Origin: a virus
Lineage: Duplodnaviria; Caudoviricetes
Length of the DNA: 64,000 nt
Direction: 5' to 3' (one strand)
Virus record (IMG/VR): IMGVR_UViG_3300031555_004942
Coordinates: 53,110-117,109 of that record
Shown: in pieces, positions 1-64,000 of the stretch
Layout of the letters: each line of letters begins with the position of its first letter
Position numbering within the stretch: position 1 is the stretch's first letter
Notes under the pieces: generated by a model
The model's database searches: none
Told to the model about the DNA's origin: nothing
Seen by the model: only the letters and a program-made list of their open reading frames with translations
Made by a program: the position numbers and the translations under genes

Positions 1-96
1 GGACACAAGGGTTTGTATATAATTATTTAGAAGGATTAACTGAAAGTCATTATGTAAAAGTAAAATAAAATATAATAAGAAAGGAGTTGAGATAAA

Positions 97-423
97 ATGC
101 AAATAAGACAAAAATATATTATTTTTGACAAACCTACAAATACTCCTTTATCTTATGAAATAGATTTCACAAAATCTGATCTATTAAAAATTCAGGTTAG
201 TGGAGATGGAGAATGTGATATAAAGATTTATGGGAAGATACATCCTAAATCAGAGTATTCCCTAATGAGTATTATTAAAGATTTTGATTATAATTTTATT
301 AATACTATTAATTCAAAAGGTGTATATACAATATCTGCAACAGGATACGATAAACTTAAAATTGAAACAAATAATGCAGATAGCACTTTGACTTGTGTGG
401 CAAGTGAGGTGGTTGAAGTATGA
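97..423 (+). CDS. Hypothetical phage protein (108 aa)
   Basis: ORF with AAGGAG RBS; overlaps the next ORF by 4 nt (ATGA); no recognisable motif. Confidence 0.75.
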   Translation: MQIRQKYIIFDKPTNTPLSYEIDFTKSDLLKIQVSGDGECDIKIYGKIHPKSEYSLMSIIKDFDYNFINTINSKGVYTISATGYDKLKIETNNADSTLTCVASEVVEV

Positions 424-668
424 CAGATATTACAGCACGAGCATTAGCTATGCAAGCAATTAATATGAAAAATATAAATCAGTTTAGTTCAAAAGCTGAA
501 TTTCCAATTATTGGGCAAGAAGGTATTTTATATATAGATGAGATTAATAATCAATTGTATTATTGGAATTTAAATACTCAGAGTTATGCATTATTAATTT
601 CAGGGAATTTAGATATAGAAAATATCTTATCTGGAATAATATTAGATGGTGGTTCATCATCATCTTAA
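420..668 (+). CDS. Small tail-fibre-associated protein (82 aa)
   Basis: FPIIGQEGILYIDEINNQLYYWN resembles the 'FP..G....LY.D.....Y.W' module of Firmicutes phage fibre proteins; ends in ILDGG. Confidence 0.6.
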   Translation: MTDITARALAMQAINMKNINQFSSKAEFPIIGQEGILYIDEINNQLYYWNLNTQSYALLISGNLDIENILSGIILDGGSSSS

Positions 669-692
669 ATTAAAAATATAGGAGGGGGTTTT

Positions 693-3600
693 ATGATAAA
701 TGATTCATATAATCAAATTGATGTAAAAATAGTGCATAAAAATGATACTTATGAAAATTGGACAAAAAACAATCCTGTTTTATTAAATTCAGAGATTGGG
801 TATGATACTACTAATAAAAAAATTAAAATAGGTGACGGTGCGACTAATTGGAATTCTTTACCTTATTATGATGAAGACTATATTAATGAAAAAATTGCAG
901 AATTAGTTGATACAGCACCAGAAACTCTGAATACACTAAATGAACTTGCACGAGCTTTGGGAGATGACCCGAATTTTGCTACAACAATAGCAAACCAGAT
1001 TGGTAACAAAGTAGATAAAATTGAGGGAATGGGTTTATCTGCTAATAATTTTACAAATTCAGAAAAAGAAAAACTTGCTAATTTATCAAAAATTCCTATT
1101 AATAATGGTACTGGCAAAAATAGTATAGTTATAAATGATGGTGAGGCAAATGGAGAATATTCAGTTGCTGGGGGTGTTACAGATAAGAGTGTTATAGAGT
1201 CTCTTGTAGGTAGTGTTGCAGCTTCGTTAGTTAAGGTTGATAAAGCTAAAGCAAATGGAATTATGTCTTTATCTTATGGAGTAAATACAGAAACACAGAC
1301 TTCAGGAAGTATGGCTCTGGGAGTTGATAATATTGTGGGTGTTAAAGGTTATTATTGGCACACAATAGATTTTATAAATAAAACAATAACTCTATCTACT
1401 AATAGACCAACGACATTATCAGGTTCTGTAAAAGCTCCTAGTAATTTAGATTGGGAAGTTGGTGACTACATATCAATTACCAATGAAAGTAACTATCCAT
1501 TCTGTACCAAGATTACCGCAATTACAGGCAATATTATTACTGTTGAATCATTGCCGTTTAAGAGTAATCCATATGATACAAAAAAAACAATACTTGGTCA
1601 AGAGGTAATAGTTTATCCTGCAGTATATGCCACTCCATACAATAGAACTATTTATGCAGTATATCGAGATGAATATATATCTGTTCTTGATAAAACTATA
1701 GAACATTGGGCTTTTAGAAATGGTATTGTAGAGTTAGGTTTTGGTGGAACGGCTATTGGTGCTTTAAATAAAGTGTCTGGATTGGTGGCATCTGCAAAAG
1801 GCTTTGAAAACTTTGCAGTTGGAGACTATTCTGAAGTTTCTGGATCACATAATATTGCTGGAGAATATGCTTCTGCAAGAGGATTTTGGACTAAAGCATT
1901 AGGTCGATTTTCAACAACTGATGGTAGAGGTACTGAAGCTTTGGGAGAAGCTCAATATGTTCATGGTAAGTATAATATCCTTGATCCAAGCAATAAATAT
2001 ATCGAGATTGCTGGTAATGGTAAAAATGAAGATAATCGTTCTAATGCTTATACATTAGATTGGAATGGTAATGCATGGTATGCAGGAAATGTTGATGCTA
2101 CAGATGGTAATTTTTCTGGTAATGTATCTGGTACAAACGCAAATTTTAGTGGATATGTAACTGATGGCTCTGGTAATAGACTAATAGATTCAAATACTGC
2201 AATAAATAATGCGGCTAAATGTTTTGGAGAAGAAGTTTTAATTAATGGCGATAATTATGTAGAGTATTTTAATGCTCTTGGCATTAAAGATTATTCTATT
2301 ACAGGAAATGGAGCTGTGACTACTTATGATGAATCTACAAATTCTTATTACCTGCCTATAACTTGTGGAGTTAAAGAAAATATAAAAGCTGTTGATGGAG
2401 ATAAATATTTATTGATTGAGTCTCCTACTGCCGCTATAGCACATCGCTTTATTCATTTATTACGAAATGATAATACAAATATAGTAGAGATAGGTCATTC
2501 GTATACTTTTACTGCATGGTGTAAGACAAAGAAAGGCACTAATACTGTTAAAACACATATTAGTTCATCAGCATTAAGTACAAATACAATTATGCCAACT
2601 CAAACAAAAGCTTCAGCCGTAACTATCAATAGTAATGAATGGACAAAAGTTATTGGAACTTTTAATATTATAGAGGCAACTGGAGATAAAACTCAAAATA
2701 ATGGATTTCATTTAGGAGTTGAATTTACATCTTCTAATTTTAGTGATATATATATAGATAATTATTGTCTTGTAGATAATGAAAATCCTGATGTGAATTT
2801 GCTTGAACATAGTATTGCTAAAACTAACAGTAAATATGTAAAGTGTGATTATATGTTTGAAGGCATTAATGGGACTATAGATGGACTAGTTAATGGTACT
2901 GCTTCTTTTGTAGAAGGTGGTACTGCTGATTATATTCCATCTTCTGTTACAGTTAATATTCCTGTAGATGCGGAGACTTTTACAGGCACATTAAATTATG
3001 TTAACGATAGTTTGCCTGAATTACCCGCATTTTTTGGATATACATCTACGTATACACTGGAAACAACATCTGACGTAATATTTGATCTAGTATGCTACAG
3101 TAAGATAAATTCCCCTACAAAAGTATCCCAGCTTGAAAATGACATAGGCTATCTTACAGAGCATCAGGACATATCGGGAAAAGCTGATGTAAACCATAAG
3201 CACCCTGAGTATTTAACCGAACATCAAGATATATCAATAAAAGCTGATATAGACCATACTCATACAGGGGAGCAGGTAAATGTGACATTGGAAATACTTG
3301 ATGATAACAGAGAACCTACAGGCGAATCATCAACAATATCTTTGAACGAATTTGTAAATCAGGTGGTTTTATTAGAGGGTAGAACTATTATTGAAGGTAT
3401 AATCAATGAGATTGACATCATAAATACCGATAAAGTGAACAAGTCAGAGTTGGAGACAAAGGCAGACAAGACTATCATACAAACTGATACCGAAGCGACA
3501 GAATATGCATTTGACTTTTCTGATATGTATAACAAGGAAATGAGATTGCAATCAGCATCTTCTATAAGTATTAAATTTGCAGACAATGAGTATGCGAATG

Positions 3601-3830
3601 ACTATATCTCAGGGTTGAGCTTTAACAGTGGTGAAACACCTACAGGATTTGATTATGCTGATAGTGGTATCATAAATTGGGTGGGAACAGATTGTGTAAA
3701 GAATGGAGATCTCTCTATATTCCAACCGTCTGCCAATACTCATTATGACATTGTGTTTTATTTTAATGGTGTGCAGTTTATAGGACTAGTAAACGGCTTT
3801 GTACCTGCAATAGGAAATGAGGCGGTATAA
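693..3830 (+). CDS. Tail fibre / receptor-binding protein (Mtd/hyaluronidase-type N-terminus, YadA-like repeats, CBM-like domain)
   Basis: NPVLLNSEIGYDTTNKKIKIGDG..WNSLPY; APETLNTLNELARALGDDPNFATT; KVDK..G.GLS.N.FT..EK.KL; Gly/Ala repeats (A.G..S.A.G); YTFTAWCKT...NEWTKVIGTF...IYIDN jelly-roll; two YLTEHQDIS repeats; GGAGG RBS. Confidence 0.8.
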   Translation: MINDSYNQIDVKIVHKNDTYENWTKNNPVLLNSEIGYDTTNKKIKIGDGATNWNSLPYYDEDYINEKIAELVDTAPETLNTLNELARALGDDPNFATTIANQIGNKVDKIEGMGLSANNFTNSEKEKLANLSKIPINNGTGKNSIVINDGEANGEYSVAGGVTDKSVIESLVGSVAASLVKVDKAKANGIMSLSYGVNTETQTSGSMALGVDNIVGVKGYYWHTIDFINKTITLSTNRPTTLSGSVKAPSNLDWEVGDYISITNESNYPFCTKITAITGNIITVESLPFKSNPYDTKKTILGQEVIVYPAVYATPYNRTIYAVYRDEYISVLDKTIEHWAFRNGIVELGFGGTAIGALNKVSGLVASAKGFENFAVGDYSEVSGSHNIAGEYASARGFWTKALGRFSTTDGRGTEALGEAQYVHGKYNILDPSNKYIEIAGNGKNEDNRSNAYTLDWNGNAWYAGNVDATDGNFSGNVSGTNANFSGYVTDGSGNRLIDSNTAINNAAKCFGEEVLINGDNYVEYFNALGIKDYSITGNGAVTTYDESTNSYYLPITCGVKENIKAVDGDKYLLIESPTAAIAHRFIHLLRNDNTNIVEIGHSYTFTAWCKTKKGTNTVKTHISSSALSTNTIMPTQTKASAVTINSNEWTKVIGTFNIIEATGDKTQNNGFHLGVEFTSSNFSDIYIDNYCLVDNENPDVNLLEHSIAKTNSKYVKCDYMFEGINGTIDGLVNGTASFVEGGTADYIPSSVTVNIPVDAETFTGTLNYVNDSLPELPAFFGYTSTYTLETTSDVIFDLVCYSKINSPTKVSQLENDIGYLTEHQDISGKADVNHKHPEYLTEHQDISIKADIDHTHTGEQVNVTLEILDDNREPTGESSTISLNEFVNQVVLLEGRTIIEGIINEIDIINTDKVNKSELETKADKTIIQTDTEATEYAFDFSDMYNKEMRLQSASSISIKFADNEYANDYISGLSFNSGETPTGFDYADSGIINWVGTDCVKNGDLSIFQPSANTHYDIVFYFNGVQFIGLVNGFVPAIGNEAV
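3150..3265 (+). repeat. Tandem 20-aa repeat YLTEHQDIS.KAD..H.H in the tail fibre
   Basis: Two copies starting at 3150 and 3210 (60-nt period), each with an HxH motif. Confidence 0.8.
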
Positions 3831-5437
3831 TGACATATTTACAGAAAAAGAAACTTGCCTTTATGAGTATAGTAAATCAGATTAAAGGCTTTGTAAGAAC
3901 TGTATCAGGAGTACCCCCTTTGATATTGTCTGATTGTGTAGATAATGACAGCCTTATCAATTACACAATAGACGGAAACAGCATACAAAACGGAACTCCC
4001 ACACCTGATACTCCTGTTGAGGTTGAGAGTGTGGGAGAAAAGACAAAGAATATAGTTAGAGATTATGTATATGTAGACCAAACGACACGTTATAACTCAC
4101 CTTTACATGCGAAAAATTCGTTTACACTTAAGCAAGGGGTAACGTATACTATTTCATTTGATACTCCTAATACTATGAAGAATGTAGCATACGCACAATA
4201 TGCGTATACTGAAGAAGGGTTGAAAACAGTATTATTAAATGGCACAAGGCAGTCAATAACTGTAACACCTACAAAAGATATGACATCAGCAACAATACTT
4301 GTAGTAACATCTGTCGTTTCTGAAGGTGACAGTACAGGATTGTGTAGTAATTGCATGATTGAAGAAGGTAGTACCGCTACCGATTATGAGCCATACGGAT
4401 ACAAAATCCCTGTTGTATGTAGTGGTAAGAATTTGTTTGATAAAGATAATTTTACTCCTAGCATGACTAATGGCACACGTACAAAAAACGGCTACGATTA
4501 TACAGTTATAGGCAATAAAGGGAATGAGGCATCAGCATCATCTGGAAGTTTTAATGTAAGATTCTCTGAAGGTATTATAACACCAACTAAAAACCTCACT
4601 GTATCAGTCTATATAACAATGTTAGAATATGGTGGCATTGGCGACAAAATAAGATTATGGACGGTTAGCGGTAGTTCGGCAAAACAACATACTTTTGCTT
4701 CAAAAACTGTTTCTTTAAATGAGAGACTTCGACTATCTTGGACTTATACGAATGTTGACTATGAGATTGATGCATTATGGTTTTATGTCAATGGTAATAA
4801 GTTATTAATCGAAATGGACACCCTACAGATTGAAACAAATGATGTTATGACCGATTATGAGCCTTATTACCTGCCTATTACAACTAACATCTATCTTGAT
4901 GAACCCCTTCGTAAAATCGGTGACTATGCGGACTATGTTGATTTTGAAAATCGGAAGGTTGTAAAAAATGTATCCGAAACAATTTTGAAAGGCACAGAGG
5001 ATTGTTATTCATCAGGGATAGGAAGTACAAATGAAAGGATAATTTATGATTTATCTGTATTCAACGGGTTAAAAGGGAATGGAAATACACCAAGCTTATG
5101 TACACACACAAAAACCACAATTGATGCAAATGTTGGTTGGGCAGGCACAAAATTTGTAATGCAGGTAGCTAATGCAGATGTCCGTTTCTATCGTCCTTTT
5201 TATTGTGAAATAACTGAATTTACTGAGAAAACACCTTTTGAATGGAAACAATACCTTGCACGATTGTACGCTGAAGGAAATCCTTTCAAGGTTTATAGTG
5301 TACGAAGTGAAACCTCAGAGGAAACCATTAACTTACCCAAACTACCCTCATTTAAAGGCACAACCGTCTACACAATCAAAACAAGTGTGCAACCATCAGA
5401 AATGAGTGCGACATATTATGCTATGAATAAGGAGTGA
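3830..5437 (+). CDS. Putative tail/receptor-binding accessory protein with two carbohydrate-binding-like modules
   Basis: GNSIQNGTPTPDTPVEVESVG, GKNLFD and twice-repeated (M/Q)IE.....TDYEPY, typical of Firmicutes phage fibre/baseplate proteins; coupled to the upstream gene (TAATG). Confidence 0.65.
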   Translation: MTYLQKKKLAFMSIVNQIKGFVRTVSGVPPLILSDCVDNDSLINYTIDGNSIQNGTPTPDTPVEVESVGEKTKNIVRDYVYVDQTTRYNSPLHAKNSFTLKQGVTYTISFDTPNTMKNVAYAQYAYTEEGLKTVLLNGTRQSITVTPTKDMTSATILVVTSVVSEGDSTGLCSNCMIEEGSTATDYEPYGYKIPVVCSGKNLFDKDNFTPSMTNGTRTKNGYDYTVIGNKGNEASASSGSFNVRFSEGIITPTKNLTVSVYITMLEYGGIGDKIRLWTVSGSSAKQHTFASKTVSLNERLRLSWTYTNVDYEIDALWFYVNGNKLLIEMDTLQIETNDVMTDYEPYYLPITTNIYLDEPLRKIGDYADYVDFENRKVVKNVSETILKGTEDCYSSGIGSTNERIIYDLSVFNGLKGNGNTPSLCTHTKTTIDANVGWAGTKFVMQVANADVRFYRPFYCEITEFTEKTPFEWKQYLARLYAEGNPFKVYSVRSETSEETINLPKLPSFKGTTVYTIKTSVQPSEMSATYYAMNKE

Positions 5438-5442
5438 TATAA

Positions 5443-5706
5443 ATGGAACTTTATAAGTTTATAAGCGAAACAGAGATTAAGAAGTATAAAGGTGGATTTG
5501 TTGTTGTAGATAATACAATATACACAAATCCCAAAGAAGAAATAATAAGGATGGCAGGATATAAAGAATTAATTGATACACCTATCCCTGAATATAATCC
5601 TGAAATAGAATATATTGTATTAACATATCAGGATGGTGAAAAAATTACTCCTTGTTATACTGTAAATCAAATAGAGTTCATGGAAGAATTAGAAGTAATA
5701 GAATAA
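5443..5706 (+). CDS. Small fibre-associated hypothetical protein (87 aa)
   Basis: AAGGAG RBS; NP..E....AGYKEL.....PEYNPE motif common downstream of phage fibre genes. Confidence 0.65.
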   Translation: MELYKFISETEIKKYKGGFVVVDNTIYTNPKEEIIRMAGYKELIDTPIPEYNPEIEYIVLTYQDGEKITPCYTVNQIEFMEELEVIE

Positions 5707-5782
5707 TAAAAACTGAATTTTATTGTATAATATAGCACAACATATAGTGTATGATTTTATTTTCATACACTATATATAGTTG
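5706..5782 (+). promoter_or_regulatory. Composite element copy 1: ATAAAA-N6-TTTTAT plus tandem NrdR-like boxes
   Basis: ATAAAA ACTGAA TTTTAT (5706-5723); GCACAACATATAGTGT (5735-5750); ACACTATATATAGTTG (5767-5782); box spacing 32 bp. Confidence 0.75.
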
Positions 5783-5821
5783 TGATTTTGAAATGTTTTA
5801 AAGGAGAAAGAGGTGAAAAAT

Positions 5822-7114
5822 ATGCCTAAAAAAAGTCAAAAAGTAGAAACAGTTGGAATAAATGAAGTAAAACGAAAGTTAGGACCAATGGGGAAAAAAA
5901 TAAAAGAATTTTATAGAAACCAAGATGATGTTATTGGGACATATTTTTCTCCACAATCAGAAAAAATAAAAGAAGATAGAAAAATATGTACTATGTGTAA
6001 TAAACCTTTACCTGCAGGTGATTTTTGGCAAAGTTTTTCATATATTAATTCTGCAAGAACAGATATTGATAGTAAGATGCATTTACCTGTATGTAAAGCA
6101 TGTTCTCAGAAGTTATTTGATTATTATTACGAAAAAGTACATCATAAATCCTATGTAAAAGCAATGGAACATGTATGTTGTGATTTGAATTTATATTGGG
6201 ATATAGATATATTCAATGCTTGTAAAGAAGTGTATGAGCATAACCAGAGAAAACTACATATATTGTCTGAGTATGTAGGTGCTTTAAGTAGAAGAAGTGC
6301 TAATTTTATCGGACAGACTTATTGGGATAGTCCTACAATAGTGAATAGAAATATAACTATTGTTCAAGGACAGAATCAAGATTTTGAAAAAAAACTCATT
6401 AATCCTGAGGATAATCCTGAATTATTAAAGGATGGATGGGATACCCCTTTAGATTGGGAAAGGGAAGATGCAGAAAATAGAAAAAAAATTATACGTGTAT
6501 ATAGATATGATCCGTTTGAATATGAAACGGACGAAGATAAAAAATCACTTTATAGGGATTTAGCAGCAATGTTAGATGATGCAATGGAAGATGATTTTGT
6601 TAAATCTAGAGGTGCTTTAGAAGTAGTTAGAGGTTTTAATAGAATAGAAAAATTAGGTAAAAAAATAGCAATATTAGAAAAAGAAGAAGCTGAGGCAAAT
6701 GTTATTCAAAGATATGTTGATATGAAAACTAAAGAACGTGCTTCCATTACAGCATATTGTAAAGATAATGGTTTTGCTGCAAGCTATGGAACAAAAAAAG
6801 CAAAAGGTGCAGGAACATTATCAGGAATTATGAATGAAATGAATGAAAAACAATATGAAAGAGGTATTTTAAATAGGTTTGATGTTAAAACAAGTGAAAG
6901 TATTCAACAAGCAGCTAATGCATCTGTAAGAGCTATTTTTGACCAATTAAATATTGGAGGTAATGAACAATATACTATTATTCAACAGCAAAGAGATTTG
7001 ATTTCAAGTTTGCAAAAAAAACTAGATAATGCTGAAGAAGATTTAAGAAAAGCTGAATGTAAAATAGTTGAATTAAAATTAAATAAACAATTGGAGGAAT
7101 CTGAAGATGATTAA
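5822..7114 (+). CDS. Zn-finger protein preceding TerL; probable terminase small subunit
   Basis: CTMC...CKAC zinc motif; C-terminal coiled coil; overlaps the terL start; ATG 5822 follows GAGGTG (ORF-track GTG start is 5813). Confidence 0.55.
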   Translation: MPKKSQKVETVGINEVKRKLGPMGKKIKEFYRNQDDVIGTYFSPQSEKIKEDRKICTMCNKPLPAGDFWQSFSYINSARTDIDSKMHLPVCKACSQKLFDYYYEKVHHKSYVKAMEHVCCDLNLYWDIDIFNACKEVYEHNQRKLHILSEYVGALSRRSANFIGQTYWDSPTIVNRNITIVQGQNQDFEKKLINPEDNPELLKDGWDTPLDWEREDAENRKKIIRVYRYDPFEYETDEDKKSLYRDLAAMLDDAMEDDFVKSRGALEVVRGFNRIEKLGKKIAILEKEEAEANVIQRYVDMKTKERASITAYCKDNGFAASYGTKKAKGAGTLSGIMNEMNEKQYERGILNRFDVKTSESIQQAANASVRAIFDQLNIGGNEQYTIIQQQRDLISSLQKKLDNAEEDLRKAECKIVELKLNKQLEESEDD

Positions 7115-9428
7115 TGTTATTTTTAATAAGACAGATTATGAGATTTCTCAAAGAAAAATTGATATGTTTGAAAAATATAATAAAGTTATTCAATGGGGAC
7201 GTAGAGAACCAGTTAAATTTATGGAAAAATTTTTTGGACTTCAGTTTACAGACCATCAGAGATATGTATTGTTATCTACATGGAATGCTACATACGCAGT
7301 ATGGCTTATGTCGAGAAATAGTGGCAAAGCTTGTGAACTTTCAACAAAAATATGGACACCAGATAATAATTTTTTGTGCATGAACGACATACATGTAGGA
7401 GATTATGTTTTAGATTATGAAGGCAATCCAACAAAGGTAATAGCTGAAAGTGAAATATTTATGAATGATACATATGATGTATATTTTTCTGATGGAGATA
7501 TTGTTACAGTAAATGATAATCATACATGGTGGATAGGGATAGATGATATTAATTCATTTATACTATGTGATACAAAAAATTTATATGAAATTCTAAAAGA
7601 TGAAAAACATATAATTTTTAATATAGATAAAAAAAGAATTATAGGTGTAAAAAGAGTTCCGACAGCTCCTACTAAATGTATTGAGGTTGATAATGAAACT
7701 CATACATATTTATGTGGAGAAAAAAAAACAGCTACTCATAATTCATATCTTTCAGCACCATATATGATGGCAAGAAGTATTTTAATACCAAATCATAAAA
7801 GTTACATAATGTGTCCGTCTGGTAATCAGGCACAACAAACATTTAGTAAAATAGAAGACTTAGCTAAAAATAAAATTGCTTCTGTACAAGGTGCAACATC
7901 TGTATTCATTAATGAATTAATGAAGGCTAACTCTGGAACTGATGGATTTGTTCATGATAAACATTCTCATTATTGTGAATTATTTAATGGTAGTTCAATT
8001 AGTACTTTGAATAGTATTGCAAAAAATGTTGTGGGTTTTCGTTCTCATCTTAATTTTTATGATGAGGCAGGAAAAGTCGAAAGAGATTTCTTTGATTTAA
8101 CAGAACCATTCTGTACTCAGGATAGAGACTTTATAACTGGTGCTAATTTTAATATAAAGTGTATGCCAAAACAAATGCCTAACCAAATGATTTATGCAAG
8201 TTCTGCAGAAGGTGTTGATAGTAGACTATATGATATTTATAAAGAGAGTGCTTTAAGAATGATTGGTGGAGATATGTCATATTTTTGTTGTGATATAACT
8301 TGTGAATTAAGTCTACATCCATATTTAGATGGTAAACCTTATAGACCATTGTTATCACAAGATGTAATTGATAATGCCTTAAAAATGAATGAATTTAGGG
8401 CAAATCGTGAATATTTCAATAAATTTGATTTATCTGGGGGACAAGATGCATTAGTAAAAAGAACAACTATTATAGCAAATAGTTATGCATATCATCCTAT
8501 CTATAGGAATGATACTAATGAACGTATCTTTTTAATTGCATATGACCCTGCTACAAAGATAGATAACAGTATGATTGGTATAGCAGAACTTATAGAGGAT
8601 GCTGAAAAAGGATTAATGTTAAAAATGGCTAATTTAATTAATTTAATAGAAATTTTGCCGAATGGTGACAAGAAAACTATTCAGAAACCAGAACAGGTAG
8701 AAATATTAAAATCTTTAATTTTAAAATATAATGGACAAGTTCCTGATTATGAAAATCTTAGTTCTTTAACAATAGATGCAGGTTCTGGAGGAGGAGGTTT
8801 TGATATTGCTCAATATCTACTTCGAGATTGGACAGGACCTGATGGAAGAAAACATATTGGTTTTATTGATTTAAATGATAAATATTTAAAATTAGAAAGA
8901 GATAAATTTCCAGGAGCTTCAGATAAATTAACCATGGCTAATTTTACAGGACAAAAAGTAGAAATGTATCAAGCTTGTCAAGATATGATAAACCAAGGAT
9001 TAGTAATGTTTCCAAAAAGTTTAAATTTAAAATTAGAAATGGAATTTGAAGAAGTTAAAGAAGATGGAACTGTTAATATTACTTGTGAAAGAATGAGTTC
9101 TGAAGAGGTAAAAACAATAGTGGAATTTGATATGATGAAAGAAGAACTTGTTGCTATGCAAAAAATTAAACAAGGAAATAATATAAAATTTGATTTATTG
9201 CCAAGTAAAAAAGCAGAATCTATGCATGATGACCGCAGTGACGTATGTGCTATGCTCTGTTGGCAATTATCAAAATTAAGAAAAAATGAATTATTAAATG
9301 TAGAAACAAAAACAGATGGATTTCAAAAATTATTTAATCATGGATTTAAAAAACAATCAACTCCATTTGATTCTCAAACAAATCCTTTTTTAAATGACAG
9401 TAAAAGAAATCCATTTTTAATGAGGTAG
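7107..9428 (+). CDS. terL: Terminase large subunit, intein-containing
   Basis: Adenine-binding Q motif (FTDHQ); Walker A SRNSGK/S split by the intein; Walker B FYDEAG; coupling motif YASSA; RNase H-like nuclease YDPA...IDAGSGGGG...HDDRSD. Confidence 0.93.
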   Translation: MINVIFNKTDYEISQRKIDMFEKYNKVIQWGRREPVKFMEKFFGLQFTDHQRYVLLSTWNATYAVWLMSRNSGKACELSTKIWTPDNNFLCMNDIHVGDYVLDYEGNPTKVIAESEIFMNDTYDVYFSDGDIVTVNDNHTWWIGIDDINSFILCDTKNLYEILKDEKHIIFNIDKKRIIGVKRVPTAPTKCIEVDNETHTYLCGEKKTATHNSYLSAPYMMARSILIPNHKSYIMCPSGNQAQQTFSKIEDLAKNKIASVQGATSVFINELMKANSGTDGFVHDKHSHYCELFNGSSISTLNSIAKNVVGFRSHLNFYDEAGKVERDFFDLTEPFCTQDRDFITGANFNIKCMPKQMPNQMIYASSAEGVDSRLYDIYKESALRMIGGDMSYFCCDITCELSLHPYLDGKPYRPLLSQDVIDNALKMNEFRANREYFNKFDLSGGQDALVKRTTIIANSYAYHPIYRNDTNERIFLIAYDPATKIDNSMIGIAELIEDAEKGLMLKMANLINLIEILPNGDKKTIQKPEQVEILKSLILKYNGQVPDYENLSSLTIDAGSGGGGFDIAQYLLRDWTGPDGRKHIGFIDLNDKYLKLERDKFPGASDKLTMANFTGQKVEMYQACQDMINQGLVMFPKSLNLKLEMEFEEVKEDGTVNITCERMSSEEVKTIVEFDMMKEELVAMQKIKQGNNIKFDLLPSKKAESMHDDRSDVCAMLCWQLSKLRKNELLNVETKTDGFQKLFNHGFKKQSTPFDSQTNPFLNDSKRNPFLMR
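7329..7742 (+). mobile_element. Class 3 mini-intein (138 aa, no homing endonuclease) in the TerL P-loop
   Basis: Starts A-C-ELSTKIWTP after GK; block B NDNHTW; block F PTKCIEVD; block G THN followed by Ser(+1); excision restores SRNSGKS. Confidence 0.9.
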
Positions 9429-9432
9429 TAAT

Positions 9433-9792
9433 ATGATATATAAAATTATAATGGAATTTAAGGATTTAGATATTTTGATTAATAAATTATCTAAAGACTT
9501 TAATATTTTATTTTATAACAATTGTTTATACATATGTTCAAAAAATTTTAAAAAAAAATCTTTAAAGACAATCAAGAGTATTTTAAAAACAGATAATGTT
9601 TTTTTAGTAGATATTAATGAAAGTAATTTGAAGAATGAAAGTGATTACATTCAAAGCTGGTGTAAAAATTATTTCATAGAAAAAGACATTAAAGAGTTTG
9701 AACAAAAAGAACAAGAATTATTAAAACAATATATGTTATGTTTAGATGATTGTGAAAAACAAATTCAAGAAATGATAAAGAAAGGAGGATAA
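9433..9792 (+). CDS. Hypothetical protein (119 aa)
   Basis: ORF between terL and portal with a GAGGT RBS. Confidence 0.7.
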   Translation: MIYKIIMEFKDLDILINKLSKDFNILFYNNCLYICSKNFKKKSLKTIKSILKTDNVFLVDINESNLKNESDYIQSWCKNYFIEKDIKEFEQKEQELLKQYMLCLDDCEKQIQEMIKKGG

Positions 9793-9795
9793 AAT

Positions 9796-11676
9796 ATGGA
9801 AAAGACAAAAGGTAGACCAACTATTGAAAAAGATACTACTAATGAAGAAAAAAAAGAAGTATTAATGGAGAAAATATCTGTTCAAGAACCATATATAAGA
9901 ATGTCTCAGATGTTTTCACAATATCAACAACAAGGACTTAATAGTAGTCAATTTTTAACAGCATTAGGTTCATCTTTTAAAAATAATCCATTTATACAAA
10001 ATTCTCGATTAAAAAGAATTAATTCTCCTATAACATCAACAAATAAAAGCGAATTAGATAAAGCGATTAAAATTCCTGAAAATAATGAAGATCTTTTTTG
10101 TTCTGAATCTCAAAGTTTGTATTTTCAGAATTATGTATATAGTAATTTATTAAAAATTAATCGTGAAACACCTCAATATTTTTATTATGCTATTCCTGTT
10201 GATGTATCATCTAAAGATTGTGTCAAAGATGATTTTAAAAAAGAAATGCATCTTGTGAATGAATTATTAGATAAACTTAACATTCGTAAAGTAGGTAAAG
10301 ATATTGCTATGGATATAAGTTTGGAAGGAAAAAGGTCTTATATTTTTAGACATAGTTGTTCAAAAAATAAAGGACAAGTTGATTTTGCTTTATTTCAAAA
10401 AATACCATCTCGTTGGATTAAATATACAAATATAGGAAGCACAACAGATTATGTAACATCTTTAGATTTTATGATGTTTTTACAACCAGGGGAATCATTG
10501 GATTTTTATCCACCATTCTTTACAGAAATTTGGAATGAATTAATTGAAAATGAAATTTTTGTAGATGATAAACAAGGAAATAAAACTTTAAATATAAATG
10601 CTATTAATAATAATCAAAGGAATGATATTTTAGAATATGCGAATGGTAGATACATGTATTGGGTACAATTACCACAAAATGAAGTATTTGAATTTGGTTC
10701 AGATAATAGCCACACATTAAGACTTCCTGAATATATGGGGTTATTTAGTGATTTAAGGGGATTAGATGATTATAAATGGCTTCAAAATCAATTATTATCT
10801 AGATCTGTAAATAGTGTTATGGTTGGTACAGTTCCACTTATAAAAGATCATAATCTTGCAGGAGGAGATCAAACAGCTATTTCTATGGATTCAATTATTG
10901 GTTTTAGTGATATGTTTACCAATGCTGTTAGTAGTAACATTATGCCATTCTTTGCTCCATTTACAGATTATAAATTATTATCTTTACCATCTCCTCCAGA
11001 TGCTAAAGAAATCAATAATACAGCATTAAAAAATTTAATTAACACGTCAGGTATGGGTGCATTGATTTCTACCACTGATAAACCTAGTATTATTAGTGTA
11101 AAAACAGCTCAAAAATTAGCAGAAGCTAAATCTGAGTATATAATGTTACAAATACAAGATTGTTTAAATTATATTGTTAATAATAAATTAGGATTAAAAT
11201 ATAAATTTAAAATTACTTTATGGGGTGGATTGTTTAATGCTGAAAATGATATTAAAATAATGAAAGAAATGGCAATTGCAGGATATACTGCTGTTATTCC
11301 TCGTTTAATGAGTGGGTTTAATTTAAATATGGAGGATTGTGTTTCTATTGGGAATTATTTAGAGTCTATAGATTTTTATAAACATTGTAAATCTATGGCT
11401 TCTTTAGGTAAAGAAGATGAAAAAATAGGAGAAACAAAAAAAGTAGGAAGAAAACCAGTTGGTAATGATTTAGAAAATGATAATACAGAAATTTCTATAT
11501 CTCAGGGAAATAACGTTTCTGATATAAAAGAATTTTCAGGTATTTCTCGTTGTTTAAAATGTGGAGAACCTGTTGAAAATGGAGAGTTTTTGTGTGATGA
11601 TTGTTTAGAAGAGGAATATGAAATAAGATTACAAGAAGTAATGTCTTTTATTAAACAAGATAATATACAAGGATAA
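9796..11676 (+). CDS. Portal protein with a C-terminal Zn-ribbon extension
   Basis: Position after terL; 626 aa; C-terminal GRKP...NDNT..S...G.N typical of this portal class, followed by CLKC-x11-CDDC; AAGGAGG RBS. Confidence 0.75.
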   Translation: MEKTKGRPTIEKDTTNEEKKEVLMEKISVQEPYIRMSQMFSQYQQQGLNSSQFLTALGSSFKNNPFIQNSRLKRINSPITSTNKSELDKAIKIPENNEDLFCSESQSLYFQNYVYSNLLKINRETPQYFYYAIPVDVSSKDCVKDDFKKEMHLVNELLDKLNIRKVGKDIAMDISLEGKRSYIFRHSCSKNKGQVDFALFQKIPSRWIKYTNIGSTTDYVTSLDFMMFLQPGESLDFYPPFFTEIWNELIENEIFVDDKQGNKTLNINAINNNQRNDILEYANGRYMYWVQLPQNEVFEFGSDNSHTLRLPEYMGLFSDLRGLDDYKWLQNQLLSRSVNSVMVGTVPLIKDHNLAGGDQTAISMDSIIGFSDMFTNAVSSNIMPFFAPFTDYKLLSLPSPPDAKEINNTALKNLINTSGMGALISTTDKPSIISVKTAQKLAEAKSEYIMLQIQDCLNYIVNNKLGLKYKFKITLWGGLFNAENDIKIMKEMAIAGYTAVIPRLMSGFNLNMEDCVSIGNYLESIDFYKHCKSMASLGKEDEKIGETKKVGRKPVGNDLENDNTEISISQGNNVSDIKEFSGISRCLKCGEPVENGEFLCDDCLEEEYEIRLQEVMSFIKQDNIQG

Positions 11677-11692
11677 AAAAAGGGGAATAAAA

Positions 11693-11851
11693 ATGAATAA
11701 AGGAAAAAAAGAAAAAGAAAAAATATGTAATCATAATCCTAAAGATGTAAAAACAACGTTAAAAAAAATAGAACGAAAAACTATGGTTTTTCCTGCTGTT
11801 GATGAGTATTGTTGTAAAACATGCCATGAGTTTTTTGTTTTTGAAAAATGA
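11693..11851 (+). CDS. Small Cys/His-rich protein (52 aa), absent from the ORF track
   Basis: AGGGG RBS; translation MNKGKKEKEKICNHNPK...YCCKTCHEFFVFEK*; CxH...CxxC. Confidence 0.6.
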   Translation: MNKGKKEKEKICNHNPKDVKTTLKKIERKTMVFPAVDEYCCKTCHEFFVFEK

Positions 11852-11918
11852 TATGATTATATGTTTCACTCTTTATGTTTTATAAAGGTTAAATACTTTT
11901 AGAAAGGAGTGAATATTT

Positions 11919-12551
11919 TTGAAAGAATTAATAGCAACATTAAATTTAGATTTTCGCAGTATAATTACAACAATTTTTGTAATAATGTCAGGAGTTGTTT
12001 TTGCTTATCAACTTATTGGAAAATTTTCAGAAATTTTAGGAAAACCATTTAAATGGTATACTAGTAGAAATAAAGATCATGAAGAGTTAAAAAATTTAGT
12101 TGGAGAATTAAAAACACATAAAGAAAACAATGATAAGGTAGAAGAAGTGTTTGTTAAATTTATGAATGAGATGAAAGCAGAAATGCAAAAATATAATGAT
12201 AATAGAATTCATGATCGTCAACAATCATTTGATATTCAGAGACAACTCACATCAACTATGGATAAAATGGCTGAATCTGCAGGAAAAAATAAAGTATTAA
12301 TTGATGCTTTATTAGCGGCACAGAAAGAAATGATGGCTGAAAAAATCAATGAGAAATATAAGAATTATATTGCTATGGATGGTATCCCAGAAGATGAATA
12401 TGATGAATTTGTTGCTCTACACGCTGCTTATAATGGGGTTGGAGGAAATCATCATGGAGATGCTAAGTATAATTATTGTATTAATAATTTAAAAGTTAAA
12501 CCAGTAGAAATTAAAGTAGTAACAAGGGAAATTAAGAAACAAGGTGAATAA
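11919..12551 (+). CDS. Holin-like membrane protein
   Basis: TTG start after AAGGAG; N-terminal TM helix; coiled coil; C-terminal 'LH.AY...GGN..G' motif seen in Firmicutes phage holin-like proteins. Confidence 0.55.
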   Translation: MKELIATLNLDFRSIITTIFVIMSGVVFAYQLIGKFSEILGKPFKWYTSRNKDHEELKNLVGELKTHKENNDKVEEVFVKFMNEMKAEMQKYNDNRIHDRQQSFDIQRQLTSTMDKMAESAGKNKVLIDALLAAQKEMMAEKINEKYKNYIAMDGIPEDEYDEFVALHAAYNGVGGNHHGDAKYNYCINNLKVKPVEIKVVTREIKKQGE

Positions 12552-12863
12552 ATGATATATTTTATCACAGATACAAGGAATATAAAAATAGGATATACAA
12601 AAGGAAAAATCGAAAAAAGATTACAACAATTACAAACTAGTTGTGCTGATAATTTGTATATTTTAGGATGGATTGATGGAAATATAAAAATGGAAAAACA
12701 ATTACATGTTAAATTCAATTCAAGTAAAACAAGATCGAATGGTGAGTGGTTTTATCCCACAGAAGATTTATTAGAATATATAAATTCTAATAATCAAAGA
12801 AATAATACATATGTAGATTTTGTAGATGGTAAATTAATGGCTTTATTAAAAATATCTACTTAA
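12552..12863 (+). CDS. GIY-YIG superfamily nuclease (T5orf172/MUG113 type)
   Basis: IYFI...IKIGYT...KRLQQLQTS...E..LH..F......GEWF. Confidence 0.85.
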   Translation: MIYFITDTRNIKIGYTKGKIEKRLQQLQTSCADNLYILGWIDGNIKMEKQLHVKFNSSKTRSNGEWFYPTEDLLEYINSNNQRNNTYVDFVDGKLMALLKIST

Positions 12864-12914
12864 ATCAATAATTTTTATTATTTTTTATATTACTGAGGGG
12901 AGGTGACAGAGGTA

Positions 12915-14834
12915 ATGGCTAAAAAAACAATGTGTTTTGATTTAAGCTCTTCTTCTATAAAAATAAAAGAATTAATGCAAACAAAGGATTTTATAATGAT
13001 TGAATTATGGGCAATATCTGATGAATATCCTAATAATAATAAGAGTCATTTTCCTTATAATACAATGAAATCCAATGTAAAAAATAAAGTATTTTTTAAT
13101 AAACCTATTTTGGGTAAATTTAATAATATAACATTAAATTATGAAGTTCATAATAGTCAAAATAAGTATGACCCTGAATATGATTTAGAATATAAAGATT
13201 ATGAAAATGGTGAAAGACCATTAGGTGTTATTCGAGAAAGTGACAATGTTAGAATCGAAATAGATGAAAATGGATTGCATTGGATTGTTTTTACTGCAAT
13301 TTTGTGGGTAAAATATAATTATCAGGGTGTAAAAAAAATATTAAAATCTAAGACTAGCAAAGTATCTGTCGAGGTGACTGTTACAAAGTCGCATTTAGAT
13401 GAAAATAAAATAGAAATTTTTGATGAATGGATGTTTGATGGTGTAACTATTTTAGGATATAGACCTAATACAAAGATAGTTGCAAAAGAGGGAATAAATA
13501 ATGCTCATTTAACAATCTTGGAGAAAATGGGACAAAGTGAATTTTCTCATCAAATTAGATCTTTGCAGTTTGCATATGATGAATTTGATAAAAATAATGA
13601 TATAAAAGAGAATGATTCTCGTTTATATATAGAAAAAAATGAAGAAGAGGGGGGAATCAAATTGCTTACATATGAACAAAAAATTGGGTTGCTTCAGGAA
13701 AAATTACATTCTTTTTTAGATTTAGATAAAGAATGGGGGTATGTTTGTGACTTAGATGATAATAATGTATATTTCAGAATAGGTGATGTAACATATCGTA
13801 CATCATATTCTTTTAATGAAGATGAAACAGAATGTACTCTTGACTTTGATCAAAAAATACGTGTAATTAATACATGGAAAGATTTTGAAACAGAAATGTC
13901 AGAATCTGAGAATGAACAACAATCATTTGAAGAAAATGAATTTAAAGAAGATTCTTGTGAAAAAGATGGTTCTAAGGAAGAAAATACGTCTGAAGAAAAA
14001 GTTGAATCAAAAGATGATTGTAATGATGACAAAAACGATAAAGATGATTGTGATGATTGCGATAATAAAGATGATGAGGAAAAAGACGTAGAAGAGAAAT
14101 GTGAAAAACAAGAAAGTGAATCTAATTCTGATGGTTTTGTTTCTGAATCTGAGTTTAAAGATGATGAAGAAAAAGATGATCCTGAACAACAAGAAAATGA
14201 ATCTAATTCTGATGATGAATCTGATAAAGTGAAAGAAAAAGAAGAATCGTCTGATTTAGATGGAGAAGCATTTGAAGATACAGATAACAATGTTGAAGAA
14301 TCTGAAAAAGATTCTGAAGAGAAAAATGAAGATTGTTGTGTAAAATCAACAATGGAAGCAGAACAGATGTTTGTAATAGAAGAAACACAATGTACTGCTA
14401 ATGAGGTATATGATAAATATATATCATTAAAACAAACTTTTGATAATCTTGAAAAAGATTATAATGATTTATCAGCAAAGTTTGATAATTGTCAAAAACA
14501 ATGTGATGAATTTTCAAGTGAATTAAAGAAAATTGAATATGAAAAAATGAGTGTTGAAGTAAAAGAATTAGCAACTAAAGCAAAATTCTCTAAAGAGGAA
14601 ATTGATGATTATGTCAATAGATGTAAAAATGGAGAATTTTCAACAATTGAAGAGGCTACTAAAGAAATTGCATATAAGGCATTTATGAATAGTGATGCTG
14701 ATGATAATAATGCAAATACAGAAACACAGGTTGAATTTTCTGCAAAAGCAGATGTTCGTAAACAAGTTATATCAAATATGTCAAAGACAAAAATAAGTCC
14801 TATTGACAATTTAAAACAATATATTAATAAATAA
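12915..14834 (+). CDS. Prohead protease / scaffolding protein
   Basis: Position between portal and capsid; N-terminal protease-like domain (SVEV...F.GVTILG); very acidic linker; C-terminal coiled coil; ATG 12915 follows GGAGGTG (ORF track starts at 12903). Confidence 0.7.
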   Translation: MAKKTMCFDLSSSSIKIKELMQTKDFIMIELWAISDEYPNNNKSHFPYNTMKSNVKNKVFFNKPILGKFNNITLNYEVHNSQNKYDPEYDLEYKDYENGERPLGVIRESDNVRIEIDENGLHWIVFTAILWVKYNYQGVKKILKSKTSKVSVEVTVTKSHLDENKIEIFDEWMFDGVTILGYRPNTKIVAKEGINNAHLTILEKMGQSEFSHQIRSLQFAYDEFDKNNDIKENDSRLYIEKNEEEGGIKLLTYEQKIGLLQEKLHSFLDLDKEWGYVCDLDDNNVYFRIGDVTYRTSYSFNEDETECTLDFDQKIRVINTWKDFETEMSESENEQQSFEENEFKEDSCEKDGSKEENTSEEKVESKDDCNDDKNDKDDCDDCDNKDDEEKDVEEKCEKQESESNSDGFVSESEFKDDEEKDDPEQQENESNSDDESDKVKEKEESSDLDGEAFEDTDNNVEESEKDSEEKNEDCCVKSTMEAEQMFVIEETQCTANEVYDKYISLKQTFDNLEKDYNDLSAKFDNCQKQCDEFSSELKKIEYEKMSVEVKELATKAKFSKEEIDDYVNRCKNGEFSTIEEATKEIAYKAFMNSDADDNNANTETQVEFSAKADVRKQVISNMSKTKISPIDNLKQYINK

Positions 14835-14847
14835 GGAGGAATAAAAA

Positions 14848-15408
14848 ATGGCTAAGAAATTATTTTGGAAAAATCAAATGGCATCAGAAGATGTAAATTC
14901 TCTTTTAGTAAGTGGAAGATATTATGATACTGATGGCAAAATAGCAGAAATTCATGATGGTGCAATTGTTGTAATTGGAGATTTAGAAAATCATGCAATA
15001 TATGAGGGAGTTAAAGATCTTAATGTGAGAAAGATTACAGCTCCTGAGGCAAGCACAGATGCAATTGCAATTGTTGACATTGCAAATGTAAGTGAGGGTG
15101 AAATTAAAGGTGTTGTTTACAGAGAAGGTATTAAAACTACTGATATGACACAAGAAGCAGGAGTTCCTGTTCGTGTTAGAATGCTTAAGAAAATAGATAG
15201 TTTTAATATTGGTGCAGGTAACATCGAAGGAACACCAGTTGTTGGTGAATATCTTATTCCACAAGCTGGTAGCACATTGTTAGCTCCTTCAGCTACAAAA
15301 GTAGAAGGTACAACATGTTTTAAAGTAGAAGCAAAATTAAATTTAACAGAGGGTGTTATAGATACTGATGTTAAGTATTTATGTACTGCTGTTTCTGTAG
15401 TAGAATAA
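14848..15408 (+). CDS. Probable capsid decoration / minor head protein
   Basis: 186 aa, beta-rich, directly before the major capsid gene; strong AAGGAGG RBS. Confidence 0.6.
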   Translation: MAKKLFWKNQMASEDVNSLLVSGRYYDTDGKIAEIHDGAIVVIGDLENHAIYEGVKDLNVRKITAPEASTDAIAIVDIANVSEGEIKGVVYREGIKTTDMTQEAGVPVRVRMLKKIDSFNIGAGNIEGTPVVGEYLIPQAGSTLLAPSATKVEGTTCFKVEAKLNLTEGVIDTDVKYLCTAVSVVE

Positions 15409-15426
15409 TAAAGGAGGTAGAATATA

Positions 15427-16533
15427 ATGAGTAGATTATTTACATACAATAATGAGGGTCAAAATAAAACTTTAGATGATATTGTTAGCGTTTTTTCATC
15501 TCTTGTAGAACAGAGAGCATCTAAAGATTTTGTCAACAATGATGATTATAAAGAAGCTAATAGAGTATTTAGTGAATCTTTAATTAAATTTGTTTTTGAG
15601 CAAAATAATCAAGAATTTGAAAGTCTTGATTGTTTGAAAAATCCTATGATAACAGGTAGAACTTCTTTTAAAGAAACTTTCGATACTGTTATTGCTCAAA
15701 TGATTACACCAGTTATGCCAAAATTAACATCTGAAAGATATAATACTCTTTATGATGTAGCACAAGTTGGTTTTGGTGATAATGCGAAATATGAAGTTGA
15801 GTCTAATGAGTTATTTATTATCAATGAATTTGCTGAAGGTATAGCTCGTGGTGGAATTCAAACACTTTACAACGAAGAATACACTGTAAAAGCAACAAAG
15901 AGAACAGTTACAGTTGGTGTTGACTGGTTTCATGTTGCAAGTAATAAACATGACTGGGGAAGATGGGGCATGAAGATTGCTAAATCTTTTGAGGCTTATA
16001 TTAATGCTGCTGTTATTAAAGCTCTTACAAATGTAATAGCTACAGAAGATAATATGAAAGCACATGGTATTGGTGGATACTATGCAAATGGTATTGATGA
16101 TACTAACTGGTTGACTGTTTCTAAGAACGTATCTCTTGCAAATGGTGGTGTTCCAGTATATGCTCTTGGAACAAATATTGCTTTATCAGAAGTGCTTCCA
16201 GAAGCAACAGAAGGTTTCAGATTTAATAGTAATGATGATGTTGTAGTAACAGGTTATCTTCCACATTATAAAAAAGTACCTCTTATTGAGATTGATAATG
16301 CTTTAGTTCCTAACACAATTAATAATACTCCAAAATCAATTGTAAGTGATGATTATATTTATATGATTGCTATGGGTTCACATAAACCTGTAAAAGTTGT
16401 ATTTGAGGGTAATACTGTAAGTGTGCATAACGATGCATCAGAAACAAAAGATAGAACATATGCATTAACAATTGATATGTGGATTGGTATTGATGTAATT
16501 GTAGGTTCAAAATTCGGTGTAATTTTGAAATAA
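15427..16533 (+). CDS. Major capsid protein
   Basis: 368 aa; position after scaffold/decoration genes; strong AAGGAGG RBS; high-expression codon usage. Confidence 0.75.
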   Translation: MSRLFTYNNEGQNKTLDDIVSVFSSLVEQRASKDFVNNDDYKEANRVFSESLIKFVFEQNNQEFESLDCLKNPMITGRTSFKETFDTVIAQMITPVMPKLTSERYNTLYDVAQVGFGDNAKYEVESNELFIINEFAEGIARGGIQTLYNEEYTVKATKRTVTVGVDWFHVASNKHDWGRWGMKIAKSFEAYINAAVIKALTNVIATEDNMKAHGIGGYYANGIDDTNWLTVSKNVSLANGGVPVYALGTNIALSEVLPEATEGFRFNSNDDVVVTGYLPHYKKVPLIEIDNALVPNTINNTPKSIVSDDYIYMIAMGSHKPVKVVFEGNTVSVHNDASETKDRTYALTIDMWIGIDVIVGSKFGVILK

Positions 16534-16576
16534 TTTTAATAAGTATTTAAAGGTTTTTAAAGGAGGACAATAAAAT

Positions 16577-17335
16577 ATGGCAAACACAAAGAAAACTACT
16601 AAAGTAGAAGCAACTGAAAAAGTCAATGAAGTACCATCTCAAGATATTAGTAAAATTCTTGAGATGGTCCAAGTCATGCAAGAACAACTTAGTTCTTTAC
16701 AAGCAGAAAATCAAAAATTGAAAGAAGATATTGAGAATACTCATCATTTAGAAATAGAAGAAGGTGTTATTGTAGATAGTGTAGCTCCTGTTGTTGAAGT
16801 TATGGATTCTACTTCTTCTAAAATAGTTGTATATCATATGCAGGAATTGATGGGTAATTTAGGGACAGTAATTAAGCTCACTAACGCAAAGAGAAGACCT
16901 ACTAAGATGGGGCAACGTATGACTTTTAATTTAGATGAGTTTGAAGAGCTTATTGATGTATATAGAAATTATTTCGATAAAGGAATCTTAGCATTAGATG
17001 CAGCTCATTTAAATTATGCAGAAATGTACGATTTGCCTATTTATGATTCAAAAACAAAAGCTCAATATAATTCAAAAATTTTAAAAGATGTAGTGTCTTA
17101 TAATTATGAACAACTACAAAAATTTTATAATAATTTATCAGAAAATAATAAGAGTGCTTTTTTAACCTATTGGTTAGGACAAGTTTATGAGAAGAAAGAT
17201 GGTTATTATAATATGGAAAAAATGAGATGGTTGAATACTATTTCTAACACACAAACATTTGGAGCGATTCTTACAGAGATGGAAAATGCGGAGCGTAGAA
17301 AAGTTAATACAAGAATTGATGCAGATAAAATTTAA
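16577..17335 (+). CDS. Hypothetical virion/head-associated protein
   Basis: Follows the capsid gene; N-terminal coiled coil; AGGAGG RBS. Confidence 0.6.
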   Translation: MANTKKTTKVEATEKVNEVPSQDISKILEMVQVMQEQLSSLQAENQKLKEDIENTHHLEIEEGVIVDSVAPVVEVMDSTSSKIVVYHMQELMGNLGTVIKLTNAKRRPTKMGQRMTFNLDEFEELIDVYRNYFDKGILALDAAHLNYAEMYDLPIYDSKTKAQYNSKILKDVVSYNYEQLQKFYNNLSENNKSAFLTYWLGQVYEKKDGYYNMEKMRWLNTISNTQTFGAILTEMENAERRKVNTRIDADKI

Positions 17336-17361
17336 TAAAATATTAGAGAGGAGAGGTAAAA

Positions 17362-18057
17362 ATGATTTTTTTTAATGAAATATATAAGCAAGCTATAAGT
17401 TTATTTGATGATCCTGATATAACTATGGCTTATGATAATAATAAGATACAATTTTATAAAATGATGTATCCTTTTTTAAATTCATCATTATCATTATTTA
17501 CTAACCCCTCTATGATAGGTAGAATGCTGTCCGATTATATAGAGCCAAAAGGAACTATGGAGATTTTTGAATCAGATGGAAAAACAAATGAATTTGAATT
17601 ATCTTTTACTCCTGAATATAATTGTTTATTTGATTGTTTAGCTGATGGTAAAAAAATTGATTATACATATGATAATAAATCAAATAAAATTATATTTTCA
17701 GAAATAATTGATATAGGTAAAATATATAGTGTTGAATGTTATTCTATAGGTTATTTTAATACATCATTAAATGTTACTAACAATAATAGTATAGACAAAG
17801 ACATAAAAAACAAAACTATAAGTATTTTAGCTAGGTTATTGGTTTTAGCATGGGGAGAAAAAACAAAAAATTTTTTATTAGACATTGAAAATATTTTGAC
17901 GGATACTGATTTTAGTTTACATCCTGCAAGCAATGCGTTAAATTCAAAAATTGCTTTTGTGAAACAAATTACAGAAGAAACGTACCAACTTCAAAATAAA
18001 TTAAGTCATATTATTCGATTTGCCAGCAATGCAGATTGGGGAAGGAGGTACAACTAA
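17362..18057 (+). CDS. Putative head-tail adaptor
   Basis: Neck-module position; ILARLLVLAW....DF..H..SN.L motif reminiscent of adaptor proteins of SPbeta-like phages. Confidence 0.5.
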   Translation: MIFFNEIYKQAISLFDDPDITMAYDNNKIQFYKMMYPFLNSSLSLFTNPSMIGRMLSDYIEPKGTMEIFESDGKTNEFELSFTPEYNCLFDCLADGKKIDYTYDNKSNKIIFSEIIDIGKIYSVECYSIGYFNTSLNVTNNNSIDKDIKNKTISILARLLVLAWGEKTKNFLLDIENILTDTDFSLHPASNALNSKIAFVKQITEETYQLQNKLSHIIRFASNADWGRRYN

Positions 18058-18383
18058 TGGATTTTAAATTAAAAGTTGAGCTTACAAAAGAAGAAAAAGA
18101 TATTTGTTTAAAAGATATTAGACGTAGAATTGTTCGTAGTATATATGTATATGAACAGTCGTTTATAGAAGATAGTGGTTATGATTATAAAATTTATGTT
18201 CATAGTCTTATGTTGTATATATCAAGTTCTAATTATTTATTTGATGGAGAATTAGTTAGTTTAATTGTATATTTAAATAGTATTTTATTAAATGATTTTG
18301 ATAAAAAACAATTTAAGAAGATAATATTTGAATGTAAAAACTATATTGATTATCTATTAAAAGAAGGTGAATCCAATGGGTAA
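18057..18383 (+). CDS. Hypothetical neck-region protein
   Basis: ATG 18057 overlaps the upstream TAA and follows AAGGAGGT. Confidence 0.65.
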   Translation: MDFKLKVELTKEEKDICLKDIRRRIVRSIYVYEQSFIEDSGYDYKIYVHSLMLYISSSNYLFDGELVSLIVYLNSILLNDFDKKQFKKIIFECKNYIDYLLKEGESNG

Positions 18384-19569
18384 AGTTATTGATACTACAG
18401 ATATTATTGATAGCTCTATGAGTTTAAATGCAAGGATTCCAAAAAATATGTCAATGAATAATTATTATTTAGATGCAAAACAAAAAAAAATAAACAGAGA
18501 ATGGAAATACAGATATAATGTTGTAGATATAGAGGAAGAAAATATTTTTGGAAGTGAAAAATTTGATCCAGTCGAGGTTGTAATTCAAACTGTTTATGAT
18601 ATAAATCAAAAAACAGTATCTTCTGATGATTGGAAAAAATTAATTTTTAAAGATATACAACATCCAGTTACAACAGGTAAAAGATATAGATTTTCAACAG
18701 ATTATTTTGGTCCAAATGTAAAAGATATTGATAAAAGTATATGGTTAACAATTAATACAAATAAAACTGCACCAACTCAAGGTATTTTGGTTAGGAAATG
18801 TGATAGTTTTTTTACTATACCTTCCATTGATGGTTCTGATATTCATTATGAACCAGTTGCTCTAGATGCAGATTTTAAATATATTAATTTTTATTCAGAT
18901 ATGAGCATTACTGTTCCTCAAGCGGAGATATATGCTGTAATGCAATATAATCAATATACAAAAAATATAAAAATTAATCATAGATTTTTAATAGGTCCAG
19001 CTAACACTGAAGATAAAGAGGATAATTTAATATTTAAAGTAAAAGCAGTAAGAAAATTTCAGGCTGAATCTACTTATGATTTAAATTCTATCCCTTTGGT
19101 GTTTCTTGCTTTGGAACGAAGTTCAGTAGACCCAAATGATGATTTTGAAACAAGAATTATGTCACAAAATTCAACATATAAATTTGATAAAGATGTTAAT
19201 CAAAAAGATGATACTACTGAAGATATTATAGATGATAATAATATAATTCATGATTATTATATTAAATTAATATCGGATGAGAATTTAATCAATGATCGTA
19301 TTTTATTAAATTCAAAATGTAATTTTTCTTGTTTTGTTTATGATGGTTCAAATAAAAATATAAATGTTCCTATTGATATAAAGTTGGAATTATTATCAAC
19401 AGATAAAGATTCTTATTATTATGATTATATCAGAGAAGATAATAATAATTTTTCAATTTTTAATAAAAAGGCTTATATAAAAAACAAACTTCAAATTATG
19501 TGTACAGCAGAAATAAATGATAAAATAATATCATATGAAACTTTTATTGAATTAGGAGGAAACACATAA
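18376..19569 (+). CDS. Putative head-closure/neck protein
   Basis: Neck-module position; beta-rich; ATG 18376 follows GAAGGTG. Confidence 0.55.
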   Translation: MGKVIDTTDIIDSSMSLNARIPKNMSMNNYYLDAKQKKINREWKYRYNVVDIEEENIFGSEKFDPVEVVIQTVYDINQKTVSSDDWKKLIFKDIQHPVTTGKRYRFSTDYFGPNVKDIDKSIWLTINTNKTAPTQGILVRKCDSFFTIPSIDGSDIHYEPVALDADFKYINFYSDMSITVPQAEIYAVMQYNQYTKNIKINHRFLIGPANTEDKEDNLIFKVKAVRKFQAESTYDLNSIPLVFLALERSSVDPNDDFETRIMSQNSTYKFDKDVNQKDDTTEDIIDDNNIIHDYYIKLISDENLINDRILLNSKCNFSCFVYDGSNKNINVPIDIKLELLSTDKDSYYYDYIREDNNNFSIFNKKAYIKNKLQIMCTAEINDKIISYETFIELGGNT

Positions 19570-20222
19570 TGAGAATAAGTTCTGATGAAGTTAGTTTAGT
19601 AGCTAAACAAAAATTTAATAGATTTACTAATTTAGATTCTATTGAAGAAAGAATTATAAACTATTTAATAAAATCAGATTCAATATATGCAAATAGAATA
19701 TGGAAACTATTAAAATATGCAGACTCAAAAGCTTTATTGAATGATAATCTTACAAAAAAACAAAAAGCAGAATTAGTGGATAATGATTCTGAAACACAAA
19801 CAAAGAAACGAGTATTTAGATATCCATTTATAGAAGATGCTTTTACTGAACAATGTAGTATTTTAAGAGTATATATAGATAGTATTATTCCTATAGATCA
19901 TTTAAAAAGCATTGTAAATGTAGGTATGGATTTAATAACTCATAATAAGATTAATAATGTATATAATGATTCAGGAGATGAAATAGAAGCTCCTGAAAAT
20001 TATAATCCTACAGAAAATGAAATTGTTATAAAATCAAGAAAAAGTGTTTTTTTAAAAAATATTTTAGCTGAGTTTAATGGAGTAGATATAGAGGGAGTTG
20101 GTCAACTTCAATTTAATAGAGATTTATCTTCTTTTTCTCAAGCAAAACTAGGTTTATTTAACAATAGAGATTATACAGGATATAAAGTTATTTTTAGTTG
20201 TTTACAATCAGGAGTTGAATAA
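19569..20222 (+). CDS. Putative tail terminator/completion protein
   Basis: Two genes before the major tail gene; size 217 aa; GVGQLQF motif. Confidence 0.45.
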   Translation: MRISSDEVSLVAKQKFNRFTNLDSIEERIINYLIKSDSIYANRIWKLLKYADSKALLNDNLTKKQKAELVDNDSETQTKKRVFRYPFIEDAFTEQCSILRVYIDSIIPIDHLKSIVNVGMDLITHNKINNVYNDSGDEIEAPENYNPTENEIVIKSRKSVFLKNILAEFNGVDIEGVGQLQFNRDLSSFSQAKLGLFNNRDYTGYKVIFSCLQSGVE

Positions 20223-20224
20223 AA

Positions 20225-21175
20225 ATGGCTAAAAAAATTAAACGAGAAGAATTATTAAATTTAATAAAGTATTATGAACAGGCTTTTTTTACAAATGATT
20301 TGCCTATTCCTTTTAAATATAATTTAACGATATATCCCATTCTTGTAGAAAATTATTATAAATTTTATGCGAGTATAGGATGTTTTAAAATAAATAAAAA
20401 TGAAGATATAAAAGGTGTAGGTATGTCGAATTTAGATTATGTTCTTTATTTATCTGAACAAGAAGATGGTAAAAGATTTTTCTTTCAGTTAATCTCATTA
20501 TTAGAATTAATATTTCATATAAAAAATGGAATTATTTGTCCTGAGTGTGGAAAGGTAATTTCATATGAGGAAATAAATGAAAAAATTGATAAAATAAAAT
20601 TGATAGAAAATGAAAATGAACGTAATAATACAATGCAATTATATATTGAACAAATAGAATATTGCGATTGTAATAAAGATAATAAAATAAAAAGAGAGCC
20701 TGTTATACAGTATAGTCGTGAGAAAGGTAATAAATATATTTCTATTAATGGAATAAAAATAAATCCAGAAGAATATGATTTATTGCGTAATATTGTTTTA
20801 TATTATAATATTCCAGATTATGATGATGAATATATTGATCCTGAATTAAAAGCAGAATTAGAAGAAGTTGCAAGATTAAAAAATCCTAATAATGTGCAAC
20901 CTTCTTTAGAAAAACAAATGTCTTGTATTGTATCGGCAGGTGTGTCATATACTTATGAGACAATAAAACAATTATCTATTCGTAAAATGGTATTGTTGCT
21001 TCGAACAATTGATGCAAGATTGCATTATTTTGCTTATAGACAAGCAGAGGCTAGTGGTTTTGTATCTTTTAAAAATGAATTAACACATTGGATATATGGA
21101 GTAGATAAGAAAGATAAATTCTCGGATGTTATGACAATGGATGCATTAAGAGATAAATTAAAAGATGTAATTTAA
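20225..21175 (+). CDS. Hypothetical tail-module protein with a CxxC/CxC insertion
   Basis: Directly upstream of the major tail gene; CPEC...CDC; C-terminal HWI motif. Confidence 0.55.
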   Translation: MAKKIKREELLNLIKYYEQAFFTNDLPIPFKYNLTIYPILVENYYKFYASIGCFKINKNEDIKGVGMSNLDYVLYLSEQEDGKRFFFQLISLLELIFHIKNGIICPECGKVISYEEINEKIDKIKLIENENERNNTMQLYIEQIEYCDCNKDNKIKREPVIQYSREKGNKYISINGIKINPEEYDLLRNIVLYYNIPDYDDEYIDPELKAELEEVARLKNPNNVQPSLEKQMSCIVSAGVSYTYETIKQLSIRKMVLLLRTIDARLHYFAYRQAEASGFVSFKNELTHWIYGVDKKDKFSDVMTMDALRDKLKDVI

Positions 21176-21242
21176 TAAAAAAAATAGATAGAAATATCTA
21201 TTTAATATAAAAAATAATATAAAATTTAAGGAGGAAAAAATT

Positions 21243-22304
21243 ATGGTATTTTTAGCTGGTGTTGCAAATGCGGAAATTTTTAAAAATAATGATCTTTTTG
21301 CTACTGCAAAAACATTAATTGATAGTTCAATCACAATCGGAGTATCTGCAGAAGATATTCGTGCAGGTCAAGGTGCAAAATTGTATGGTAAGTATTTCCA
21401 CACAAGTACTTTTGATCTTAAAATGACAGATGCTATGTTTAAACTTGAGTACATAGCTGCAAACGTTGGTGCTGATTTAACTCTTGGTGGTGACGTATTC
21501 ACAGAAGAGGAGCATATAATTGAAGCAGGTGGAGCATTTGAACTTGCACATGCTGTTGTTCCTATGCAAGAAGGTGCATCTAGATTTATTTATTATAAGA
21601 AATCAGATGACAGTTTCTACAGAACTCTTAAGCTTAATGACGAAAATTATAAAGATGGTAAAGTAACAATTACAGGTATTGAAGCAGGTACATGGTGCGT
21701 TAAGTATTTATATACTAATGATTCTGCACGTAAGTTAGTTGTAAGTGCAAACTTTACACCTGATACACTTTCTGTATATCTTACAGCAAATCTTTATGCA
21801 GGTGATGATGCAAATCCTTCAACTGGTACAAAAATTGGTACAGTAACAATTAAAGTACCTCGTTTCTTACTTTCTGGTTCACAAGAACTTAGCATGTCTA
21901 TGACAGGTGCTTCAAATACAGCATTTGAAGGTTCTGCATTGGCTTCAAAAGGTAAGGGATGTGATAGTGATGGTGTTTATGCTGAAATTATCGAAGTTGT
22001 AACAGGTAGAACATATGCTGATTTAGTTGCTCTTGCTATTGATGGTGAGGCTGATGGTCTTTCTTTAGCAATTGGCGAATCAGAGGAACTTGTTGTATAT
22101 GGCAGATATGAAGACACAGCTCCTGCAATTGTTGATAATTCAAAAGTAAAATTTGAAGCAACTGGAGAGGCTGTAACTGTTGATACAAATGGTGTTATTA
22201 CAGCAGCTTCAGCAGGAACAGCTACTGTAACTGTTTCTATTAAAGATAGAGATGGTAAAGATGTTTCTTCAACAATTGAAGTAACAGTACCTGCTGCTGA
22301 ATAA
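21243..22304 (+). CDS. Major tail (tube) protein with a C-terminal Ig-like domain
   Basis: EDIRAGQG..LYG.YFH; C-terminal VTVDTNGVITAASAGTATVTV Ig (Big_2-like) motif; strong RBS; terminator shortly downstream. Confidence 0.8.
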   Translation: MVFLAGVANAEIFKNNDLFATAKTLIDSSITIGVSAEDIRAGQGAKLYGKYFHTSTFDLKMTDAMFKLEYIAANVGADLTLGGDVFTEEEHIIEAGGAFELAHAVVPMQEGASRFIYYKKSDDSFYRTLKLNDENYKDGKVTITGIEAGTWCVKYLYTNDSARKLVVSANFTPDTLSVYLTANLYAGDDANPSTGTKIGTVTIKVPRFLLSGSQELSMSMTGASNTAFEGSALASKGKGCDSDGVYAEIIEVVTGRTYADLVALAIDGEADGLSLAIGESEELVVYGRYEDTAPAIVDNSKVKFEATGEAVTVDTNGVITAASAGTATVTVSIKDRDGKDVSSTIEVTVPAAE

Positions 22305-22675
22305 TGAGTGGAAATCTTTGTCCTTATAGTAATAGGGTAGGGCGAGAATTAAAATGCACACTTGGCGAAAGTCAAGTGTGCAAATATGTTAGATATTGTA
22401 CTATTGATTCAAAATGGTGGAATTCTAATAATTTTACTTCTTGTGAAAGGAGGAAACAAGAAATGTCTAAGAATAAAAACAGAAATTATGAAAATTTTGA
22501 AAGAAAAAATGAAAATATTGTAATTGCTAAAGAACAAGAAATTGTAGCAACTGAAGATATTAAAGAGGATGTTTCAATTGAGGTTGAAGCTATAAAAGAG
22601 CCTAAGAAAGAAAAAGCTGTGAAAGTATCAATTCCTCAAGTGCCAAAAAGATCAAGAAGAAGGACTTTATATTAA
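22304..22675 (+). CDS. Small Cys-rich protein with a possible internal start at 22463
   Basis: CPY..C..C..C..C N-terminal half; AAAGGAGG before an in-frame ATG at 22463. Confidence 0.6.
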   Translation: MSGNLCPYSNRVGRELKCTLGESQVCKYVRYCTIDSKWWNSNNFTSCERRKQEMSKNKNRNYENFERKNENIVIAKEQEIVATEDIKEDVSIEVEAIKEPKKEKAVKVSIPQVPKRSRRRTLY

Positions 22676-22695
22676 TAAAAAATTTATCAAAAGGA

Positions 22696-22728
22696 AGATA
22701 AGCTACAAGAGTAGTTTATCTTTTTTTT
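22696..22728 (+). terminator. Rho-independent terminator
   Basis: AGATAAGCTAC-AAGA-GTAGTTTATCT followed by a T-tract. Confidence 0.8.
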
Positions 22729-22741
22729 GCATAAAAATGTA

Positions 22742-22818
22742 ATAAAATTATTTTTTTATCGTATATTTTACCACAATATATAGTATTACATATATGATGC
22801 CTATACAATATATTGTGT
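22742..22818 (+). promoter_or_regulatory. Composite element copy 2: ATAAAA-N6-TTTTAT plus tandem NrdR-like boxes
   Basis: ATAAAA TTATTT TTTTAT (22742-22759); CCACAATATATAGTAT (22771-22786); ATACAATATATTGTGT (22803-22818). Confidence 0.75.
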
Positions 22819-22856
22819 TTAAAAATTATTATAAAATATGATTGGCAGGTATTGTT

Positions 22857-24281
22857 ATGAGCAAAAAAAAAGAAAAAATAAAAATTAATTTTATAGGAGC
22901 TAACGCTGATCAGGTTACAGGTTCTTGTACTCATATTGTAATGAATAATAAACAAATTTTATTAGAATGTGGGTTAATGCAAGGAGGTAAAACTATATTA
23001 GAAGATTATAGAAATAATGTAAAAAAATTTAGTTTTAATGCCTCTCAGATTGATTATGTTTTTGTAGGGCATGCACATGCAGATCATTGTGCTATGATTC
23101 CTAGATTGATAAAAGAGGGATTTGAAGGTAAGATAATTGTTCCTAAAGGAAGTAGTTCAATAATTTATGAAATATGTAAAGATTGTGCTTTTATTATGTT
23201 TAAGGATTGTGAATCATTAAGAAAAAAATATAAAGATAAACAATTTTTACCTGCGTATACTGAAGAACATGTAAATTTAATGATGGACCATATATATGAA
23301 TATGAAATGGAAACTAATTATTGTTTAGACGATAATGTTTCTTTTACTTTTTACAATAGTCAACATATTGTATGTTCTGCTCAAATTATGCTTTGGTTAA
23401 CGCAAAACAATCATACAAAAAAAATTATATATACAAGTGATTTAGGTAATATTTCTGTAGAAAATAATTATGTTCAAGAAATTACAAAACTTCAAAAAGC
23501 AAATCTTTTGATTGGAGAAGCAACGTATTGTGAACATTCTAAACCACTTACACATAAACATAGAAAAAAAGATTTAGAAAAAATAAAATGTGTAATAGAC
23601 CAATGTGTAGAAAATAATTCGTCTTGTTTAATCCCAACTTTTTCTTTGCATAGAACACAAGAAATGATAACAGAAATATATAAAATATATAAAAACAATA
23701 ATGTAAATATTGATTTTATTATTGCTTCTCCTTTAGCAAATAAAATTTGTGATATTTTTTTACAGATTTTAAAAGGAGAACAATTAAAACTTTTTACAGA
23801 GGTTATGAACTGGAGTAAATTAAAAAGAGTAAGAGATTATGATAAAGTAAATGAGTTATTAAATGATAAAAAGCCACATGTATGGTTGGCTTCTTCAGGA
23901 TTTATGACTGCAGGATATTCTCGCAGTATTTGTTCTTATTTATTAGGTAATTCAAAAAATACAATTATTTTATCAGGATATGCTCCAGAGGGTTCTTTAG
24001 CTTATAAGATAAAAAATGGAACAACAAAAACGATTACTATAGATGATAAGGTTTGCAAAAATTTAGCAACTGCTGTAATTCTTAAAAGTTTTTCAAGTCA
24101 TATGCAATATTATGATTTATTAAAATATTATTCAGATAGTTTTGTTGAAAAAATTTGTATTGTTCATGCAGATAAAAAACATAAGATAGATTTTTGTAAA
24201 ACTTTACAAAGTGAAATAAATAATAAAAATAAAACGCAAAGAGTAGTATGTGTCACTAATGGTACATCTATTAATTTATAA
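22857..24281 (+). CDS. Metallo-beta-lactamase / beta-CASP ribonuclease (CPSF73/Ysh1-like)
   Basis: VTGSC; HAHADH; HIVCSA; YTSDLG; EATY; LIPTFSLHRTQE; ASSGFM..G; FSSH; IVH; ORF track gives an alternative TTG start at 22842. Confidence 0.9.
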   Translation: MSKKKEKIKINFIGANADQVTGSCTHIVMNNKQILLECGLMQGGKTILEDYRNNVKKFSFNASQIDYVFVGHAHADHCAMIPRLIKEGFEGKIIVPKGSSSIIYEICKDCAFIMFKDCESLRKKYKDKQFLPAYTEEHVNLMMDHIYEYEMETNYCLDDNVSFTFYNSQHIVCSAQIMLWLTQNNHTKKIIYTSDLGNISVENNYVQEITKLQKANLLIGEATYCEHSKPLTHKHRKKDLEKIKCVIDQCVENNSSCLIPTFSLHRTQEMITEIYKIYKNNNVNIDFIIASPLANKICDIFLQILKGEQLKLFTEVMNWSKLKRVRDYDKVNELLNDKKPHVWLASSGFMTAGYSRSICSYLLGNSKNTIILSGYAPEGSLAYKIKNGTTKTITIDDKVCKNLATAVILKSFSSHMQYYDLLKYYSDSFVEKICIVHADKKHKIDFCKTLQSEINNKNKTQRVVCVTNGTSINL

Positions 24282-24298
24282 TAAAGGAGAAAAACGAT

Positions 24299-24952
24299 AT
24301 GAAATATAATAAAGGTTTTGAAGACGTTATTACTTTTTTAACTCCTCAGGTGGAAGAGTTTGCAAATTTTAAAATCCCTTCTGTTGAATCATTAGAAGAA
24401 TGGAATGATTTTAAAAATAGAAAAATTTATCTTGATTTTGAAATAGGTGATTATTTAATTACAATTTCAAAACGTATTATTTCATGGAATAGCGAAGATA
24501 AAGATATTCCAAAAAATGAAAGAAAACCAATAACAATATATATTAATTCCCCTGGTGGAAGTTTACAATCATGTATGACATTTATAGATGTATTAAAAAT
24601 GTCAACAACTCCTATTAATTTAATTTGTATTAATGGAGCGTATTCCGCAGCAGGGATGATTTTTATGTGCAAAGGAGAAAACATTGTTAGATCTATTGTC
24701 CCACATGGAAAAGTTTTGATTCATCAAGGTAGTTTAGGTATGGGTCAGGTTCAAACACATCAATTTTTAGATTTAGCTTCAGATGTACAAAAAGATGAAA
24801 AAAAAGTAAAAGATTATATTTTAGAAAATACAAAAATTACATCTCGTATGTATGATAAAAAGAAGAAAGATGAATGGACTTTAAATGCTGAAGAATGTAT
24901 TCTATATGGAGTATGTGATAAAATAATTGAAGATATTTCAGAATTATTTTAA
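24299..24952 (+). CDS. clpP: ClpP-like serine protease
   Basis: YINSPGGS; AYSAA (catalytic Ser); LIHQ (His); D in KKDEW.LNAEE...YG.CD.I. Confidence 0.88.
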   Translation: MKYNKGFEDVITFLTPQVEEFANFKIPSVESLEEWNDFKNRKIYLDFEIGDYLITISKRIISWNSEDKDIPKNERKPITIYINSPGGSLQSCMTFIDVLKMSTTPINLICINGAYSAAGMIFMCKGENIVRSIVPHGKVLIHQGSLGMGQVQTHQFLDLASDVQKDEKKVKDYILENTKITSRMYDKKKKDEWTLNAEECILYGVCDKIIEDISELF

Positions 24953-24963
24953 AGGGAGATATA

Positions 24964-25230
24964 GTGATGAAAAATACTAATAGAGATTATAATCAATCTA
25001 AAAAAATAAATAATTTTAAAAAAAATAATTTTAATAATTATTATAAAGATGAAGATGAAGAAAGTCAAGTTTTTTATAAAAAAAAACAAACTAAAAAGAA
25101 ATCAGACATTGAATCTAATGAGTTTGTTTTACAGTGTTTAGAAAAAGAAAAAAACAATGAACGTAGAAAGTTCAAAGAAAAAGAAAAAAATAGAAGAAGT
25201 AAAAAAGATCGTATTTATGAAGATGATTAA
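24964..25230 (+). CDS. Small, highly charged Lys-rich hypothetical protein
   Basis: GGGAG RBS; low complexity. Confidence 0.55.
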   Translation: MMKNTNRDYNQSKKINNFKKNNFNNYYKDEDEESQVFYKKKQTKKKSDIESNEFVLQCLEKEKNNERRKFKEKEKNRRSKKDRIYEDD

Positions 25231-25247
25231 TTAAAGGAGGGTTTTAT

Positions 25248-25613
25248 ATGAGTACAATGAATTTAGTATTAGAATATATAACACAGTATGGAGCAATTGT
25301 AGGAATTATTATTCTTGTTGTTGTAGGATTCATATTAAAAATTCAGCAAATTGTTAATGGAAATCTTGTTGAGTGGCTTGTTGATAAAGTTGCTTATGCT
25401 GAAGCTTATTTAGGATCAGGTACAGGGCAGATGAAATTAAGATATGTGTATGATTTGTTTGTACAAAAAAGAACAATATTAGCTTCTTTAATTTCATTTG
25501 ATAAATTTTCAAAATTGGTTGATTTAGCTTTAGATAAATTTGAAACAATGCTTAAGAATAATAAAGCAATCAAAGAGTGGTTTGAAAAATTACAAGAAGA
25601 AAAAAATAAATAA
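25248..25613 (+). CDS. Holin-like protein (LL-H-type)
   Basis: N-terminal TM helix; AE..LGSGTG..KL..VYD.F motif. Confidence 0.7.
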   Translation: MSTMNLVLEYITQYGAIVGIIILVVVGFILKIQQIVNGNLVEWLVDKVAYAEAYLGSGTGQMKLRYVYDLFVQKRTILASLISFDKFSKLVDLALDKFETMLKNNKAIKEWFEKLQEEKNK

Positions 25614-25625
25614 TATATAGAGCAA

Positions 25626-25691
25626 TTTTATATTGCTCTTAAAAGTATATTATTTATTATAAAATAATGTGTTTTTAAGAACAATATAAAA
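25626..25691 (+). other. Long imperfect inverted repeat (about 30-bp stem) before recU
   Basis: TTTTATATTGCTCTTAAAAGTATATTATTT / AAATAATGTGTTTTTAAGAACAATATAAAA; most deviations are G-U compatible. Confidence 0.6.
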
Positions 25692-25709
25692 GATAAGGAG
25701 AATAAAATA

Positions 25710-26258
25710 ATGAATAAAACATCATTGGGAAAAAAATTTGAAAAAAATTTTGGAGATTCTGCGAAACAAGATGGTATTTTTACACATAGGTTAAAAGATA
25801 CTGATTTATCATATAATGGTAATTCTGTTTCAAGTTTTACTCCGTCAAATAAATGTGATTATTATTTTTTAGGTAATGTAAAAGATGGTAGAGGAACTTT
25901 ATTTGGTGTTGAATGTAAAAGTACTAAATATTCATCTATAGGAATTCAAACATCCCCAGAAGATCCAGAAAAAATGATAAAATATAAACAAATTCAAAGT
26001 TTGATTGAATTAAGTATGTATGAAGGTATAAAATCAGGTTTTGTATTAAATTTTAGAGATGATGATACAAATATGGAAGATACATATTATATTTCTATAG
26101 AAGATTTTTCTACGTTTTTAAATGAAACGCATAAAAAATCTATTAATAAAGCTGATTGTGAATTAAGAGGTCTATCTGTGGAATCAAAATTAAAAAGAAC
26201 AAACTATAAATATAATGTAAAAAAAATGTTAGAAGATATAATTAGAAAGGAGAGTTAA
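25710..26258 (+). CDS. recU: RecU-family Holliday junction resolvase
   Basis: GKKFE...CDY...VECKST...Q...L.......GFVLNF. Confidence 0.8.
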   Translation: MNKTSLGKKFEKNFGDSAKQDGIFTHRLKDTDLSYNGNSVSSFTPSNKCDYYFLGNVKDGRGTLFGVECKSTKYSSIGIQTSPEDPEKMIKYKQIQSLIELSMYEGIKSGFVLNFRDDDTNMEDTYYISIEDFSTFLNETHKKSINKADCELRGLSVESKLKRTNYKYNVKKMLEDIIRKES

Positions 26259-26259
26259 T

Positions 26260-27300
26260 ATGGCAAGAGAAACTTTTAAAAAACAGTTTACTACTCCTGA
26301 TATTATAAAACAGATTAATCCTAAAAATGTAAAATTAATGAATTTATATTTAAAAGATAAGAGTAGAAAATGTAGTGATGCTACAATGAAAGTGTATGCA
26401 TCTAATTTAAATATATTTTTTTGTTGGAATGTTATATATAATGATAATAAATATTATCCAGAAATTAAAAAAGTAGAATTAAGTGAATTTTTTGATTTTT
26501 TAGTTAATGAATTAAAAATACAAGGAAAAAGGTTTGCTCACTATCGTTCTGTTTTGAGTACCTTATCTGACATTGTAATAAAATATTATGATGATGATTA
26601 TCCTACTTTTAAAAATATTGTAAATACAATTATTGAACCCATTCCAAAAGATGCAGTAAGAAAAAAAACAATTTTAACAGATGAAGAAGTAGAACTTATT
26701 TTTGAAGTTTTGATTGCAAAGGATAGAATACAAGAAGCCTGTTGTTTTGCTCTTGCTGTATATTCTGGAATGAGAATTGCAGAGATTGAACAAATGAAAG
26801 TCGATATGATTGATAGAGAAAATAGTTTATCGTTTGGAGGAGTTTCTTTACAAACTACTGAAAAAATAAGAACAAAAGGATTTGGAAAACAAGGAAAGGT
26901 TATTTATAAACATATCATTAAAGATTTATTTTTACCTTATTTTGATAATTGGTTAGTAGAAAGAAATAGGATTATTGAAGAGTTAGGAATTGAAGACCAT
27001 GGATATCTTTTTATAAAAAGAAATGGTCAAAAAGCTACACAACATGTTATTCGTAATTGGGCAGATAAATGGAGTAAAATTGTAGGTAAAGATGTATATC
27101 TCCATTGTTTAAGACATAACTTAGTTACATATTTAACAAAATTAGGATTAGGTAGTGATTTTATTATTGCTTTTATGGGATGGTCCTCGGCTGATATGTA
27201 CAAAATCTATAATGACCTTGAGGATTCTGAACTTGATTGGAAAGATAGTAAAAAATTACAAGAAATTATCAATAAAAAATTATTAGAAGAAGATGAATGA
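26260..27300 (+). CDS. Tyrosine recombinase (XerC/D-like)
   Basis: N-terminal core-binding domain; catalytic R (SGMRIAE), K (TKG), HCLRH, MGWSS and Y (IYND). Confidence 0.9.
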   Translation: MARETFKKQFTTPDIIKQINPKNVKLMNLYLKDKSRKCSDATMKVYASNLNIFFCWNVIYNDNKYYPEIKKVELSEFFDFLVNELKIQGKRFAHYRSVLSTLSDIVIKYYDDDYPTFKNIVNTIIEPIPKDAVRKKTILTDEEVELIFEVLIAKDRIQEACCFALAVYSGMRIAEIEQMKVDMIDRENSLSFGGVSLQTTEKIRTKGFGKQGKVIYKHIIKDLFLPYFDNWLVERNRIIEELGIEDHGYLFIKRNGQKATQHVIRNWADKWSKIVGKDVYLHCLRHNLVTYLTKLGLGSDFIIAFMGWSSADMYKIYNDLEDSELDWKDSKKLQEIINKKLLEEDE

Positions 27301-27325
27301 TTGTAAGCTTATAGGAGGTGAATAT

Positions 27326-27532
27326 ATGTCTGTAAAAATAAAATTTAAAACAGGAGAAGGTATTCCTAATAAATTAGAGGTGGGAGAACCTGCTTTTGAT
27401 ACAAAATATAATATTGTATATATTGGTGATCAAAATGGAAATCCTATTTCTTTAAATTCTGTTAATACAGATAAAATTACTCAAGGTGATTTAATTCTAA
27501 TTTTAAATGGTGGTACTTCAGAAAATGAATAA
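27326..27532 (+). CDS. Small fibre-anchor-like protein (68 aa)
   Basis: ATG 27326 after AGGAGGTG; LEVGEPAFDT....YIGD motif similar to the fibre N-terminus; ends in LNGG. Confidence 0.6.
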   Translation: MSVKIKFKTGEGIPNKLEVGEPAFDTKYNIVYIGDQNGNPISLNSVNTDKITQGDLILILNGGTSENE

Positions 27533-27597
27533 ATATTTACACATAAGATAATATCGAAAAAGATTTTTAAATAGTATTTATTTAAGGAGTGAAATAT

Positions 27598-28473
27598 ATG
27601 AAAAATATAGAAAAATTAATTAACTATGCTTTAACATGGGTTGGATATTGTGAGAAAAAATCAGCACAACATCTTGATGATTTTTCAAAGAATGCAGGAA
27701 GTGGTAATTATACTTGTTTTGCAAGAGATTATAAAAAACATTCTGGTATTGATGTTCAGGGGCAACCATGGTGTGATGTTTATGTAGATGAATGTTTTAT
27801 AAATGTGTTTGGTGTAGAAAAAGCAAAAGACCTTTTACATGGATTTTCTGCTTATACTCCAACTTCTGCAGATAATTTTAAAAAACATAAAGAATGGTAC
27901 AATAAACCTCAAATTGGAGATGTGATTTTTTTTAAAAATTCAACTCGTATTTGTCATACAGGAATTGTTTATAATGTAACAAAAGATAGAGTGTATACAA
28001 CAGAAGGGAACACATCAGGAGGAACAGAACTTGAGGCTAATGGAGGATGTGTTGCTAAGAAAAATTATCCATTATCTTATAGTAAGATTGCAGGATATGG
28101 TAGACCTAATTATGAGAAATATGAACAAAAAGAAGTAGTTGTAGAGGAATATATTGATAATGAACCTATAATTTGGGAGCTTCAGAATAGAAAAATTATT
28201 ACTAATGTGAATTTATGGAGAAAGAAAATTCAAGAAGATCAGAACATATATTGGCTTTGCAGAAAAGCAATTCAATACATAAGAACTAAACAAACTACAG
28301 AATATGCCGATGTTGTATATACAAACAAAGATGAGATTTTGTGGGAGTTAAAAAATAGAAAAATAATAACGGATGTTGATTTGTGGAGAAAATATATGAT
28401 TGAGGATCAAAATGTTTATTGGCTTTGTCATAATCTTGTACACTATATGAGGACTCAAAAGAAGGAAGTGTGA
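27598..28473 (+). CDS. Endolysin: CHAP domain plus two C-terminal repeats
   Basis: GYCEK; QPWCD (Cys); GDVIFF; HTGIV (His); EGNT; IAGYGRP; ATG 27598 after AAGGAG. Confidence 0.88.
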   Translation: MKNIEKLINYALTWVGYCEKKSAQHLDDFSKNAGSGNYTCFARDYKKHSGIDVQGQPWCDVYVDECFINVFGVEKAKDLLHGFSAYTPTSADNFKKHKEWYNKPQIGDVIFFKNSTRICHTGIVYNVTKDRVYTTEGNTSGGTELEANGGCVAKKNYPLSYSKIAGYGRPNYEKYEQKEVVVEEYIDNEPIIWELQNRKIITNVNLWRKKIQEDQNIYWLCRKAIQYIRTKQTTEYADVVYTNKDEILWELKNRKIITDVDLWRKYMIEDQNVYWLCHNLVHYMRTQKKEV

Positions 28474-28476
28474 GTT

Positions 28477-28863
28477 ATGTTTTATCTTGATAAATCAGAG
28501 TATAATAAAAAGTTAAAAAAAATAAAAAAGCAAAATGAAAGTTTTTTGAGAAAACAAGAATTAGCAGAGATGCGATTAAAGACCAAAAAAGAAAAAAGCA
28601 AAAAAACAACTACTAAAATAGTGATGTTTTATTTATTTACTGTTTTAAATTTAGTTCTTATTTATTCTTTGATTGCAATGTGGCATTTTGAAGATTTGAC
28701 TCATTTAGGGGTTTTAATTACTGATATTATTGGACAAATTATTGTTTTTTTAGTATATTGTTTAAAATCAGCTAAAGAGAATTCTCAGGGTGGAATTGTT
28801 TATGAACAGGCGATACATAATAATTTAAATTATGAAGATGATAGTTTATTAAAAGATAAATAA
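28477..28863 (+). CDS. Two-TM membrane protein, holin-like
   Basis: Basic N-terminus; two hydrophobic helices; Y..KSAKEN..GGI motif; adjacent to the endolysin. Confidence 0.6.
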   Translation: MFYLDKSEYNKKLKKIKKQNESFLRKQELAEMRLKTKKEKSKKTTTKIVMFYLFTVLNLVLIYSLIAMWHFEDLTHLGVLITDIIGQIIVFLVYCLKSAKENSQGGIVYEQAIHNNLNYEDDSLLKDK

Positions 28864-28936
28864 AATTTCAATTTTATTGTATATTTAACCACAATATATT
28901 GTGGTTTTGTTATTATATGTATACAATATATTGTAT
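28860..28936 (+). promoter_or_regulatory. Composite element copy 3: ATAAAA-N6-TTTTAT plus tandem NrdR-like boxes
   Basis: ATAAAA TTTCAA TTTTAT (28860-28877); CCACAATATATTGTGG (28889-28904); ATACAATATATTGTAT (28921-28936). Confidence 0.75.
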
Positions 28937-28963
28937 AAAAAAGTTATTAAAGGAGAAAAAATT

Positions 28964-29569
28964 ATGAATAAAATGAAATTAAGTGAAGTTATTAAATTAC
29001 ACCAAAGTTATCAAATGAATGAAATGACTCATGATGCATTTGTAGAGGCTTTAAATAATGTTTATGTGAAGAGTTATATTACAATTAGAGAAAAAATTGC
29101 TGGTGTGATTAATGTTTTGTTTGGATGTGAGTATGATGAAGAAAGTATTGTCGAAAGATATGCTCAGTTAGAAATGAATAAGTTTTGGTATATTATGATG
29201 CTTTATACTGATATTGAAATGGAAGAAGAGTATATTAATGAAGATAATTATGAACTTTTATATCCTACATTAAGTACTGCTATATATACATATGCAATGA
29301 ATGACTTTAGTGTGACTTTAAGAATTATGGAGCAAATTATTAATGATAACAGATATGGTGAGATGATAGAAATATTTGAATCAATTTCTGGTACTAATTT
29401 TGATGAATTAATTCAAAAAGATAATGAAGTGATGAATGCTTTAAAGGGAGATAAAGAGTTTATAAATAATCTTGTACAGTTATTTAATCATACAGATCCT
29501 GCGATTGGTAAAATAAATAAAGAAATTGAAAAATCAGTTGCAAAAGAAATCAAAAAAACAAAAGAATAA
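28964..29569 (+). CDS. Hypothetical protein (possible tail assembly chaperone)
   Basis: ATG 28964 after AAGGAG; acidic and helical; two genes before the tape measure gene. Confidence 0.5.
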   Translation: MNKMKLSEVIKLHQSYQMNEMTHDAFVEALNNVYVKSYITIREKIAGVINVLFGCEYDEESIVERYAQLEMNKFWYIMMLYTDIEMEEEYINEDNYELLYPTLSTAIYTYAMNDFSVTLRIMEQIINDNRYGEMIEIFESISGTNFDELIQKDNEVMNALKGDKEFINNLVQLFNHTDPAIGKINKEIEKSVAKEIKKTKE

Positions 29570-29602
29570 AGTTGTGTGTAAAATAATATTATATACAATG
29601 AT

Positions 29603-29636
29603 AAGAAGTCATGCTTATGCATGGCTTCTTTTTTTA
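29603..29636 (+). terminator. Rho-independent terminator
   Basis: AAGAAGTCATGC-TTAT-GCATGGCTTCTT followed by a T-tract. Confidence 0.75.
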
Positions 29637-29661
29637 TCTTTTAGGAGGGAGGAATAAAAAT

Positions 29662-30210
29662 ATGGATAATCAAAAAAGATGGCAAGAAATTAGATCACAA
29701 TTAGATAAAGCAACAAAGGATTTAGTTCCTAAAAATAGGTTTAAAATTAATGATACAATTATGAAAAAAGCACAAAATATAATGACTAAAAAATCTTTAA
29801 GTTTAATTTATGATGATTATGGAAATCAACTTTATGAAAAAACTTCGGATGTACAAAATTTTATATCATGTAAAAAAACAGGAAGCACATTTATTCTTGT
29901 TAAAGATGATAACAAATTGATAGAAACACAAAACAAAAATGATGAATTTAATACTGACTTTATCTCTTATGATTCTTTAGAAGAAGTTCATAAAGATAAT
30001 GTTAAGTTTGATATGAGTATAGATGAAAATACAGGATTTAAGCGAAATACTGATTATCTATATTTGCAACAAGAAAAAGATAAGAAAAAAGATGATGTTA
30101 TGAGTCAAGGAATTGATGAAATAAAAGATTATATAAATAGAACAGGAAGAAGAGAACTTAATAAAATTGATATAAATTTTGTAGGTTCTATTACAGAAAG
30201 GGGTATATAA
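29662..30210 (+). CDS. Hypothetical protein preceding the tape measure gene
   Basis: ATG 29662 after AGGAGGGAGG. Confidence 0.65.
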   Translation: MDNQKRWQEIRSQLDKATKDLVPKNRFKINDTIMKKAQNIMTKKSLSLIYDDYGNQLYEKTSDVQNFISCKKTGSTFILVKDDNKLIETQNKNDEFNTDFISYDSLEEVHKDNVKFDMSIDENTGFKRNTDYLYLQQEKDKKKDDVMSQGIDEIKDYINRTGRRELNKIDINFVGSITERGI

Positions 30211-30214
30211 TATT

Positions 30215-33200
30215 ATGGATAAAGATATTAAAAAAAATGAAACAACTGGTTTCTGGGATACAAAAAAATGGAGAAATTTTCTTTCAGATATGCAAAGAAA
30301 TGCAGGTTCTTTAGGAATAAATAGTGAAGTAAGTGAATTGATGAAAAAAACTCTTTCAGATAATGCTTTTAAAGCAGATTTTAAAGGAGTTCAGAAACTT
30401 TTTGGGCAAATTCAAGATTTGCAAGGTGGGTTAGATGCTCTTAAAACAATAAAAAATAGTTCTACTAATTTATATAAAGATTTTGTACATAATCTTTATG
30501 GAACTACTTCAGGAAGTGATTATCTTAAGGAATATACATCTCAACAAATAAAACGATTAAATCAAGTAAAATCTATTGTGAGTGGTCAAGAAAAAGAATT
30601 GACATGGGCAACTAAAATGATAGAAAATGGAACTATTATTGCAGAGGGATATAATCTTGCAGGTAATAAAGTAAGACGTAGAGAATATACTCAAGGTAAA
30701 AGCAAACCTGTTTTTTCTAAAGGTGTTGATTATGATAGAAGTGGTAAAATTTCGGCTTCTTATTCTCCTTATAGATATAATGATGTTAATAGTAGGGGAG
30801 ATGTTGTATCAAGAGGGGGTATGTTGAAAACACATTATGATAAAAATGGAACTGTTGTAAATCAAGATATTGTAGATTATAGAACCTCTAAATCTATCAC
30901 TCAACCTGTATCTAAAACATATAGACCAAATCAAGTTCTTAAATCAACATATAAAGGAGTAGGTCCTACAAATAATGATATTTTTATTATGGGAAATCAG
31001 AGATATTCTAAGTTTGTATCAAATAGTCCTATTCAATTAGATAATCAAAAAGATAAATTTGGAAGATACAATGGTGCATTAGAAAGGTTGAGACAAGGAA
31101 TTGATGAATCAATTGCTAACATTGTAAATCAAGGAACACAAGCTATTGATAAAATGTCTGTTAGTACTGTAAAAGGAAGTAATTCAAGGAAGATAAGTAC
31201 ATCTTCTTTTAAAGGAATAGATCCTAAGAAAATGAATTATTTTGATTTTGAAACAATTGGTCAATTAGGTCTTGGCAATTTTATGCCTACTCAATTTTCT
31301 GTTAGACACCAAGATGGTAAAGTTGATAGTAAAGTTTTAAAAATGTCTCAAAAAGGACAGGAGTATATAAGTGGGATTTTAAAAGATTTAAAATCAGGAA
31401 ATTGGGGAAATTTGAATAATGATAAACTTAGGGATTTAACACATATGGCAGATTTCTCTGTAATTAACGGAAAGATTGCTACAAAACACGAAAATTTTTC
31501 TGGAATTCGTCCAGATCAAATTACTGGTAATTTATTAGCTAATATAGAATCTGGTTTTGAGATTTTAAAAAATGCTGAAAAATATACTAATGGTACTGCC
31601 GATGCAAAAAGTGCTATAGAAAATATGTTAAAATCAACTAAAGGGACTATGGTTGGACATAATATTAGATCTTTTGACAATGAAGTATTTAAGCAATTAG
31701 GTGTTGATTTTTCAGATTTTAAATTTTTAGATACTTTAGAAATGGCTAAAAAATATTATAATTATGGAGATATGAGACAACATATTAGTGGAGGAAAATC
31801 AGTACATAAACGATTGATGGGATTTAGTCAATCTCATCTTCAGGATTTCTTCAATATTGATATGAGTGATTTATTAAAACAAGGTATTAATCAACATACT
31901 GCAGAATATGATACGGAATTAAATAAAAGAATTGCTGAAGCAATGTTTAAAGAAATAAATTCAAATCAAGTAAAAAATCGCTATGTGGGAGGAAAAGTTG
32001 GTTCAGTAAAAGTTGGACAGGTTGGAACAGCAACTAAAGGGCATTTCAGACAACATGCATATGATTTTAAAACAGATGCAATGGGAAAAGTTTTAAGAAA
32101 AAGTGAAAATGAGTGGAATGATTTATTGATGAGAAGTGGTGGGCAATATGCCTATGAAGGAAAAACATCAATAACTGATACTAAAGGTGTGGCTCGTAAT
32201 TTTGCTAAATTCTTTGATTTAAATAGTGGTGAATCTGTTTATAAATATGTTGCTGATGATGTTGACCTTGGAAAATTTATGAGTGATATTTTTAATGGAC
32301 ATTTTTCAACAATAAAAGATACAACAACATCTGCAAAAGCTTCGATTTTTAGAGGAGATACAGGTTATGCTAATTTATCTGCATTAATGTCTGCATTACA
32401 AGGCAATTCTGTTTCTCAGAGACAACAATATAGAGCCAATATGCTTAAAGAAGCAGATGGTGGTAAATTTATTACAATGGCTCAACAAATCTATAAAGGT
32501 TTAGAGGGCAGTGGGTTATCAGATATTCAAAAAAGTTTAGCTTTAGAATTAATGGGTTCAAAAATGGGAATGTCTCAACAAAAAATGTTTTCTATGAATA
32601 ATATTAGAGATTTAATTTCTTTAAGTTCTGGAGGTACTGTTAATGGGACAGTTTCTGCTTTGAAAACATTTTTAGGAAAAAATAAACAGTTCTTTGCGAA
32701 TTCATTAGAGTATAGTAGTTTGTTTGAAGATATTGATATAGCATCAAGAGGTATGTCAGATTCAGCTATGGGAACGTCAGGAGATAATTTTTATGGAATT
32801 TATCAACGAATTGCTGAACAACTAAGAGGAAGTGATTTTGCAAAACAATATGAATCACAACTTAAATTTAATAAAGATGTGTATAAAAATGGATATGATA
32901 TTAATAGTATAGTAAAAAAATCAATTGAAGACGTAAATAAATTTGTTAGTAATACTGGAGAAGATGCTTTGGAAAGAATTTATTCAAGTTCATCCAGCGA
33001 AATAAAATCAGCTCTTGATGGAAAGTCATTAAATAAAAGATTGGGAAATCTACAAAAATTAGGTGTATTAAAAGATACGTCTATGGTTGCGACAAAAAGT
33101 ATTTCAGAACAATTATCAAAAAGTATAAAAGGGTTACAAGAAAGTGGTATTGGAACACGAATTAGTCTTTCTGGAGATGGTACTGGATTGAATTTAAGCT

Positions 33201-36200
33201 TATTCGATAGTGCTGATTCAAAAAGTATATCATTTAATTCAGAAGGAAAGATGATATTAGATCCTAATAGATCTGCTTCTGTGTATATTCCATTAGATAA
33301 AGGAAATGGAATATTAGATGATAATGGAATGTTAAAAACAAATATGATGACTACAACTTATGATGGAGAATCAGGTTTTAAATTAACAACATTACAAGAT
33401 AAAATGATTGAATCTATTACAAGAGTTTTAGATTCAGGTAGTATTAGAAAAAATATGTCGGAGGGTAAATTTTCTGCTATAAATAGTGCTTTATTTCATG
33501 CGAAACAAAATGCGTTGAATTTATCTCCATCGGCAGGTACTTATAAACAAGGTTCTATTTGGAATGACTATGAAGATTCTTTTAAAGTTGGGGCATCTCC
33601 TGAACAAATGGCAATAAGAACAAGTATGGTAAATTTAACAGATGGTATTGTTAATTTGTTAGATCAAAATTATGATATTACTCCAAACAATACAGAATCA
33701 TATAATTATAGTCAAGCTATTCAACATGTTATGGATTATGCAGCCTTATTATCAAAAGGAATTCCGAATATAAATGATATGATTTCAGGAGAAAACTCAC
33801 CATATTCATGGATGATAAAAAATGGTAAAGAAGGAGCTTTTGAAAAAACAACATCTCATTTACAAAAATTAGTATCTAATTTACCTATGAATTTAAGTGC
33901 AATAAAAGAAGCAGCTTATTTAAATCAAACTTATGGCTTATTAGGGACTGGAGGTTTTGCTCCAGGATTTGAATGGCATCCAGAAGACCAAAGAAATATT
34001 GCTCAATCACATAATAGACTTAAATTGAAAAAAGCAACAGGATATGCTAAAGAGGCTATGAAAAAAGATGTATTTACATCAGACGTTGCAAAAATTTTTG
34101 GTTTTACTCCTCAAGATACTGTTGAAGCAGGATTAGTTACAGAACAGCATGTTTATGAAGGATATAAAAAAATGTATGAAGCTCAAATGCGAGATGAGGG
34201 TAAAATTAAACCTGAAACAGATGCATGGAATAAAGAATTAAAAAGGAGAATGTCTTCATCTCCTATGTTGTCGGTAGAAAATGATAGTGGTATTATAGCT
34301 AAAGATTTTGCAGATAGTGCTTTTTATTCCATGGAAAAATCTATGACCGTAAATGAAGAAGATTTTTATAAAATTTTAAATGGTAAAACAATTCAAAATA
34401 TTGAAAAATCGGGGTTACATGTATTAGACAAAGGATATAATCTTAGTCAAATGTCTATTGGAAATAAAACTATTCATGATGGAGATATTTTAAAATCAGT
34501 AACAAATAATGGGGATGGCACATATTTCTTAAAAATGGAAGAAATATTGAATATGGGTAAAAATGCTCATTCAAAGGCAATTTCTGGATCTGGAAATAGA
34601 TTTACTGTAGGTTTGGCAAATAGTGATTTAATGAAGTATATAGCTGAAGCAGCAGGATTAAGTTCTGTTCCTACAATGTTTTTAAAGAAAAAGTTAGAGC
34701 CAAGTGAAGATGAAAATGGTAATAAAGTATATAAAAATGAGCTTAAACAAAAAGATATTGCAGGAGCATGGAATGAAAGACTTCAAAAAATATTTTCTGA
34801 TTATTTATCTCAGGGTGGAGATAATAATATACAGAGTTTATATAACAGTTTGCCAAAACAAATGCAAAAATATTTTTCTATATCTGATGGGCAATTAAAA
34901 GGTAGTAGTTATTTTGATGGGACTTCATGGAAAATAAAGGGTTCTAATGAGGAATTATTTGAGAATGAATCAGATATGAAGCATTTCTTTGATTTAAATC
35001 AAACAGGATTAATTGCACAAACAGCAAAAAATTTAGGTGTAACATATGACCCAAATATGATAAGAACTGCTGTTAATATGGCAAATGAGTATTCTTATTT
35101 TTCTGGATTTGGATATAATCCAGATGAGGCTGAATTTGATAGTAAACATAAAGTAACTATGAAAGAACAAGATGCTGTTCGTAGAAAAATAGGAGCATTA
35201 AAAACAAAAGATAATACGTTTGAAACATTTTCTAAACATATGGCTGATTATATTACTAAATCAGAGTTACAACTACAACCCTTACGACAAAAAGCTACGA
35301 GAATTGATAAAATAGTAAGCACAGCGGCTAATGCTAACGCAAGTGAAGCAAAAAAAGCTATTGCTTTAGGGGAACGTACTCTTAAAGTTGTTGATAGATC
35401 AATAAATAGTGAATTAGCTGATGATGAAATTAGTTTACATTCATTAGGAAATCATAGAGGAATTACAAAAGATGGTAAAATATCTGAAAATGCATGGAAA
35501 AATACTTCTGCAGGTATTTTTGCAGAAAGAGCTAAAAAATTAGGATGGGGAGAAGATTATCAGATTGTTTATGAAGGACAACCTGTACAAATTACGACAG
35601 GTGAAGGTCATGTAATGCAAGGAAGTACTATGGTTTTTGGCAATCATGGTTCAGAAATAAAAAAAGGAAAAGTTGCTCCTTCTTCTTTAGATTCGTCTGC
35701 GGATAGAGTTTGGAATGCTTTAAAAGCTATAAAGACAGGAACATATCAGGGAGATATCCCCGCTGATGAATATGTTGCAAATCTTTATAGTTCTTATTTA
35801 AAAGATACTTATGATATGACTCATAGTAAAGAGAGTCCTTTATTTCAAGAATTAAATTCTAAAAGATTAACAAATGCGACAGCAGGAAAAGCTGCAGGTA
35901 CGAACTATGTTCAAATGAGAGCAGATTTTGGGAATGCATATAGTAATGCAGTTATGGTAAACCCAGAGCATTTAAAAGAAATGCTTTCTATTGATAAAAA
36001 AAATGTGTCTAAAGAAGATTATAATGCATATAAACAAAACCTACAATGGATGTATGAAGATTTAGTCCCTCAAAATAATCGTATAAAAAATATGAATAGC
36101 GTATCTTCTTTAATTGATGGAATTGTTAATGCTGTGACAATTGAAAATTCAACATCTGGACCATTAACAAAAGGATTAGAATCAATGTTCCATCGTTTCC

Positions 36201-39200
36201 CATCAACTAATGGATTGGATGAGTATTTTGGACAATTATTTGTTTCTAAAGGATTACAAAAAGGAAACATATCTGTAGGAGCAGGTCTTGCGTTAAGAGA
36301 AAACTTAGACTTTGATGGTGATGTTCAATATGCCGCATTATTGGGATTAAATAATAAATTTAAAGATAAAAATGAATGGAATAAATTTAGAAAAGAAAAT
36401 ACTAAAATAAGAACATGGGATGAGAATATTTCAAAAAAACTACAAGCAAAAGTTCTTAGTGAAGCTAATGTAGAAAATAGTGATGTATATGATTCAGAAA
36501 ATGTTGTAAAAGCATTGCAACAATATAATGAAACAGTGTCAACTCCTGTATTTTCTAAAAAGAATTTTGGAAAAATAGGTGGATTATCTAACTTCTCTAC
36601 TGCTGTTAGAAATAAAATGAAAAATGCAGGTATTGATGAAACTTCAAGTTCTGCAACTATAGAGCAAAAAGCAAATGCAATAATGACACGTTCTGTATTT
36701 GAACTATTTGAACAAGATGCTATAAGTTCTAAAAAAGTTGCTCAACGTATGCTTTCAAAATCAGAAGGAAATGAAAAAGCACTTATTGATGATTTAGATA
36801 ATTTTTATAAAATGTTAAGTAGTATGGATTATTCATCAAAAGGGGCAAAATGGAGTTCTGTATTTGCAGAAGCAGAAAGATTAGGTATTTTTGGGAAAGA
36901 TGGAGTTTTTGATACCAGACAAGCTCATAATGCTGTTTCTACTATAGAAGAACTTGGTAGATATCATGGTTATGGTGGTTTAAAAGGTGGAGTTGCAGGT
37001 AGAGCCTTATTAGAAAAAGTATTTGGAAAAGGCACTGTTGGTAGTTTTTATGATGAAAAGGGGAATCTTTTATCTGGAGATGTATTAAAAACAGCAGGTG
37101 TTGTATCTCGTGATGCTTATTTGAAAGCAGTAACAGCTATTGATGAAAGTTTAGGAAAAGATTCTTTAAGTTCTGCGATATATGATGAAAAAAATGTTAT
37201 TGGTCGTGCTTCTCAAAAATCTTATGAAAAAGCTGTAAGAGAATATATGAAAACGTTCTCTAAAAACCATGGTATGGGAAAAATGACAAATAAGGACATT
37301 TATGCATCGGGAATTAATGGTACAACACTTATTGATAATTTATCGCAAGAGAGTGGACAAACAGTTATTCCTGAGGTTCAACAACAAGGAGGTCAAGCAG
37401 GACTTGCATTATCTCAGGATGCAGTTGCAATAATTGAAGCTATTACAAATGCATTAAATGGACAGACTGCAGCATGGAAAGAAAATGGAATGGCTGTAGG
37501 AAATGCTATAAAAAATACAAATGCAATGACTGTAGCTCAAAGAAAAAATGCAGAATTAATGAAAAATCCTGTTAATGCAAGAAAGGCAGGGTTAAATGTT
37601 CTTCCTGGTGAAAACATTATGGAAAATTATGATAATATTGTTCATTCTGCATTAAGTGGCTCAGGTCAATCTATGTTTACTGATGAACTTATGTTTAGAA
37701 ATATAAGAAAAGCAGAATTAGACCAAGAAACTCATAAATATTTTGTTGATGGTAAACAGCAAAATATTGATTTCTCATTATCTCAAGCAGGAATTTTAGG
37801 AAGAGAAAATAAAACTTTTACTGAATCTTTTGCGACTTCAGAAAGAAAACAGTTATTTAAACAATATTTAAATGGTGAAGATATAAAAATTAGAAATTCT
37901 TTATCTGATATGCCTACTGTTTATTCTAGTGCTAATGGCAATCAAATTAGAGATTTAAGAGATTTAGAAGATAAGGCAGGATATTATTTCCAAGATATCG
38001 CTGCAACTGAAAGAGGTAGAATATTAGGTGATGTTACTCATGATATGTTAGATCATTATTCTCAGTTGAGTAATACTCGACTTAAAAGTATGACTCCTGA
38101 TAGTTTTATTTCTCAATATTTCGCAGGAAATGTTGCAGGTACTAAACTTAATGATTTATCAAAAGAATGGAGTTTAGCTGGAGGAACAGGTTCTTTGTTA
38201 GAAAATCTTCAAGGAATTTCAGGAAATACTTTTAAGGCTATAAATGATCTTAGTATTGTAGGTATTGATAAATTATTTAAAGATGCAAGTAAAAATAATT
38301 TATTGTCTCAATCCGAACAATCTTTTGTGGGTGAAATATATGATCCAGTTACAGGAGCTTTAAAAACATTTGGTGGTACATTTGATGCTATTTTAAAAAA
38401 TATGGTAGTAGACTATAAAACTGCTAAAAATCCTGATGTAAATAAATTTGCTGTACAATTGGAAATGTTATTAAGGACTATTGAATCCTATGCAGGTTCT
38501 GGATTAAATGATAGTGCAGTGCAAGAATTATACTCGCAGATATCTAAAGCAGGTATTGCAATTCATAATACTCAAACAGGTAATACTTCTGCAATACAAT
38601 TAACAAGACCAAGTAATGCTGCTTTGGCAAAAACAATGAATTATATTCAATATAGTCAATCTTTGCAAGATATGTCTGAAATTAGAGATCCTAATTTTGT
38701 AGATCTTGTATGGACAAAAGGAGATCTTAGAAGATTTTCAAATAATAAATTACAAAATGCATATAGAAATATTAGTGAATTCTTATATCAAGGGTCTACA
38801 TCTGGTGGCACATCTGAAGAGAATTTTCAAAAATTTTTATCTGGTTTTGCAAAAGATGGATTAACTTTCAAAAAGAATAAAGGAACTTCGGAAAGTAATA
38901 AAGGAACTTCTTCTTGGTTTGTAGATGATAATGGACAACGTATGGTTATGAGCGTAGATTTTGCTAATGGTAGAGTGTCAAGTCCAAGTTCATTAAAAGT
39001 TAGAGAGCTTATTTCTGATGAAAAAGGAAAATATTTAAGTGATGAACAAACATACTCTCATTATTTAAATGAATATTTAAAAGCATATCAAAGATATAAT
39101 GATTTCAGTTTGTCAGATGAGGAACAAAGACACGCTACAGCTAATTTTAATAAAATGCGTGAAAAACTTTTCAACTTTGAACAACAAGGATTTTTAACAC

Positions 39201-42200
39201 CTGAAAAAATCAATGAATTAAGACAAGCTCATTTAGATAGTCCTGAAGCAGAAAAGATGTTGAAAGCAATAGGAGAACCTCCAAAAGAAGCATCTCAAAG
39301 GAATTATGTAAGTGCATATCAGAGATTATCAGAAGCTCAAAATAAAATAAGATATCAGGAAAGTTTACCTACAGCTTTAAGAGATTCAAAAGTTTATGAT
39401 ACAGAGATAATGAATGCTCAAAAAGCACAAGCTGATTTAGATAAAGCTCGTCTTGAATTGTATTCAAAAGAAGGTGGTGGAGTTAGAAGTGATGTAGAAG
39501 TACAACAATTGCAACAAAGATTGCAAGATTATGTTAATTTCCATCCTTCAATGTTAGGAAAAATAATTCCTCAAGAAGCATCTTATGAAGATATTACAAG
39601 ATTAGCAAATGATGATAGTAAAAGTGCAGGATATAATAAAATTTTATCTGACAGATTAGCAATAATAAAACAACTTGTTTCTGCACAAAATGAATTAAAT
39701 TCTCTTGTTAATAGTGGAGACAAAAAAGCTATTACTAATGCAACAGCAAAAAGAAATCAAGCACGAGCAGAACTTGACAATATAAATAAAATTATTGGTG
39801 AATTAAATCCTTATTTAATAGATGCAAATAAACAAATTGTTTCTGATACAATGCAAGAACAAGATAAAATATTATCAGGCGAATCAGCAAATCTTGAAAA
39901 AGGTACAAAAGAGTATGAGCAAAGAAAGCATATGGTTGAAGATTTTAAAAAATATAATAAAGAAATATTAGATTTGCAAGAAAAACAACATGCTATTCAA
40001 ACTAAAATGAAACAAGGAAAAGCAACAACTGATGATTATGCTCAACTTCAACATATACAAAAACAAATTTCTGATACTCAGGCAATTATGCCTACACTTG
40101 ATAAAGATGGTTTTATTTCTGATAAAACAGGAGCTAAGTTTAAAACAACTGAAGCTCAACAAGCTGATATTCATCATACATTCGCTCAACAAGAAAGAGA
40201 TTATAATAAGCGTATAGCTGAACAAACTATGCTTGCAAGTGGTAAAAAAGGGCTTGGAAATTATTTAAAGAATTTAGGCAAACAAACAATTGGATATTTT
40301 AGTATGTCGATGTCCTATAAAATTATAGGTATGATTACTCAAATCTTCTCTAGTATAATTCAGAAAACAAAAGAATTTAATAAAACAATGATTGATATTC
40401 AAATTGTTACGAGAAAATCATCTAATGAGGTTGGAGATTTAGTTAAAGAGTATAACGGATATGCTAAAGAATTAGGGGTAACAACACAGGCTGTAGCAAC
40501 TTCTGCAAACCAATTTTTACGTATGGGTTATAATGCTCAAGAAACTGCAAAGTTAATTGAAAGTTCAATGAAATTATCTAAATTGGGTATGATCGAAGCA
40601 GGTCAAGCGGCTGAATATCTTACATCTGCAATAAAAGGATATCAATTATCTGCTCAAGAATCTGAGAAAGTTGTTGATATGGCTACAACTCTTGATATGA
40701 GTTATGCAGTCGATGCAGGATATATTTTATCAGCAATGTCAAGAACAGCTACTTCTGCTAAATTAGCAAAAGTTGAAATGTCTGAATTACAATCAATGAT
40801 TGCAGTTATTGGTGAAACAACTCAGAAAGATGCATCTGTTGTTGGTGAGAGTTTAAAAACTGCATTTGCAAGATATGGTAATGTAAAAGCAGGTGTTGCA
40901 GCAAAAACTAATTTATCTGATTTAGATGAACAAAGTAAAGATGAATTAGAAGCTGTAAATGATATTGAAAGAGTATTAACTACATATAACATAGATGTTA
41001 GAGAATCCGATAATAAAACATGGAGAAGTTATTCTAACATAATGAAAGATATTAATGAGCAATGGGCAAAATATTCTGATTATGAAAAGAATGCGATTGC
41101 TACTGCTATGTTTGGTACAAGACAGAGAGAAAATGGATTAGTTGTTCTTGAAAAATATAATGAAGTATTAAAAGCAAATGAGAAGGCTATAAATTCTGAA
41201 GGAACAGCAAATAAAAAATATGAAACATATCTTACAGGTGTAGAAGCTGCTCAAAATAGATTTACTGCGACATGGGAAAAATTCATCAATAATATTAATG
41301 GTAGTGATGGATTAAAAGTATGGTATAATCTTTTAACACAGATTGTTGAAATGATGAATCATTGGAAATTAATCTTAGGAGTAATTGTTGCAATGAAAGC
41401 TCCACAGATCTTTACTGCCTTTGGTAAGTTTTCTAATTCTTTTGGTGGATTTTTTACTGGTGCAAAAAAGACATGGGGATCTGCAACTTCTGGTTTTAAA
41501 GAAAAAGGATGGTCTGGAGTTTGGCAAGGAACAAAACAAGCTTTTAAAGATAGTTGGGGCGACATTGAGACCGATGCTAAAAATAAATTGAGTTTAAAAG
41601 CTGAAGTTCATGAAGCTAATAACCTTTTAGCACAAATATTACAAACACTTCAAGGAAAAGATATTGATGGGGATAATGATTCAAATACTACACAATCTGC
41701 AGGTTCAAAATCTTCAACACAAAATAATTTAAATAATCAAAATGTTCCTATTTCATTATTAGGTAATGGTCAATCAAATCCAAGACCAAGTGGGGGAGTT
41801 AATATAATTCCATCAGACGGAAGTGTTATTCCAATGGGTGGAACTGTAAAAAATGTTCTTTCTTATGGAAATAATCCAATATTATTAGGAAATGGCTTTG
41901 TTCCTCAACCTGTAGGAAATGGTATTATGTCATTACCTCAAGGTAATATTATAACAGATCCATCATTAATGTTACCTCCTGCAATAAGTGGAGGTCCTGT
42001 AGGTAAAGCTATTTTACTACCAAAAACAGCAGGGGGAGTTAATGTAATTCCATCAGATGGAAGTGTTATTCCGATGGGTGGAACTGTTGGTAGTGTTATT
42101 GATAAAAAGAAAAAAACAACCAATAAAAAAGAAAAAGCAGAAGCAAGAGCTAAAAGAGAACAAGAAAAACAAAAAATTAAAGATGCACAAAAAAGAAATA

Positions 42201-45200
42201 AAAAAGCAGAAAATGCTCGTAAAGAATATAATAGAACAATAGATAAAGGTGGACCTTTTACAGAAAAAGATAGGGGATTTTTTAAAAACAAAAGAGAAAC
42301 AATTAAAAACATGCCACATACTTCTTTGTCTTCTACCTTAAGAAAAACAACTATTGATGCTGATATTGCAAGAGTAGAAGATAATATTGATTCTATGTTT
42401 ATTGGTAGTCATCATAAAAGACAACAAAGATATAATGAGTTATTTCATGCAAAACGATATAGTAAACGTAGTTTTAAACCAACAAAAATAAAAAATGTTC
42501 AGAGAAATGCTTTAATTCCAACAACAGGGATAGCTGTTAGTGAAAATACCAACATTCCTAACAAACAAGGATGGTTTAGTCAAAAATGGCATGGATTTAA
42601 AGACAGATTAAGAGAAGAAATTGCTTTTCGTGAAGCACGAGGAGAATACAGAGTCGGAAAATTAAGACAAAAAATAAATAATCGTTTTGGGCATAATAAA
42701 GGATTTACAGATATTCCATGGACTAATGATCCTTCATTAATGTTACCTCTTGGACAAAATACTAATAACATTCCTCAAAAACAGGGATGGTTAAAAAAAG
42801 GTTGGAATAAAACAAAATCCGCTATTTTAAAGCCATATAAATTTTTAGACAATAAAGTAAAAAATAGTCAGGCGGCTGCAAATATGGCATCTACCATAGG
42901 AACTATGACTGGTTTTATTGGTGGAGGAATGCTTGGTAATGCTATTAGTGAAGAACATGGTGGAACTATTGGATCATTATTAGGAATTACAAATATGGCA
43001 ATAACTGCTATTAATCCTTTAATTGGAGCTATAACTGGTGTAGTTTCTACTGGATTAGGTATTATTGTAAATCAAATAAAAAAACATAATGAGAAACAAA
43101 TAAAGTTGGCTCAAGAGCATTATGAAAAATTACAGAATAAAGTATCAACTTTAGAAAATTCAACTAAGGATTTTAATAGATATGATTTGTTATCACGTGG
43201 AGTTAATGAATTTGGAAATAATGTTTCTTTGTCTGATTCAGAGTATGAAGAATTTTTAAAACTTGGAAACGATTTAGGAGAATCTTTCCCTGAATTGATT
43301 ACTCGAATTGATGAAACAGGAAATTCATTTCTTGGCTTTGATGGCAAGATTGGCAATGTAGTTCAGGGACTTGAAGAATTCACTAAACAATTAAAAAAAT
43401 CTGAAGCAATTGCGGGATTAAATAAAGATAATCTTGAGGGTGAATATAGTTCTTATGTATCAAGGATTAGAGATATAAAAGATAATATTCAGAGTAAAAA
43501 AGAAAGTAGTAAGTTTTTATCAGATTCAGAAATTCAAAGATTAAATAAAGAGGGAAAATTTTATATTAATAAAACAGAAATGTCTGATGAAGATATAAAA
43601 ACTTTAAAAGAATTAAAAAAAGATAAAAATTTAAATATAAAAAAAGAAGAGTTGAGTAATTCTCTAAATAATGGGTTTTGGTCAAGTGTTTGGGCAGATA
43701 TTAAGTATGAGTGGGGACTTGGAGAAGATCCATATTCAGATGTTTATACATTTAAAAAAGAAGATCTTGAAAAAAATAAAGATTTAGAAAGATTGTATTA
43801 TAAATATTCTGGAGATATAAATACTTCTGAACAATCTATAAAACAACAAGAAGCAGAAATAAAAAGAATAAGTGGACAATATACCTCAGATATATTAAAC
43901 AACTTAATAAATTCTGGACAAGTAAATCTTGATAATGATACAAAATCTATGGTATCTACTTTACTTAATAATTTATTCCCTGATATAGATGAGGCTACTA
44001 AAGTTTGGAATAGCAGAGAGGGAGAAGCAGTATCTATAAAAGATAACATATTGGATATTGCCAACCTTATTAGTTCTGGAGATAGTGCAATTTATTTAAA
44101 ACAAATGTCTTCAATAAATACTTCTGATAATTTACAAAATGCCAATAATTCATTTAATGAATCTTCTAATAATTTAAAAAATGAATTATTTGTGAAAAAT
44201 TCAGCATTTGTGAAAGCGTTAGAAAATCAAGGCTATGATATTGATTATAAGAAACAAACAGTTACTAAAGATAACAAGACTCAAACTTTTGATGATTATA
44301 TTTTAGATTTAACTCCTCAGGGTAAATCACTACATAATCTTAATATTCAATTAGATAGTAAAACTAAAGATGGTAAAAATCTTTATGATATTGATGGATT
44401 ATCCAGAGATGTTTTACAGACAGAATTTTCTCAAGATGAATTAAGAGAAATATTAGGAATGAGTGAATTAGAAGTTAAAAATATAATAGGAACTTCAACA
44501 GGGGATGAAGCTATAGATAAATTAAGAACACGAGCAATCATTAATACTCAAAATTCTATGGATGATGTGTCTGGTTCATTTGTTACTGCTTTCAGGAATC
44601 TTGCGGATAAAGATGGCAAAAAAATATTTGATGATTTAACAGAATCTGAAATTGCTCAATATGCACAAGATTATTTTGATTATCCTGAAGAAACTTTAAA
44701 AAGATTAAATGAACAAGGAGTAACGCTTAATGATTCTATGCTTAAATACCTTGAAAGATTAAAAGAATATGCGGATCAATTAGATATGTCTGTGGATGAT
44801 TTTGTTAAGAATGCAAAATATGTATCTCATTTAGATTTAAATGGTTTTAGTACAAAAAAAGCATCAGATATTAAAACTGAAATAAATACTTTAATGGAAG
44901 TTGCTGATTCTATTCGTCAAGGAAATGAAATTACTGGAGAGCAGATGGATGCTTTAATGAGTTCTAATCCAGAAATATTAAATGAAGCAATGAAAGATCC
45001 CAATTATTTAAATAATCCTACACAAGCATATTTATCAGCAATTGAGAAACAATTATCGTTTTTTGAAGGAGCTTCACATAATGTATCTATAGGAGGATAT
45101 TATGCGAAGGATAGTACAGGATTTTGGGATACATATATTGACCCTAACAATGATTTATCTTGGATAAATTCTTTGGGTGGGGCAATGAATGCTTCTAAAT

Positions 45201-48200
45201 ATTTCATAGGAGAAGATTTTAATCTTAATACTAATTATAAGAGCGAAGATTATGATAAAAAATTTACTGACAAAAGTGGATTACAATCTGGAATTCAAAA
45301 GATAAAAACAGACCAAGGATTTACAACAGATGCACAGGCTTATGATTATTTAGTGACTACGTTTGGTACATCTGAACAAAAGCAAAGGTATAATAAATTA
45401 AGTGGTACAGATAAAGAAAATGAAGCAAAAAAAATTGCTGATGAATTGGCTACACAATATTATGATTGGTTAGAGAATATAACTGATTTAAGTCCTGAAT
45501 TAAAAAAAATTTTTGAAAAAATCGGAGAAAGTATAAATATTTCTAATGAGGTAGAAAATGCAGAAAGAGATGCATCTAATTATTATGGACTTCAAGATTT
45601 GAGACAAAAAATGTCAAGACAAAGAGAAGATTATAAAGAACAATTAAAAGATTTAGAGGTTCAAAAAAGATTAAATGAATTAGAGAACTATCTACAAAAA
45701 CGTAATCTTTTAATTGATAGATATAATAATGAGATTGCCAATGCAGATTGGGCATTAGATATAATTGCTCCTTCTGATTATTTTGGTAAGATTGATATAA
45801 CTGCTAATAAGTTAGAAGCTACTTTGAATAAATATAATGAGCTAAAAGCTCAATTTAAAGAGTTATCTGAGATGACACCTCAATCTCCAGAAGAAGCTCA
45901 AAAAATAGCTGATACTATGAAATCTATTACTGATCAAATGCCAGAGCTTACAAAAGAATTAGCAAAAGCAGAGGAGACTCTTAAAAATATTGCTTTAGAT
46001 TCTATAAGTGAAAGTATAAATAATATTACGAGTTCATTTGATCAACAACGAAAAGTATTAAATAATTCTGTTGAAATGTCTTTAAGCTTTACAGGAGTAA
46101 GTTCTAGTTTGGATTTATTAGGATTGGATTATACTCCAATGATAGAAAATAAAACTGAAGTAGAAAAAAAACAAGATGAATATAAAACATTATTATCTAT
46201 GCAAGAAGATTTTCAGGATGAATCTTTAGAGTCTCAAAATACTTATTTAGATTTATTAAAAACAGATCAAGAAGAAGAGTATTTTAAAAATAAAAAGAGA
46301 CTTAGAGAAGATGATATAGCTTCAATGAGAAGTTATTATAATGAATTATGGGCTTATGCGAAATTAGGTAAAGAATTAACTGAAGACGAAATGAAATCAG
46401 TAGTGTCTTATTTTAAAAATGCTGAGGGCATTGATTTCTTACCTGATTTTTATCAAACTGGTAATGGCAAGTGGAGATATTCACAATCAGGTAAAAGTGG
46501 AGAATCAGATGATGAGGATACTCCAGAAATAGATAATAATGCGATTGGGCAAATAACGAAAAAGATCTCTAATAAAGAAACATTAACAAAAGATGAAAAA
46601 GAACAATATGTTAATCATTTAAAATCATTATATGGGGATAAAAAACAAGAAAAATTTTTTATAGAAAACGAAGATGGATATTCTTTTAATCAGGAGGAAT
46701 TTCGTAAATCATTACTTCAGCCTGATGGTTCAATATTAATGCCTACATCATCTGCTAATATACCATCACAAGCTGATATAACTAAAACAGTAGAGCAAAT
46801 GATAAAAACAGGTGTTGAAAATGTTGATGTAAATAGCACAGAAATAAAAACGAAATATATAGCCCCAAAAATTGGGCAATTACTTGGAGCGTTTTTAGAT
46901 GTTTGGAATGAAGACAAAAATAAATTAGAATATAAACTTACAAAACCATCTCTTTTAGGATTTTCTGATGGGAAATTATCAGCCGATGGAGACAATAAAG
47001 GATGGGGTAGTCAAGGTTTAATTCAAGACATGAAAGATGCTATGAAAGAAGTAATGCATGGATTAAATGAAGATAGTTCTAATTGGAAATTAAATGCTCC
47101 AACTCCTGATAAAACGTCATGGGAAACATTTGGACAAACTATCGGGGAATATATTTCCGATGGCATTGATAAAGGTGTAGAAATAGGATTAGCTCGTCAA
47201 TCAGAAGATTCTTTACCTACTTCTGAGGGTTCTGGTTCTGCAGGAAGTATGTCTTCAACAGCTACATCTTCAGGTTCAATTCCAACTGGTGCGGCAATGT
47301 ATTTTCATTCTCCTTATGACAAAATTAATGGACATGTAGGTATTTATGGTGGAGATGGATATATATATCATTTAGGTAAAGGAGTAAAAAAAAACACTCT
47401 TCAAGAATTAGAATCAAAAGGATATGTATACAGAGGATGGGGTTGGAGTGGTGGAAAAGACCAATCTAACCAAGGATATAAAATTGCTGAAGAAGCTAAA
47501 AAAATGAGTAGTTATGGATATGCTTCTGGAAATTGTCAAAAATGGGTGTCTAAAGTATATCAACAAGCATTAGGTGGAAATAGATATCAATATACAAGAC
47601 CAAGTGCAAAATTAGCAGGAGATGAGTGGATTATTGGTAATGCAAGAGATGGAGAAAATTCTTCACTTGTGGGAATTAATCAGAATACAGCAATTGGAAG
47701 ATTAATTGCTAAAAAAGCTCAAGAACATAATTTGGGATATGGTATTTCATTAGATGGTTTAGGTTTTCTTTCCGCTAAATATGAGGGTGGAAAAGTAGGT
47801 GCTATTGCTACAGTAAAAGGAGATCATGGTGGAACATCTTATGGTATTCCTATGTTTGCAACAAATACAGGTTCTGCTGATAATTTTGTACGTTGGTTAA
47901 AAAATCAATATCCTGACCTTGGTAAATTTTTTGGTTATCATAAAGCAGGAACTCCTGGATTTAATCAAGCATGGAAGAATGTATCTGATTTATATTCTCA
48001 GATATTTGGACAAGCTCAAATACAATATGGAATGGATACCATAGTAGACCCTCAATATAATAAAATCCTTAAAAAATATGGATTAGACATGAAGAGAAGT
48101 AGAGCTTTATATGAAGTGTTAATTTCAATGGCATATCAATATAATAATTTATCTACAGGATTATTAAATGGGTATAAGTCAAATATGACAGATCGTGAAA

Positions 48201-51200
48201 TTATAGAATTAATTTATAATAATAAAGCAAATAATGTTAGTAGTAATTTCAAAAGTAGTTCTAAATCGGTACAAAGAGGAGTTGCTAATCGTATCAAAAA
48301 TGAAAAAATAGATGCTTTAACATTAGCTGCTTATTCTATAGGTACTTCATATCATAAAGGAGGTAAGGCTCTTTTAGGAGATGAGAATCTTTTAAAAGGA
48401 ATTAATCAACCAAGTCCTGAAACATTAATTTATCCAAATGGAAAAGTAGAAATTATCGGAGAAGATGGACCAGTTATTAAAAATATTCCTATTGGCACTC
48501 AAGTATTAACGACATCTCAAACAAAGGCTTTATTTAGGAATATACCTAATTATGCAGAAGGTACAGAAGTTGGCAAAGCATATTTTACAAGTGGTAATTA
48601 TAATATTAGAAAAGGTCCTAATGGTGAAATTATTACAACTATTCCTAAAGATAAATCATATGGATTCTATTTAATGGATGAAAATGGGGAATGGAAAAAA
48701 GGTACATTCTATTATGGAAATGAAGAAAATAGAAAAATGATGGTTGGTTGGATTCATCAAAATGGATTAAAAGAATATAAAGATGATTCTAATAATACTC
48801 CTATAGAAGCACATAATGTATATAATGATGGAGAAATAGGCAAAGAATATTCAGCATCAACCATATCATCTCAAGAAAATAATGATAATAAAGAGACTTC
48901 GAAAAAGAAACTTACTAAAGAAGAAATTCAAGCAATTGAGAAAAAAGCTCAAGACTTAATTGATACATTATCAATACCATTTGAATCAAAAGCTAAGGAA
49001 ATTCAGATAAATAAATTAAATAAAGATTTATATAAAAAACCTATAATTGAGTTATATGAATATATGGATGATACTACTACTGATTATGTAGAACGTATAC
49101 AAAATAAAGCTATGTTGGCAATGTATAAAAAAGAAGGAGACTTAGATACTTTATATCAAGAAGCAAATTTATATAAAGATCAACAACAAGCTTTATTAGA
49201 AGAATATTATGCAGCTATAGAACGTGGTGAAAGTACAGAATTTTTAAGCAAACTCAAAGATTCAATTTTGGAATTAGATGATGCTCTTAAGAGCGTAGAT
49301 TCTGAAATCCAATCATGGGTTGATGAAATGATTTCTTATGCTACTCAAGCATTGGAAGCCTTTAGATCTAAGATTAATCATGAACAAGAAATGTTAGATT
49401 TTGATTATAACTTAGGAGTTATTGGTAAAAAGACTGATGAAAACTATTATAAGGTAAGGTCTGAAAATAGAGAAGAATTAAAAAGACAATCAGAAAAATA
49501 TATTGATTCTGTTGTTAATACTATTGTTAGACAAGCATTAATTGAGGGAGCTTCTGTTGAAGCTGCATATAATAAAGCTTATAATAGTGAAGAATATAAG
49601 ACTGCCATAAAAGAACATTATCAACTCTTTGAGGCTGAAAAACAAGATAACGAAGATAAATTAGCAAGTCAACGAGAAGAAATAAGAAATAGAGAAACTC
49701 TATTAGATTTATCAAGAGAAGAACGTTGGAATAATCTTGATAATATTAATATCTATTATGGGGAAAAAGAAGAAGCTATAGATAATGAAATAATAGCTTT
49801 AAAAGAAGCATTAAAGTGGGAAAATCTTTCTCATGAAGAATATGTACAAAAAACTATGGAAATAGCAGATCTTGAAAAGAAAAAAGCAGATAATATAAAA
49901 GCAAGATTAGAAGCTATGCAAGAATTCTATAGTAGACAATATGATTCTATGACGTATATGGTTAATGAATATACCGATGCTCTTAATGATGAAAAAGAAG
50001 CTATTTCTAAGACTTATGATGAAGAAATCAGAAAATTACAAACTGTTAATGAGCAAAAAGAACGTGGCATAAAACTAACCGAATTACAAACTGCTTTAGA
50101 TAATGCTAAAAAAGAAAAGAAACGTATATATAGAGCAGGTGTTGGTTTTGTTTATGAAGAAAACAGAGAAGAAATAAACAAAGCAGAAAAAGAATTAGAA
50201 GATTTCTATAGTCAAGATCGTATTGATAGCATGAATGAAGCTAAAGAGTTAGAATTAAAAGCACTTGATGAAAGGATTGAAGGTTGGAATAAATATCTTG
50301 AAGCAATTGAAAAAGTATATAAAACTGCTGAAAGACGTGACCATATGAAAGTACTTGAAGGCTTATATGGAGTTGAAGGTTGGGAAGGTATTTGGAAAAT
50401 TTTAAATGATGATTCAAATGAATTCTTAATAAATAAAGAAGCAGGTCAAGACATTTATTATGGTCAAAACACCAATATGTTAGAAAATTATATAGGTGTA
50501 TCTTCTGAAATTTATAAAAAAATGGATGAAGGTGTACAACTTTTAAAAGATATAAGTGAATATGAAACATCATCTGTAAAATTACAAGGAGTTCCTAATT
50601 GGAGAGATTATGCTCATGTTATAAGTGATTTTAATGCAACTGCATCTGATTCTACTTTAATTCAACAGTTAAATGAAGAATATGGTTGGAATTTAACTCC
50701 TCAAGATTTAAAAAATATGAGTGACCAGAAATATAATGATTTATTTGCTGAAATAACTCAGTTATTTGAATCTAAAGGTCCTGAAGAGGCAATGAAATCA
50801 TTAAAATATGTTTTAGAAACAGGATGGATAGATGGAGATTCACCTTTGGGTACGCTTACTTATGGTACATATCAACAAGCATATAATATTGGTAAAGATA
50901 TATTGTTAAAAAAAGGTTCTCCTTTATATAACACCTTTAACCAACCAACAAACCTTGATTTAAACAAATTAGGTTTATCTTATGGTGTGTATGTTCATGA
51001 TGGATTCTCTAATAATCTTATCAAAGATGGTAGAGTTAATAAAGATTCGATAGATTATAAAAAATTAAAAGAAGGTCATTTTTCTGATGAAGACATATAT
51101 AATTTTGCTTTTTCAGACATGATAAAGCAAAAAGCTAAAGAAGCTATCGAAACAGATTTAGATATAAATGGTGTTATTTTACCACAATTTAAAGATGGTA

Positions 51201-51742
51201 AAACAGATAAGGTTGATGGTTTAACAAAAGATGTATGGGAAAAAATCAGAGTAGAAAAAATTAATTTAATGCATAAATCTGGGGATTTAACAGATGAGCA
51301 AAGAGATGCATATTTAAAAGATATATCCATATCTAATAGACCAAAAGAATCATCTGAAGGATTATCTGAAGAAACATCTGAAAATAATTCAGAAATACAA
51401 AAAGAAGATATTAAAGAAGCTGTACAAGAAGGCACAAAAGAGGGAATAAAAGAAGCCTTTAATCTTACTGCAAGCATTGCAGAATATAATGAATATAATT
51501 CAAATCCTTCATTAGCAAATGTTGATTCCAATACAATAAATAAAATGTCAATTGTTAATGATGGTTCGGGAGTTGTTGCTCATAACAATCCTGAAAAAAC
51601 AAGTAATATACAAATAGGGCAACCTGTTAATAATAATATTACTAATAATAATAACTTTATTTATAAAGGAAGTATTAGTGGAATTGCATCAGCAGTTAAT
51701 AAAACAAATGAACATCTTGATGCGACATCTAATACAATGTAA
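30215..51742 (+). CDS. Giant tape measure polyprotein (7,175 aa): DEDDh exonuclease + two-barrel virion RNA polymerase + PD-(D/E)XK nuclease + TMP core + peptidoglycan hydrolases
   Basis: Uninterrupted ORF at the TMP position, upstream of the tail-tip genes; domain motifs are listed in the sub-features. Confidence 0.9.
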   Translation: MDKDIKKNETTGFWDTKKWRNFLSDMQRNAGSLGINSEVSELMKKTLSDNAFKADFKGVQKLFGQIQDLQGGLDALKTIKNSSTNLYKDFVHNLYGTTSGSDYLKEYTSQQIKRLNQVKSIVSGQEKELTWATKMIENGTIIAEGYNLAGNKVRRREYTQGKSKPVFSKGVDYDRSGKISASYSPYRYNDVNSRGDVVSRGGMLKTHYDKNGTVVNQDIVDYRTSKSITQPVSKTYRPNQVLKSTYKGVGPTNNDIFIMGNQRYSKFVSNSPIQLDNQKDKFGRYNGALERLRQGIDESIANIVNQGTQAIDKMSVSTVKGSNSRKISTSSFKGIDPKKMNYFDFETIGQLGLGNFMPTQFSVRHQDGKVDSKVLKMSQKGQEYISGILKDLKSGNWGNLNNDKLRDLTHMADFSVINGKIATKHENFSGIRPDQITGNLLANIESGFEILKNAEKYTNGTADAKSAIENMLKSTKGTMVGHNIRSFDNEVFKQLGVDFSDFKFLDTLEMAKKYYNYGDMRQHISGGKSVHKRLMGFSQSHLQDFFNIDMSDLLKQGINQHTAEYDTELNKRIAEAMFKEINSNQVKNRYVGGKVGSVKVGQVGTATKGHFRQHAYDFKTDAMGKVLRKSENEWNDLLMRSGGQYAYEGKTSITDTKGVARNFAKFFDLNSGESVYKYVADDVDLGKFMSDIFNGHFSTIKDTTTSAKASIFRGDTGYANLSALMSALQGNSVSQRQQYRANMLKEADGGKFITMAQQIYKGLEGSGLSDIQKSLALELMGSKMGMSQQKMFSMNNIRDLISLSSGGTVNGTVSALKTFLGKNKQFFANSLEYSSLFEDIDIASRGMSDSAMGTSGDNFYGIYQRIAEQLRGSDFAKQYESQLKFNKDVYKNGYDINSIVKKSIEDVNKFVSNTGEDALERIYSSSSSEIKSALDGKSLNKRLGNLQKLGVLKDTSMVATKSISEQLSKSIKGLQESGIGTRISLSGDGTGLNLSLFDSADSKSISFNSEGKMILDPNRSASVYIPLDKGNGILDDNGMLKTNMMTTTYDGESGFKLTTLQDKMIESITRVLDSGSIRKNMSEGKFSAINSALFHAKQNALNLSPSAGTYKQGSIWNDYEDSFKVGASPEQMAIRTSMVNLTDGIVNLLDQNYDITPNNTESYNYSQAIQHVMDYAALLSKGIPNINDMISGENSPYSWMIKNGKEGAFEKTTSHLQKLVSNLPMNLSAIKEAAYLNQTYGLLGTGGFAPGFEWHPEDQRNIAQSHNRLKLKKATGYAKEAMKKDVFTSDVAKIFGFTPQDTVEAGLVTEQHVYEGYKKMYEAQMRDEGKIKPETDAWNKELKRRMSSSPMLSVENDSGIIAKDFADSAFYSMEKSMTVNEEDFYKILNGKTIQNIEKSGLHVLDKGYNLSQMSIGNKTIHDGDILKSVTNNGDGTYFLKMEEILNMGKNAHSKAISGSGNRFTVGLANSDLMKYIAEAAGLSSVPTMFLKKKLEPSEDENGNKVYKNELKQKDIAGAWNERLQKIFSDYLSQGGDNNIQSLYNSLPKQMQKYFSISDGQLKGSSYFDGTSWKIKGSNEELFENESDMKHFFDLNQTGLIAQTAKNLGVTYDPNMIRTAVNMANEYSYFSGFGYNPDEAEFDSKHKVTMKEQDAVRRKIGALKTKDNTFETFSKHMADYITKSELQLQPLRQKATRIDKIVSTAANANASEAKKAIALGERTLKVVDRSINSELADDEISLHSLGNHRGITKDGKISENAWKNTSAGIFAERAKKLGWGEDYQIVYEGQPVQITTGEGHVMQGSTMVFGNHGSEIKKGKVAPSSLDSSADRVWNALKAIKTGTYQGDIPADEYVANLYSSYLKDTYDMTHSKESPLFQELNSKRLTNATAGKAAGTNYVQMRADFGNAYSNAVMVNPEHLKEMLSIDKKNVSKEDYNAYKQNLQWMYEDLVPQNNRIKNMNSVSSLIDGIVNAVTIENSTSGPLTKGLESMFHRFPSTNGLDEYFGQLFVSKGLQKGNISVGAGLALRENLDFDGDVQYAALLGLNNKFKDKNEWNKFRKENTKIRTWDENISKKLQAKVLSEANVENSDVYDSENVVKALQQYNETVSTPVFSKKNFGKIGGLSNFSTAVRNKMKNAGIDETSSSATIEQKANAIMTRSVFELFEQDAISSKKVAQRMLSKSEGNEKALIDDLDNFYKMLSSMDYSSKGAKWSSVFAEAERLGIFGKDGVFDTRQAHNAVSTIEELGRYHGYGGLKGGVAGRALLEKVFGKGTVGSFYDEKGNLLSGDVLKTAGVVSRDAYLKAVTAIDESLGKDSLSSAIYDEKNVIGRASQKSYEKAVREYMKTFSKNHGMGKMTNKDIYASGINGTTLIDNLSQESGQTVIPEVQQQGGQAGLALSQDAVAIIEAITNALNGQTAAWKENGMAVGNAIKNTNAMTVAQRKNAELMKNPVNARKAGLNVLPGENIMENYDNIVHSALSGSGQSMFTDELMFRNIRKAELDQETHKYFVDGKQQNIDFSLSQAGILGRENKTFTESFATSERKQLFKQYLNGEDIKIRNSLSDMPTVYSSANGNQIRDLRDLEDKAGYYFQDIAATERGRILGDVTHDMLDHYSQLSNTRLKSMTPDSFISQYFAGNVAGTKLNDLSKEWSLAGGTGSLLENLQGISGNTFKAINDLSIVGIDKLFKDASKNNLLSQSEQSFVGEIYDPVTGALKTFGGTFDAILKNMVVDYKTAKNPDVNKFAVQLEMLLRTIESYAGSGLNDSAVQELYSQISKAGIAIHNTQTGNTSAIQLTRPSNAALAKTMNYIQYSQSLQDMSEIRDPNFVDLVWTKGDLRRFSNNKLQNAYRNISEFLYQGSTSGGTSEENFQKFLSGFAKDGLTFKKNKGTSESNKGTSSWFVDDNGQRMVMSVDFANGRVSSPSSLKVRELISDEKGKYLSDEQTYSHYLNEYLKAYQRYNDFSLSDEEQRHATANFNKMREKLFNFEQQGFLTPEKINELRQAHLDSPEAEKMLKAIGEPPKEASQRNYVSAYQRLSEAQNKIRYQESLPTALRDSKVYDTEIMNAQKAQADLDKARLELYSKEGGGVRSDVEVQQLQQRLQDYVNFHPSMLGKIIPQEASYEDITRLANDDSKSAGYNKILSDRLAIIKQLVSAQNELNSLVNSGDKKAITNATAKRNQARAELDNINKIIGELNPYLIDANKQIVSDTMQEQDKILSGESANLEKGTKEYEQRKHMVEDFKKYNKEILDLQEKQHAIQTKMKQGKATTDDYAQLQHIQKQISDTQAIMPTLDKDGFISDKTGAKFKTTEAQQADIHHTFAQQERDYNKRIAEQTMLASGKKGLGNYLKNLGKQTIGYFSMSMSYKIIGMITQIFSSIIQKTKEFNKTMIDIQIVTRKSSNEVGDLVKEYNGYAKELGVTTQAVATSANQFLRMGYNAQETAKLIESSMKLSKLGMIEAGQAAEYLTSAIKGYQLSAQESEKVVDMATTLDMSYAVDAGYILSAMSRTATSAKLAKVEMSELQSMIAVIGETTQKDASVVGESLKTAFARYGNVKAGVAAKTNLSDLDEQSKDELEAVNDIERVLTTYNIDVRESDNKTWRSYSNIMKDINEQWAKYSDYEKNAIATAMFGTRQRENGLVVLEKYNEVLKANEKAINSEGTANKKYETYLTGVEAAQNRFTATWEKFINNINGSDGLKVWYNLLTQIVEMMNHWKLILGVIVAMKAPQIFTAFGKFSNSFGGFFTGAKKTWGSATSGFKEKGWSGVWQGTKQAFKDSWGDIETDAKNKLSLKAEVHEANNLLAQILQTLQGKDIDGDNDSNTTQSAGSKSSTQNNLNNQNVPISLLGNGQSNPRPSGGVNIIPSDGSVIPMGGTVKNVLSYGNNPILLGNGFVPQPVGNGIMSLPQGNIITDPSLMLPPAISGGPVGKAILLPKTAGGVNVIPSDGSVIPMGGTVGSVIDKKKKTTNKKEKAEARAKREQEKQKIKDAQKRNKKAENARKEYNRTIDKGGPFTEKDRGFFKNKRETIKNMPHTSLSSTLRKTTIDADIARVEDNIDSMFIGSHHKRQQRYNELFHAKRYSKRSFKPTKIKNVQRNALIPTTGIAVSENTNIPNKQGWFSQKWHGFKDRLREEIAFREARGEYRVGKLRQKINNRFGHNKGFTDIPWTNDPSLMLPLGQNTNNIPQKQGWLKKGWNKTKSAILKPYKFLDNKVKNSQAAANMASTIGTMTGFIGGGMLGNAISEEHGGTIGSLLGITNMAITAINPLIGAITGVVSTGLGIIVNQIKKHNEKQIKLAQEHYEKLQNKVSTLENSTKDFNRYDLLSRGVNEFGNNVSLSDSEYEEFLKLGNDLGESFPELITRIDETGNSFLGFDGKIGNVVQGLEEFTKQLKKSEAIAGLNKDNLEGEYSSYVSRIRDIKDNIQSKKESSKFLSDSEIQRLNKEGKFYINKTEMSDEDIKTLKELKKDKNLNIKKEELSNSLNNGFWSSVWADIKYEWGLGEDPYSDVYTFKKEDLEKNKDLERLYYKYSGDINTSEQSIKQQEAEIKRISGQYTSDILNNLINSGQVNLDNDTKSMVSTLLNNLFPDIDEATKVWNSREGEAVSIKDNILDIANLISSGDSAIYLKQMSSINTSDNLQNANNSFNESSNNLKNELFVKNSAFVKALENQGYDIDYKKQTVTKDNKTQTFDDYILDLTPQGKSLHNLNIQLDSKTKDGKNLYDIDGLSRDVLQTEFSQDELREILGMSELEVKNIIGTSTGDEAIDKLRTRAIINTQNSMDDVSGSFVTAFRNLADKDGKKIFDDLTESEIAQYAQDYFDYPEETLKRLNEQGVTLNDSMLKYLERLKEYADQLDMSVDDFVKNAKYVSHLDLNGFSTKKASDIKTEINTLMEVADSIRQGNEITGEQMDALMSSNPEILNEAMKDPNYLNNPTQAYLSAIEKQLSFFEGASHNVSIGGYYAKDSTGFWDTYIDPNNDLSWINSLGGAMNASKYFIGEDFNLNTNYKSEDYDKKFTDKSGLQSGIQKIKTDQGFTTDAQAYDYLVTTFGTSEQKQRYNKLSGTDKENEAKKIADELATQYYDWLENITDLSPELKKIFEKIGESINISNEVENAERDASNYYGLQDLRQKMSRQREDYKEQLKDLEVQKRLNELENYLQKRNLLIDRYNNEIANADWALDIIAPSDYFGKIDITANKLEATLNKYNELKAQFKELSEMTPQSPEEAQKIADTMKSITDQMPELTKELAKAEETLKNIALDSISESINNITSSFDQQRKVLNNSVEMSLSFTGVSSSLDLLGLDYTPMIENKTEVEKKQDEYKTLLSMQEDFQDESLESQNTYLDLLKTDQEEEYFKNKKRLREDDIASMRSYYNELWAYAKLGKELTEDEMKSVVSYFKNAEGIDFLPDFYQTGNGKWRYSQSGKSGESDDEDTPEIDNNAIGQITKKISNKETLTKDEKEQYVNHLKSLYGDKKQEKFFIENEDGYSFNQEEFRKSLLQPDGSILMPTSSANIPSQADITKTVEQMIKTGVENVDVNSTEIKTKYIAPKIGQLLGAFLDVWNEDKNKLEYKLTKPSLLGFSDGKLSADGDNKGWGSQGLIQDMKDAMKEVMHGLNEDSSNWKLNAPTPDKTSWETFGQTIGEYISDGIDKGVEIGLARQSEDSLPTSEGSGSAGSMSSTATSSGSIPTGAAMYFHSPYDKINGHVGIYGGDGYIYHLGKGVKKNTLQELESKGYVYRGWGWSGGKDQSNQGYKIAEEAKKMSSYGYASGNCQKWVSKVYQQALGGNRYQYTRPSAKLAGDEWIIGNARDGENSSLVGINQNTAIGRLIAKKAQEHNLGYGISLDGLGFLSAKYEGGKVGAIATVKGDHGGTSYGIPMFATNTGSADNFVRWLKNQYPDLGKFFGYHKAGTPGFNQAWKNVSDLYSQIFGQAQIQYGMDTIVDPQYNKILKKYGLDMKRSRALYEVLISMAYQYNNLSTGLLNGYKSNMTDREIIELIYNNKANNVSSNFKSSSKSVQRGVANRIKNEKIDALTLAAYSIGTSYHKGGKALLGDENLLKGINQPSPETLIYPNGKVEIIGEDGPVIKNIPIGTQVLTTSQTKALFRNIPNYAEGTEVGKAYFTSGNYNIRKGPNGEIITTIPKDKSYGFYLMDENGEWKKGTFYYGNEENRKMMVGWIHQNGLKEYKDDSNNTPIEAHNVYNDGEIGKEYSASTISSQENNDNKETSKKKLTKEEIQAIEKKAQDLIDTLSIPFESKAKEIQINKLNKDLYKKPIIELYEYMDDTTTDYVERIQNKAMLAMYKKEGDLDTLYQEANLYKDQQQALLEEYYAAIERGESTEFLSKLKDSILELDDALKSVDSEIQSWVDEMISYATQALEAFRSKINHEQEMLDFDYNLGVIGKKTDENYYKVRSENREELKRQSEKYIDSVVNTIVRQALIEGASVEAAYNKAYNSEEYKTAIKEHYQLFEAEKQDNEDKLASQREEIRNRETLLDLSREERWNNLDNINIYYGEKEEAIDNEIIALKEALKWENLSHEEYVQKTMEIADLEKKKADNIKARLEAMQEFYSRQYDSMTYMVNEYTDALNDEKEAISKTYDEEIRKLQTVNEQKERGIKLTELQTALDNAKKEKKRIYRAGVGFVYEENREEINKAEKELEDFYSQDRIDSMNEAKELELKALDERIEGWNKYLEAIEKVYKTAERRDHMKVLEGLYGVEGWEGIWKILNDDSNEFLINKEAGQDIYYGQNTNMLENYIGVSSEIYKKMDEGVQLLKDISEYETSSVKLQGVPNWRDYAHVISDFNATASDSTLIQQLNEEYGWNLTPQDLKNMSDQKYNDLFAEITQLFESKGPEEAMKSLKYVLETGWIDGDSPLGTLTYGTYQQAYNIGKDILLKKGSPLYNTFNQPTNLDLNKLGLSYGVYVHDGFSNNLIKDGRVNKDSIDYKKLKEGHFSDEDIYNFAFSDMIKQKAKEAIETDLDINGVILPQFKDGKTDKVDGLTKDVWEKIRVEKINLMHKSGDLTDEQRDAYLKDISISNRPKESSEGLSEETSENNSEIQKEDIKEAVQEGTKEGIKEAFNLTASIAEYNEYNSNPSLANVDSNTINKMSIVNDGSGVVAHNNPEKTSNIQIGQPVNNNITNNNNFIYKGSISGIASAVNKTNEHLDATSNTM
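31232..31950 (+). other. DEDDh (DnaQ-like) 3'-5' exonuclease domain in the giant protein
   Basis: ExoI YFDFET (D344, E346); ExoII VGHNIRSFD (D488); DTLEMAK; ExoIII HTAEYD (H561, D566). Confidence 0.85.
33950..36740 (+). other. Single-chain two-barrel (DPBB) RNA polymerase catalytic core in the giant protein
   Basis: Beta-like: PGFEWHPEDQR, ENDSGIIAKDF (about aa 1355), SKAISGSGNRFTV (K1454/R1462). Beta'-like: LNSKRL (K1883), HRFP (R1994), NLDFDGD (aa 2030-2036, nt 36302-36322). Then IGGLSN...EQDAISSKK. Confidence 0.88.
37721..38600 (+). other. PD-(D/E)XK (RecB/Cas4-like) nuclease domain in the giant protein
   Basis: HKYFVDG; G...HD.L; SEQ; GTFD (D2724); VVDYKT (D2733, K2735); QLEM. Confidence 0.75.
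40360..41340 (+). other. Tape measure core domain (TP901/PhageMin_Tail-like)
   Basis: EFNKTMIDIQIVT...YAKELGVTTQAVATSANQFLRMG...LTSAIKGY...VGESLKTAFARYG...IATAMFGTRQ. Confidence 0.9.
41792..42088 (+). repeat. 57-nt direct repeat (GGVN[IV]IPSDGSVIPMGGTV) within the TMP
   Basis: Copies at 41792-41848 and 42032-42088, 240 nt apart, near-identical DNA. Confidence 0.9.
47285..47640 (+). other. Circularly permuted NlpC/P60 peptidoglycan peptidase domain
   Basis: GAAMYF...GHVGIYGGDGYIYH (His at 47333) precedes GNCQKWVSKVY (Cys at 47534). Confidence 0.7.
47759..48325 (+). other. Lysozyme-like muramidase domain (VgrG3 C-terminal-like)
   Basis: LSAKYEGG..GAI....GDHGGTSYG...F....G....F..WL...F...W....SMAYQY...IY....F.SSS...Q.GVANR..NE...AL. 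Confidence 0.7.
48578..48770 (+). other. SH3b-like cell-wall binding domain
   Basis: NYNIRKGPNGEIITTIPK....NGEWKK.......GWIH. Confidence 0.6.
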
Positions 51743-51755
51743 CTAACTTTTCAAA

Positions 51756-51806
51756 AGAGAATAGGAGTAGGAGAGGCTACTCCTCTCCTCTCTTTGGTTT
51801 TCTTTT
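51756..51806 (+). terminator. Hairpin / probable terminator after the TMP gene
   Basis: AGGAGTAG...CTACTCCT stem followed by a pyrimidine/T-rich tract. Confidence 0.6.
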
Positions 51807-51823
51807 AGAAAGGAGGAATAGAT

Positions 51824-54800
51824 ATGGCTGTTTTTAAGCCTAATAATTTTTATCCATACCAACAGGAGATTGATATGGAATCATTAGATGGGAATGTTTT
51901 TAGTTGCCAAGTTAATACTGATGGAGCATTAGTCAGTGGAGCAAGACTAAAAATATTATCTGCTATTGATAATACAGAATTATATGAGAATGTATATCAA
52001 TTTGAAGTAGAGAATGCTACAATCAATGGTACTACTACAATAAGAACACCCTATCGAAACAAAGAAGTTGCGGAAATGTTTGTAGCTCCATACGAAATAT
52101 TTCCAGAGTATAAAGAAGATGAGAATGGGAATAAAATTTGGATTTTATCCGATATTAGTTTTCAGTCTTTATGTGGTTTAAATATTGATTATAACAAGAA
52201 AAAAGATATGTGTCCTTATAATTTCTATCTTGTAAAAAAAAATAAACTTTCATTATTTAAAATAAAAGTAAAAATATTAGACACAGAGGGTAAAACCACT
52301 TATGAAGATATTGATTTTTATGATTTTAAAATTATACCTTCAGACAAGGTGGAGAATTTATTTAACATAGAGTTTAACAATAATGAAATATTTAATAAAT
52401 ACGAAGGACTTGATATAAGTTATTTTATAGTGTTAAAAAATAATTATGATTATCTTTGGAATGTAAGATTATATGAACATTATTTTGATGAGCAAATAGA
52501 TAATGGGACATTTGTTTCTGATGGATATATTACAGGTACTACAAAGAATGTTATTTGGTATAACAACAATAACAATAATAGTAATTCTGATGAATTAGAA
52601 ACTTATGTAAAAAAAGATAATTATGTGGAAGTCATTGCTGACGAAAGTAATTCTGATATTTTTGAAGATCAAATAATAGAGGGTAAAAAAACAAAAGGAC
52701 GTTTACAAAACAATAATGATAATAATGATTTTTCAGAAGAACAAATTTTGGACAATATTAATGGATATATTTTAACAGATTTTAATGGGAATTATGTTGT
52801 ACATTCTGATAGATATACAGTTACAGATAGTGGACAAATTATTTTATCTGATAAAAATGAAAAATTATGGAACCCAAATAGCTATCAAGAGGTCCCAACT
52901 CATAAATATAGTGATGGGAGTAAATGGCAAAGATATTATGAAATATATAATACTTATATTACTACAGAATATGAATCTCCATGGTATTTTTTAAATAATG
53001 TTACTATTAATATATCCGATAATAAAAATTTTATTCTTGATACTTCACAATCAAAAATAGGGGATATTGTACCTAGAAAAACTGGTATTGCGAGTTCTAA
53101 TTCTTATAAAGGAAATAAATTAATTTATCCATTATACTCATTGGATGGTCTTCATACTCATGGTCTTTGGACAACTACTCAATATTATGAAAAAGATTTT
53201 AAAACAAAAGAAGAATTTATGAATGGTTATAAAATGTTTCCATTTGTTGTCCCTGACTGTAGGAATTATATAATCGTAAAAGAAATTAAAGAAACAGAAG
53301 ATGTTGCTCAACAGTATGCAATGAATACCAATTCAATGATAATGTCTATTTTAGATAATAATTATGTTGAAAAGAAATATTATGTAAAAATATTATCTCC
53401 TCTTCCTTTGTTTTATGAATTTTATCAAATAGAAGTGGAAGAGTATAATAAAGGATCTGGTAATGAATGGTATTATTTATATTATAAATCCAATGAAAAT
53501 AATTTATTTCCTTTAATCAATGATACTTATGATTATGATATAGATATGTATTGTTTTAATAAAAAAGAAAATGGATTTTTTAATACATATAATGCAATGA
53601 TTAAAATAGATTTACTATATTTTTATTATAGTGTTGCTAATTTTTTTAAAAAAGATTATTATGCTTTATCTAAATTATGTATTGAACCATCAAATAATAT
53701 AAATACTTATAATTTTGTTAAGGGATGTACTCAAACTCAAAATATAGAACATTCTAGTACATATAGATGGTCTGGATTCTATAAGTTACCTAGTAATTTT
53801 AATAATGACAATTTACCTTATATTTTAATACAGGATTATAATAATAGTTCTTATTCATTAGTTATAGAATTAGATACATCAGAGTATATATCTGATAATA
53901 AAATTTATTTCACCAAAGAATTTGAAATCCCGTATTTGCATAATAGTAGTCTTTATGCAGATATAATCATCCCCTCAATTGATACACAATGTCAGTTTGG
54001 TGATTTTACTTTAGTCCATCAATCTAAAAATACTATAAATTCTATTAATCTTGATACTATGAATGTAGATTTTATTAATTATATAGATAATATATATATA
54101 GAATTTATTTTTAATCCTTTAATTAATTGGGCAGATAGTCATTTTAATCAATTTTCATATTTAAATAATTCGGTGCAAAAAATAAAAAACTTTAACTCTA
54201 TGGATTTTTCAATTACTTTATTTGATAAAAAATACGAAGAATTATTATTTGGATTTTTAAGTTTGCAAGGAACAAATGATATGATTGATGGTATATATAA
54301 TGTTGATTATAAAATTATATATAAGCAAAGAGAAAAAATTGTTTGGACAACAAATAAAATTGGGTTATTGTATGATATGAATAAAATTGAGACCGAAAAT
54401 GAATTTAAGATAAATTTAAAAGACGGAGCAACTATATATTTATATCCATGTTCTGATAAGAATACATATAATTCATTTTTTGGAATAAAGGATGATTCTT
54501 TAAATGTAGATAATATATATATAAGATTCCCTGAATATGAAGGAAAAGATTCTGCAGGTAATACTATAAAAGATCATGGAAAATATTATGAGAATGTTTC
54601 TGATAATAGTACTATACGTAGATATTTTGTTAATAGAAAATATGAGAATGATTGTCCTTTAGATGTATATGGAGTAGAAGTTAAATCAGAAGCTTTTGAA
54701 AATTATATTGATAAAACAGATTCAGGAATTTATAACGGATATTATTGCAAATTATTTAAAGTATCATCATATGATCCAAATACTGGAGAGTTTGTAATAG

Positions 54801-57448
54801 CTGGAGGATTAGATAGAATTATTCTAAATACAGATAGATATGAAGTATGGCAAAAAAAAAATATCGAGGGTTCAAGTAATGAATATGATATTACAGAAAT
54901 TATATCTACATATACTCGATTATATCCAAAATCAAATGATATTGATAAAGAATTATATATTGGGGGGAGTAATTTACTTATTGAAGATGGAATAAAAATA
55001 TCAAATTCAAACAAAAATGGGGTTTTTATACAGCCAAATATTAATTTTTCATCAGATAATAATCACACTCCTTTTTTAAAACTGGATGAGCAACAAGCCA
55101 TTTTAAATTTTAACTATAAACATTCTATTGATAATATAAAATATCATATAAAAGATTTTACTATTAATAAATTAGATGGTTCTCAATGGTTATTATCGTA
55201 CCTATCTAACAATCAATGTGAATTAGCTCCAGGAATGACTTATAAGTTATATACAGATTGGTCTGATAGTACTCCTAGTAGTTATTTTTATGGACGTTCT
55301 CTTGGTACAATAAATTTAAAATATGGAGAGCTATCAGAGGTTAACCAGATTCGAAACTCTAATAATTTTTCTATATTAGATTATGAAGATACATTACAAG
55401 AATATTTATATAATTTTGATAATAGAATAGAGGGAGATTATTGCATAATTTCAGGGATGGATATATATATGTTGGCAAATATTAATAATACTAATGTCAA
55501 AATAAAAAAATATAGATATAAAATATATAATAATAATATGGAGTTAATATGGGATAGTTTAGAGATATGGGATAATTTGATGCAATATGAAATAAAAGGC
55601 TTAGAAAATAATAAAATATATTATATTATATTTGAATGCGAAGATGAATATGGATATCAATATTTTTATGAATGTCCTTTTTATTCGAATTATTCTATAA
55701 AAAATATTTCAAACAATCATATTGATGTAACTCCTTTATGTTCTCAGAATGCTATAAAAATTGAAATATATTCAACATATTTTTCATTATCTGATTATGA
55801 TTTACAAAATATTAATGAAGTAAATATATATAGAAAAGATTCTACAGGACATACAGAATGGATTAATTCAATAAATTTTAATTCAGACAAAGTATATACA
55901 GGAGATGGGCAAAATGATTATAAATATGGGTTTATAGATTATGGAGTAAGGAATAATGAATATTATGATTATATGTTTGTATTTGATAAAAAAAAGCATA
56001 ATTTATCTTATTTTGCAACATATCAATATGTTATTGCAATACAGCCTTTAAAAACAAATTTTGATTCATGGTCAATAGTAGACATAATAAAAAATCAAGA
56101 TACTGGTATTTATGAAGTTTCTGGTGATTCGTGGTTATTTAGATATAATCTTGAAACTTCCGAAATTACAAATAATACATCAGTAACATCATGGGACACA
56201 TTAGGAAGATATGCTCAAATGGGTGGAGGAGAGAGAGGATATGATAGTTCTTCTTTAACTTGTTTATTAGGGGATGTAAGTAATTATATGTCATTTGATG
56301 GTGTAAAAAATATTTTAAAATATGGATATCATGAAAAAACACCTACTTCTTTAATAGATCAAGAATTTGAATATAGTAAAGGGAAAACAAACAATATAGA
56401 CAAATATAAAAAATGGAAAAAATATTGTAGAAATAATAATCTTAAATTATTAAAAGATATATCTGGAAATATGTGGATAGTTGGTATTGCAGAAAATCCA
56501 ACCACCAATATCAATAGTCATAGTCAAGAACAATTAAAAACAATATCATTTCAATGGAAAGAAGTTATGGGTATTGAGGGGAATAGTATAGTTGGTAGAT
56601 TAACTTCTTATAACAAATCAGATTTTGTATTAAATACACTTATGTCCATGATAAATCCTTATTGGGAGGAATATGATATTAAAGAAGATTATACCGAGTA
56701 TCAACTGCTATGTATTAAAAATATAGTTATGCAAGAAGTTTTAATAGTTGGATCTGTTGTTTTTGATAATATTAAATCACAAGGAATTTTAGTGACAGCC
56801 AAGAAGAATGAGGAAGATGATGATATTAATTCATATATTCCTATATCTCCATTTTTAACTATATATGATAGAACATATCCAGACATAAAAGAATATATTT
56901 TTGATGATACAATTAATTTTACTTATAATAGTATTGATGATTTATTTAAAAATAATGAAAAGATAGAATCTGTAAAAATAATTTTAGATGATAGACTTAG
57001 TAGTGCAAAAAATGCATTTTACGGATGTGTTAATTTAACAACTGATAATGGCGGTTATATTAAAATTAGTTCAAGTAACTATATTAATACTTTAGGTATG
57101 TTTGATAATACAACTCAAAACATTATAGTAGAATGGGACGATTTATTAACTAATAAAACAACAAATTTATTAACTTATGCTGAATTATACGAACAGTATT
57201 GGAATCAAGATAATATCACGTTAAATTGTCCTCAATTGGAGTTTAGAGTTAATGATTGGGAACATGCTATTATTGAAGAAAGTGGAATAGACACAGACGA
57301 TTTAATTACTTATGATAAAATCGTTTATTTGAATAGTTATAAGGGTTATGATGAACAAATTTTTGTTCCTAAATATTATAAAGAAAATATAGATAAAAAA
57401 ACAGTTATTTATAAAATTATTATAGATGAGAATTTTTCAATAGGATAA
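51824..57448 (+). CDS. Large distal-tail/baseplate protein with FN3-like and LRR-like segments
   Basis: First gene after the TMP; FN3-like YEIKGLENNKIYYI and DYGVRNNEYYDY; C-terminal TLGRYA...G.R.Y.S..L.CLLG...LKD..GN.W hub-like region; AAGGAGG RBS. Confidence 0.6.
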   Translation: MAVFKPNNFYPYQQEIDMESLDGNVFSCQVNTDGALVSGARLKILSAIDNTELYENVYQFEVENATINGTTTIRTPYRNKEVAEMFVAPYEIFPEYKEDENGNKIWILSDISFQSLCGLNIDYNKKKDMCPYNFYLVKKNKLSLFKIKVKILDTEGKTTYEDIDFYDFKIIPSDKVENLFNIEFNNNEIFNKYEGLDISYFIVLKNNYDYLWNVRLYEHYFDEQIDNGTFVSDGYITGTTKNVIWYNNNNNNSNSDELETYVKKDNYVEVIADESNSDIFEDQIIEGKKTKGRLQNNNDNNDFSEEQILDNINGYILTDFNGNYVVHSDRYTVTDSGQIILSDKNEKLWNPNSYQEVPTHKYSDGSKWQRYYEIYNTYITTEYESPWYFLNNVTINISDNKNFILDTSQSKIGDIVPRKTGIASSNSYKGNKLIYPLYSLDGLHTHGLWTTTQYYEKDFKTKEEFMNGYKMFPFVVPDCRNYIIVKEIKETEDVAQQYAMNTNSMIMSILDNNYVEKKYYVKILSPLPLFYEFYQIEVEEYNKGSGNEWYYLYYKSNENNLFPLINDTYDYDIDMYCFNKKENGFFNTYNAMIKIDLLYFYYSVANFFKKDYYALSKLCIEPSNNINTYNFVKGCTQTQNIEHSSTYRWSGFYKLPSNFNNDNLPYILIQDYNNSSYSLVIELDTSEYISDNKIYFTKEFEIPYLHNSSLYADIIIPSIDTQCQFGDFTLVHQSKNTINSINLDTMNVDFINYIDNIYIEFIFNPLINWADSHFNQFSYLNNSVQKIKNFNSMDFSITLFDKKYEELLFGFLSLQGTNDMIDGIYNVDYKIIYKQREKIVWTTNKIGLLYDMNKIETENEFKINLKDGATIYLYPCSDKNTYNSFFGIKDDSLNVDNIYIRFPEYEGKDSAGNTIKDHGKYYENVSDNSTIRRYFVNRKYENDCPLDVYGVEVKSEAFENYIDKTDSGIYNGYYCKLFKVSSYDPNTGEFVIAGGLDRIILNTDRYEVWQKKNIEGSSNEYDITEIISTYTRLYPKSNDIDKELYIGGSNLLIEDGIKISNSNKNGVFIQPNINFSSDNNHTPFLKLDEQQAILNFNYKHSIDNIKYHIKDFTINKLDGSQWLLSYLSNNQCELAPGMTYKLYTDWSDSTPSSYFYGRSLGTINLKYGELSEVNQIRNSNNFSILDYEDTLQEYLYNFDNRIEGDYCIISGMDIYMLANINNTNVKIKKYRYKIYNNNMELIWDSLEIWDNLMQYEIKGLENNKIYYIIFECEDEYGYQYFYECPFYSNYSIKNISNNHIDVTPLCSQNAIKIEIYSTYFSLSDYDLQNINEVNIYRKDSTGHTEWINSINFNSDKVYTGDGQNDYKYGFIDYGVRNNEYYDYMFVFDKKKHNLSYFATYQYVIAIQPLKTNFDSWSIVDIIKNQDTGIYEVSGDSWLFRYNLETSEITNNTSVTSWDTLGRYAQMGGGERGYDSSSLTCLLGDVSNYMSFDGVKNILKYGYHEKTPTSLIDQEFEYSKGKTNNIDKYKKWKKYCRNNNLKLLKDISGNMWIVGIAENPTTNINSHSQEQLKTISFQWKEVMGIEGNSIVGRLTSYNKSDFVLNTLMSMINPYWEEYDIKEDYTEYQLLCIKNIVMQEVLIVGSVVFDNIKSQGILVTAKKNEEDDDINSYIPISPFLTIYDRTYPDIKEYIFDDTINFTYNSIDDLFKNNEKIESVKIILDDRLSSAKNAFYGCVNLTTDNGGYIKISSSNYINTLGMFDNTTQNIIVEWDDLLTNKTTNLLTYAELYEQYWNQDNITLNCPQLEFRVNDWEHAIIEESGIDTDDLITYDKIVYLNSYKGYDEQIFVPKYYKENIDKKTVIYKIIIDENFSIG

Positions 57449-57467
57449 AGAGAAGGGGGATAAAAAT

Positions 57468-60056
57468 ATGAGTAGAATTTATTTTGGAAAAAATATAAAA
57501 ACAAAGAGTGGTAATTTTTCTAATGTTTTTAAAGGTAATTTTAAAAATAATCTTACTGATGTATATTCTTTACCCTCAGGATTAATTAATGCATCTAATT
57601 TATTTAATGGGTGTACGAATTTAAAAAGAATGGACTATGAATTAGAAGATACTTTATATGATATAAATAATTTTATGTATAATTGTGTTAACTATAATGG
57701 AGATATTGTTATTCCTGATTCTGTTAAAAGTATGTCTTCTAGTTTTTCGGGTACTAATATAAAATCAGCACAAATAAGACAATCCAAAAATAAACGATTA
57801 TATGATATGTCTTATGCTTTTTTAAATTGTAAAAATTTAACATATATTGAGGGGACGATCCCTAACACTATATATAAGTTAGATGGATTTTGTGAAAATA
57901 GTGGTTTAAAAGAAGCTCCATTTATAGAAGAAAGTTCAAATATTGTTAGTTATATAGGTGCTTTTAAAAATTGTATTGATTTAATTGAATATAATCATAA
58001 TATTTATACAGATCATCCCACTCAAATGTTTCAAGGTTGTTCTAATTTAAAAAAAGTAGGGAATATAGATACTGTTGAATTAAGAGAAACATTTAATGGC
58101 TGTTCATCTTTAGAACAAATAGGTAATATAGATACTGTATCTTTACATCATTCATTTTTTAATTGTTCAAATTTAATAAATGTTAATATAAATATAAGAC
58201 CAAAATATGATTTTATTGAGAATAAAATATTGTCTAATGCATATATAAATAATGGGACTTTTAAAAATTGTAATAATTTATATAGTATAAACATTAATCC
58301 GTCAAATATTAATAATTTTGAAATTGGTGAAGATTTTTCATTTTTAGATAAAAAATCATGTATTAACATTTGGGGAACAAAACATAATGTTTCTACTGAA
58401 ATGAATATTCGTAAACAATTAAATAATGTTAATAAAGCTTATTATCAAAGTGGATATGCCAATGTTTTAGATTATGATAGAAGCAAATTTTATATTTTTA
58501 ATAAGTACAAAGGAAATACTTCAATGCAAAACATTATATTTATGGCAGATAGAATTAGAAATGATATACATAATCCTACTACTGAACAAAGAATTTATTA
58601 TTCTGATATGTGTTTTGAAAATAGTGATTTAAATGAGGTTGTTTATTATACAGATGTTTTAAACACTATGGGAGATTCTTGTTTTTACAATTCTTCAATT
58701 GTAAATTTTTATGCTCCTGATGTCTGTTTGCCAAATAAGAATAGTATTTTTTATAATTGTTCATCTTTAAAGAGTGTGACATTTAAACAATCTGATATCG
58801 ACATAAAACATAGTACTTTTACTAATTGTTTACAGTTATGTTCTATTAGAAATGAAAATAATAGACCATATGTGGCAAAAAATATTGGTGATTATGCTTT
58901 CTATAATTGTGGAAATTTAATAGATAATTCTATTAAATTTGATAATTCTAGAGGACGTACTTTAGGAAAATATAGTTTATTTAATACAAATTTTAAAGAT
59001 TTACACATAGAATCATATAGTGGTGTGGGTCTTAATGCTATATATAATACAGGAGAGAATTTTTATCTTGCACATTCTTTTAATTTATCTAAGGCTAGAG
59101 GCAGTTATAATATTGGTAGAGTCATATATAATGGAACAGGTACTCTTCCAGGTTCTGCTTGGTCTAATATGACTTTTAGAGGTGGAGTAAGAGCATTAAA
59201 TGTAAATGCTGTTTCTACATTTACTAATGAAAATACTCCTAAATATGGTCATTTGGAATTAAACCATTGTCAAAATTTTCATTTTGATGGTAGTAGTTTT
59301 TGTTATGGTTCATTGACAAGTTTTTCTGAAAATTTTGTAAAAATGTTACAGAACTCTACATGGAATAGTAGTGCTTTTTTATTTAATGGAGGGTCAGCAT
59401 CAACAAAGAGTGGGCTATATTATAGTAATACTTTTAAAAGTGAACAGTATTATGTTATAAATATTGATTCTAATAAACAGCTACCTTTTTATGTTTTTAA
59501 TCATGGTAATAATACTATCTTTACAGGAAAAGGGTATCTCCCTTATTCTTATGCTTGGAGTAATGATAGTTTTATGTATTGGTTAAACACATCCCCAAAT
59601 AGTACTTCGTATATTACTTCTATAACTAGTGGAGATGGTGTTAATTCTACGCATATTGTTGTTATGAGTAATAATGTTCAGAGAGAACTTCCTTCATACA
59701 ATAGTTACACATATTATTTCCCATTTAGTGATACTGTATATTTTCACGCAGGTTCATTAGGTGATACAGAAACTAATATAACAAGGCTTGGTCAGTTATT
59801 TTGTAAAAATGCTTATTTTTATAGTGGTGTTGTGCCGAAATTTAGTGGTACTTTGGATGTATATACTATCGCTATAAGGTGTAATAATGCTACTGTATCC
59901 TCAAATGCTGTATTATACAATCACGGTTATCTTAGGATTGATAAAAATAGTATATATGAAAATGTATATAATTATTTGCCTCCTGTTTTACAACAAGCAT
60001 ATGATGTATATAATCAATATGGACGAATAGACCCACCAGAATTAAATCAAATATAA
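57468..60056 (+). CDS. BspA-like leucine-rich repeat protein in the tail module
   Basis: Many F.[GN]C..L repeats (FNGCTNL, FQGCSNL, FYNCSSL, IGDYAFYNCGNL). Confidence 0.75.
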   Translation: MSRIYFGKNIKTKSGNFSNVFKGNFKNNLTDVYSLPSGLINASNLFNGCTNLKRMDYELEDTLYDINNFMYNCVNYNGDIVIPDSVKSMSSSFSGTNIKSAQIRQSKNKRLYDMSYAFLNCKNLTYIEGTIPNTIYKLDGFCENSGLKEAPFIEESSNIVSYIGAFKNCIDLIEYNHNIYTDHPTQMFQGCSNLKKVGNIDTVELRETFNGCSSLEQIGNIDTVSLHHSFFNCSNLINVNINIRPKYDFIENKILSNAYINNGTFKNCNNLYSININPSNINNFEIGEDFSFLDKKSCINIWGTKHNVSTEMNIRKQLNNVNKAYYQSGYANVLDYDRSKFYIFNKYKGNTSMQNIIFMADRIRNDIHNPTTEQRIYYSDMCFENSDLNEVVYYTDVLNTMGDSCFYNSSIVNFYAPDVCLPNKNSIFYNCSSLKSVTFKQSDIDIKHSTFTNCLQLCSIRNENNRPYVAKNIGDYAFYNCGNLIDNSIKFDNSRGRTLGKYSLFNTNFKDLHIESYSGVGLNAIYNTGENFYLAHSFNLSKARGSYNIGRVIYNGTGTLPGSAWSNMTFRGGVRALNVNAVSTFTNENTPKYGHLELNHCQNFHFDGSSFCYGSLTSFSENFVKMLQNSTWNSSAFLFNGGSASTKSGLYYSNTFKSEQYYVINIDSNKQLPFYVFNHGNNTIFTGKGYLPYSYAWSNDSFMYWLNTSPNSTSYITSITSGDGVNSTHIVVMSNNVQRELPSYNSYTYYFPFSDTVYFHAGSLGDTETNITRLGQLFCKNAYFYSGVVPKFSGTLDVYTIAIRCNNATVSSNAVLYNHGYLRIDKNSIYENVYNYLPPVLQQAYDVYNQYGRIDPPELNQI

Positions 60057-60072
60057 AATTTAAGAAAGGAGA

Positions 60073-61500
60073 GTGTGTTTTTTGAATAGATATTTATTAA
60101 GTGCATACTTAGAACAAGATACAAAAAATTTGTACACTTTAAGAGATAAAAACGGAGATATTCTATCATACATTGAGATGGATTTCTCTAATTCATCTTC
60201 AAAAAAAACACTATCTCATGAAGAAATAGTAAGATTATTACAAATGCCTTATATATCATATCAACATAGAATTTGCGTGTTAAATCCTGATGATTCTGTG
60301 TGTTATCAAATTCCCTTTGAAGATATACCTTATAATGGGATTTCTTATACTGATACTTTACAAGATGGACAAAGAAGGACTTTATCTGTGAAATTAATAA
60401 ATAAGGATGGAAAATACACTCCCTCAGTAAATTCGCAAAAAGGGTATTATTCTATGTTTTATGATACTTTTTATGAGGATGATACTTCTATACGTAGTAG
60501 AAGTCAATATGTTTCAAACAACAATTATACTCGGAATACTGTATGGGGGTCTATAAAAATGTCATATGATATAGGATTAAAAATAAATGAGACTGATTAT
60601 ATATGGTTTAAAAAGGGAGTATATAGAGTTTCAAATATAGATGATTCTCAGGAAGATGGATTAAAAGAAATAACAATTAGTTTAAAAGATAAATTTTCGA
60701 TTTTTGAAGGAAATACAGGGAAATTAGTTGTATCAACAGAAATTCCATCTGGTTCAGACTGTCGTATGGTAATTAAAGATTTATTAAATGAAGATTTTGG
60801 AGATGGATATAGTTATGATATGTTAGAACCTATTTTTGATGAATCTCTTACTGATGTGAAAACATCTGTACTGATTAGAAAAGAAGTTGGTGATACAAAG
60901 TCTTCCATTATTCAAGATATTGCAACTCAAATGAATGCTTCATATTATTATAATGAATGTGGAAGACTTGTGTTTGTTCCTATTCAAGATGAATTAAGAG
61001 ATGAGGTAAAGCCTGTATGTTGGATTTATGAACCAAAAAATATGGATTTAATTCGTATCCAAAATACATATGATATGGATTCAGCAGTCAATATGATAAA
61101 GGTTATAGGCGATAATATGGGGGATACAGTGAGTTATGCTCTTGTGGTTAATAATGATCCAAGGTCTCCTATATGTGTTGGGCAAATAGGTAAAAGACTA
61201 GGAGAAACAGTAAATGATGCTAACGTTTGGTCTGATAGTATGGCTTTTGATATAGGTAGATATAAACTAAGAAAGAATAGTATTTTATGTTTAAAGACAT
61301 CATTGCAAGTAAAATTGAATCCATTGATAGAAAATAATAAATTAATTGATGTAATTCATGATAGTTATTCACAAAAACATCAGTTATTTATTGTAAGTAA
61401 CATTTCATGGAGTAGTGATTCATATCAAATGGCTCTATCTACAATTAATACACAAAATTTAAGTTTCTTGAAAGCAGGTGATAATGGATATGTTTACTAA
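60073..61500 (+). CDS. Putative baseplate hub / tail-tip protein
   Basis: QDGQRRTLSV.LIN; KDKF; A..M.A.YYYN..G.L.F; N.I.VIG; A.V.NNDP.SP..V..IG motifs typical of Firmicutes tail-tip proteins. Confidence 0.6.
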   Translation: MCFLNRYLLSAYLEQDTKNLYTLRDKNGDILSYIEMDFSNSSSKKTLSHEEIVRLLQMPYISYQHRICVLNPDDSVCYQIPFEDIPYNGISYTDTLQDGQRRTLSVKLINKDGKYTPSVNSQKGYYSMFYDTFYEDDTSIRSRSQYVSNNNYTRNTVWGSIKMSYDIGLKINETDYIWFKKGVYRVSNIDDSQEDGLKEITISLKDKFSIFEGNTGKLVVSTEIPSGSDCRMVIKDLLNEDFGDGYSYDMLEPIFDESLTDVKTSVLIRKEVGDTKSSIIQDIATQMNASYYYNECGRLVFVPIQDELRDEVKPVCWIYEPKNMDLIRIQNTYDMDSAVNMIKVIGDNMGDTVSYALVVNNDPRSPICVGQIGKRLGETVNDANVWSDSMAFDIGRYKLRKNSILCLKTSLQVKLNPLIENNKLIDVIHDSYSQKHQLFIVSNISWSSDSYQMALSTINTQNLSFLKAGDNGYVY

Positions 61501-62164
61501 TAATATACAAAATAGTAATAATGATTCAAATAATGTACAAGGCATGAATATCCCAGAGGGATATGAACAGGTAAGTCAAGAAGAATTTATAAAAGCTATT
61601 TTAGCAGAGGATAATTATGATGAAATAACAAAAGCTCTAGATACATTAATGCAGAAAAATAAGGTTATGAATGATAAAAGATATCCAGTTATTACTACAG
61701 GAAGAGTTGAACATAGTGTTGGTAATTCAAATGTTGTAGTAAAAATGATTGGAGATGATAGTGAACCTACAGAACGTGTAGGATATACTAATCAAACTCC
61801 TTTTGTTATTAATCAAGGAGATTATGTAAAAGTTTGTAAACAAACAGCTTCTGATGGAGTAAATAGTTGGATAATGGGCATAAATAATCCTTTAAATAAT
61901 AAAACAGCTTTTAATTTTTTAGAAGATTGTATTAATTATATATTAATATTACAGAATGAGATTACATCATTAAAAAATAGTATCCAAGAAATAGCTAATT
62001 CATTTACTCAAACTGAAATAAAAATTGGAGAGATAACATATAAATTAGCCACAATCAATGCATCTTCGTTGTCTTATGCACAAAGAAATTTAAGTTCCTT
62101 AAATAACATTAGTGAAGATGCTAATAGAACAAAAGAAAATTTAGAAGCAATTAATAAACCATAA
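61484..62164 (+). CDS. Tail-tip protein (OB-like fold plus coiled coil), hypothetical
   Basis: G.V.......V.V...........N.TP.....GDYV.V motif; last large gene of the tail module. Confidence 0.5.
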   Translation: MDMFTNNIQNSNNDSNNVQGMNIPEGYEQVSQEEFIKAILAEDNYDEITKALDTLMQKNKVMNDKRYPVITTGRVEHSVGNSNVVVKMIGDDSEPTERVGYTNQTPFVINQGDYVKVCKQTASDGVNSWIMGINNPLNNKTAFNFLEDCINYILILQNEITSLKNSIQEIANSFTQTEIKIGEITYKLATINASSLSYAQRNLSSLNNISEDANRTKENLEAINKP

Positions 62165-62177
62165 ATGAGGTGATATA

Positions 62178-62381
62178 GTGAAGAAATATAAATTTTATAC
62201 ATATACTCAAATCTCTGGTGAAGAATCTGAAAGATTATTAGTAAAGTTAAGAGAATTGATTGATAGTGGAACAATTATAGGAGATTCAGATTTAATAAAA
62301 AGAATACTTTTGCTATTGGAATATGATGAAATTAATAATACCATCACGATAGATGGAGGCACATATGAAGGTAGTGAATAA
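62178..62381 (+). CDS. Small hypothetical protein ending in IDGG
   Basis: GTG after GAGGTG; 67 aa. Confidence 0.55.
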   Translation: MKKYKFYTYTQISGEESERLLVKLRELIDSGTIIGDSDLIKRILLLLEYDEINNTITIDGGTYEGSE

Positions 62382-62403
62382 AAATCGTATTTTATATTGG
62401 GTT

Positions 62404-62435
62404 AGGGGAGTAGAAATACTCCCCTTTTCTTTTCT
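62404..62435 (+). terminator. Rho-independent terminator closing the structural region
   Basis: AGGGGAGTA-GAAA-TACTCCCCT followed by TTTCTTTTCT. Confidence 0.88.
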
Positions 62436-62477
62436 CTATGAAAAATAAAAAAAAATAAAAAAATATATATTTAAGAC

Positions 62478-62506
62478 TTGACAAGTTATATTTTTTCTGT
62501 TATAAT
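62478..62506 (+). promoter_or_regulatory. Consensus sigmaA/sigma70 promoter with extended -10 and UP element
   Basis: TTGACA (62478-83), 17-bp spacer ending in TGT, TATAAT (62501-06); A-tracts upstream. Confidence 0.9.
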
Positions 62507-62563
62507 GTAATCAAACATATAGAAGTATGTTGAAATTTTATAAAAAGAAAGAGGTATAAAAAT

Positions 62564-63802
62564 ATGTCAGAAAATATTTTTAAAACAAGTAGACGTAATA
62601 CATTTACGTTTGAAGGACACGCAATTGTTAATGATAATTCTTTTACTATTAACAAGACAAACGAGGCAGGAACATGGGTTTTTAATTCACTTAATGTTGG
62701 AGTGGATTGTGGAGACCATGGAATTAATTATGTTAATCTAATGGGTGGATTTAATCCAAATGGTGGCAGTTACATAACAATTCAAAAAGTAGATAGTAAT
62801 GGTTCAATCCGTCCTAAAGAAGATAACATTACAGTTAATTGGGAAGACAGATTGGATTTTGATGTTACGGCAGAAGATATTAATAAATCAAGCTTTATAG
62901 AAGTTACTCTTGAAAAAGACAATAATGGCAAGAATGTATCAAAGTCATTTATTACTGCTTATGATGCTGTTGATTATATAAAGGAATTTATTACGGATAA
63001 ACTCCCTGTTGTTGTTCGTGGTCATATAGATTATAGACTTAACGGAGCAGGAGATGAATGGATTGCATCTCATATTGTTGACAGTATTCAAATTAAAAAT
63101 GAAGAATTTTTACAGCCTAAAGCTATTCTTAATTTGATGGTTTTAGTAGATAAAAACACTTTAGGTAAGCCAAACCTCGAAGAAAAGAATGTTCCATTGT
63201 TTGTAAATACAGCTTATTATATTTATAAGGTTAATAAAGATGTATATAAACAGACTTGTGCTATTCCTCTCAAAATTTTGTTTGATATGACTTCAATTGA
63301 CCTTAATGATGAAGCTCAGAAGAAAAAGTTTACATATGGTGTTGAACATTATTTCTCACCTGAAAAGGGCAAAAAAGAATATACAAGTGAAATTCTATTT
63401 AGATGTCATTATTCAGGGGGAGTAAAGAAAACTGAAATAAATCTTGAAGACCTTCCAAAAGATATTAGAGAGGGAATTGAAAATGGATTTATTAATAAAG
63501 AACAAGTAATGGGTTCAATGGCGATTCAAGGACCTCAGAATAAAGATATTATTTTTGATAGTGTTGTAACAAGAGTAGAAACCACTGAAAATGATGATGG
63601 TTCAGTATATACAGTTCCAAAGGTAGTTGCAGAATTTTCTAAATATAAGAATTCCGAAATTGTTTTGTTTGAAGATTTAGAACCGATTGAAACAACTAAA
63701 GCAACATCTGCACCTGTTGATAATACTATTAAAATTGAAGATGAGGAAATAGACCAGTCTGCTGCAGATATTATGGCATTGTTCTCAGCAATGGGTAATT
63801 AA
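62564..63802 (+). CDS. Replication/recombination-module protein, possibly SSB-like
   Basis: First gene after the sigmaA promoter; beta-rich; acidic C-terminal tail; precedes an AAA ATPase. Confidence 0.45.
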   Translation: MSENIFKTSRRNTFTFEGHAIVNDNSFTINKTNEAGTWVFNSLNVGVDCGDHGINYVNLMGGFNPNGGSYITIQKVDSNGSIRPKEDNITVNWEDRLDFDVTAEDINKSSFIEVTLEKDNNGKNVSKSFITAYDAVDYIKEFITDKLPVVVRGHIDYRLNGAGDEWIASHIVDSIQIKNEEFLQPKAILNLMVLVDKNTLGKPNLEEKNVPLFVNTAYYIYKVNKDVYKQTCAIPLKILFDMTSIDLNDEAQKKKFTYGVEHYFSPEKGKKEYTSEILFRCHYSGGVKKTEINLEDLPKDIREGIENGFINKEQVMGSMAIQGPQNKDIIFDSVVTRVETTENDDGSVYTVPKVVAEFSKYKNSEIVLFEDLEPIETTKATSAPVDNTIKIEDEEIDQSAADIMALFSAMGN

Positions 63803-63817
63803 TGGAGGTAATGCAAT

Positions 63818-64000
63818 ATGGCAAGACGAATTAATAAAGTAAAAGTTGATTTAGGCAGTTACCCATATTATGTTCTTATGGGTGTTCGAAAAGTAGGTAA
63901 GACAACTTTATTTAAAGAATTAGTAGATTATCTTTATCCAAATAATCCTGAAAAGGGGCTATTGATTTCATGTGGTGGTGAAGATGGTTATAAAGCTCTA
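63818..64000 (+). CDS. P-loop ATPase (AAA_24/Sak4-like), truncated by the window end
   Basis: GGAGG RBS; translation MARRINKVKVDLGSYPYYVLMGVRKVGKTTLF... with Walker A GxxxxGKT; E.GY.AL motif. Confidence 0.75.
   Translation, partial: MARRINKVKVDLGSYPYYVLMGVRKVGKTTLFKELVDYLYPNNPEKGLLISCGGEDGYKAL

Follow-up and report, generated by a model that had tools for sequence, protein, structure and literature searches.

Why should tandem boxes of the type bound by NrdR, which is regarded as a repressor specific to ribonucleotide reductase (RNR) genes, stand before the late genes of a gut phage? The phage is an uncultured, SPbeta-like one, known from a 117-kb record with 27% G+C that is ~67% complete; matching DNA sequencing runs come from animal faeces and from bovine or sheep gut, and none of the matching runs listed is of RNA. 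The window is the 64,000-nucleotide stretch of this record that was analysed, and coordinates are those of the window unless marked as genome coordinates.

A three-part element repeated in the late region

The record contains four copies of an element made of a dyad, ATAAAA-N6-TTTTAT, followed by two NrdR-type boxes, box 1 and box 2. The original prediction described three sites of identical geometry. Their coordinates, their spacing and the yGTATA directly 3' of the dyad (3/3) proved exact (sites 1–3, Table 1); the total is four, since the window leaves out a further copy, site 0, at genome 50743–50817 (2366–2292 bp before window position 1). At sites 1–3 the offset from dyad start to box 1 is 29 bp and that from box 1 to box 2, start to start, is 32 bp, which leaves a 16-bp inter-box spacer; at site 0 the offsets are +28 and +31, and the spacer is 15 bp. 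The gap between dyad and box 1 is 11–12 bp, box 2 ends 28–40 nt before a start codon, and all sites are intergenic.

Table 1. Elements, terminator and gene blocks of the late region, in window coordinates.
Feature	Position	Strand	Description
Site 0 block, downstream part	1–5437	+	glycosyltransferase, 437-aa protein, Mtd_N/CBM tail-fibre-like 1045-aa protein (693–3830)
Site 1 dyad	5706–5723	+	ATAAAA-ACTGAA-TTTTAT; left arm overlaps stop codon of ORF 5443–5706
Site 1 linker	5724–5734	+	TGTATAATATA; contains -10-like TATAAT at 5726–5731
Site 1 NrdR box 1 (predicted)	5735–5750		GCACAACATATAGTGT; 14/16 to consensus, 6/6 critical positions
Site 1 NrdR box 2 (predicted)	5767–5782		ACACTATATATAGTTG; after 16-bp spacer
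Genes headed by site 1			430-aa Cys-rich protein (ATG 5822), large terminase (7107–9428), portal (9796–11676)
Intrinsic terminator, strong	22685–22730	+	-21.8 kcal/mol, z -8.5, then run of 8 U
Site 2 dyad	22742–22759	+	ATAAAA-TTATTT-TTTTAT
Site 2 NrdR box 1 (predicted)	22771–22786		CCACAATATATAGTAT; 6/6 critical positions
Site 2 NrdR box 2 (predicted)	22803–22818		ATACAATATATTGTGT
Genes headed by site 2			beta-CASP RNase J-like gene (22857–24281), ClpP (24299–24952), RecU-like gene, integrase-family gene, CHAP lysin
Site 3 dyad	28860–28877	+	ATAAAA-TTTCAA-TTTTAT; overlaps stop codon of ORF 28477–28863
Site 3 NrdR box 1 (predicted)	28889–28904		CCACAATATATTGTGG; 6/6 critical positions
Site 3 NrdR box 2 (predicted)	28921–28936		ATACAATATATTGTAT
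Genes headed by site 3			two small genes (28964–29569, 29611–30210), 7175-aa ORF (30215–51742)

Box quality and chance expectation

Positions C4, A6, A8, T9, T11 and G13 of the NrdR box are highly conserved by mutagenesis (PMC13584703), and NrdR operators require a spacer of 15–16 bp, with 14–17 bp tolerated (PMC12051234). The six boxes of sites 1–3 fit the NrdR consensus as predicted, and those of site 0 do so equally: all eight score 14–15/16 against acaCwAtATaTwGtgt and carry 6/6 critical positions, and a consensus scan of the whole 117-kb record gave no other 16-mer scoring 14 or more. Judged as sequences, the predicted boxes have every feature by which an NrdR operator is recognized. Their setting differs from the defining biology of such operators, in which RNR genes or nrdR are regulated; the genes downstream here are those for virion, packaging and lysis.

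The boxes were far from chance when compared with 200 dinucleotide shuffles. Box pairs at 31–32 bp numbered 4 against 0.015 expected, with a shuffle maximum of 1, and the dyad occurred 10 times against 0.62 expected. It had been allowed at the outset that equally good pairs might occur at background frequency in shuffled DNA; they do not. Single core boxes stood at background (43 observed, 36.6 ± 6.3 in shuffles). This last count would fit a reading of the boxes as AT-rich low-complexity palindromes in a duplicated promoter cassette, with no specific reader, as would the low G+C content of the genome and the paralogy of the four copies, which are therefore not four independent events. The excess of pairs speaks against it, and so does the pattern of decay: across the four copies loop and spacer drifted to near-random identity (0.33 and 0.39), while the dyad arms (1.00) and the boxes (0.79 and 0.80) were held. 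Because W5 and W12 within the boxes do not covary, we read the boxes as a DNA site and dropped RNA hairpins as an explanation for them.

Late gene blocks headed by the sites

Every box pair heads a late block, and the four blocks cover the virion and lysis genes. The proposed placement of boxes ahead of the terminase/head genes, the RNase-ClpP-lysis cassette and the genes before the giant ORF was borne out by the gene context of sites 1–3. Site 0 lies 200 bp past an HU-like gene (genome 50198–50542), itself preceded by the gene for a 969-aa YonO-type RNA polymerase (RNAP; genome 46208–49117). At site 2 a strong terminator closes the head/tail block and ends ~12 nt before the dyad, so a new transcription unit probably starts there.

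Promoter and hairpin readings of the upstream part

The upstream part of the element had also been put forward as a late promoter. Of that claim only the dyad, taken as a conserved signal, can be kept, because the -10-like hexamer of the element (TATAAT or TATATT) is unconserved and has no -35 partner. The TGTATAAT-like '-10' reads TAGGTC in the closest relative, G001, and is not conserved across 129 other instances. A sigma-70 consensus scan, whose matches were at shuffle level, did not call the element, and a sigma-70/sigma-A promoter with -35 and -10 set 16–18 bp apart was rejected, no -35 having been found at the element. The common bacterial NrdR layout, in which a -35 TTGACA overlaps box 1 and the -10 lies in the spacer, is at best weakly present. 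As an intrinsic terminator or RNA hairpin the dyad is too weak; the four dyads have -1.1 to -2.3 kcal/mol and A-U pairs only.

Distribution in other phages and in bacteria

The geometry is not private to the present phage. Viral contigs with dyad and box in the same arrangement number at least 74, and metagenome contigs at least 120; box 2, which the search did not demand, has 6/6 critical positions in 88 of 99 cases. This recurrence tells further against low-complexity palindromes without a reader, a reading that we consider very improbable and that is already strongly disfavoured. Among phage box pairs, roughly one in four has the dyad 28–29 bp before box 1; a strict pattern that included the '-10' of the present phage had no match in IMG/VR. 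Symmetric variants of the dyad (ATGAAA..TTTCAT and AGGAAA..TTTCTT) were seen. In other phages the polarity of the dyad was mixed: by crude ORF calls, the nearest gene was downstream only in 34 cases, divergent only in 22 and both in 17.

The closest relatives share 70–90% identity over the 430-aa protein, and a single-protein search with the terminase found no relatives. Conservation in related phages had been suggested as a check, and at homologous late junctions of relatives with 30–56% protein identity tandem boxes were missing, which marks the box wiring as evolutionarily labile. In G001 the place that corresponds to the YonO promoter has the dyad but no boxes; dyad and boxes are therefore separable.

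Genes adjoining tandem boxes in phage contigs are mostly non-RNR. Box pairs precede the head protease in five other phages, and in complete, unrelated 45–47-kb phages without a YonO-type polymerase they lie ahead of terS-terL-portal; NrdR boxes on late genes thus seem to have arisen independently in several lineages of phages. Box pairs were present in three of five cultured phage records scanned (PMBT24, CB473P1 and c-st). Those of PMBT24 and CB473P1 are near-identical, the pair in PMBT24, a YonO-type Enterocloster phage, standing before its nrdD operon; that of c-st adjoins a guanylate-kinase-like gene. In Clostridia genomes, which served with PMBT24 as positive controls, tandem box pairs precede NrdD and an RNR large subunit. 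The dyad together with box 1 was found in 0 of 401 Clostridia genomes, a search of modest power given how few exact tandem sites such genomes contain (3 in 81 genomes); with that same modest power, we rejected the idea that the dyad belongs to nrd promoters of bacteria.

Of 30 contigs with the dyad-plus-box element, 19 encode a YonO-type RNAP, as do 11 of 13 large (≥100 kb) tandem-box contigs lacking the exact dyad. Site 0 has the position expected of a YonO late promoter, past yonO and yonN homologues in a phage that encodes a YonO-type RNAP, which is where the YonO-dependent late promoter of SPbeta lies. Taken with the absence of the dyad-box combination from the Clostridia genomes and the mostly non-RNR neighbours of phage boxes, this could mean that the whole element is a late promoter of the phage YonO-type RNAP or of a phage factor; a phage protein would then read the boxes, which would resemble NrdR boxes through mimicry or coincidence. 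We regard this as improbable: all six critical positions of the universal NrdR consensus are present in the boxes, and so is its 15–16-bp spacer; bacteria and PMBT24 have like boxes ahead of genuine RNR genes; the small complete phages have box pairs before terminase genes without any YonO-type RNAP; the record encodes no zinc ribbon of the NrdR type; and the dyad of G001 stands without boxes.

The candidate reader of the boxes

A phage nrdR or ATP-cone gene was sought, as first suggested, and none was found: the record, ~67% complete, holds no nrdR, ATP-cone or Zn_ribbon_NrdR, and an nrdR may lie off-contig. It likewise holds no NrdD, RNR large subunit or any other RNR gene. Among 30 other element-bearing phage contigs, ATP-cones occurred only in open frames of 296–1036 aa, most of them RNR-sized, and none in a frame of NrdR size (~150 aa), and a phage-encoded NrdR was rejected for these contigs and for the present record. 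With nrdR missing from the record, host NrdR becomes the candidate reader. NrdR is near-universal in bacteria; on this ground we assume its presence in the host and consider host NrdR the likely reader of the boxes. The NrdR proteins of B. subtilis and L. monocytogenes accept consensus boxes. Distant prophage relatives reside in genomes of Clostridia, Lachnospiraceae, Tissierellia and Paenibacillus; the genomes searched among such hosts carry tandem box pairs, and the adjoining gene, where checked, is often an RNR gene.

The sites might instead serve mainly as decoys that soak up host NrdR, derepressing host RNR and so supplying dNTPs to a phage without RNR, with late-gene control secondary. 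The lack of an RNR gene in the record and the eight high-quality boxes per genome would suit such a role, as would the strong derepression of the host NrdR regulon during lytic infection in another system, S. pneumoniae (PMC6755750). Decoys would need no fixed position, whereas the pairs here head late blocks at a fixed distance from a dyad, and 16 of 30 other phages with box pairs carry RNR genes. We doubt that decoy action is the main function; it is compatible with the switch proposed below.

A proposed replication-coupled late switch

We favour, at a little better than even odds, a reading of the sequence in which host-NrdR operators on four late blocks, together with a separate phage-specific dyad, would constitute a replication-coupled late switch. 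A control element of three parts would stand at the head of each late transcription unit, and two of the parts would make up a canonical NrdR operator of two 16-bp boxes 15–16 bp apart. A host NrdR tetramer carrying both ATP and dATP would occupy the boxes, just 5' of the ribosome-binding site, and silence the genes for virion, packaging and lysis. Replication of phage DNA would then lower dATP, or multiply the four operators per genome past the NrdR supply, or both; once NrdR had left, the four blocks would be switched on in concert. The strong derepression of the NrdR regulon in lytically infected S. pneumoniae (PMC6755750) speaks for this reading too. The sites may double as an extra lock in a lysogen. 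The dyad would be a phage-specific signal at fixed distance, which probably docks a starter of late transcription, either a phage-directed polymerase or a factor. The phage, on this model, probably waits for a nucleotide or replication state of its host before building particles. That NrdR binds and represses, that nucleotides or titration release it, and what the dyad does are inferred from sequence.

A more specific version, which we think rather unlikely, makes the element the promoter-operator unit of YonO-family single-chain RNAPs, the dyad, with its symmetric variants, being a promoter determinant or the dock of an initiation factor and host NrdR, bound 11–12 bp downstream, gating the unit according to dATP/ATP. 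A host metabolic repressor would in that case control a viral RNAP across a large gut-phage family. Separately from that version, the dyad is a concrete candidate for the signal, so far undefined, that marks promoters of YonO-type polymerases.

If phages do put NrdR operators on late promoters, virion production would be timed by the dNTP sensor of the host, a simple and portable coupling of assembly to genome replication. The concept of the NrdR regulon would be widened, and it would be easier to explain how genes are scheduled in large gut phages that lack an obvious late activator. Mutations in nrdR, or drugs that perturb dNTPs, would be predicted to shift phage burst timing. A literature search found no description of NrdR control of phage late genes.

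Comparison with known systems

Bacterial NrdR operators are described for S. coelicolor nrdRJ and nrdAB, E. coli nrdHIEF, nrdDG and nrdAB, and L. monocytogenes nrdDG (PMC9110341, PMC12051234, PMC13584703). Like these, the phage sites consist of two boxes of 16 bp, partially palindromic and carrying C4 A6 A8 T9 T11 G13, separated by a 15–16-bp spacer that sets them about three helical turns apart centre to centre, and they lie directly 5' of genes. Unlike them, they head virion, packaging and lysis genes rather than RNR genes or nrdR, number four operators per 117 kb, and have a phage-only dyad 11–12 bp upstream. The nrdD operon of PMBT24, a member of the same YonO-type phage family, and three IMG/VR loci have boxes of the same type and spacing before phage-encoded RNR, presumably read by host NrdR; whereas the target in these loci is RNR, the operator here appears redeployed to late morphogenesis units in a record without RNR.

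SPbeta and the present phage both encode a single-chain, two-barrel RNAP. As in SPbeta, where late genes follow the yonO-type RNAP and yonN-type HU genes (PMC5467207), site 0 lies past such genes and heads late genes, a layout that matches BUCT082 as well. SPbeta has one long late operon and the present phage four entry points, and no NrdR-type pair or ATAAAA-N6-TTTTAT dyad was found in the SPbeta or BUCT082 regions examined. The sequence recognized by YonO was never defined (PMC5467207), and a literature search on the YonO promoter and SPBRE gave nothing useful.

Late or lytic genes tied to a signal of the host or of replication, and not to a phage activator alone, would place the present phage beside better-known switches. 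In T4, late transcription is tied to the sliding clamp, and LexA boxes stand on prophage genes. Here, unlike in those switches, it is host NrdR, responsive to dATP/ATP, that would act as the sensor.

Four copies of a dyad-plus-box element

The DNA studied comes from an IMG/VR viral contig of 117,109 bp (27% G+C, ~67% complete by CheckV), of which the window is the final 64 kb. Genes lie on the minus strand from ~13 to 45 kb of the record, and all genes beyond 45 kb are on the plus strand. The original prediction described three late-region elements, each a dyad (ATAAAA-N6-TTTTAT) followed by yGTATA and two 16-bp NrdR boxes (consensus acaCwAtATaTwGtgt), with box 1 starting 29 bp after the dyad start and box 2 starting 32 bp after box 1. 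All three are present in the window with exactly this geometry, but the total was too low: scanning the full record with the consensus added a fourth (site 0), located 2.4 kb upstream of the window start and 200 bp past an HU-like gene. A profile search (nhmmer) returned exactly four full-length copies in the record, with E values of 1e-10 to 1e-17.

The boxes fit the NrdR consensus as had been proposed. All eight score at least 14/16, as does no other 16-mer in the record, and each carries C4, A6, A8, T9, T11 and G13, positions highly conserved according to mutagenesis and a large bioinformatic survey (PMC13584703). Spacers between boxes are 16, 16, 16 and 15 bp in the four copies; 15–16 bp is the preferred NrdR geometry (PMC12051234). 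Compared with 200 dinucleotide shuffles, single core boxes were at background (43 observed, 36.6 in shuffles). Box pairs 31–32 bp apart, for which a background frequency would have spoken against the prediction, were well above it (4 vs 0.015 expected), and we consider a chance origin of the boxes highly improbable. Dyads numbered 10 in the record vs 0.62 expected. The four copies are paralogues of one another, with a modular pattern of identity: 1.00 for the dyad arms, 0.79 and 0.80 for the boxes, 0.66 for the linker, 0.39 for the spacer and 0.33 for the dyad loop, where random identity at the record's base composition is ~0.30.

Coordinates of the elements, boxless dyads and associated features
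Feature	Position	Strand	Description
Boxless dyad	genome 65		exact; 2 nt ahead of a ribosome-binding site
Boxless dyad	genome 1309		exact
Boxless dyad	genome 29566		exact
Boxless dyad	genome 45282		exact
RNA polymerase gene	genome 46208-49117	plus	YonO/QDE-1-type, single-chain, 969 aa; Pfam RdRP
Site 0	genome 50743		heads glycosyltransferase, 437-aa protein, Mtd_N/CBM tail-fibre-like protein
Site 1	window 5706		heads Cys-rich 430-aa protein, large terminase, portal, head genes
Cys-rich protein gene	window 5822-7114	plus	first gene past site 1
Intrinsic terminator	window 22685-22730		-21.8 kcal/mol, z -8.5, run of 8 U; closes head/tail block
Site 2	window 22742		heads beta-CASP RNase J-like gene, ClpP, RecU-like gene, integrase-family gene, CHAP lysin
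Site 3	window 28860		heads two small genes and a 7175-aa ORF
Boxless dyad	window 52131		exact
Boxless dyad	window 62378		exact; upstream of a G+C-rich terminator hairpin

The dyad keeps a fixed distance from the boxes

We collected 96 unique tandem sites regardless of their flanks and looked for the dyad, allowing up to 2 mismatches. It lay exactly 28–29 bp ahead of the box start in 28 of them, while the remaining offsets between 12 and 59 each had 0 or 1 site. A sequence-blind test gave the identical peak plus a second at 33 bp, which marks a third phased box. Dyad and box 1 alone, a query that left box 2 free, matched at least 74 viral and at least 120 metagenome contigs; among the matches listed, 88 of 99 unique flanked instances had a 6/6 box 2 at +30 to +33. 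Variant dyads retain their symmetry (ATGAAA..TTTCAT, AGGAAA..TTTCTT, TTAAAA..TTTTAA). The linker is unconserved across these other instances, so TGTATAAT of this phage is no general feature.

In one group of 140–170-kb phages (L029, L074, L081, L094, L109 and others), the dyad-plus-two-box element is directly upstream of a tRNA gene. The loop of this dyad (CTGGCA) and a TGCCAG immediately past box 2 are complementary, and as a long-range inverted repeat they flank the operator on both sides.

The dyad-box composite was not found in 401 Clostridia genomes, a comparison of modest power given the scarcity of exact tandem sites in those genomes. Many Clostridia genomes share another layout: box 1 is overlapped at its left edge by a -35 TTGACA, and a TATAAT-like -10 falls between the boxes. 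Sites 2 and 3 (TTTACC/TTAACC plus ACAAT) bear only a weak likeness to that -35. One Clostridia-class genome (G084) has 9 repeat copies containing NrdR-like box pairs with near-identical flanks (..GATTAATACC.AAAAAGTATATTAGTTGAAC..); these could represent a mobile or repeated element rather than nine nrd operators.

Genes downstream of the boxes

The strong terminator ahead of site 2 ends 12 nt upstream of the dyad, so a new transcription unit must begin at this site; the terminator was missing from the output of a consensus terminator scan. The dyads of sites 1 and 3 extend over the stop codon of the preceding ORF. The whole-record scan found no site in the early minus-strand region or upstream of the polymerase genes. 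The Cys-rich protein encoded after site 1 had no match in Pfam or PHROG. It has invariant Cys pairs (C56/C59, C91/C94) plus C119, and its ~40 homologues are always encoded immediately upstream of the large terminase. The protein could be an analogue of the small terminase that binds zinc.

Two strict NrdR boxes occur in at least 109 IMG/VR contigs. Among the matches listed, the adjoining genes are mostly non-RNR (ribonucleotide reductase): RNR accounted for 3 loci, head maturation protease 5, nicotinamide phosphoribosyltransferase 5, anti-repressor Ant 4, PcfJ-like protein 8 and phrog_19305 9. Complete 45–47-kb phages have a box pair upstream of terS-terL-portal. In a 216-kb relative (L165, G004:14622-14663) tandem boxes precede a 153-aa gene and then NAD-dependent DNA ligase, a further non-RNR but replication-linked target.

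Host NrdR as the candidate reader

The record, ~67% complete, had no ATP-cone, NrdR-type zinc ribbon, NrdD or RNR large subunit. ATP-cones in 30 further phage contigs that carry the element were confined to open frames of 296–1036 aa, mostly RNR-sized, and none was in an NrdR-sized frame (~150 aa). As positive controls, tandem boxes precede NrdD and an RNR large subunit in Clostridia, Lachnospiraceae and related genomes, and stand ahead of the nrdD operon of the cultured YonO-type Enterocloster phage PMBT24. Since no phage NrdR was found and the same boxes precede RNR genes in bacteria and PMBT24, host NrdR is, on these sequence comparisons, the simplest reader; that a phage-encoded protein reads the boxes seems unlikely. 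Distant prophage relatives were found in Clostridia, Lachnospiraceae, Tissierellia and Paenibacillus, and the sequencing runs listed for the phage DNA are from animal gut and faeces.

The original prediction proposed that late expression may be gated by the nucleotide pool. As host NrdR operators, the boxes would repress the four late units for as long as NrdR stays bound. NrdR binds DNA solely as an ATP+dATP tetramer (PMC9110341), and lytic infection strongly derepresses the host NrdR regulon in S. pneumoniae (PMC6755750). Together these suggest that late transcription would be released by falling dATP or by titration via the replicating operator copies. Use of the sites mainly as decoys is an improbable alternative. 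Neither the dyad ATAAAA-N6-TTTTAT nor the placement of NrdR operators on phage late genes was described in the literature searched.

Relation of the dyad to YonO-type polymerases

The closest available relative (G001) is syntenic with the phage at 45–75% protein identity. Its single full copy of the element (nhmmer E 4e-8) lies at another locus and reads TAGGTC where our phage has the -10-like hexamer; the counterpart of site 0 in G001 is a dyad without boxes. A lone dyad also lies in the 5 kb that follow the polymerase gene in 7 of 13 other phages encoding an RNA polymerase like YonO, the single-chain enzyme of SPbeta. These boxless dyads indicate that dyad and boxes are separable modules.

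A YonO-type polymerase is encoded in 19 of 30 contigs carrying the dyad-plus-box element, and in 11 of 13 contigs of at least 100 kb that have tandem boxes without an exact dyad. Small complete phages with boxes lack it, which argues that the putative operator boxes work independently of YonO. The dyad itself could be linked to the YonO-type transcription system.

SPbeta and Bacillus phage BUCT082 have in common a conserved dyad, ACTGATAT-N5-ATATCAGT (L172 7340-7365; L161 ~7450), in the early part of the 1.7-kb non-coding stretch from the HU gene to yonK, the reported start of the YonO-dependent late transcript. The top cultured match to the polymerase of our phage is that of BUCT082 (41%), with further matches to c-st, Enterocloster phages and SPbeta. 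Downstream of its gene come a 318-aa protein and then the HU-like gene, an order identical to that of yonO, downstream protein and HU gene in BUCT082; in SPbeta the HU gene, yonN, directly follows yonO.

What the first reader, a model, noticed from the sequence alone, without database searches (positions are those of the whole stretch)
30215..51742. 21.5-kb single ORF as an injected multi-enzyme polyprotein
Domain order seen: DEDDh exonuclease, RNAP, PD-(D/E)XK nuclease, helical linker, TMP core with TM segments, permuted NlpC/P60, muramidase, SH3b, coiled coil. About 3,300 aa of nucleic-acid enzymes lie N-terminal to the TMP core and the cell-wall enzymes lie C-terminal to it. Inference: the C-terminus works at the tail tip on peptidoglycan, while the N-terminal cargo is delivered to the cytoplasm, probably after proteolytic release. 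An RNAP flanked by two nucleases on a TMP looks like an undescribed host-takeover/DNA-entry module.
Basis: partly seen in the sequence, partly recalled or inferred. Interest (0 to 1): 0.9.

Follow-up and report, generated by a model that had tools for sequence, protein, structure and literature searches.

The report
Tape measure protein carrying RNA polymerase
The 7,175-residue tail "ruler" protein of this uncultured SPbeta-like phage also contains an RNA polymerase and two nuclease domains, so the phage probably injects them with its DNA; a ruler-fused polymerase was already proven in Thermus phage P23-45, but not in this lineage or with nucleases.

Summary
The ORF is real: 7,175 aa, and a 7,678-aa homologue in an independent 197-kb assembly has the same domain order. 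Supported domains, N to C: DEDDh exonuclease, single-chain two-barrel RNA polymerase (closest folds QDE-1, P74-26 gp62, P23-45 gp96), RecB-like PD-(D/E)XK nuclease, SPbeta-YomI-like tape-measure core, probable permuted NlpC/P60, lysozyme, probable SH3b.

The fusion is a lineage trait. In 37 of 45 non-redundant relatives the polymerase sits in the same ORF as the tape core; 26 carry the PD-(D/E)XK domain and 11 the DEDDh. The cargo is nearly cysteine-free like tape measures (0.014% against about 1.9% in other proteins), which fits passage through the tail.

"Undescribed" is wrong for the core idea: Thermus P23-45 gp96 is a proven tape-fused virion polymerase and stays uncleaved in virions. Similarity to gp96 is motif-level only, so the fusion is probably independent. 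I found no support for proteolytic release or host takeover: no protease or conserved cut site, and consensus sigma-A promoters precede early genes and a second, YonO-like polymerase.

I found no paper on this lineage or on the added nucleases. This scan has noted the same class repeatedly in other genomes. Verdict: new variant of a known kind.

The parts
30215..51742 (+). Giant tape measure polyprotein gene, 7,175 aa, one cysteine only (C5774)
   Evidence: colinear 7,678-aa homologue P0041
31226..31978 (+). DEDDh 3'-5' exonuclease, aa 338-588, all catalytic residues present; optional in the family (11 of 45)
32912..37204 (+). Single-chain two-barrel RNA polymerase, about aa 900-2330; basic pair K1454/R1462, catalytic DFDGD at 2032, bridge-helix and trigger-loop-like motifs at 2122-2174
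37700..38623 (+). RecB/AddB/Cas4-like PD-(D/E)XK nuclease, about aa 2496-2803 (H2609, E2701, D2724, D2733, K2735, Q2748); detected in 26 of 45 relatives
   Evidence: its structure model was too poor to use
38762..40204 (+). Helix-rich linker running into the tape core; no conserved cleavage motif
40274..41356 (+). Tape-measure core (PF10145 at aa 3416-3634), homologous to SPbeta YomI and to Sundance and Enterococcus phage tape measures
41369..43066 (+). Region with weak hydrophobic segments (aa 3719-3737 and 4255-4284), candidate membrane-inserting part
   Evidence: hydropathy only
47282..47644 (+). Probable circularly permuted NlpC/P60 peptidoglycan peptidase (His5707 before Cys5774); kept in P0041
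   Evidence: no Pfam hit
47759..48307 (+). Lysozyme-like muramidase (PF21277); P0041 carries a different, non-aligning segment here
48572..48769 (+). Probable SH3b wall-binding domain
   Evidence: no Pfam hit
49442..50434 (+). Conserved C-proximal segment shared with most relatives
21243..22304 (+). Major tail (tube) protein with Ig domain; no sheath gene recognised among the structural genes scanned
   Evidence: syntenic YomU-tube gene in L001 (23)
24299..24952 (+). ClpP-like protease gene; the only candidate trans-acting protease near the tape measure, not linked to it in all relatives
26260..27300 (+). YomM-like tyrosine recombinase, a synteny marker of SPbeta-like tail modules

Best explanation
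This is the tape measure protein of a large SPbeta-like siphophage of a Bacillota host, extended at its N-terminus by a virion RNA polymerase and two nucleases. It most likely works like Thermus P23-45 gp96. About three copies lie unfolded in the tail tube, C-terminus at the tip and N-terminus under the head (inferred from 80alpha and T5). On infection the C-terminal part leaves first, the NlpC/P60-lysozyme-SH3b insert opens the peptidoglycan, and the hydrophobic segments help form the membrane channel. The N-terminal cargo leaves last, just ahead of the DNA, refolds on the cytoplasmic side and probably stays attached to the channel. There the polymerase transcribes the first-entering DNA and may help pull the genome in. 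The conserved PD-(D/E)XK nuclease most likely cuts or resects the incoming genome end (to open a template for a polymerase without a sigma factor, or to prepare ends for circularisation), and the optional DEDDh trims 3' ends of DNA or RNA. Shown here: domains, catalytic residues, polymerase fold, family-wide fusion, cysteine depletion. Inferred: virion location, activity, order of ejection, tethering, nuclease targets.
For: Polymerase motifs are invariant across 22 relatives at only 16-36% identity and the fold matches two-barrel polymerases. It is fused to the tape core in 37 of 45 non-redundant relatives; of the other eight, six end at a contig edge, one is a broken copy of the same fusion and one is stand-alone. 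There are 12 cysteines in 88,140 cargo residues, against 1.9-2.0% in the other proteins of three genomes and 23 in the 966-aa non-virion polymerase; gp96, YomI and the Sundance tape measure have none. A second, YonO-like polymerase is encoded in the same genome (G000 46217-49117) and in G005, giving the two-polymerase layout of P23-45. Precedent: gp96 is active, full-size in virions and transcribes the first 9 kb (PMC10770324). Orientation: N-termini at the neck in 80alpha; C-terminus and muralytic domain at the tip in T5.
Against: No activity or virion data exist for any member. I found no phage-specific promoter motif: repeated intergenic words in three genomes are mainly sigma-A -35 boxes and ribosome-binding sites. 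The second polymerase gene lies behind a consensus sigma-A promoter in all three genomes, unlike P23-45, where the virion enzyme transcribes it, so what this enzyme transcribes is unknown. The PD-(D/E)XK domain was not detected in 15 of the 37 fused relatives and the DEDDh is absent from most, so neither is essential across the lineage. How the N-terminus crosses the membrane is not known even for gp96.
Confidence: 0.7

Rival explanations
1. One reading: the cargo is injected but cut free by proteolysis (during tail assembly or after entry) and acts as diffusible enzymes.
For: Tape measures are often cleaved (T5 pb2, lambda; 80alpha is seen fragmented). A ClpP-like gene lies in the tail region here and in L002 and L006. 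A stand-alone, cysteine-free DEDDh-RNAP gene (P0010) exists in a different tail module, which suggests the module need not be fused to a tape core.
Against: gp96 is full-size in virions (PMC10770324). There is no HExxH motif in the chain and no conserved motif in the 130 aa before the tape core in 27 aligned sequences. The known T5 cut frees the C-terminal muralytic part, not the N-terminus. The ClpP-like gene is far from the tail genes in G004 and G005. Cleavage after entry cannot be excluded by sequence.
Confidence: 0.25
2. The nucleases are host-takeover or counter-defence weapons (degrading host DNA or RNA, or defence-related nucleic acids) rather than tools for the phage's own genome.
For: Patchy distribution typical of conflict modules: DEDDh needs at least 4-6 gains or losses on the polymerase tree. 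The best solved matches include TREX-like and RNase T-like exonucleases.
Against: Only about three copies per virion; early genes depend on host sigma-A promoters; the PD-(D/E)XK domain keeps a fixed position right after the polymerase across deep branches. The DEDDh distribution on the tree is not clearly different from shuffled labels (33-43 of 500).
Confidence: 0.25
3. The cargo is made as a fusion but removed before tail assembly and works as ordinary non-virion enzymes in the infected cell.
For: A 1,400-aa folded polymerase cannot fit a tail tube; a late-expressed polymerase could serve late transcription.
Against: Extreme cysteine depletion of the cargo, unlike cytoplasmic phage enzymes; a separate YonO-like polymerase already exists; the gp96 precedent.
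Confidence: 0.07
4. Assembly chimera or chance read-through of separate genes.
For: Read mapping could not be run. Two homologous contigs show breaks (L002: one TGA; L097: one TAA and a frameshift).
Against: P0041 is a continuous 7,678-aa ORF in another assembly, identical to L002 over 5,284 aa with glycine at the TGA position, and aligned with the query from aa 59 to 6843. Many uninterrupted 3,600-4,300-aa fusions exist. Codon use is uniform.
Confidence: 0.01

Closest known systems
Thermus phage P23-45 gp96 (also P74-26, G20c, TSP4), tape-measure-fused virion RNA polymerase (Chaban et al. 2024, PMC10770324; PDB 8H2M, 8H2N)
   Same: Two-barrel polymerase with DFDGD at the N-terminal side of a giant, cysteine-free tape measure; wall hydrolase and membrane segments C-terminal; second, non-virion polymerase in the genome; structural match Z 7.1-7.3 over 231 residues.
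   Different: Sequence likeness only at the catalytic motif (HHalign probability 3%, 58 columns); tape parts show no significant similarity. The polymerase module is longer (about 1,430 aa against 800). It has two flanking nucleases, which none of my profiles find in gp96 (108). Different phage lineage and probably a Gram-positive host. The non-virion polymerase gene lies behind a sigma-A promoter.
Bacillus phage SPbeta YomI and related tape measures (Sundance gp35, Enterococcus EF1/VRE9 phages, phAss-1)
   Same: Homologous tape core (4e-11 to 9e-27), same synteny (tube, YomM-like recombinase, tape measure), wall hydrolase in the C-terminal half, YonO-like polymerase elsewhere in the genome.
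   Different: In the three checked (SPbeta, Sundance, phAss-1) the core begins at about aa 130-720 and there is no polymerase or nuclease cargo; here it begins at aa 3354.
Single-chain two-barrel polymerases: Neurospora QDE-1 / RDR2, P74-26 gp62, crAss-like phi14:2 gp66, SPbeta YonO
   Same: Both barrels in one chain; best structural match QDE-1 (Z 9.9, rmsd 3.6 over 277 residues).
   Different: None is tape-fused. No profile similarity to the genome's own YonO-like enzyme. gp66 did not appear among the 50 listed structural matches (inconclusive).
Injected polyvalent proteins of phages (Iyer et al. 2017, PMC5512222) and tape-measure-related effectors of Streptomyces contractile systems (PMC13277306)
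   Same: Large virion-delivered chains with swappable enzyme domains.
   Different: A text search of the polyvalent-protein paper finds no mention of tape measures; the Streptomyces effectors are bacterial, and the abstract describes no polymerase.

Membership tests
Two-barrel RNA polymerases | DxDxD triad preceded by [RK]xP in the beta'-type barrel | tested here: met
   R1994-x-P1996 and D2032/D2034/D2036 invariant in 22 sequences
Two-barrel RNA polymerases | Second barrel with two basic residues about 8 apart | tested here: met
   K1454 invariant in 22; R1462 invariant in 9 and the majority residue in 22; model aligns to QDE-1 and gp96 from this region onward
Two-barrel RNA polymerases | Fold similarity to solved polymerases | tested here: met
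   Foldseek top hits are all beta'-type subunits; VIA Z 9.9 QDE-1, with 8 of the top 10 rows being polymerases; Z values are modest
Two-barrel RNA polymerases | Template-dependent RNA synthesis | not testable with these tools
   needs an in vitro assay
P23-45 gp96-type tape-fused virion RNAP (works like) | Polymerase in one ORF with, and N-terminal to, the tape measure | tested here: met
P23-45 gp96-type tape-fused virion RNAP (works like) | Present uncleaved in virions | not testable with these tools
   indirect only: cysteine depletion, no cut motif
P23-45 gp96-type tape-fused virion RNAP (works like) | Second, non-virion polymerase in the genome | tested here: met
   YonO-like gene G000 46217-49117, with DFDYD motif, 27% to G005 homologue
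P23-45 gp96-type tape-fused virion RNAP (works like) | Own promoter motif before pre-early genes, including the second polymerase | tested here: inconclusive
   no such motif found by simple word counts; sigma-A consensus found instead; contig is probably incomplete
gp96 sequence family (membership) | Sequence or profile homology to gp96 beyond the catalytic motif | tested here: not met
   gp96 was compared as a single sequence
DEDDh exonucleases | ExoI DxE, ExoII NxxxxD, ExoIII HxAxxD | tested here: met
RecB-like PD-(D/E)XK nucleases | E...D...DxK catalytic set with upstream GxxxH helix | tested here: met
RecB-like PD-(D/E)XK nucleases | QxxxY motif after DxK | tested here: inconclusive
   Q2748 kept; tyrosine present in most relatives but replaced in the window's copy (45)
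SPbeta-like siphophage tape measure | YomI-like core, YomM-like recombinase upstream, SPbeta-type portal and tube | tested here: met
Permuted NlpC/P60 | Catalytic His N-terminal to catalytic Cys in a papain-like fold | tested here: inconclusive
   order and conservation met; fold only by language-model look-alikes sharing 128-154 of 256 features; no Pfam hit

The most novel reading that the evidence does not exclude
A widespread, unpublished lineage of SPbeta-like phages independently evolved a tail-delivered entry machine in which a nuclease prepares the incoming genome end for a tethered polymerase whose main job is to pull in or license the DNA, since host sigma-A promoters already drive early genes. 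In this member the whole chain acts as ruler, giving a tail of about 1.05-1.2 micrometres, longer than any measured so far.
Probability: 0.3. Interest if true: 0.78.

Novelty: new variant of a known kind. Interest (0 to 1): 0.56.

Why it matters
The tape-fused virion polymerase was known from one small group of Thermus phages. This shows it is a standing feature of a broad lineage of SPbeta-like phages in metagenomes, where it is annotated only as 'minor tail protein', and that further enzymes ride on the same chain. It gives a new highly diverged polymerase family to assay. It makes a sharp prediction about how folded enzymes travel in a tail tube: 1,150 nm if the cargo counts as ruler and 615 nm if not, at the P23-45 ratio of 0.16 nm per residue. 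It also suggests tape measures could carry large enzymes into Gram-positive cells. The value is tempered by the existing precedent and by the lack of a cultured member.

Tried and rejected
Direct searches with the window's polymerase alone found nothing significant in Pfam, PHROGs, the PDB, the word-indexed protein set at full length, IMG/VR patterns or cultured phages (only E 0.7 to a Ralstonia jumbo phage protein at the catalytic motif). Relatives came from the exhaustive HMMER search. No cultured phage with this polymerase was found. The AlphaFold model of the PD-(D/E)XK domain was unusable (pLDDT 41), so no fold search was made for it. A search for a virion-polymerase promoter gave only ribosome-binding sites and sigma-A boxes. 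Other DxDGD matches in relatives' genomes (L032, L039, L040, L041) lack the R-x-P context and were rejected as polymerases. Apparent 'split' homologues were rejected as natural splits: most are stop-codon recoding (TAG or TGA read-through), intron-like insertions or single stops and frameshifts. Host assignment from MAG bins (Bacilli, Bacteroidaceae, Christensenellaceae) was not trusted because these look like phage contigs inside bins. The tree was the quick version, with long branches. No complex prediction was run. The statement that N4 virion polymerase lacks cysteines is from memory; the paper was not held. Literature searches found no description of this lineage's fusion, but subscription journals are not covered.

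Full report
Setting. The window is the right-hand 64 kb of a 117,109-base, 27% GC virus contig without terminal repeats. The structural run is SPbeta-like: terminase (7107), portal (9796), probable capsid genes, Ig-bearing tube protein (21243), YomM-like recombinase (26260), then the giant ORF (18, 128). No sheath gene was recognised. No DNA polymerase or helicase was recognised by comparison with two complete relatives, so the contig is probably incomplete. Consensus TTGACA-17-TATAAT promoters, strong AAGGAG sites and a CHAP lysin point to a Bacillota host (inference).

The ORF runs 30215-51742 without a stop. GC3 and codon adaptation are flat along it. Read mapping could not be run, but an independent test appeared: P0041, a continuous 7,678-aa protein on a 196,832-base contig of another archive, aligns with the query at aa 59-2751 (33%), 4223-4405, 4838-5365 and 5541-6843 and carries the same exonuclease, polymerase, nuclease and tape core in the same order. 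A chimera is therefore very unlikely.

The polymerase. No library recognises it directly. An exhaustive search found 25 relatives, and profile searches added 20 IMG/VR loci, 10 proteins, 3 genome-bin loci and 35 metagenome loci. Across 22 aligned sequences at 16-36% identity to the query, the invariant residues include those of a two-barrel active site: K1454, R1994-x-P1996, D2032-x-D2034-G-D2036, G2122 and Q2167-x-x-I-S-x-K-K. The profile hits vaccinia Rpo147 and phiKZ gp55, and weakly AR9 beta'. The AlphaFold2 model of aa 1180-2340 (pLDDT 67, pTM 0.66) retrieves beta'-type subunits by Foldseek, and QDE-1 (Z 9.9), P74-26 gp62 (8.3), RDR2 (7.7) and P23-45 gp96 (7.3) by VIA-align. These Z values are modest, and the case rests on motifs, profile and fold together. 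The best predicted viral match is a protein annotated 'minor tail protein' of Siphoviridae sp. ctnpt50 (1.5e-22), which shows how the domain is hidden in databases. The conserved module starts near aa 900, which corresponds to the very N-terminus of the shortest relatives.

The nucleases. The DEDDh domain keeps all catalytic residues in the window and in its relatives, and its profile matches TREX-like, RNase T and PolC exonucleases. The PD-(D/E)XK domain has the RecB/AddB/Cas4 layout, with Pfam PF12705 hits in 8 of 14 members and a profile match to AdnAB-type nuclease domains. Among 45 non-redundant sequences, 37 have the tape core in the same ORF as the polymerase, 26 the PD-(D/E)XK domain, 11 the DEDDh, and 8 all three. 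Of the eight without a tape core, six run off their contigs, one (L097) is a broken copy of the full fusion, and one (P0010, L005) is a true stand-alone DEDDh-polymerase gene between two other giant genes. DEDDh is scattered on the polymerase tree, with eight of nine cases in one supported clade that also holds members without it (quick tree). The PD-(D/E)XK domain is therefore close to a core part and the DEDDh an accessory.

The C-terminal half. The tape core is homologous to SPbeta YomI and to tape measures of other cultured Bacillota phages; in the three checked (SPbeta, Sundance, phAss-1) the core begins at aa 130-720 and no cargo is present. The lysozyme is solid (PF21277, 9e-36). The permuted NlpC/P60 and the SH3b are probable; the protein's only cysteine is the predicted NlpC/P60 nucleophile, and P0041's only cysteine aligns with it. 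P0041 has a different sequence where the lysozyme lies, and three shorter relatives scanned have no Pfam wall-hydrolase domain, so the wall enzymes are a swappable insert followed by about 1,000 further residues.

Is the cargo in the virion? This cannot be shown here, but one independent signature supports it. The cargo regions of 37 fusions hold 12 cysteines in 88,140 residues (0.014%), whereas other proteins of three genomes hold 1.9-2.0% and the non-virion polymerase 23 in 966 (121). gp96, YomI and the Sundance tape measure have none. The enzymes thus share a constraint of chains that pass through the tail. The stand-alone P0010 is also cysteine-free, which suggests it too is packaged.

How it most likely works. 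In 80alpha the three tape N-termini sit under the head next to the DNA end and the C-termini at the baseplate (10.1101/2024.12.10.627806). In T5 the C-terminal muralytic part leaves first and hydrophobic segments form the channel (10.1101/2022.09.20.507954). The cargo here would therefore leave last, directly before the DNA. P23-45 has a 5,002-aa tape measure and an 800-nm tail, 0.16 nm per residue, which fits the whole chain, polymerase included, serving as ruler (my inference). The same ratio predicts about 1,150 nm here, or about 615 nm without the cargo. After refolding, the polymerase would transcribe the first-entering DNA at the pore. What it transcribes is open: unlike P23-45, the YonO-like second polymerase gene lies behind a consensus sigma-A promoter in this genome and in both complete relatives, and early regions carry many such promoters. 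No phage-specific motif was found. This weakens a P23-45-style cascade and leaves room for a role in pulling DNA in. For the nucleases I favour work on the phage's own genome end or transcripts over host destruction, because of low copy number, fixed position and dependence on host polymerase; this step is inference at roughly even odds against counter-defence and other roles.

Proteolytic release. Not supported: gp96 is full-size in virions (PMC10770324), the chain has no HExxH motif, and the helix before the tape core shows no conserved cut site (100). A ClpP-like gene lies nearby here but not in all relatives (91, 65). Cleavage after entry remains possible.

Comparison with what is known. 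It works like gp96 but is not a member of the gp96 sequence family: similarity is limited to the catalytic motif and the tape parts show no significant similarity, so an independent fusion is likely, though a very old common origin is not excluded. A term search of that paper's supplements, including its two-polymerase survey, did not find ctnpt50 or tape-fused entries beyond the title, and my literature searches found no description of this lineage or of tape-fused nucleases. Within this scan the class is common: 103 notes in at least 73 genomes match the search words, and the eight shown describe polymerase in or beside a tape measure, including a 7,531-aa case with two nucleases. These notes are unchecked leads; the conclusions above rest on my own calls.

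Verdict. Real feature, correct anatomy, partly right interpretation. New variant of a known kind; interest 0.56.

Noticed in passing
L003, L004, L006, L007 (tape-measure core of relatives): The tape core is often interrupted by intron-like insertions, some with a nested ORF; L007 9295-9564 is a group I intron by Rfam (73 bits). Many '2,200-2,900 aa' homologues end inside the core and are probably first exons.
   Followed up: partly
L009, L014, L016-L018, L020-L025, L027 (TAG read-through); L011, L012 (TGA read-through): A large share of the family uses recoded stop codons; the fused ORF opens only under code 15 or code 4.
   Followed up: partly
L005 4023-26574: Three giant genes in a row (1,986, 2,305 and 3,213 aa); the middle one is a stand-alone DEDDh-polymerase, the first two are cysteine-free, and no tape core of this family was detected.
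   Followed up: partly
G000 14176, 15906, 23847, 34866, 36303, 39519 (outside the window): Six perfect sigma-A promoters point against the minus-strand early genes, each next to a hairpin; three face small repeated ORFs of about 43 aa. It looks like antisense-RNA/peptide cassettes. Not seen in G004 or G005.
   Followed up: partly
G000 46217-49117 (outside the window): YonO-like non-virion RNA polymerase whose catalytic motif reads DFDYD instead of DFDGD.
   Followed up: partly
window 22842-24952: A beta-CASP metallo-beta-lactamase nuclease and a ClpP-like protease are inserted between tube and tape-measure genes, as in L002 and L006; the pair lies elsewhere in G004.
   Followed up: no
L002 13786-13788; L097 6467-6469 and about 10600: Single in-frame stops and one frameshift in otherwise intact giant genes; for L002 another assembly has glycine there. 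Assembly errors or defective variants.
   Followed up: partly
BFVD hits A0A7R7G2L5_2 and A0A172Q021_2 (Acinetobacter phage ME3): Strong structural matches to the polymerase model (7e-16 and 7e-7) in large unannotated viral proteins; a cultured phage such as ME3 might offer a testable relative. Not checked by sequence.
   Followed up: no
window 57468-60056: BspA-type leucine-rich repeat protein in the tail-tip region, a candidate adhesion or receptor-binding protein.
   Followed up: no

Follow-up and report, generated by a model that had tools for sequence, protein, structure and literature searches.

What does a nuclease do in a phage tail protein that also bears RNA polymerase (RNAP) motifs? 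Virion RNAPs allow a phage to begin transcription before any phage gene has been expressed, and an additional enzyme encoded in the same polypeptide could take part in the earliest steps of infection. The question is raised by P0001, a tape-measure polyprotein of 7,175 aa containing an exonuclease and encoded by a single uninterrupted ORF (nt 30215–51742, + strand, as all the features described below) of the window, i.e., the whole 64,000-nt stretch of DNA here analysed. The source of P0001 is an uncultured phage from a metagenome. The protein is colinear with its homologues P0003, P0004, P0005 and P0008 (6,706–7,448 aa), which together with P0001 are here referred to as giants, and its domains follow the order exonuclease, RNAP signature, tape-measure core, hydrophobic segments and C-terminal lysozyme.

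A DEDDh exonuclease fold in a tape-measure polyprotein

The polyprotein starts with a leader (aa 1–338, nt 30215–31228) that had no Pfam match and no BLAST match in the other giants (0/4), and whose length is variable, with the ExoI motif beginning anywhere from aa 93 to aa 476 among homologues. The exonuclease domain follows (aa ~339–585, nt 31229–31969), its limits being set from the AF2 model; the first-pass annotation, which had claimed an intact DEDDh exonuclease N-terminal to a virion RNAP, placed it at nt 31232–31950 (aa 340–579). When modelled by AF2 with a 14-sequence alignment, the domain reached a pLDDT of 85.9 and a pTM of 0.81, the pLDDT being 36.9 from the single sequence alone. 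The top matches to the model retrieved by Foldseek and VIA were all DEDDh exonucleases (Z 13.7–11.3, rmsd 2.4–3.4 Å, Foldseek probability 1.00), aligned over 150–170 residues that cover near-entire reference domains (ExoX 1–155 of 166; epsilon 7–180). Matched enzymes included the PolC exonuclease, ExoX, the Pol III epsilon subunit, Cas2-DnaQ and ExoI (Z 12.8–13.7). The best structural matches were DNA exonucleases, namely a DNA polymerase (9qrn, residues 418–595), ExoX, epsilon, Cas2-DnaQ, ExoI and DinG, scoring 1–2 Z units over the RNA-specific 3'hExo (Z 12.5), RNase T (11.7) and ORN (11.6). The CBASS-associated exonuclease Cap18, TREX1-type enzymes and the EXO-like domain of Exuperantia were also found among the fold matches. 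The DEDDh fold alone gives no clue to sugar specificity.

All the catalytic residues claimed for the domain were found exactly at the expected positions, D344, E346, D488, H561 and D566 being equivalent to D12, E14, D103, H162 and D167 of epsilon. The ExoI motif D344-x-E346 (nt 31244–31252), within the sequence FDFETIG, was aligned with D12/E14 of epsilon by profile-profile comparison. The ExoII motif H482-N483-x4-D488 (GHNIRSFD, nt 31658–31678), also equivalent to that of the PolC exonuclease domain (2p1j), and the ExoIII motif H561-x4-D566 (HTAEYD, nt 31895–31912) were aligned by hhalign with H98-N99-D103, H162 and D167 of the E. coli epsilon subunit (E 4.4e-5). The ExoIII histidine is the mark of the DEDDh subclass.

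Among protein family profiles, PHROG 192 ("DNA polymerase exonuclease subunit") matched the isolated domain at residues 451–584 (E 4.3e-9, 37.2 bits). This match is partial, since it covers profile positions 167–276 of 397 and thus only the stretch from ExoII to ExoIII, and was absent when a 2,500-aa piece was scanned. PHROG 403 matched the P0001 domain with an E of 2e-4, likewise over ExoII–ExoIII, and was retrieved by 4/9 family members; for both families the alignment is confined to the C-terminal half. On the contrary, the proposed search for the RNase_T/DnaQ family did not succeed with Pfam RNase_T (PF00929, cut-off 24 bits), which gave no match to the isolated domain even at E ≤ 10, nor any in a six-frame search over the whole 117-kb record, the domain having diverged too far for this profile to recognise it. 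No match was obtained for the domain with NCBIfam or by phmmer against the PDB. The exonuclease is a divergent member of the DEDDh superfamily lying outside PF00929, and routine annotation with Pfam, NCBIfam or PHROG scans of whole proteins overlooks it inside giant tail proteins. A remnant of a DNA polymerase was also considered and rejected, as nothing polymerase-like follows the exonuclease in Pfam and PHROG scans.

Taken together, fold, profile and conservation bear out the DEDDh identity: a DEDD fold was predicted, the catalytic residues are conserved among homologues, and the assignment of aa 339–585 to a DnaQ-like DEDDh 3'-5' exonuclease domain is confirmed.

Conservation of the domain and pairing with the RNA polymerase signature

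Twelve true homologues were found among 1.84 billion representatives, with the motifs kept at 25–43% identity; P0014–P0018, retrieved by the same search, were discarded as repetitive, low-complexity false matches. Alignment columns conserved in at least 90% of the sequences numbered 23 of 281, all five catalytic residues included, and these residues are identical in every complete homologue. In particular, the ExoI residues were present in 14/14 sequences, H482 and N483 in 13/13, D488 in 13/14 (the exception being the truncated fragment P0009), and H561/D566 in all 11 sequences reaching that far. Several of the short homologues (P0007, P0011, P0020 and others) stop mid-domain and look like contig-end fragments; no evidence of a stand-alone form of the exonuclease was found among the homologues. 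Over the first 3,300 aa of the giants, conservation peaks in the exonuclease (0.38–0.60 bits/residue); the RNAP-like parts score 0.11–0.39 bits/residue, and aa 1–338 give no match.

A family-specific insertion of about 100 aa (aa ~375–477, nt 31337–31645) lies between strand beta3 and the ExoII strand according to the secondary structure of the model, where it comprises four helices and a beta-hairpin, with R406 and H425 invariant. ExoX aligned on 151 residues of a 244-residue span of the model (20..263). The insertion is missing from the compact DEDDh of P0019, a giant protein of 4,382 aa whose related domain matched PHROG 192 with an E of 3.3e-10. Since this DEDDh occurs in a protein without the DxDxD motif, the wider domain family does not strictly depend on coupling to an RNAP.

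Directly after the exonuclease, the alignment consensus showed a conserved extension (G..G.A...R.....FK.D, aa ~600–640, nt 32012–32134), which opens a conserved block at aa 586–1250, and BLAST HSPs continue from the exonuclease to aa ~1300 in all giants. The first RNAP-like motifs are found about 650 aa downstream of the exonuclease in P0001: beta-like motifs recognised at motif level and partly conserved in the giants (EWHPEDQRNIAQ, ENDSGII and K..SGSGNRFT; aa 1252–1465, nt 33968–34609). These are followed by a beta-prime-like signature, R1994-F-P ... N-L-D2032-F-D-G-D2036 (nt 36194–36322). This RxP...NxDxDGD signature is kept in P0001 and in P0003, P0004, P0005 and P0008, the last reading DFDAD, and the spacing from RxP to DxDGD in P0001 (38 aa) equals that of the structurally proven RNAP gp96 of phage P23-45. 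When aa 1201–2700, covering the RNAP motifs, were searched as a profile against the PDB, no match was obtained, and a language-model look-alike provided only a weak RdRP lead (PF05183, 0.77). An alignment containing P0002 and P0006 proved out of register and was discarded. Going by its motifs, P0001 appears to carry an RNA polymerase, and the exonuclease would be the first conserved domain of an exonuclease-plus-two-barrel-RNAP block of ~2,000 aa, located N-terminally in the tape-measure polyprotein, with putative barrels.

Downstream of this block, the tape-measure core (Pfam PhageMin_Tail, PF10145, E 2.4e-25; aa 3416–3634, nt 40460–41116) was also matched by 11 PHROG tape-measure families. 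Two hydrophobic segments were then detected by a Kyte-Doolittle scan, the first of membrane type (aa 3719–3737, nt 41369–41425; aa 4266–4286, nt 43010–43072), with counterparts at comparable positions in the other giants, and a cell-wall hydrolase corresponding to a VgrG3-like C-terminal lysozyme domain (PF21277, E 1.2e-33) was found at aa 5849–6031 (nt 47759–48307). In all five full-length giants the exonuclease is followed by the RxP...NxDxDGD signature, 1,690–1,870 aa downstream, and then by the tape-measure core, with membrane segments and C-terminal wall hydrolases also present and colinear. The first-pass annotation had put the exonuclease N-terminal to the RNAP and had asked about their co-occurrence in homologues; both the position and the pairing are observed in 5/5 full-length giants, with the signature at aa 1994–2036 of P0001 spaced as in gp96.

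A tblastn search of 50,697 phage genomes gave no match with any of four queries, namely the exonuclease, the RNAP-motif region, the aa 300–2300 module and P0006, and no related locus was found in 185,579 prokaryote species genomes. A single IMG/VR contig (L007) contained a related locus, with the ORF cut by the contig end. In Bacillus phage 0305phi8-36 there was no match to PF00929 or to the exonuclease family profile, and the DxDGD pattern matches inspected lie outside any tail giant. No paper describing an exonuclease combined with a tape-measure RNAP was found. The lack of an exonuclease in gp96 (see below), the negative tblastn result and the absence of such a paper agree with the initial view that a DnaQ-like domain is unusual in this context.

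Possible roles at genome entry

Based on the modelled active site, the domain at aa 339–585 is most likely a catalytically competent, metal-dependent enzyme, with its activity predicted, and it is very probable that an active exonuclease is delivered together with the RNAP. As a whole, the best explanation, to which we assign a probability of about 75%, is a DEDDh exonuclease working on ends beside an ejected virion RNAP. The hydrophobic segments (aa ~3720–4290) lie between the nucleic-acid block and the C-terminal wall hydrolases. During infection, the polyprotein would exit through the tail, the C-terminal enzymes would breach the cell wall and the hydrophobic part would lodge in the membrane, leaving the exonuclease-RNAP end facing the cytoplasm, where the genome end comes in. 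There the exonuclease would take nucleotides off free 3' ends beside the RNAP. The substrate we favour is DNA: trimming the genome's 3' end as it arrives, or further DNA ends present where it enters, could allow the fused polymerase to load or the end to escape attack or sensing. That DNA ends are the substrate is a tentative suggestion, with less than an even chance of being right. The small Z margin between DNA and RNA exonucleases weighs against this best explanation, as do the negative results with Pfam RNase_T and NCBIfam and the DEDDh of P0019 in a protein lacking DxDxD, and the folded 28-kDa domain, together with the polymerase, may be too large for the tail tube.

A somewhat unlikely alternative is that the exonuclease serves the fused RNAP by trimming the 3' ends of nascent or backtracked transcripts, for proofreading or restart, or by processing transcript 3' ends. 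In 5/5 full-length giants the exonuclease and the RNAP signature are strictly paired and colinear, which would fit such a role, as would the insertion with R406/H425, present in the RNAP-bearing giants and missing in P0019 (no DxDxD). Moreover, RNA-specific DEDDh enzymes match almost equally well (Z 11.6–12.5), and coronavirus nsp14 ExoN, placed beside its polymerase, may be regarded as a functional parallel. However, the families closest in sequence are, by annotation, exonuclease subunits of DNA polymerases, and the first RNAP-like motif begins only ~650 aa beyond the nuclease. Two-barrel RNAPs also cleave RNA within their own active site, and a separate exonuclease for proofreading is not known for any DNA-dependent RNAP. 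A bolder reading, in which the DEDDh domain would be a dedicated 3'-5' exonuclease partner of the two-barrel RNAP, acting in transcript proofreading or rescue, or resecting genome ends to provide a single-stranded template for a promoter-naive polymerase, is doubtful; if true, it would represent a class of transcription initiation or fidelity new for any DNA-dependent RNAP.

It is also improbable that the domain is a counter-defence or host-takeover nuclease, i.e., an RNAP-independent module of a "polyvalent" ejected protein, directed against host or competitor DNA or RNA ends, or against defence-related linear oligonucleotides, guides or msDNA. The presence of Cap18 and TREX1-type enzymes among the structural matches is compatible with this role, and so is P0019, with its related DEDDh and no RNAP motif in 4,382 aa. 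Cyclic signalling nucleotides, on the other hand, offer an exonuclease no 3' end, and the fixed place and top conservation of the domain beside the RNAP suggest a core rather than an accessory function. That phages inject large multidomain proteins equipped with conflict enzymes is well established (PMC5512222; PMC7824862), but a term search of the polyvalent-protein survey PMC5512222 showed no DnaQ-type exonuclease and no tape measure. Far less credit is given to a nuclease fold kept for binding or scaffolding, or acting in virion assembly and not after ejection. The EXO-like domain of Exuperantia, found among the fold matches, could be a precedent for a pseudo-enzyme; pseudo-nucleases, however, typically lose their catalytic residues, and here all five are invariant while homologues are otherwise 25–43% identical.

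Across the nucleic-acid block, conservation is strongest in the intact exonuclease, which suggests that genome entry requires a second enzymatic step, be it DNA-end preparation, RNA editing or blunted host sensing. The domain is compact (~250 aa) and should thus be easy to express and assay.

Comparison with known systems

With epsilon, ExoX, ExoI, the PolC exonuclease and Cas2-DnaQ, the P0001 domain has in common the RNase H-like fold and the ExoI, ExoII and ExoIII motifs. It differs from them by the ~100 extra residues before the ExoII strand, and by lying close to the N-terminus of a tail protein of 7,175 aa and not within an enzyme of replication or repair. Similarly, members of PHROG 192 and 403 are annotated as replication subunits, a family name that is an annotation only, whereas P0001 is a predicted virion protein.

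Viral ExoN enzymes (coronavirus nsp14 and arenavirus NP; PMC7968707) belong to the DEDDh superfamily and are likewise found beside a viral RNA-synthesising enzyme. They are nevertheless from RNA viruses of eukaryotes, act on an RNA substrate and lack any fusion with a DNA-dependent RNAP of the two-barrel type; the parallel is drawn on function only. The polyvalent injected proteins (Iyer et al. 2017, PMC5512222) resemble P0001 in combining several enzymes in one huge polypeptide presumed to enter with the DNA. By a term search, "tape measure" and "DnaQ" are absent from that survey and the only mention of "exonuclease" is in the title of a cited work, while the passages listed for RNA polymerase deal with host RNAP or the virion RNAP of N4.

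P0001 is most closely paralleled by a tape-measure-fused virion RNAP, of which, to our knowledge, only one has been studied and proven, namely gp96 of Thermus phage P23-45. This protein is present in the virion and transcribes the pre-early genes (Chaban et al. 2024, PMC10770324). No sequence similarity between gp96 and P0001 was detectable. Neither was a DEDDh domain found in gp96, the family HMM being negative at maximum sensitivity and no Hx4D occurring in aa 1–340, and the gp96 paper mentions no nuclease (PMC10770324). Like gp96, whose RNAP core spans aa 327–1124, P0001 is a giant tape-measure protein with a DFDGD RNAP signature in its N-terminal part, to which an intact and conserved DEDDh exonuclease is joined.

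Fold and family assignment of the exonuclease domain

The single 7,175-codon ORF at nt 30215–51742 (+) codes for a tape-measure polyprotein (P0001), of which aa 340–579 (nt 31232–31950) had been taken in the first-pass annotation for a DEDDh exonuclease. This reading proved real and correct, the fold and the three active-site motifs being those of the DnaQ-like DEDDh superfamily. Though divergent, the domain is complete as a DEDDh exonuclease. All five catalytic residues were found at the annotated positions, with D344-F-E346 (ExoI) embedded in FDFETIG, H482-N-x4-D488 (ExoII) in GHNIRSFD and H561-x4-D566 (ExoIII) in HTAEYD. In a trimmed 14-sequence alignment, 23 of 281 columns were at least 90% conserved, including those of the catalytic residues, which are kept in the homologues (D344 and E346 in 14/14, D488 in 13/14, H561 and D566 in 11/11).

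An RNase H-like DEDD fold was predicted by AlphaFold from the 14-sequence alignment (pLDDT 85.9, pTM 0.81; pLDDT 37 from single-sequence input). The top Foldseek matches in the PDB were all DEDDh exonucleases, namely a TREX1 homologue, the PolC exonuclease domain, ExoI, a Cas2-DnaQ domain, TREX2, RNase T, oligoribonuclease and E. coli Pol III epsilon. VIA-align superposed 150–170 residues (Z 13.7–11.3; 2.4–3.4 Å), spanning nearly the entire reference domains (e.g., ExoX 1–155 of 166 and epsilon 7–180). Among predicted viral structures, two long proteins or protein fragments ranked first (1,257 and 1,009 residues; one bears the name YprB RNase H-like), ahead of phage DnaQ/DEDDh proteins.

At the sequence level, the isolated domain had no Pfam match even at E ≤ 10 and was not detected by phmmer against the PDB or by NCBIfam. 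The RNase_T HMM search proposed in the first-pass annotation gave no match, either on the domain or in six frames across the whole record, and the exonuclease thus fails the cut-off by which Pfam RNase_T defines its members. In a PDB search the family profile overlapped the ExoII motif of 2p1j, a PolC exonuclease domain (E 0.3). By hhalign against aligned E. coli references (DnaQ, RNase T, ExoX, Orn and ExoI, as annotated in the K-12 genome), GHNIRxFD corresponded to epsilon H98-N99-D103 and HTAEYD to H162/D167 (E 4.4e-5, probability 69%), with FDFETIG at D12/E14 in a second sub-alignment. Scanned alone, the domain matched PHROG 192 'DNA polymerase exonuclease subunit' (E 4.3e-9), and PHROG 403, bearing the same name, was matched by 4/9 family members. 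PHROG 192 was found with the 321-aa domain (nt 31112–32074) and missed with a 2,500-aa piece (nt 30215–37714; none at E ≤ 0.001), so proteins of this size are better searched one domain-length piece at a time. Phage DnaQ-like clusters in a protein-language-model atlas (0.89) are a lead only.

Compared with epsilon and ExoX, the domain carries an insertion of about 100 residues between beta3 and the ExoII strand (aa ~375–477), predicted to form four helices and a hairpin. R406 (nt 31430–31432; 13/14) and H425 (nt 31487–31489; 14/14), both lying within it, are conserved like the catalytic residues and may serve in substrate binding or polymerase contact. Another hairpin lies between ExoII and ExoIII, and a conserved G..G.A...R.....FK.D stretch directly follows the domain.

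Protein architecture and gene context

P0001 and its four full-length homologues (P0003, P0004, P0005 and P0008) are colinear end to end. Within the N-terminal 3,300 aa the exonuclease is the most conserved part, scoring 0.38–0.60 bits per residue in comparisons with the other giants, versus 0.17–0.33 for aa 586–1250, 0.11 for the beta-like part and 0.25–0.39 for the beta-prime-like part; aa 1–338 had no match and aa 2301–3300 almost none. It is the first conserved element, since the leader before it ranges from 92 to 475 aa.

A signature hR(F/Y)PSxxGxD ... NxDxDGD occurs in 5/5 giants, ~1,690–1,870 aa past ExoI, so that, as far as motifs tell, the exonuclease lies N-terminal to a putative RNAP region, as initially annotated. 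The distance from RxP to DxDGD is 38 aa, equal to that in gp96, the tape-measure-fused virion RNAP of Thermus phage P23-45. Beta-like motifs (aa 1252–1465) are recognisable in P0001 and conserved only in part, and a profile search of the RNAP region against the PDB was empty. The RNAP assignment is thus a putative one, suggested by motifs, spacing and the gp96 precedent. C-terminal to this region, a D...(D/E)xK-like stretch, MVVDYKTAK, was seen at aa ~2730–2738 (nt 38402–38428); in contrast to the exonuclease, the surrounding aa 2301–3300 gave by BLAST among the giants only a 145-aa match to P0005.

Further downstream are a tape-measure core (aa 3416–3634; Pfam and PHROGs) and a VgrG3-like lysozyme domain (aa 5849–6031; Pfam). 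The only strongly hydrophobic segments, aa 3719–3737 and 4266–4286, have counterparts at matching positions in the other giants; in the domain order, such membrane-type segments lie between the nucleic-acid enzymes on one side and the wall hydrolases on the other.

The source record is a 117-kb IMG/VR virus, estimated as ~67% complete, with ~28% G+C; all large genes are on the + strand. Head maturation protease, Holliday-junction resolvase, integrase and endolysin genes lie 5' of the giant ORF. The resolvase and the tyrosine integrase (nt 25710–27300, +) stand between head and tail genes, an odd site for an integration module; L007, a related contig, has the same pair (867–2467) 5' of its giant ORF. 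Directly 5' of the protease, within the structural block, a 479-aa metallo-beta-lactamase/beta-CASP nuclease is encoded (nt 22842–24281, +; PF10996, E 1.5e-18; weak RMMBL match). A 1,045-aa protein (nt 693–3830, +), which combines a major tropism determinant domain at its N-terminus (Mtd_N, E 6e-10) with a carbohydrate-binding module, is probably a receptor-binding fibre and possibly the target of a diversity-generating retroelement. The 1,874-aa ORF directly 3' of the giant gene (nt 51824–57448, +) had no PHROG match at E ≤ 0.001.

Distribution of homologues

Searched exhaustively with HMMER, 1.84 billion representatives yielded 12 true homologues, among them the four other giants (6,706–7,448 aa); the remaining ones look cut by contig ends. 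Two more, P0019 and P0020, came from a word-indexed search. P0019 (4,382 aa, alanine-rich, from another lineage in a Logan assembly) carries in mid-protein (residues ~1557–1701) a compact DEDDh domain of the same kind, devoid of the insertion, that matches the family HMM over ExoII–ExoIII (42.3 bits, conditional E 1.2e-14), PHROG 192 (E 3.3e-10) and, weakly, Pfam RNase_H_2. No DxDxD motif occurs anywhere in its 4,382 aa, and the exonuclease module is therefore also present in giant proteins without the RNAP signature. Neither the exonuclease nor the aa 300–2300 module had a tblastn match in 50,697 deposited phage genome records, and pattern scans of 185,579 species genomes found no prophage copy; in IMG/VR, such scans added one contig, L007, with identical upstream gene order. 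In the public genome of Bacillus phage 0305phi8-36, neither Pfam RNase_T nor the family profile had a hit.

Proposed role and comparison with known systems

By analogy with tape-measure proteins and gp96 (PMC10770324), P0001 would be expelled through the tail, its C-terminal enzymes acting on the cell wall, its hydrophobic part contributing to a channel and its N-terminal block facing the cytoplasm at the arriving genome end. Admitting this topology, we read the domain as probably an ejected 3'-5' exonuclease beside the putative virion RNAP at the entry site. As substrate we lean towards DNA 3' ends, because phage DNA-polymerase exonuclease subunits are the sole sequence families that it matches and DNA exonucleases head the list of structural neighbours; the preference is weak, since RNA enzymes score just 1–2 Z units lower. 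The chief competing reading is a function on RNA in support of the polymerase (proofreading, 3' trimming or the rescue of backtracked complexes), in favour of which the exonuclease is strictly paired with the RNAP signature and the insertion is missing from the RNAP-less P0019. A free-standing counter-defence or takeover nuclease ranks after it, and the invariance of the catalytic residues makes a pseudo-enzyme unlikely.

Full-text literature searches found no paper that places an exonuclease inside a tape-measure protein or describes its fusion to a two-barrel or virion RNAP. In a term search of a survey of injected polyvalent proteins (PMC5512222), neither a DnaQ-type exonuclease nor a tape measure appears, 'exonuclease' occurring only in a reference title. 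The nearest comparable system is P23-45 gp96, in which crystallography proved the N-terminal part to be a two-barrel RNAP (PMC10770324). In contrast to P0001, gp96 lacks a DEDDh domain: the family HMM, run at maximum sensitivity, has no hit along its 5,002 residues, aa 1–340 contain no Hx4D, and its paper mentions no nuclease (PMC10770324). The context, a tape measure that carries an injected RNAP, is known from one experimental system, itself without the exonuclease; the enzyme family is well known, and the architecture is new.

Follow-up and report, generated by a model that had tools for sequence, protein, structure and literature searches.

Domain organization of the tape measure polyprotein

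The window (the whole 64,000-nucleotide stretch of viral DNA analyzed here) carries a single unbroken open reading frame (ORF) that follows the tail tube gene (21243) and two chaperone-sized ORFs and is itself followed by tail genes. Its domain order is exonuclease-like, RNA polymerase, nuclease-like, tape measure, and cell-wall hydrolase:

30215..51742, + strand: tape measure polyprotein, 7,175 amino acids (aa; ~800 kDa), translation table 11
31226..31939, + strand: DEDDh 3'-5' exonuclease-like domain, aa 338-575; motifs shared with related loci L007 and L009
32882..37024, + strand: single-chain two-barrel RNA polymerase, aa ~890-2270; delimited by a rise in family alignment occupancy at aa ~890 and backed by a structural model and structure matches
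34277..34609, + strand: β-type barrel (DPBB-B) motifs END-SGII and K1454..R1462
35327..35833, + strand: putative β′-clamp-like domain between the barrels, aa ~1705-1873
36191..36322, + strand: β′-type catalytic barrel (DPBB-A), R1994-x-P1996 and D2032-F-D2034-G-D2036; profile matches
36524..36736, + strand: candidate bridge-helix and trigger-helix equivalents, G2122..N2126 and Q2167-DAIS-S-K2173-K2174
37982..38509, + strand: RecB/AddB/Cas4-like PD-(D/E)xK nuclease motifs, aa 2590-2765
40460..41116, + strand: PhageMin_Tail domain, aa 3416-3634 (Pfam PF10145, above cut-off; PHROG 14441/4211)
47759..48307, + strand: VgrG3-like C-terminal (lysozyme-type) domain in the distal tape measure (Pfam PF21277, E 2e-33)

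The PhageMin_Tail domain and the position in the tail module confirm that the ORF encodes a tape measure protein. The tape measure proper begins at PhageMin_Tail and runs for ~3,850 aa up to the C terminus; this part matches 109 phage records, the best annotated of which are Enterococcus and Bacillus tape measure proteins. The polymerase lies N-terminal to it in the same polypeptide. The initial annotation had described an RNA polymerase fused into the tape measure protein, and this stands: PF10145 and the PHROG tape measure families fall in the same ORF as the polymerase, and of the 43 related loci that are informative, 41 have both parts in a single frame, in code-11 and TAG=Gln phages alike, a count of loci and not of independent events (many of the TAG=Gln loci are near-identical). 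Related loci are in many cases TAG-recoded or split by introns, and in two of them, L009 and L013, the polymerase has an ORF of its own, apart from the tape measure. An assembly chimera is an unlikely source of the fusion, because L007 is collinear with the window protein over aa 59-2751 (33% identity) and matches it again at aa 4223-5365. L007 itself was considered as a two-subunit enzyme and rejected as such; its split comes from a single in-frame TGA at a position that is Gly in the window, which we attribute to a point change or an error in sequencing.

Catalytic motifs and their conservation

The initial annotation had placed the polymerase at 33950-36740. Its motifs do lie inside that interval, but the conserved module is larger (aa ~890-2270, nt ~32882-37024), and several homologues begin at aa ~890 in the family alignment; in the compact homologue P0002 (L002), the corresponding part is aa 1-1350. 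Motifs of both catalytic barrels had been claimed to follow one another in a single chain, and all were found in the ORF in the order given: ENDSGIIAKDF at aa 1355 (nt 34277), SKAISGSGNRFTV at aa 1453, LNSKRL at aa 1880, HRFP at aa 1993, NLDFDGD at aa 2030-2036 (nt 36302-36322), IGGLSN at aa 2121, and QDAISSKK at aa 2167. The second of these holds K1454 and R1462, the proposed β-like basic pair with its spacing of 8 residues and its second Lys replaced by Arg, and K or R occupies both positions in 29/29 covering homologues. The suggested likeness of LNSKRL to β′ LGKRV holds for its placement, immediately ahead of the catalytic barrel's first strand, but the motif is poorly conserved. In the catalytic barrel, R1994 and D2032 are 38 residues apart, as had been stated, and R1994-x-P and the three aspartates D2032, D2034, and D2036, whose conservation in homologues had been named as a check on the reading, are unchanged in all 33 aligned homologues, at identities of 15-37%. 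IGGLSN and QDAISSKK, proposed as post-catalytic helices, do follow DPBB-A, and G2122, Q2167, I2170, S2171, K2173, and K2174 are each present in 33/33 homologues. We infer the bridge-helix and trigger-helix assignment, including its exact register, from helices at aa 2104-2170 of the structural model and from the end-points of β′ alignments, which extend to residue ~931-936.

When the protein was shuffled 2000 times, the pattern R-x-P..N-x-D[FY]DGD never arose; D[FY]DGD by itself did so in 1.4%. For loci L014-L054 the conservation counts carry some circularity, since the scans were seeded on QDAISS/DGD patterns; motif-blind phmmer gives the same result, with DxDGD kept in every match that spans the catalytic site. 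L029 and L030, short β′-like ORFs with weak matches, were left out. Single-sequence searches with the polymerase domain returned nothing in PDB sequences, a long-protein word search, viral contigs, or phage tblastn, which points to divergence and not absence, since a phmmer search of 1.84 billion representatives returned 26 matches. The domain goes undetected by Pfam and PHROG models, and profile matches in PDB sequences were almost only to β′-like subunits (phiKZ gp55, E 4e-4; vaccinia Rpo147, E 5e-5). The family is present in complete phages of 150-217 kb from gut-type and other metagenomes, with its members annotated "minor tail protein" or left blank. With four family members as queries, tblastn against 50,697 phage records turned up the fusion in no cultured phage, and four cultured YonO-bearing phages, two of them SPbeta-like, are without the fused domain.

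Predicted structure

An AlphaFold (AF2) model of aa 1085-2270 (pLDDT 75.6, pTM 0.77) was searched against 48,161 chains, of which the 17 best were all two-barrel polymerases. Scores were Z 10.9-11.1 for QDE-1, 9.5 for P74-26 gp62 (347 aligned, rmsd 4.8), 9.4 for P23-45 gp64, 8 for β′ (in the β′/RPB1 matches, clamp included), and 7.3 for P23-45 gp96 (281 aligned, rmsd 4.4); phi14:2 gp66 (6VR4) was not among the structure matches listed. In BFVD, entries A0A8S5SD80 and A0A7R7G2L5 matched at TM 0.58 and 0.47. The predicted model spans both DPBB domains, the fold by which the initial annotation had proposed to check its claim; it aligns across both barrels of gp62, gp64, and QDE-1, and its N-terminal half aligns to Pol I and plastid β-like subunits (Z 5.5-5.8). 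Model residues 621 onward align to β′/RPB1 from residue ~14-25, and residues 599-789 align to the archaeal clamp construct 3QQC (Z 6.5, rmsd 5.2, 151 aligned). At these middling Z scores a β′-like clamp in the fused polymerase is supported, not proven. Predicted fold, catalytic residues, and conservation together confirm that aa ~890-2270 is a single-chain two-barrel RNA polymerase.

Flanking nuclease-like domains

Two nuclease-like domains, unmentioned in the initial annotation, lie in the same chain. The DEDDh set (D344, E346, D488/D506, H561, D566) is complete and conserved with L007 and L009. Pfam RNase_T matches homologues L009 (E 1e-7), L003, and L006 but not the window copy, which reached the PolC exonuclease at E 0.62 only; this domain is optional within the family. 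Residues G2605, H2609, D2724, D2733, K2735, and Q2748 of the second domain are invariant in 17/17 aligned members, Pfam PDDEXK_1 is matched by 4/9 homologues (best E 6e-8), and profile matches include a helicase-nuclease and 4IC1 (E 0.018), which we take to be a Cas4. The window copy had no match alone in Pfam, nor with an HMM built from the other members, and the AF2 model of the region (pLDDT 51) was too poor for a structure search. Judged by motifs, it is probable that the polymerase is flanked by two nucleases, and their co-injection with it is suggested.

Genome setting

The genome of this uncultured phage (G000) is about 67% complete. Its gene order (YonO, HU, terminase, portal, tube, integrase-like gene, tape measure) is as in SPbeta, and this order, YomU/YomW/YomX Pfam matches in relatives, the YonO homologue, and the Enterococcus and Bacillus tape measure matches agree with the SPbeta-like, Firmicutes-type setting that had been proposed and support a low-GC Firmicutes host type. 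The second, non-fused polymerase, a YonO-type gene, lies at G000 46208-49117 and is also present in 5/5 complete relatives; a perfect sigma-A promoter (G000 45102) precedes its operon. Because YonO stands behind a host promoter, the P23-45 cascade in which the virion enzyme activates the non-virion enzyme is not needed here, and because a separate YonO-type polymerase is present, the fused enzyme is not needed as a late polymerase. A minus-strand block of ~31 kb (~90 small genes, G000 12.9-44 kb) has many internal terminators, and no strong sense sigma-A promoter was found inside it.

Putative role of the fused polymerase

We consider it likely that the front half of the polyprotein is a virion-borne single-chain DNA-dependent RNA polymerase that is injected and transcribes the first-entering genes. 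By analogy with gp96, the virus probably injects its own RNA polymerase from the virion, and the enzyme is probably active. The polyprotein would be assembled into the non-contractile tail, whose predicted length at ~0.15 nm per residue is about 1,050 nm with the entire chain as ruler or about 580 nm with aa 3330-7175 alone (P23-45: 800 nm for 5,002 aa). During infection, the hydrolase-bearing distal part would open the cell wall and form a DNA conduit, and the N-terminal cargo would enter alongside it, folding or being released in the cytoplasm. There, independently of the host RNA polymerase, the fused enzyme could transcribe the phage genes that enter first, and perhaps draw DNA in meanwhile. 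As its target, the ~31-kb minus-strand block is the strongest candidate; the early-type layout of promoters and terminators there is consistent with a role in early transcription. The RecB-like nuclease, with the DEDDh exonuclease where present, may act simultaneously on DNA ends, host DNA, or transcript, and the YonO-type polymerase would serve the late genes, as in SPbeta.

An alternative hypothesis is that the polymerase is active but is cleaved from the tape measure at assembly, acting as a free head ejection protein or as a middle or late enzyme, so that the fusion would only time expression. The separate polymerase ORFs of L009 and L013, a ClpP-type protease gene in the morphogenesis block, and the expected width of a folded clamp-bearing enzyme relative to the tail lumen could all be read this way. 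We nevertheless regard cleavage as unlikely, given that 41 of the 43 loci keep the fusion, that a YonO-type late polymerase is already there, and that gp96, an active enzyme, is found full-length in virions (PMC10770324). The injected polymerase might otherwise serve mainly not for promoter-driven mRNA but, with the nucleases, as a genome-entry and end-processing machine, whether motor, primer synthesizer, or maker of anti-defense RNA. The nuclease motif is conserved as strongly as the polymerase, the best structural matches include QDE-1 and RDR2, which copy single-stranded templates, and the genome has strong host promoters, with an EM search of the 67% complete genome for a phage-specific promoter motif returning only hairpin and ribosome-site pieces. 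Against this, a β′-like clamp favors a processive enzyme transcribing duplex DNA, and both gp96 and YonO transcribe genes (PMC10770324, PMC5467207); such a machine is rather improbable. It is very improbable that the domain is an inactive relic adding just length or structure to the tail protein: overall identity within the family is low, but the three aspartates, R1994, both basic residues, and the Gln of the trigger helix stay invariant amid 15-37% identity.

Returning to an injected, transcribing polymerase, a folded clamp-bearing enzyme of 1,400 aa with its nucleases would not be expected to pass through the tail tube. We tentatively suggest, as a reading that may well hold, that the family is a widespread, independently evolved lineage of large SPbeta-like, mostly gut-type phages in which the tape measure serves as a linear injection cassette; a clamp-bearing polymerase, a RecB-like nuclease, and an optional 3'-5' exonuclease would be stored unfolded in the tail and refold in the host, with labor split between the fused enzyme and the YonO late polymerase. 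An enzyme with a clamp runs counter to the view that tail passage requires a flat shape, and it makes unfolded-chain storage in the tail directly testable. As a new family of single-chain two-barrel polymerases, these proteins are useful for the study of polymerase evolution and possibly as tools.

Comparison with known systems

The best structural scores and the same catalytic residues are shared with QDE-1/RDR2 and cellular β/β′ (QDE-1 Z 11; β′ Z 8), which differ as eukaryotic RNA interference or multi-subunit cellular enzymes, non-virion and ~10% identical to the fused polymerase. The crAss-like phi14:2 gp66 and the N4 enzyme resemble it as virion polymerases delivered within a very large protein (PMC10770324); neither is fused to a tape measure, and that of N4 is T7-type. 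YonO of Bacillus phage SPbeta, a single-chain two-barrel late-gene enzyme from an SPbeta-like genome, is stand-alone (Forrest et al. 2017, PMC5467207) and has Pfam RdRP similarity, whereas no member of the family alignment (A3) matches Pfam RdRP. The fused enzyme is a different gene and was rejected as a YonO orthologue, as the genome has its own separate YonO, to which the fused enzyme gave no profile match (hhalign probability 0.15).

Polymerases carried on a tape measure had been seen as a peculiarity of a single group of Thermus phages, and a literature search, with most subscription journals outside it, found only this P23-45 group. In P23-45 (also P74-26, G20c, and TSP4), gp96 is a tape-measure-fused virion RNA polymerase (PDB 8H2M/8H2N; Chaban et al. 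2024, PMC10770324). Like gp96, the enzyme described here is a single-chain two-barrel polymerase with DFDGD, N-terminal in a giant tape measure with a wall hydrolase, in a genome with a second, non-virion single-chain polymerase. It was rejected as a gp96 orthologue, with no detectable sequence homology (no gp96 match in the 50,697-record tblastn; 8H2M/8H2N not among profile matches at E<=10) and, in the predicted model, no flat, clamp-less architecture. The partner polymerase is YonO-type with a host sigma-A promoter here and a gp64-like paralogue in P23-45; the host type is low-GC Firmicutes as opposed to Thermus; and the nuclease-like flanking domains are a further difference. Whereas the flat gp96 has no clamp, only a short connector, and an active core of ~800 aa, the polymerase module here is ~1,400 aa long, with a β′-like clamp in the predicted model and 540 aa between K1454 and R1994. 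The family differs from gp96 in architecture and, apparently, in origin.

Tape measure ORF and its setting

The source record, a 117-kb IMG/VR virus of ~67% completeness, was read with translation table 11; the window covers its bases 53110-117109, with a GC content of 28%. The window carries a morphogenesis block:

7107, terminase
9796, portal
21243, tail-tube-like gene
26260, integrase-like gene
30215-51742, plus strand, tape measure ORF (single frame, 7,175 aa; tail genes lie 3' of it)

Three kinds of sequence match mark the long ORF as a tape measure: PhageMin_Tail at aa 3416-3634, tape-measure families of PHROG and, at aa 5849-6031, a VgrG3 C domain of lysozyme type. The morphogenesis module is SPbeta-like, since relatives show Pfam matches to YomU, YomW and YomX in unchanged order. 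Tape-measure and YonO matches to Bacillus, Enterococcus, Enterocloster and Clostridium phages, together with perfect sigma-A promoters, suggest that the host is probably a Firmicute. The tail would be noncontractile, as the genes scanned include none for a sheath. Within the block, the terminase large subunit (7107-9428, 773 aa) has a CELS.. junction near aa 75 that suggests an intein, and beta-CASP nuclease and ClpP-type protease genes (22842-24952) are kept in related loci L003, L007 and L012. The tape measure itself contains a low-complexity insert, rich in Gly and Pro and partly repeated, with a very basic stretch behind it (41460-42400, aa ~3750-4060) and, distally, a permuted NlpC/P60-type peptidase-like segment (GHVGIY..GNCQKWV, 47282-47614) adjoining the lysozyme-like domain.

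Conservation and predicted fold of the fused polymerase

The initial annotation had read motifs of both catalytic barrels of an RNA polymerase within this ORF, and every one was found there, in order; the combined pattern R-x-P..N-x-D[FY]DGD arose in none of 2,000 shuffles. From the single sequence, no library searched detected a polymerase. A phmmer search with aa 1200-2300 against 1.84 billion representatives returned 26 proteins, with DxDGD kept in every one spanning the site and R-x-P 36-39 residues upstream in nearly all; most of the long ones also matched the tape-measure region. Further scans gave 53 loci, tallied here as loci and not as events because motifs seeded the later scans and many of the loci hardly differ from one another: polymerase and tape measure share a single frame in 41, the polymerase is a separate ORF in 2 (L009, L013), and 8 are too short to tell whether fused. 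The other 2 were rejected as unrelated beta'-like genes. In most of L012, L014-L023, L025, L026 and L035-L052, TAG is read as Gln (table 15), so the fusion is hidden under table 11.

In an alignment of 33 sequences whose identity to the window copy is 15-37%, R1994, P1996, G2035, G2122, Q2167, I2170, S2171, K2173 and K2174 are invariant, as are the DFDGD aspartates D2032, D2034 and D2036, whose conservation the initial annotation had singled out for checking. At K1454 and R1462, the two basic positions of beta type, each of the 29 covering sequences has K or R. Conservation of the module extends from aa ~890, the starting point of several homologues, to ~2270.

In many tape measures the PhageMin_Tail part is interrupted by an intron or a homing-nuclease gene. 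This part is a hot spot with a few shared positions, which hold introns and DUF7487/HNH homing-nuclease genes in L003:18082-20954, L005, L010:16708-19652, L011:9295-9564 (L011 holds a group I intron confirmed by Rfam), L012 and L034. In L009:10001-16918, a stand-alone exonuclease and polymerase gene (2,305 aa) sits between 1,986-aa and 3,213-aa genes without tape-measure matches, possibly a free ejection-protein form from a different virion type. In L013:5028-16241, the polymerase-nuclease ORF stops at TAA and the tape-measure ORF goes on in the same frame, which may be read as a natural split or a single nonsense change.

Nearly all PDB sequences matched by the family profiles were beta'-like subunits, among them phiKZ gp55 (E 4e-4) and vaccinia Rpo147 (E 5e-5). 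For an AF2 model of aa 1085-2270 built from a 37-row alignment (pLDDT 75.6, pTM 0.77), all 34 Foldseek matches in the PDB at E<=0.001 were RNA polymerase largest subunits. VIA-align placed QDE-1 top (Z 11.1, 381 aligned, rmsd 4.8), followed by P23-45 gp64 (Z 9.4) and P74-26 gp62 (Z 9.3-9.5, 347 aligned over chain 3-437); the alignments cover model residues 43-1123 and thus span both barrels. When 48,161 chains were searched independently of Foldseek, two-barrel polymerases took all of the best 17 places, with gp96 among them (Z 7.3; rmsd 4.4 over 281 aligned residues). The proposed two-barrel fold was borne out in the model, with gp64, gp62 and QDE-1 matching across both barrels. For the N-terminal half, beta-like subunits gave alignments at Z 5.5-5.8. 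The connector (aa ~1705-1873) matches the N-terminal part of beta' and, at Z 6.5, an archaeal clamp construct, so that the model suggests a clamp. BFVD contributed two unannotated look-alikes, of which one goes under the name 'minor tail protein' (E 1e-28, TM 0.58). Though Z values are moderate, the consistent match list and the invariant residues make the two-barrel assignment, as predicted from model and sequence, firm.

Nuclease-like cargo and a second polymerase

A complete DEDDh set lies in aa 338-575, conserved with L007 and L009; Pfam RNase_T is found in homologues, and the domain is absent from several family members. RecB/Cas4-type motifs at aa 2590-2765 are invariant in 17 of 17 members, PDDEXK_1 was matched in four of nine homologues, and the region has a weak profile match to 4IC1; the window copy alone gave no nuclease detection. 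A RecB/Cas4-type nuclease is likely here but unproven.

Upstream of the window, the source genome (G000) encodes a YonO-type protein of 969 aa (C1:46208-49117; L055:2209-5118) with Pfam RdRP (E 2e-13), a DFDYD motif and 41% identity to a Bacillus phage BUCT082 protein. It is not alignable with the fused polymerase of the same genome. All five complete relatives (150-217 kb) have the gene, and the fused-polymerase profile matched none of four cultured YonO-bearing phages (BUCT082, SPbetaL2, PMBT24, TR-TP1). An HU gene follows, as in SPbeta, whose late genes are transcribed by YonO (PMC5467207). The YonO operon stands behind a perfect sigma-A promoter (C1 45102), so the putative virion enzyme would not be required to switch on the second polymerase.

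At the head of the 31-kb minus-strand small-gene block stand two sigma-A promoters; within it are several sense terminators, and the perfect promoters there are antisense only. This layout fits internal phage-specific promoters; a search for their motif in the ~67% complete genome gave no clear one. Five cassettes in the block (C1:14199, 15929, 23870, 34889 and 36326; L056, L057) each combine a ribosome site, which in most includes an ATG-ATT-TAA/TGA minigene, with an ORF of 41-54 aa, a hairpin rich in purines and then, on the opposite strand, a perfect sigma-A promoter; in several a terminator lies ~130-150 nt beyond it. The arrangement resembles that of type I toxin-antitoxin systems, with short antisense RNAs that would cover small ORFs. 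A ~100-nt element with core CTTTAACG-n-AAAATATTCTGAATTCAGCAAAA, repeated upstream of two small minus-strand genes (C1 38437 and 37478), is a candidate non-sigma-A promoter or regulatory site. Repeated AAAAAGTTCCC..TTTTTTGGG elements (C1:44741-45000) lie upstream of a 235-aa minus-strand gene, in a region bounded by divergent promoters, and may be the iterons of a replication origin.

Proposed role of the fused polymerase

Computation shows, across the family, a two-barrel polymerase of catalytically intact appearance that is joined to the N-terminal side of the tape measure. By analogy with gp96, we think it likely that the polymerase is packed in the virion, would be brought into the host by tape measure delivery and would there transcribe the first-entering phage genes. 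A folded, clamp-bearing polymerase would be wider than the tail tube allows; the prediction is therefore that the enzyme is stored either as an unfolded chain inside the tail or, if folded, at the head end. It is unlikely, in our judgment, that the polymerase is instead cleaved off and used as a free or non-virion enzyme, and somewhat less likely still that it serves with the nucleases in genome entry or end processing and not in mRNA synthesis. A dead relic seems very improbable.

Comparison with known polymerases

On sequence and model, the fused polymerase appears to fall outside the gp96 protein family, with no detectable sequence homology to it and a predicted clamp, and it is not a member of the YonO family. 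Only P74-26, G20c and TSP4 are named in the P23-45 paper (PMC10770324), and no description of the present lineage was found in the literature searched; the strategy is already known from gp96. Unlike in P23-45, the fused enzyme here need not turn on a second polymerase. The active fragment of gp96 is 327-1124, and the protein is full-length in virions (PMC10770324); we propose that the fused polymerase probably works in the same mode.
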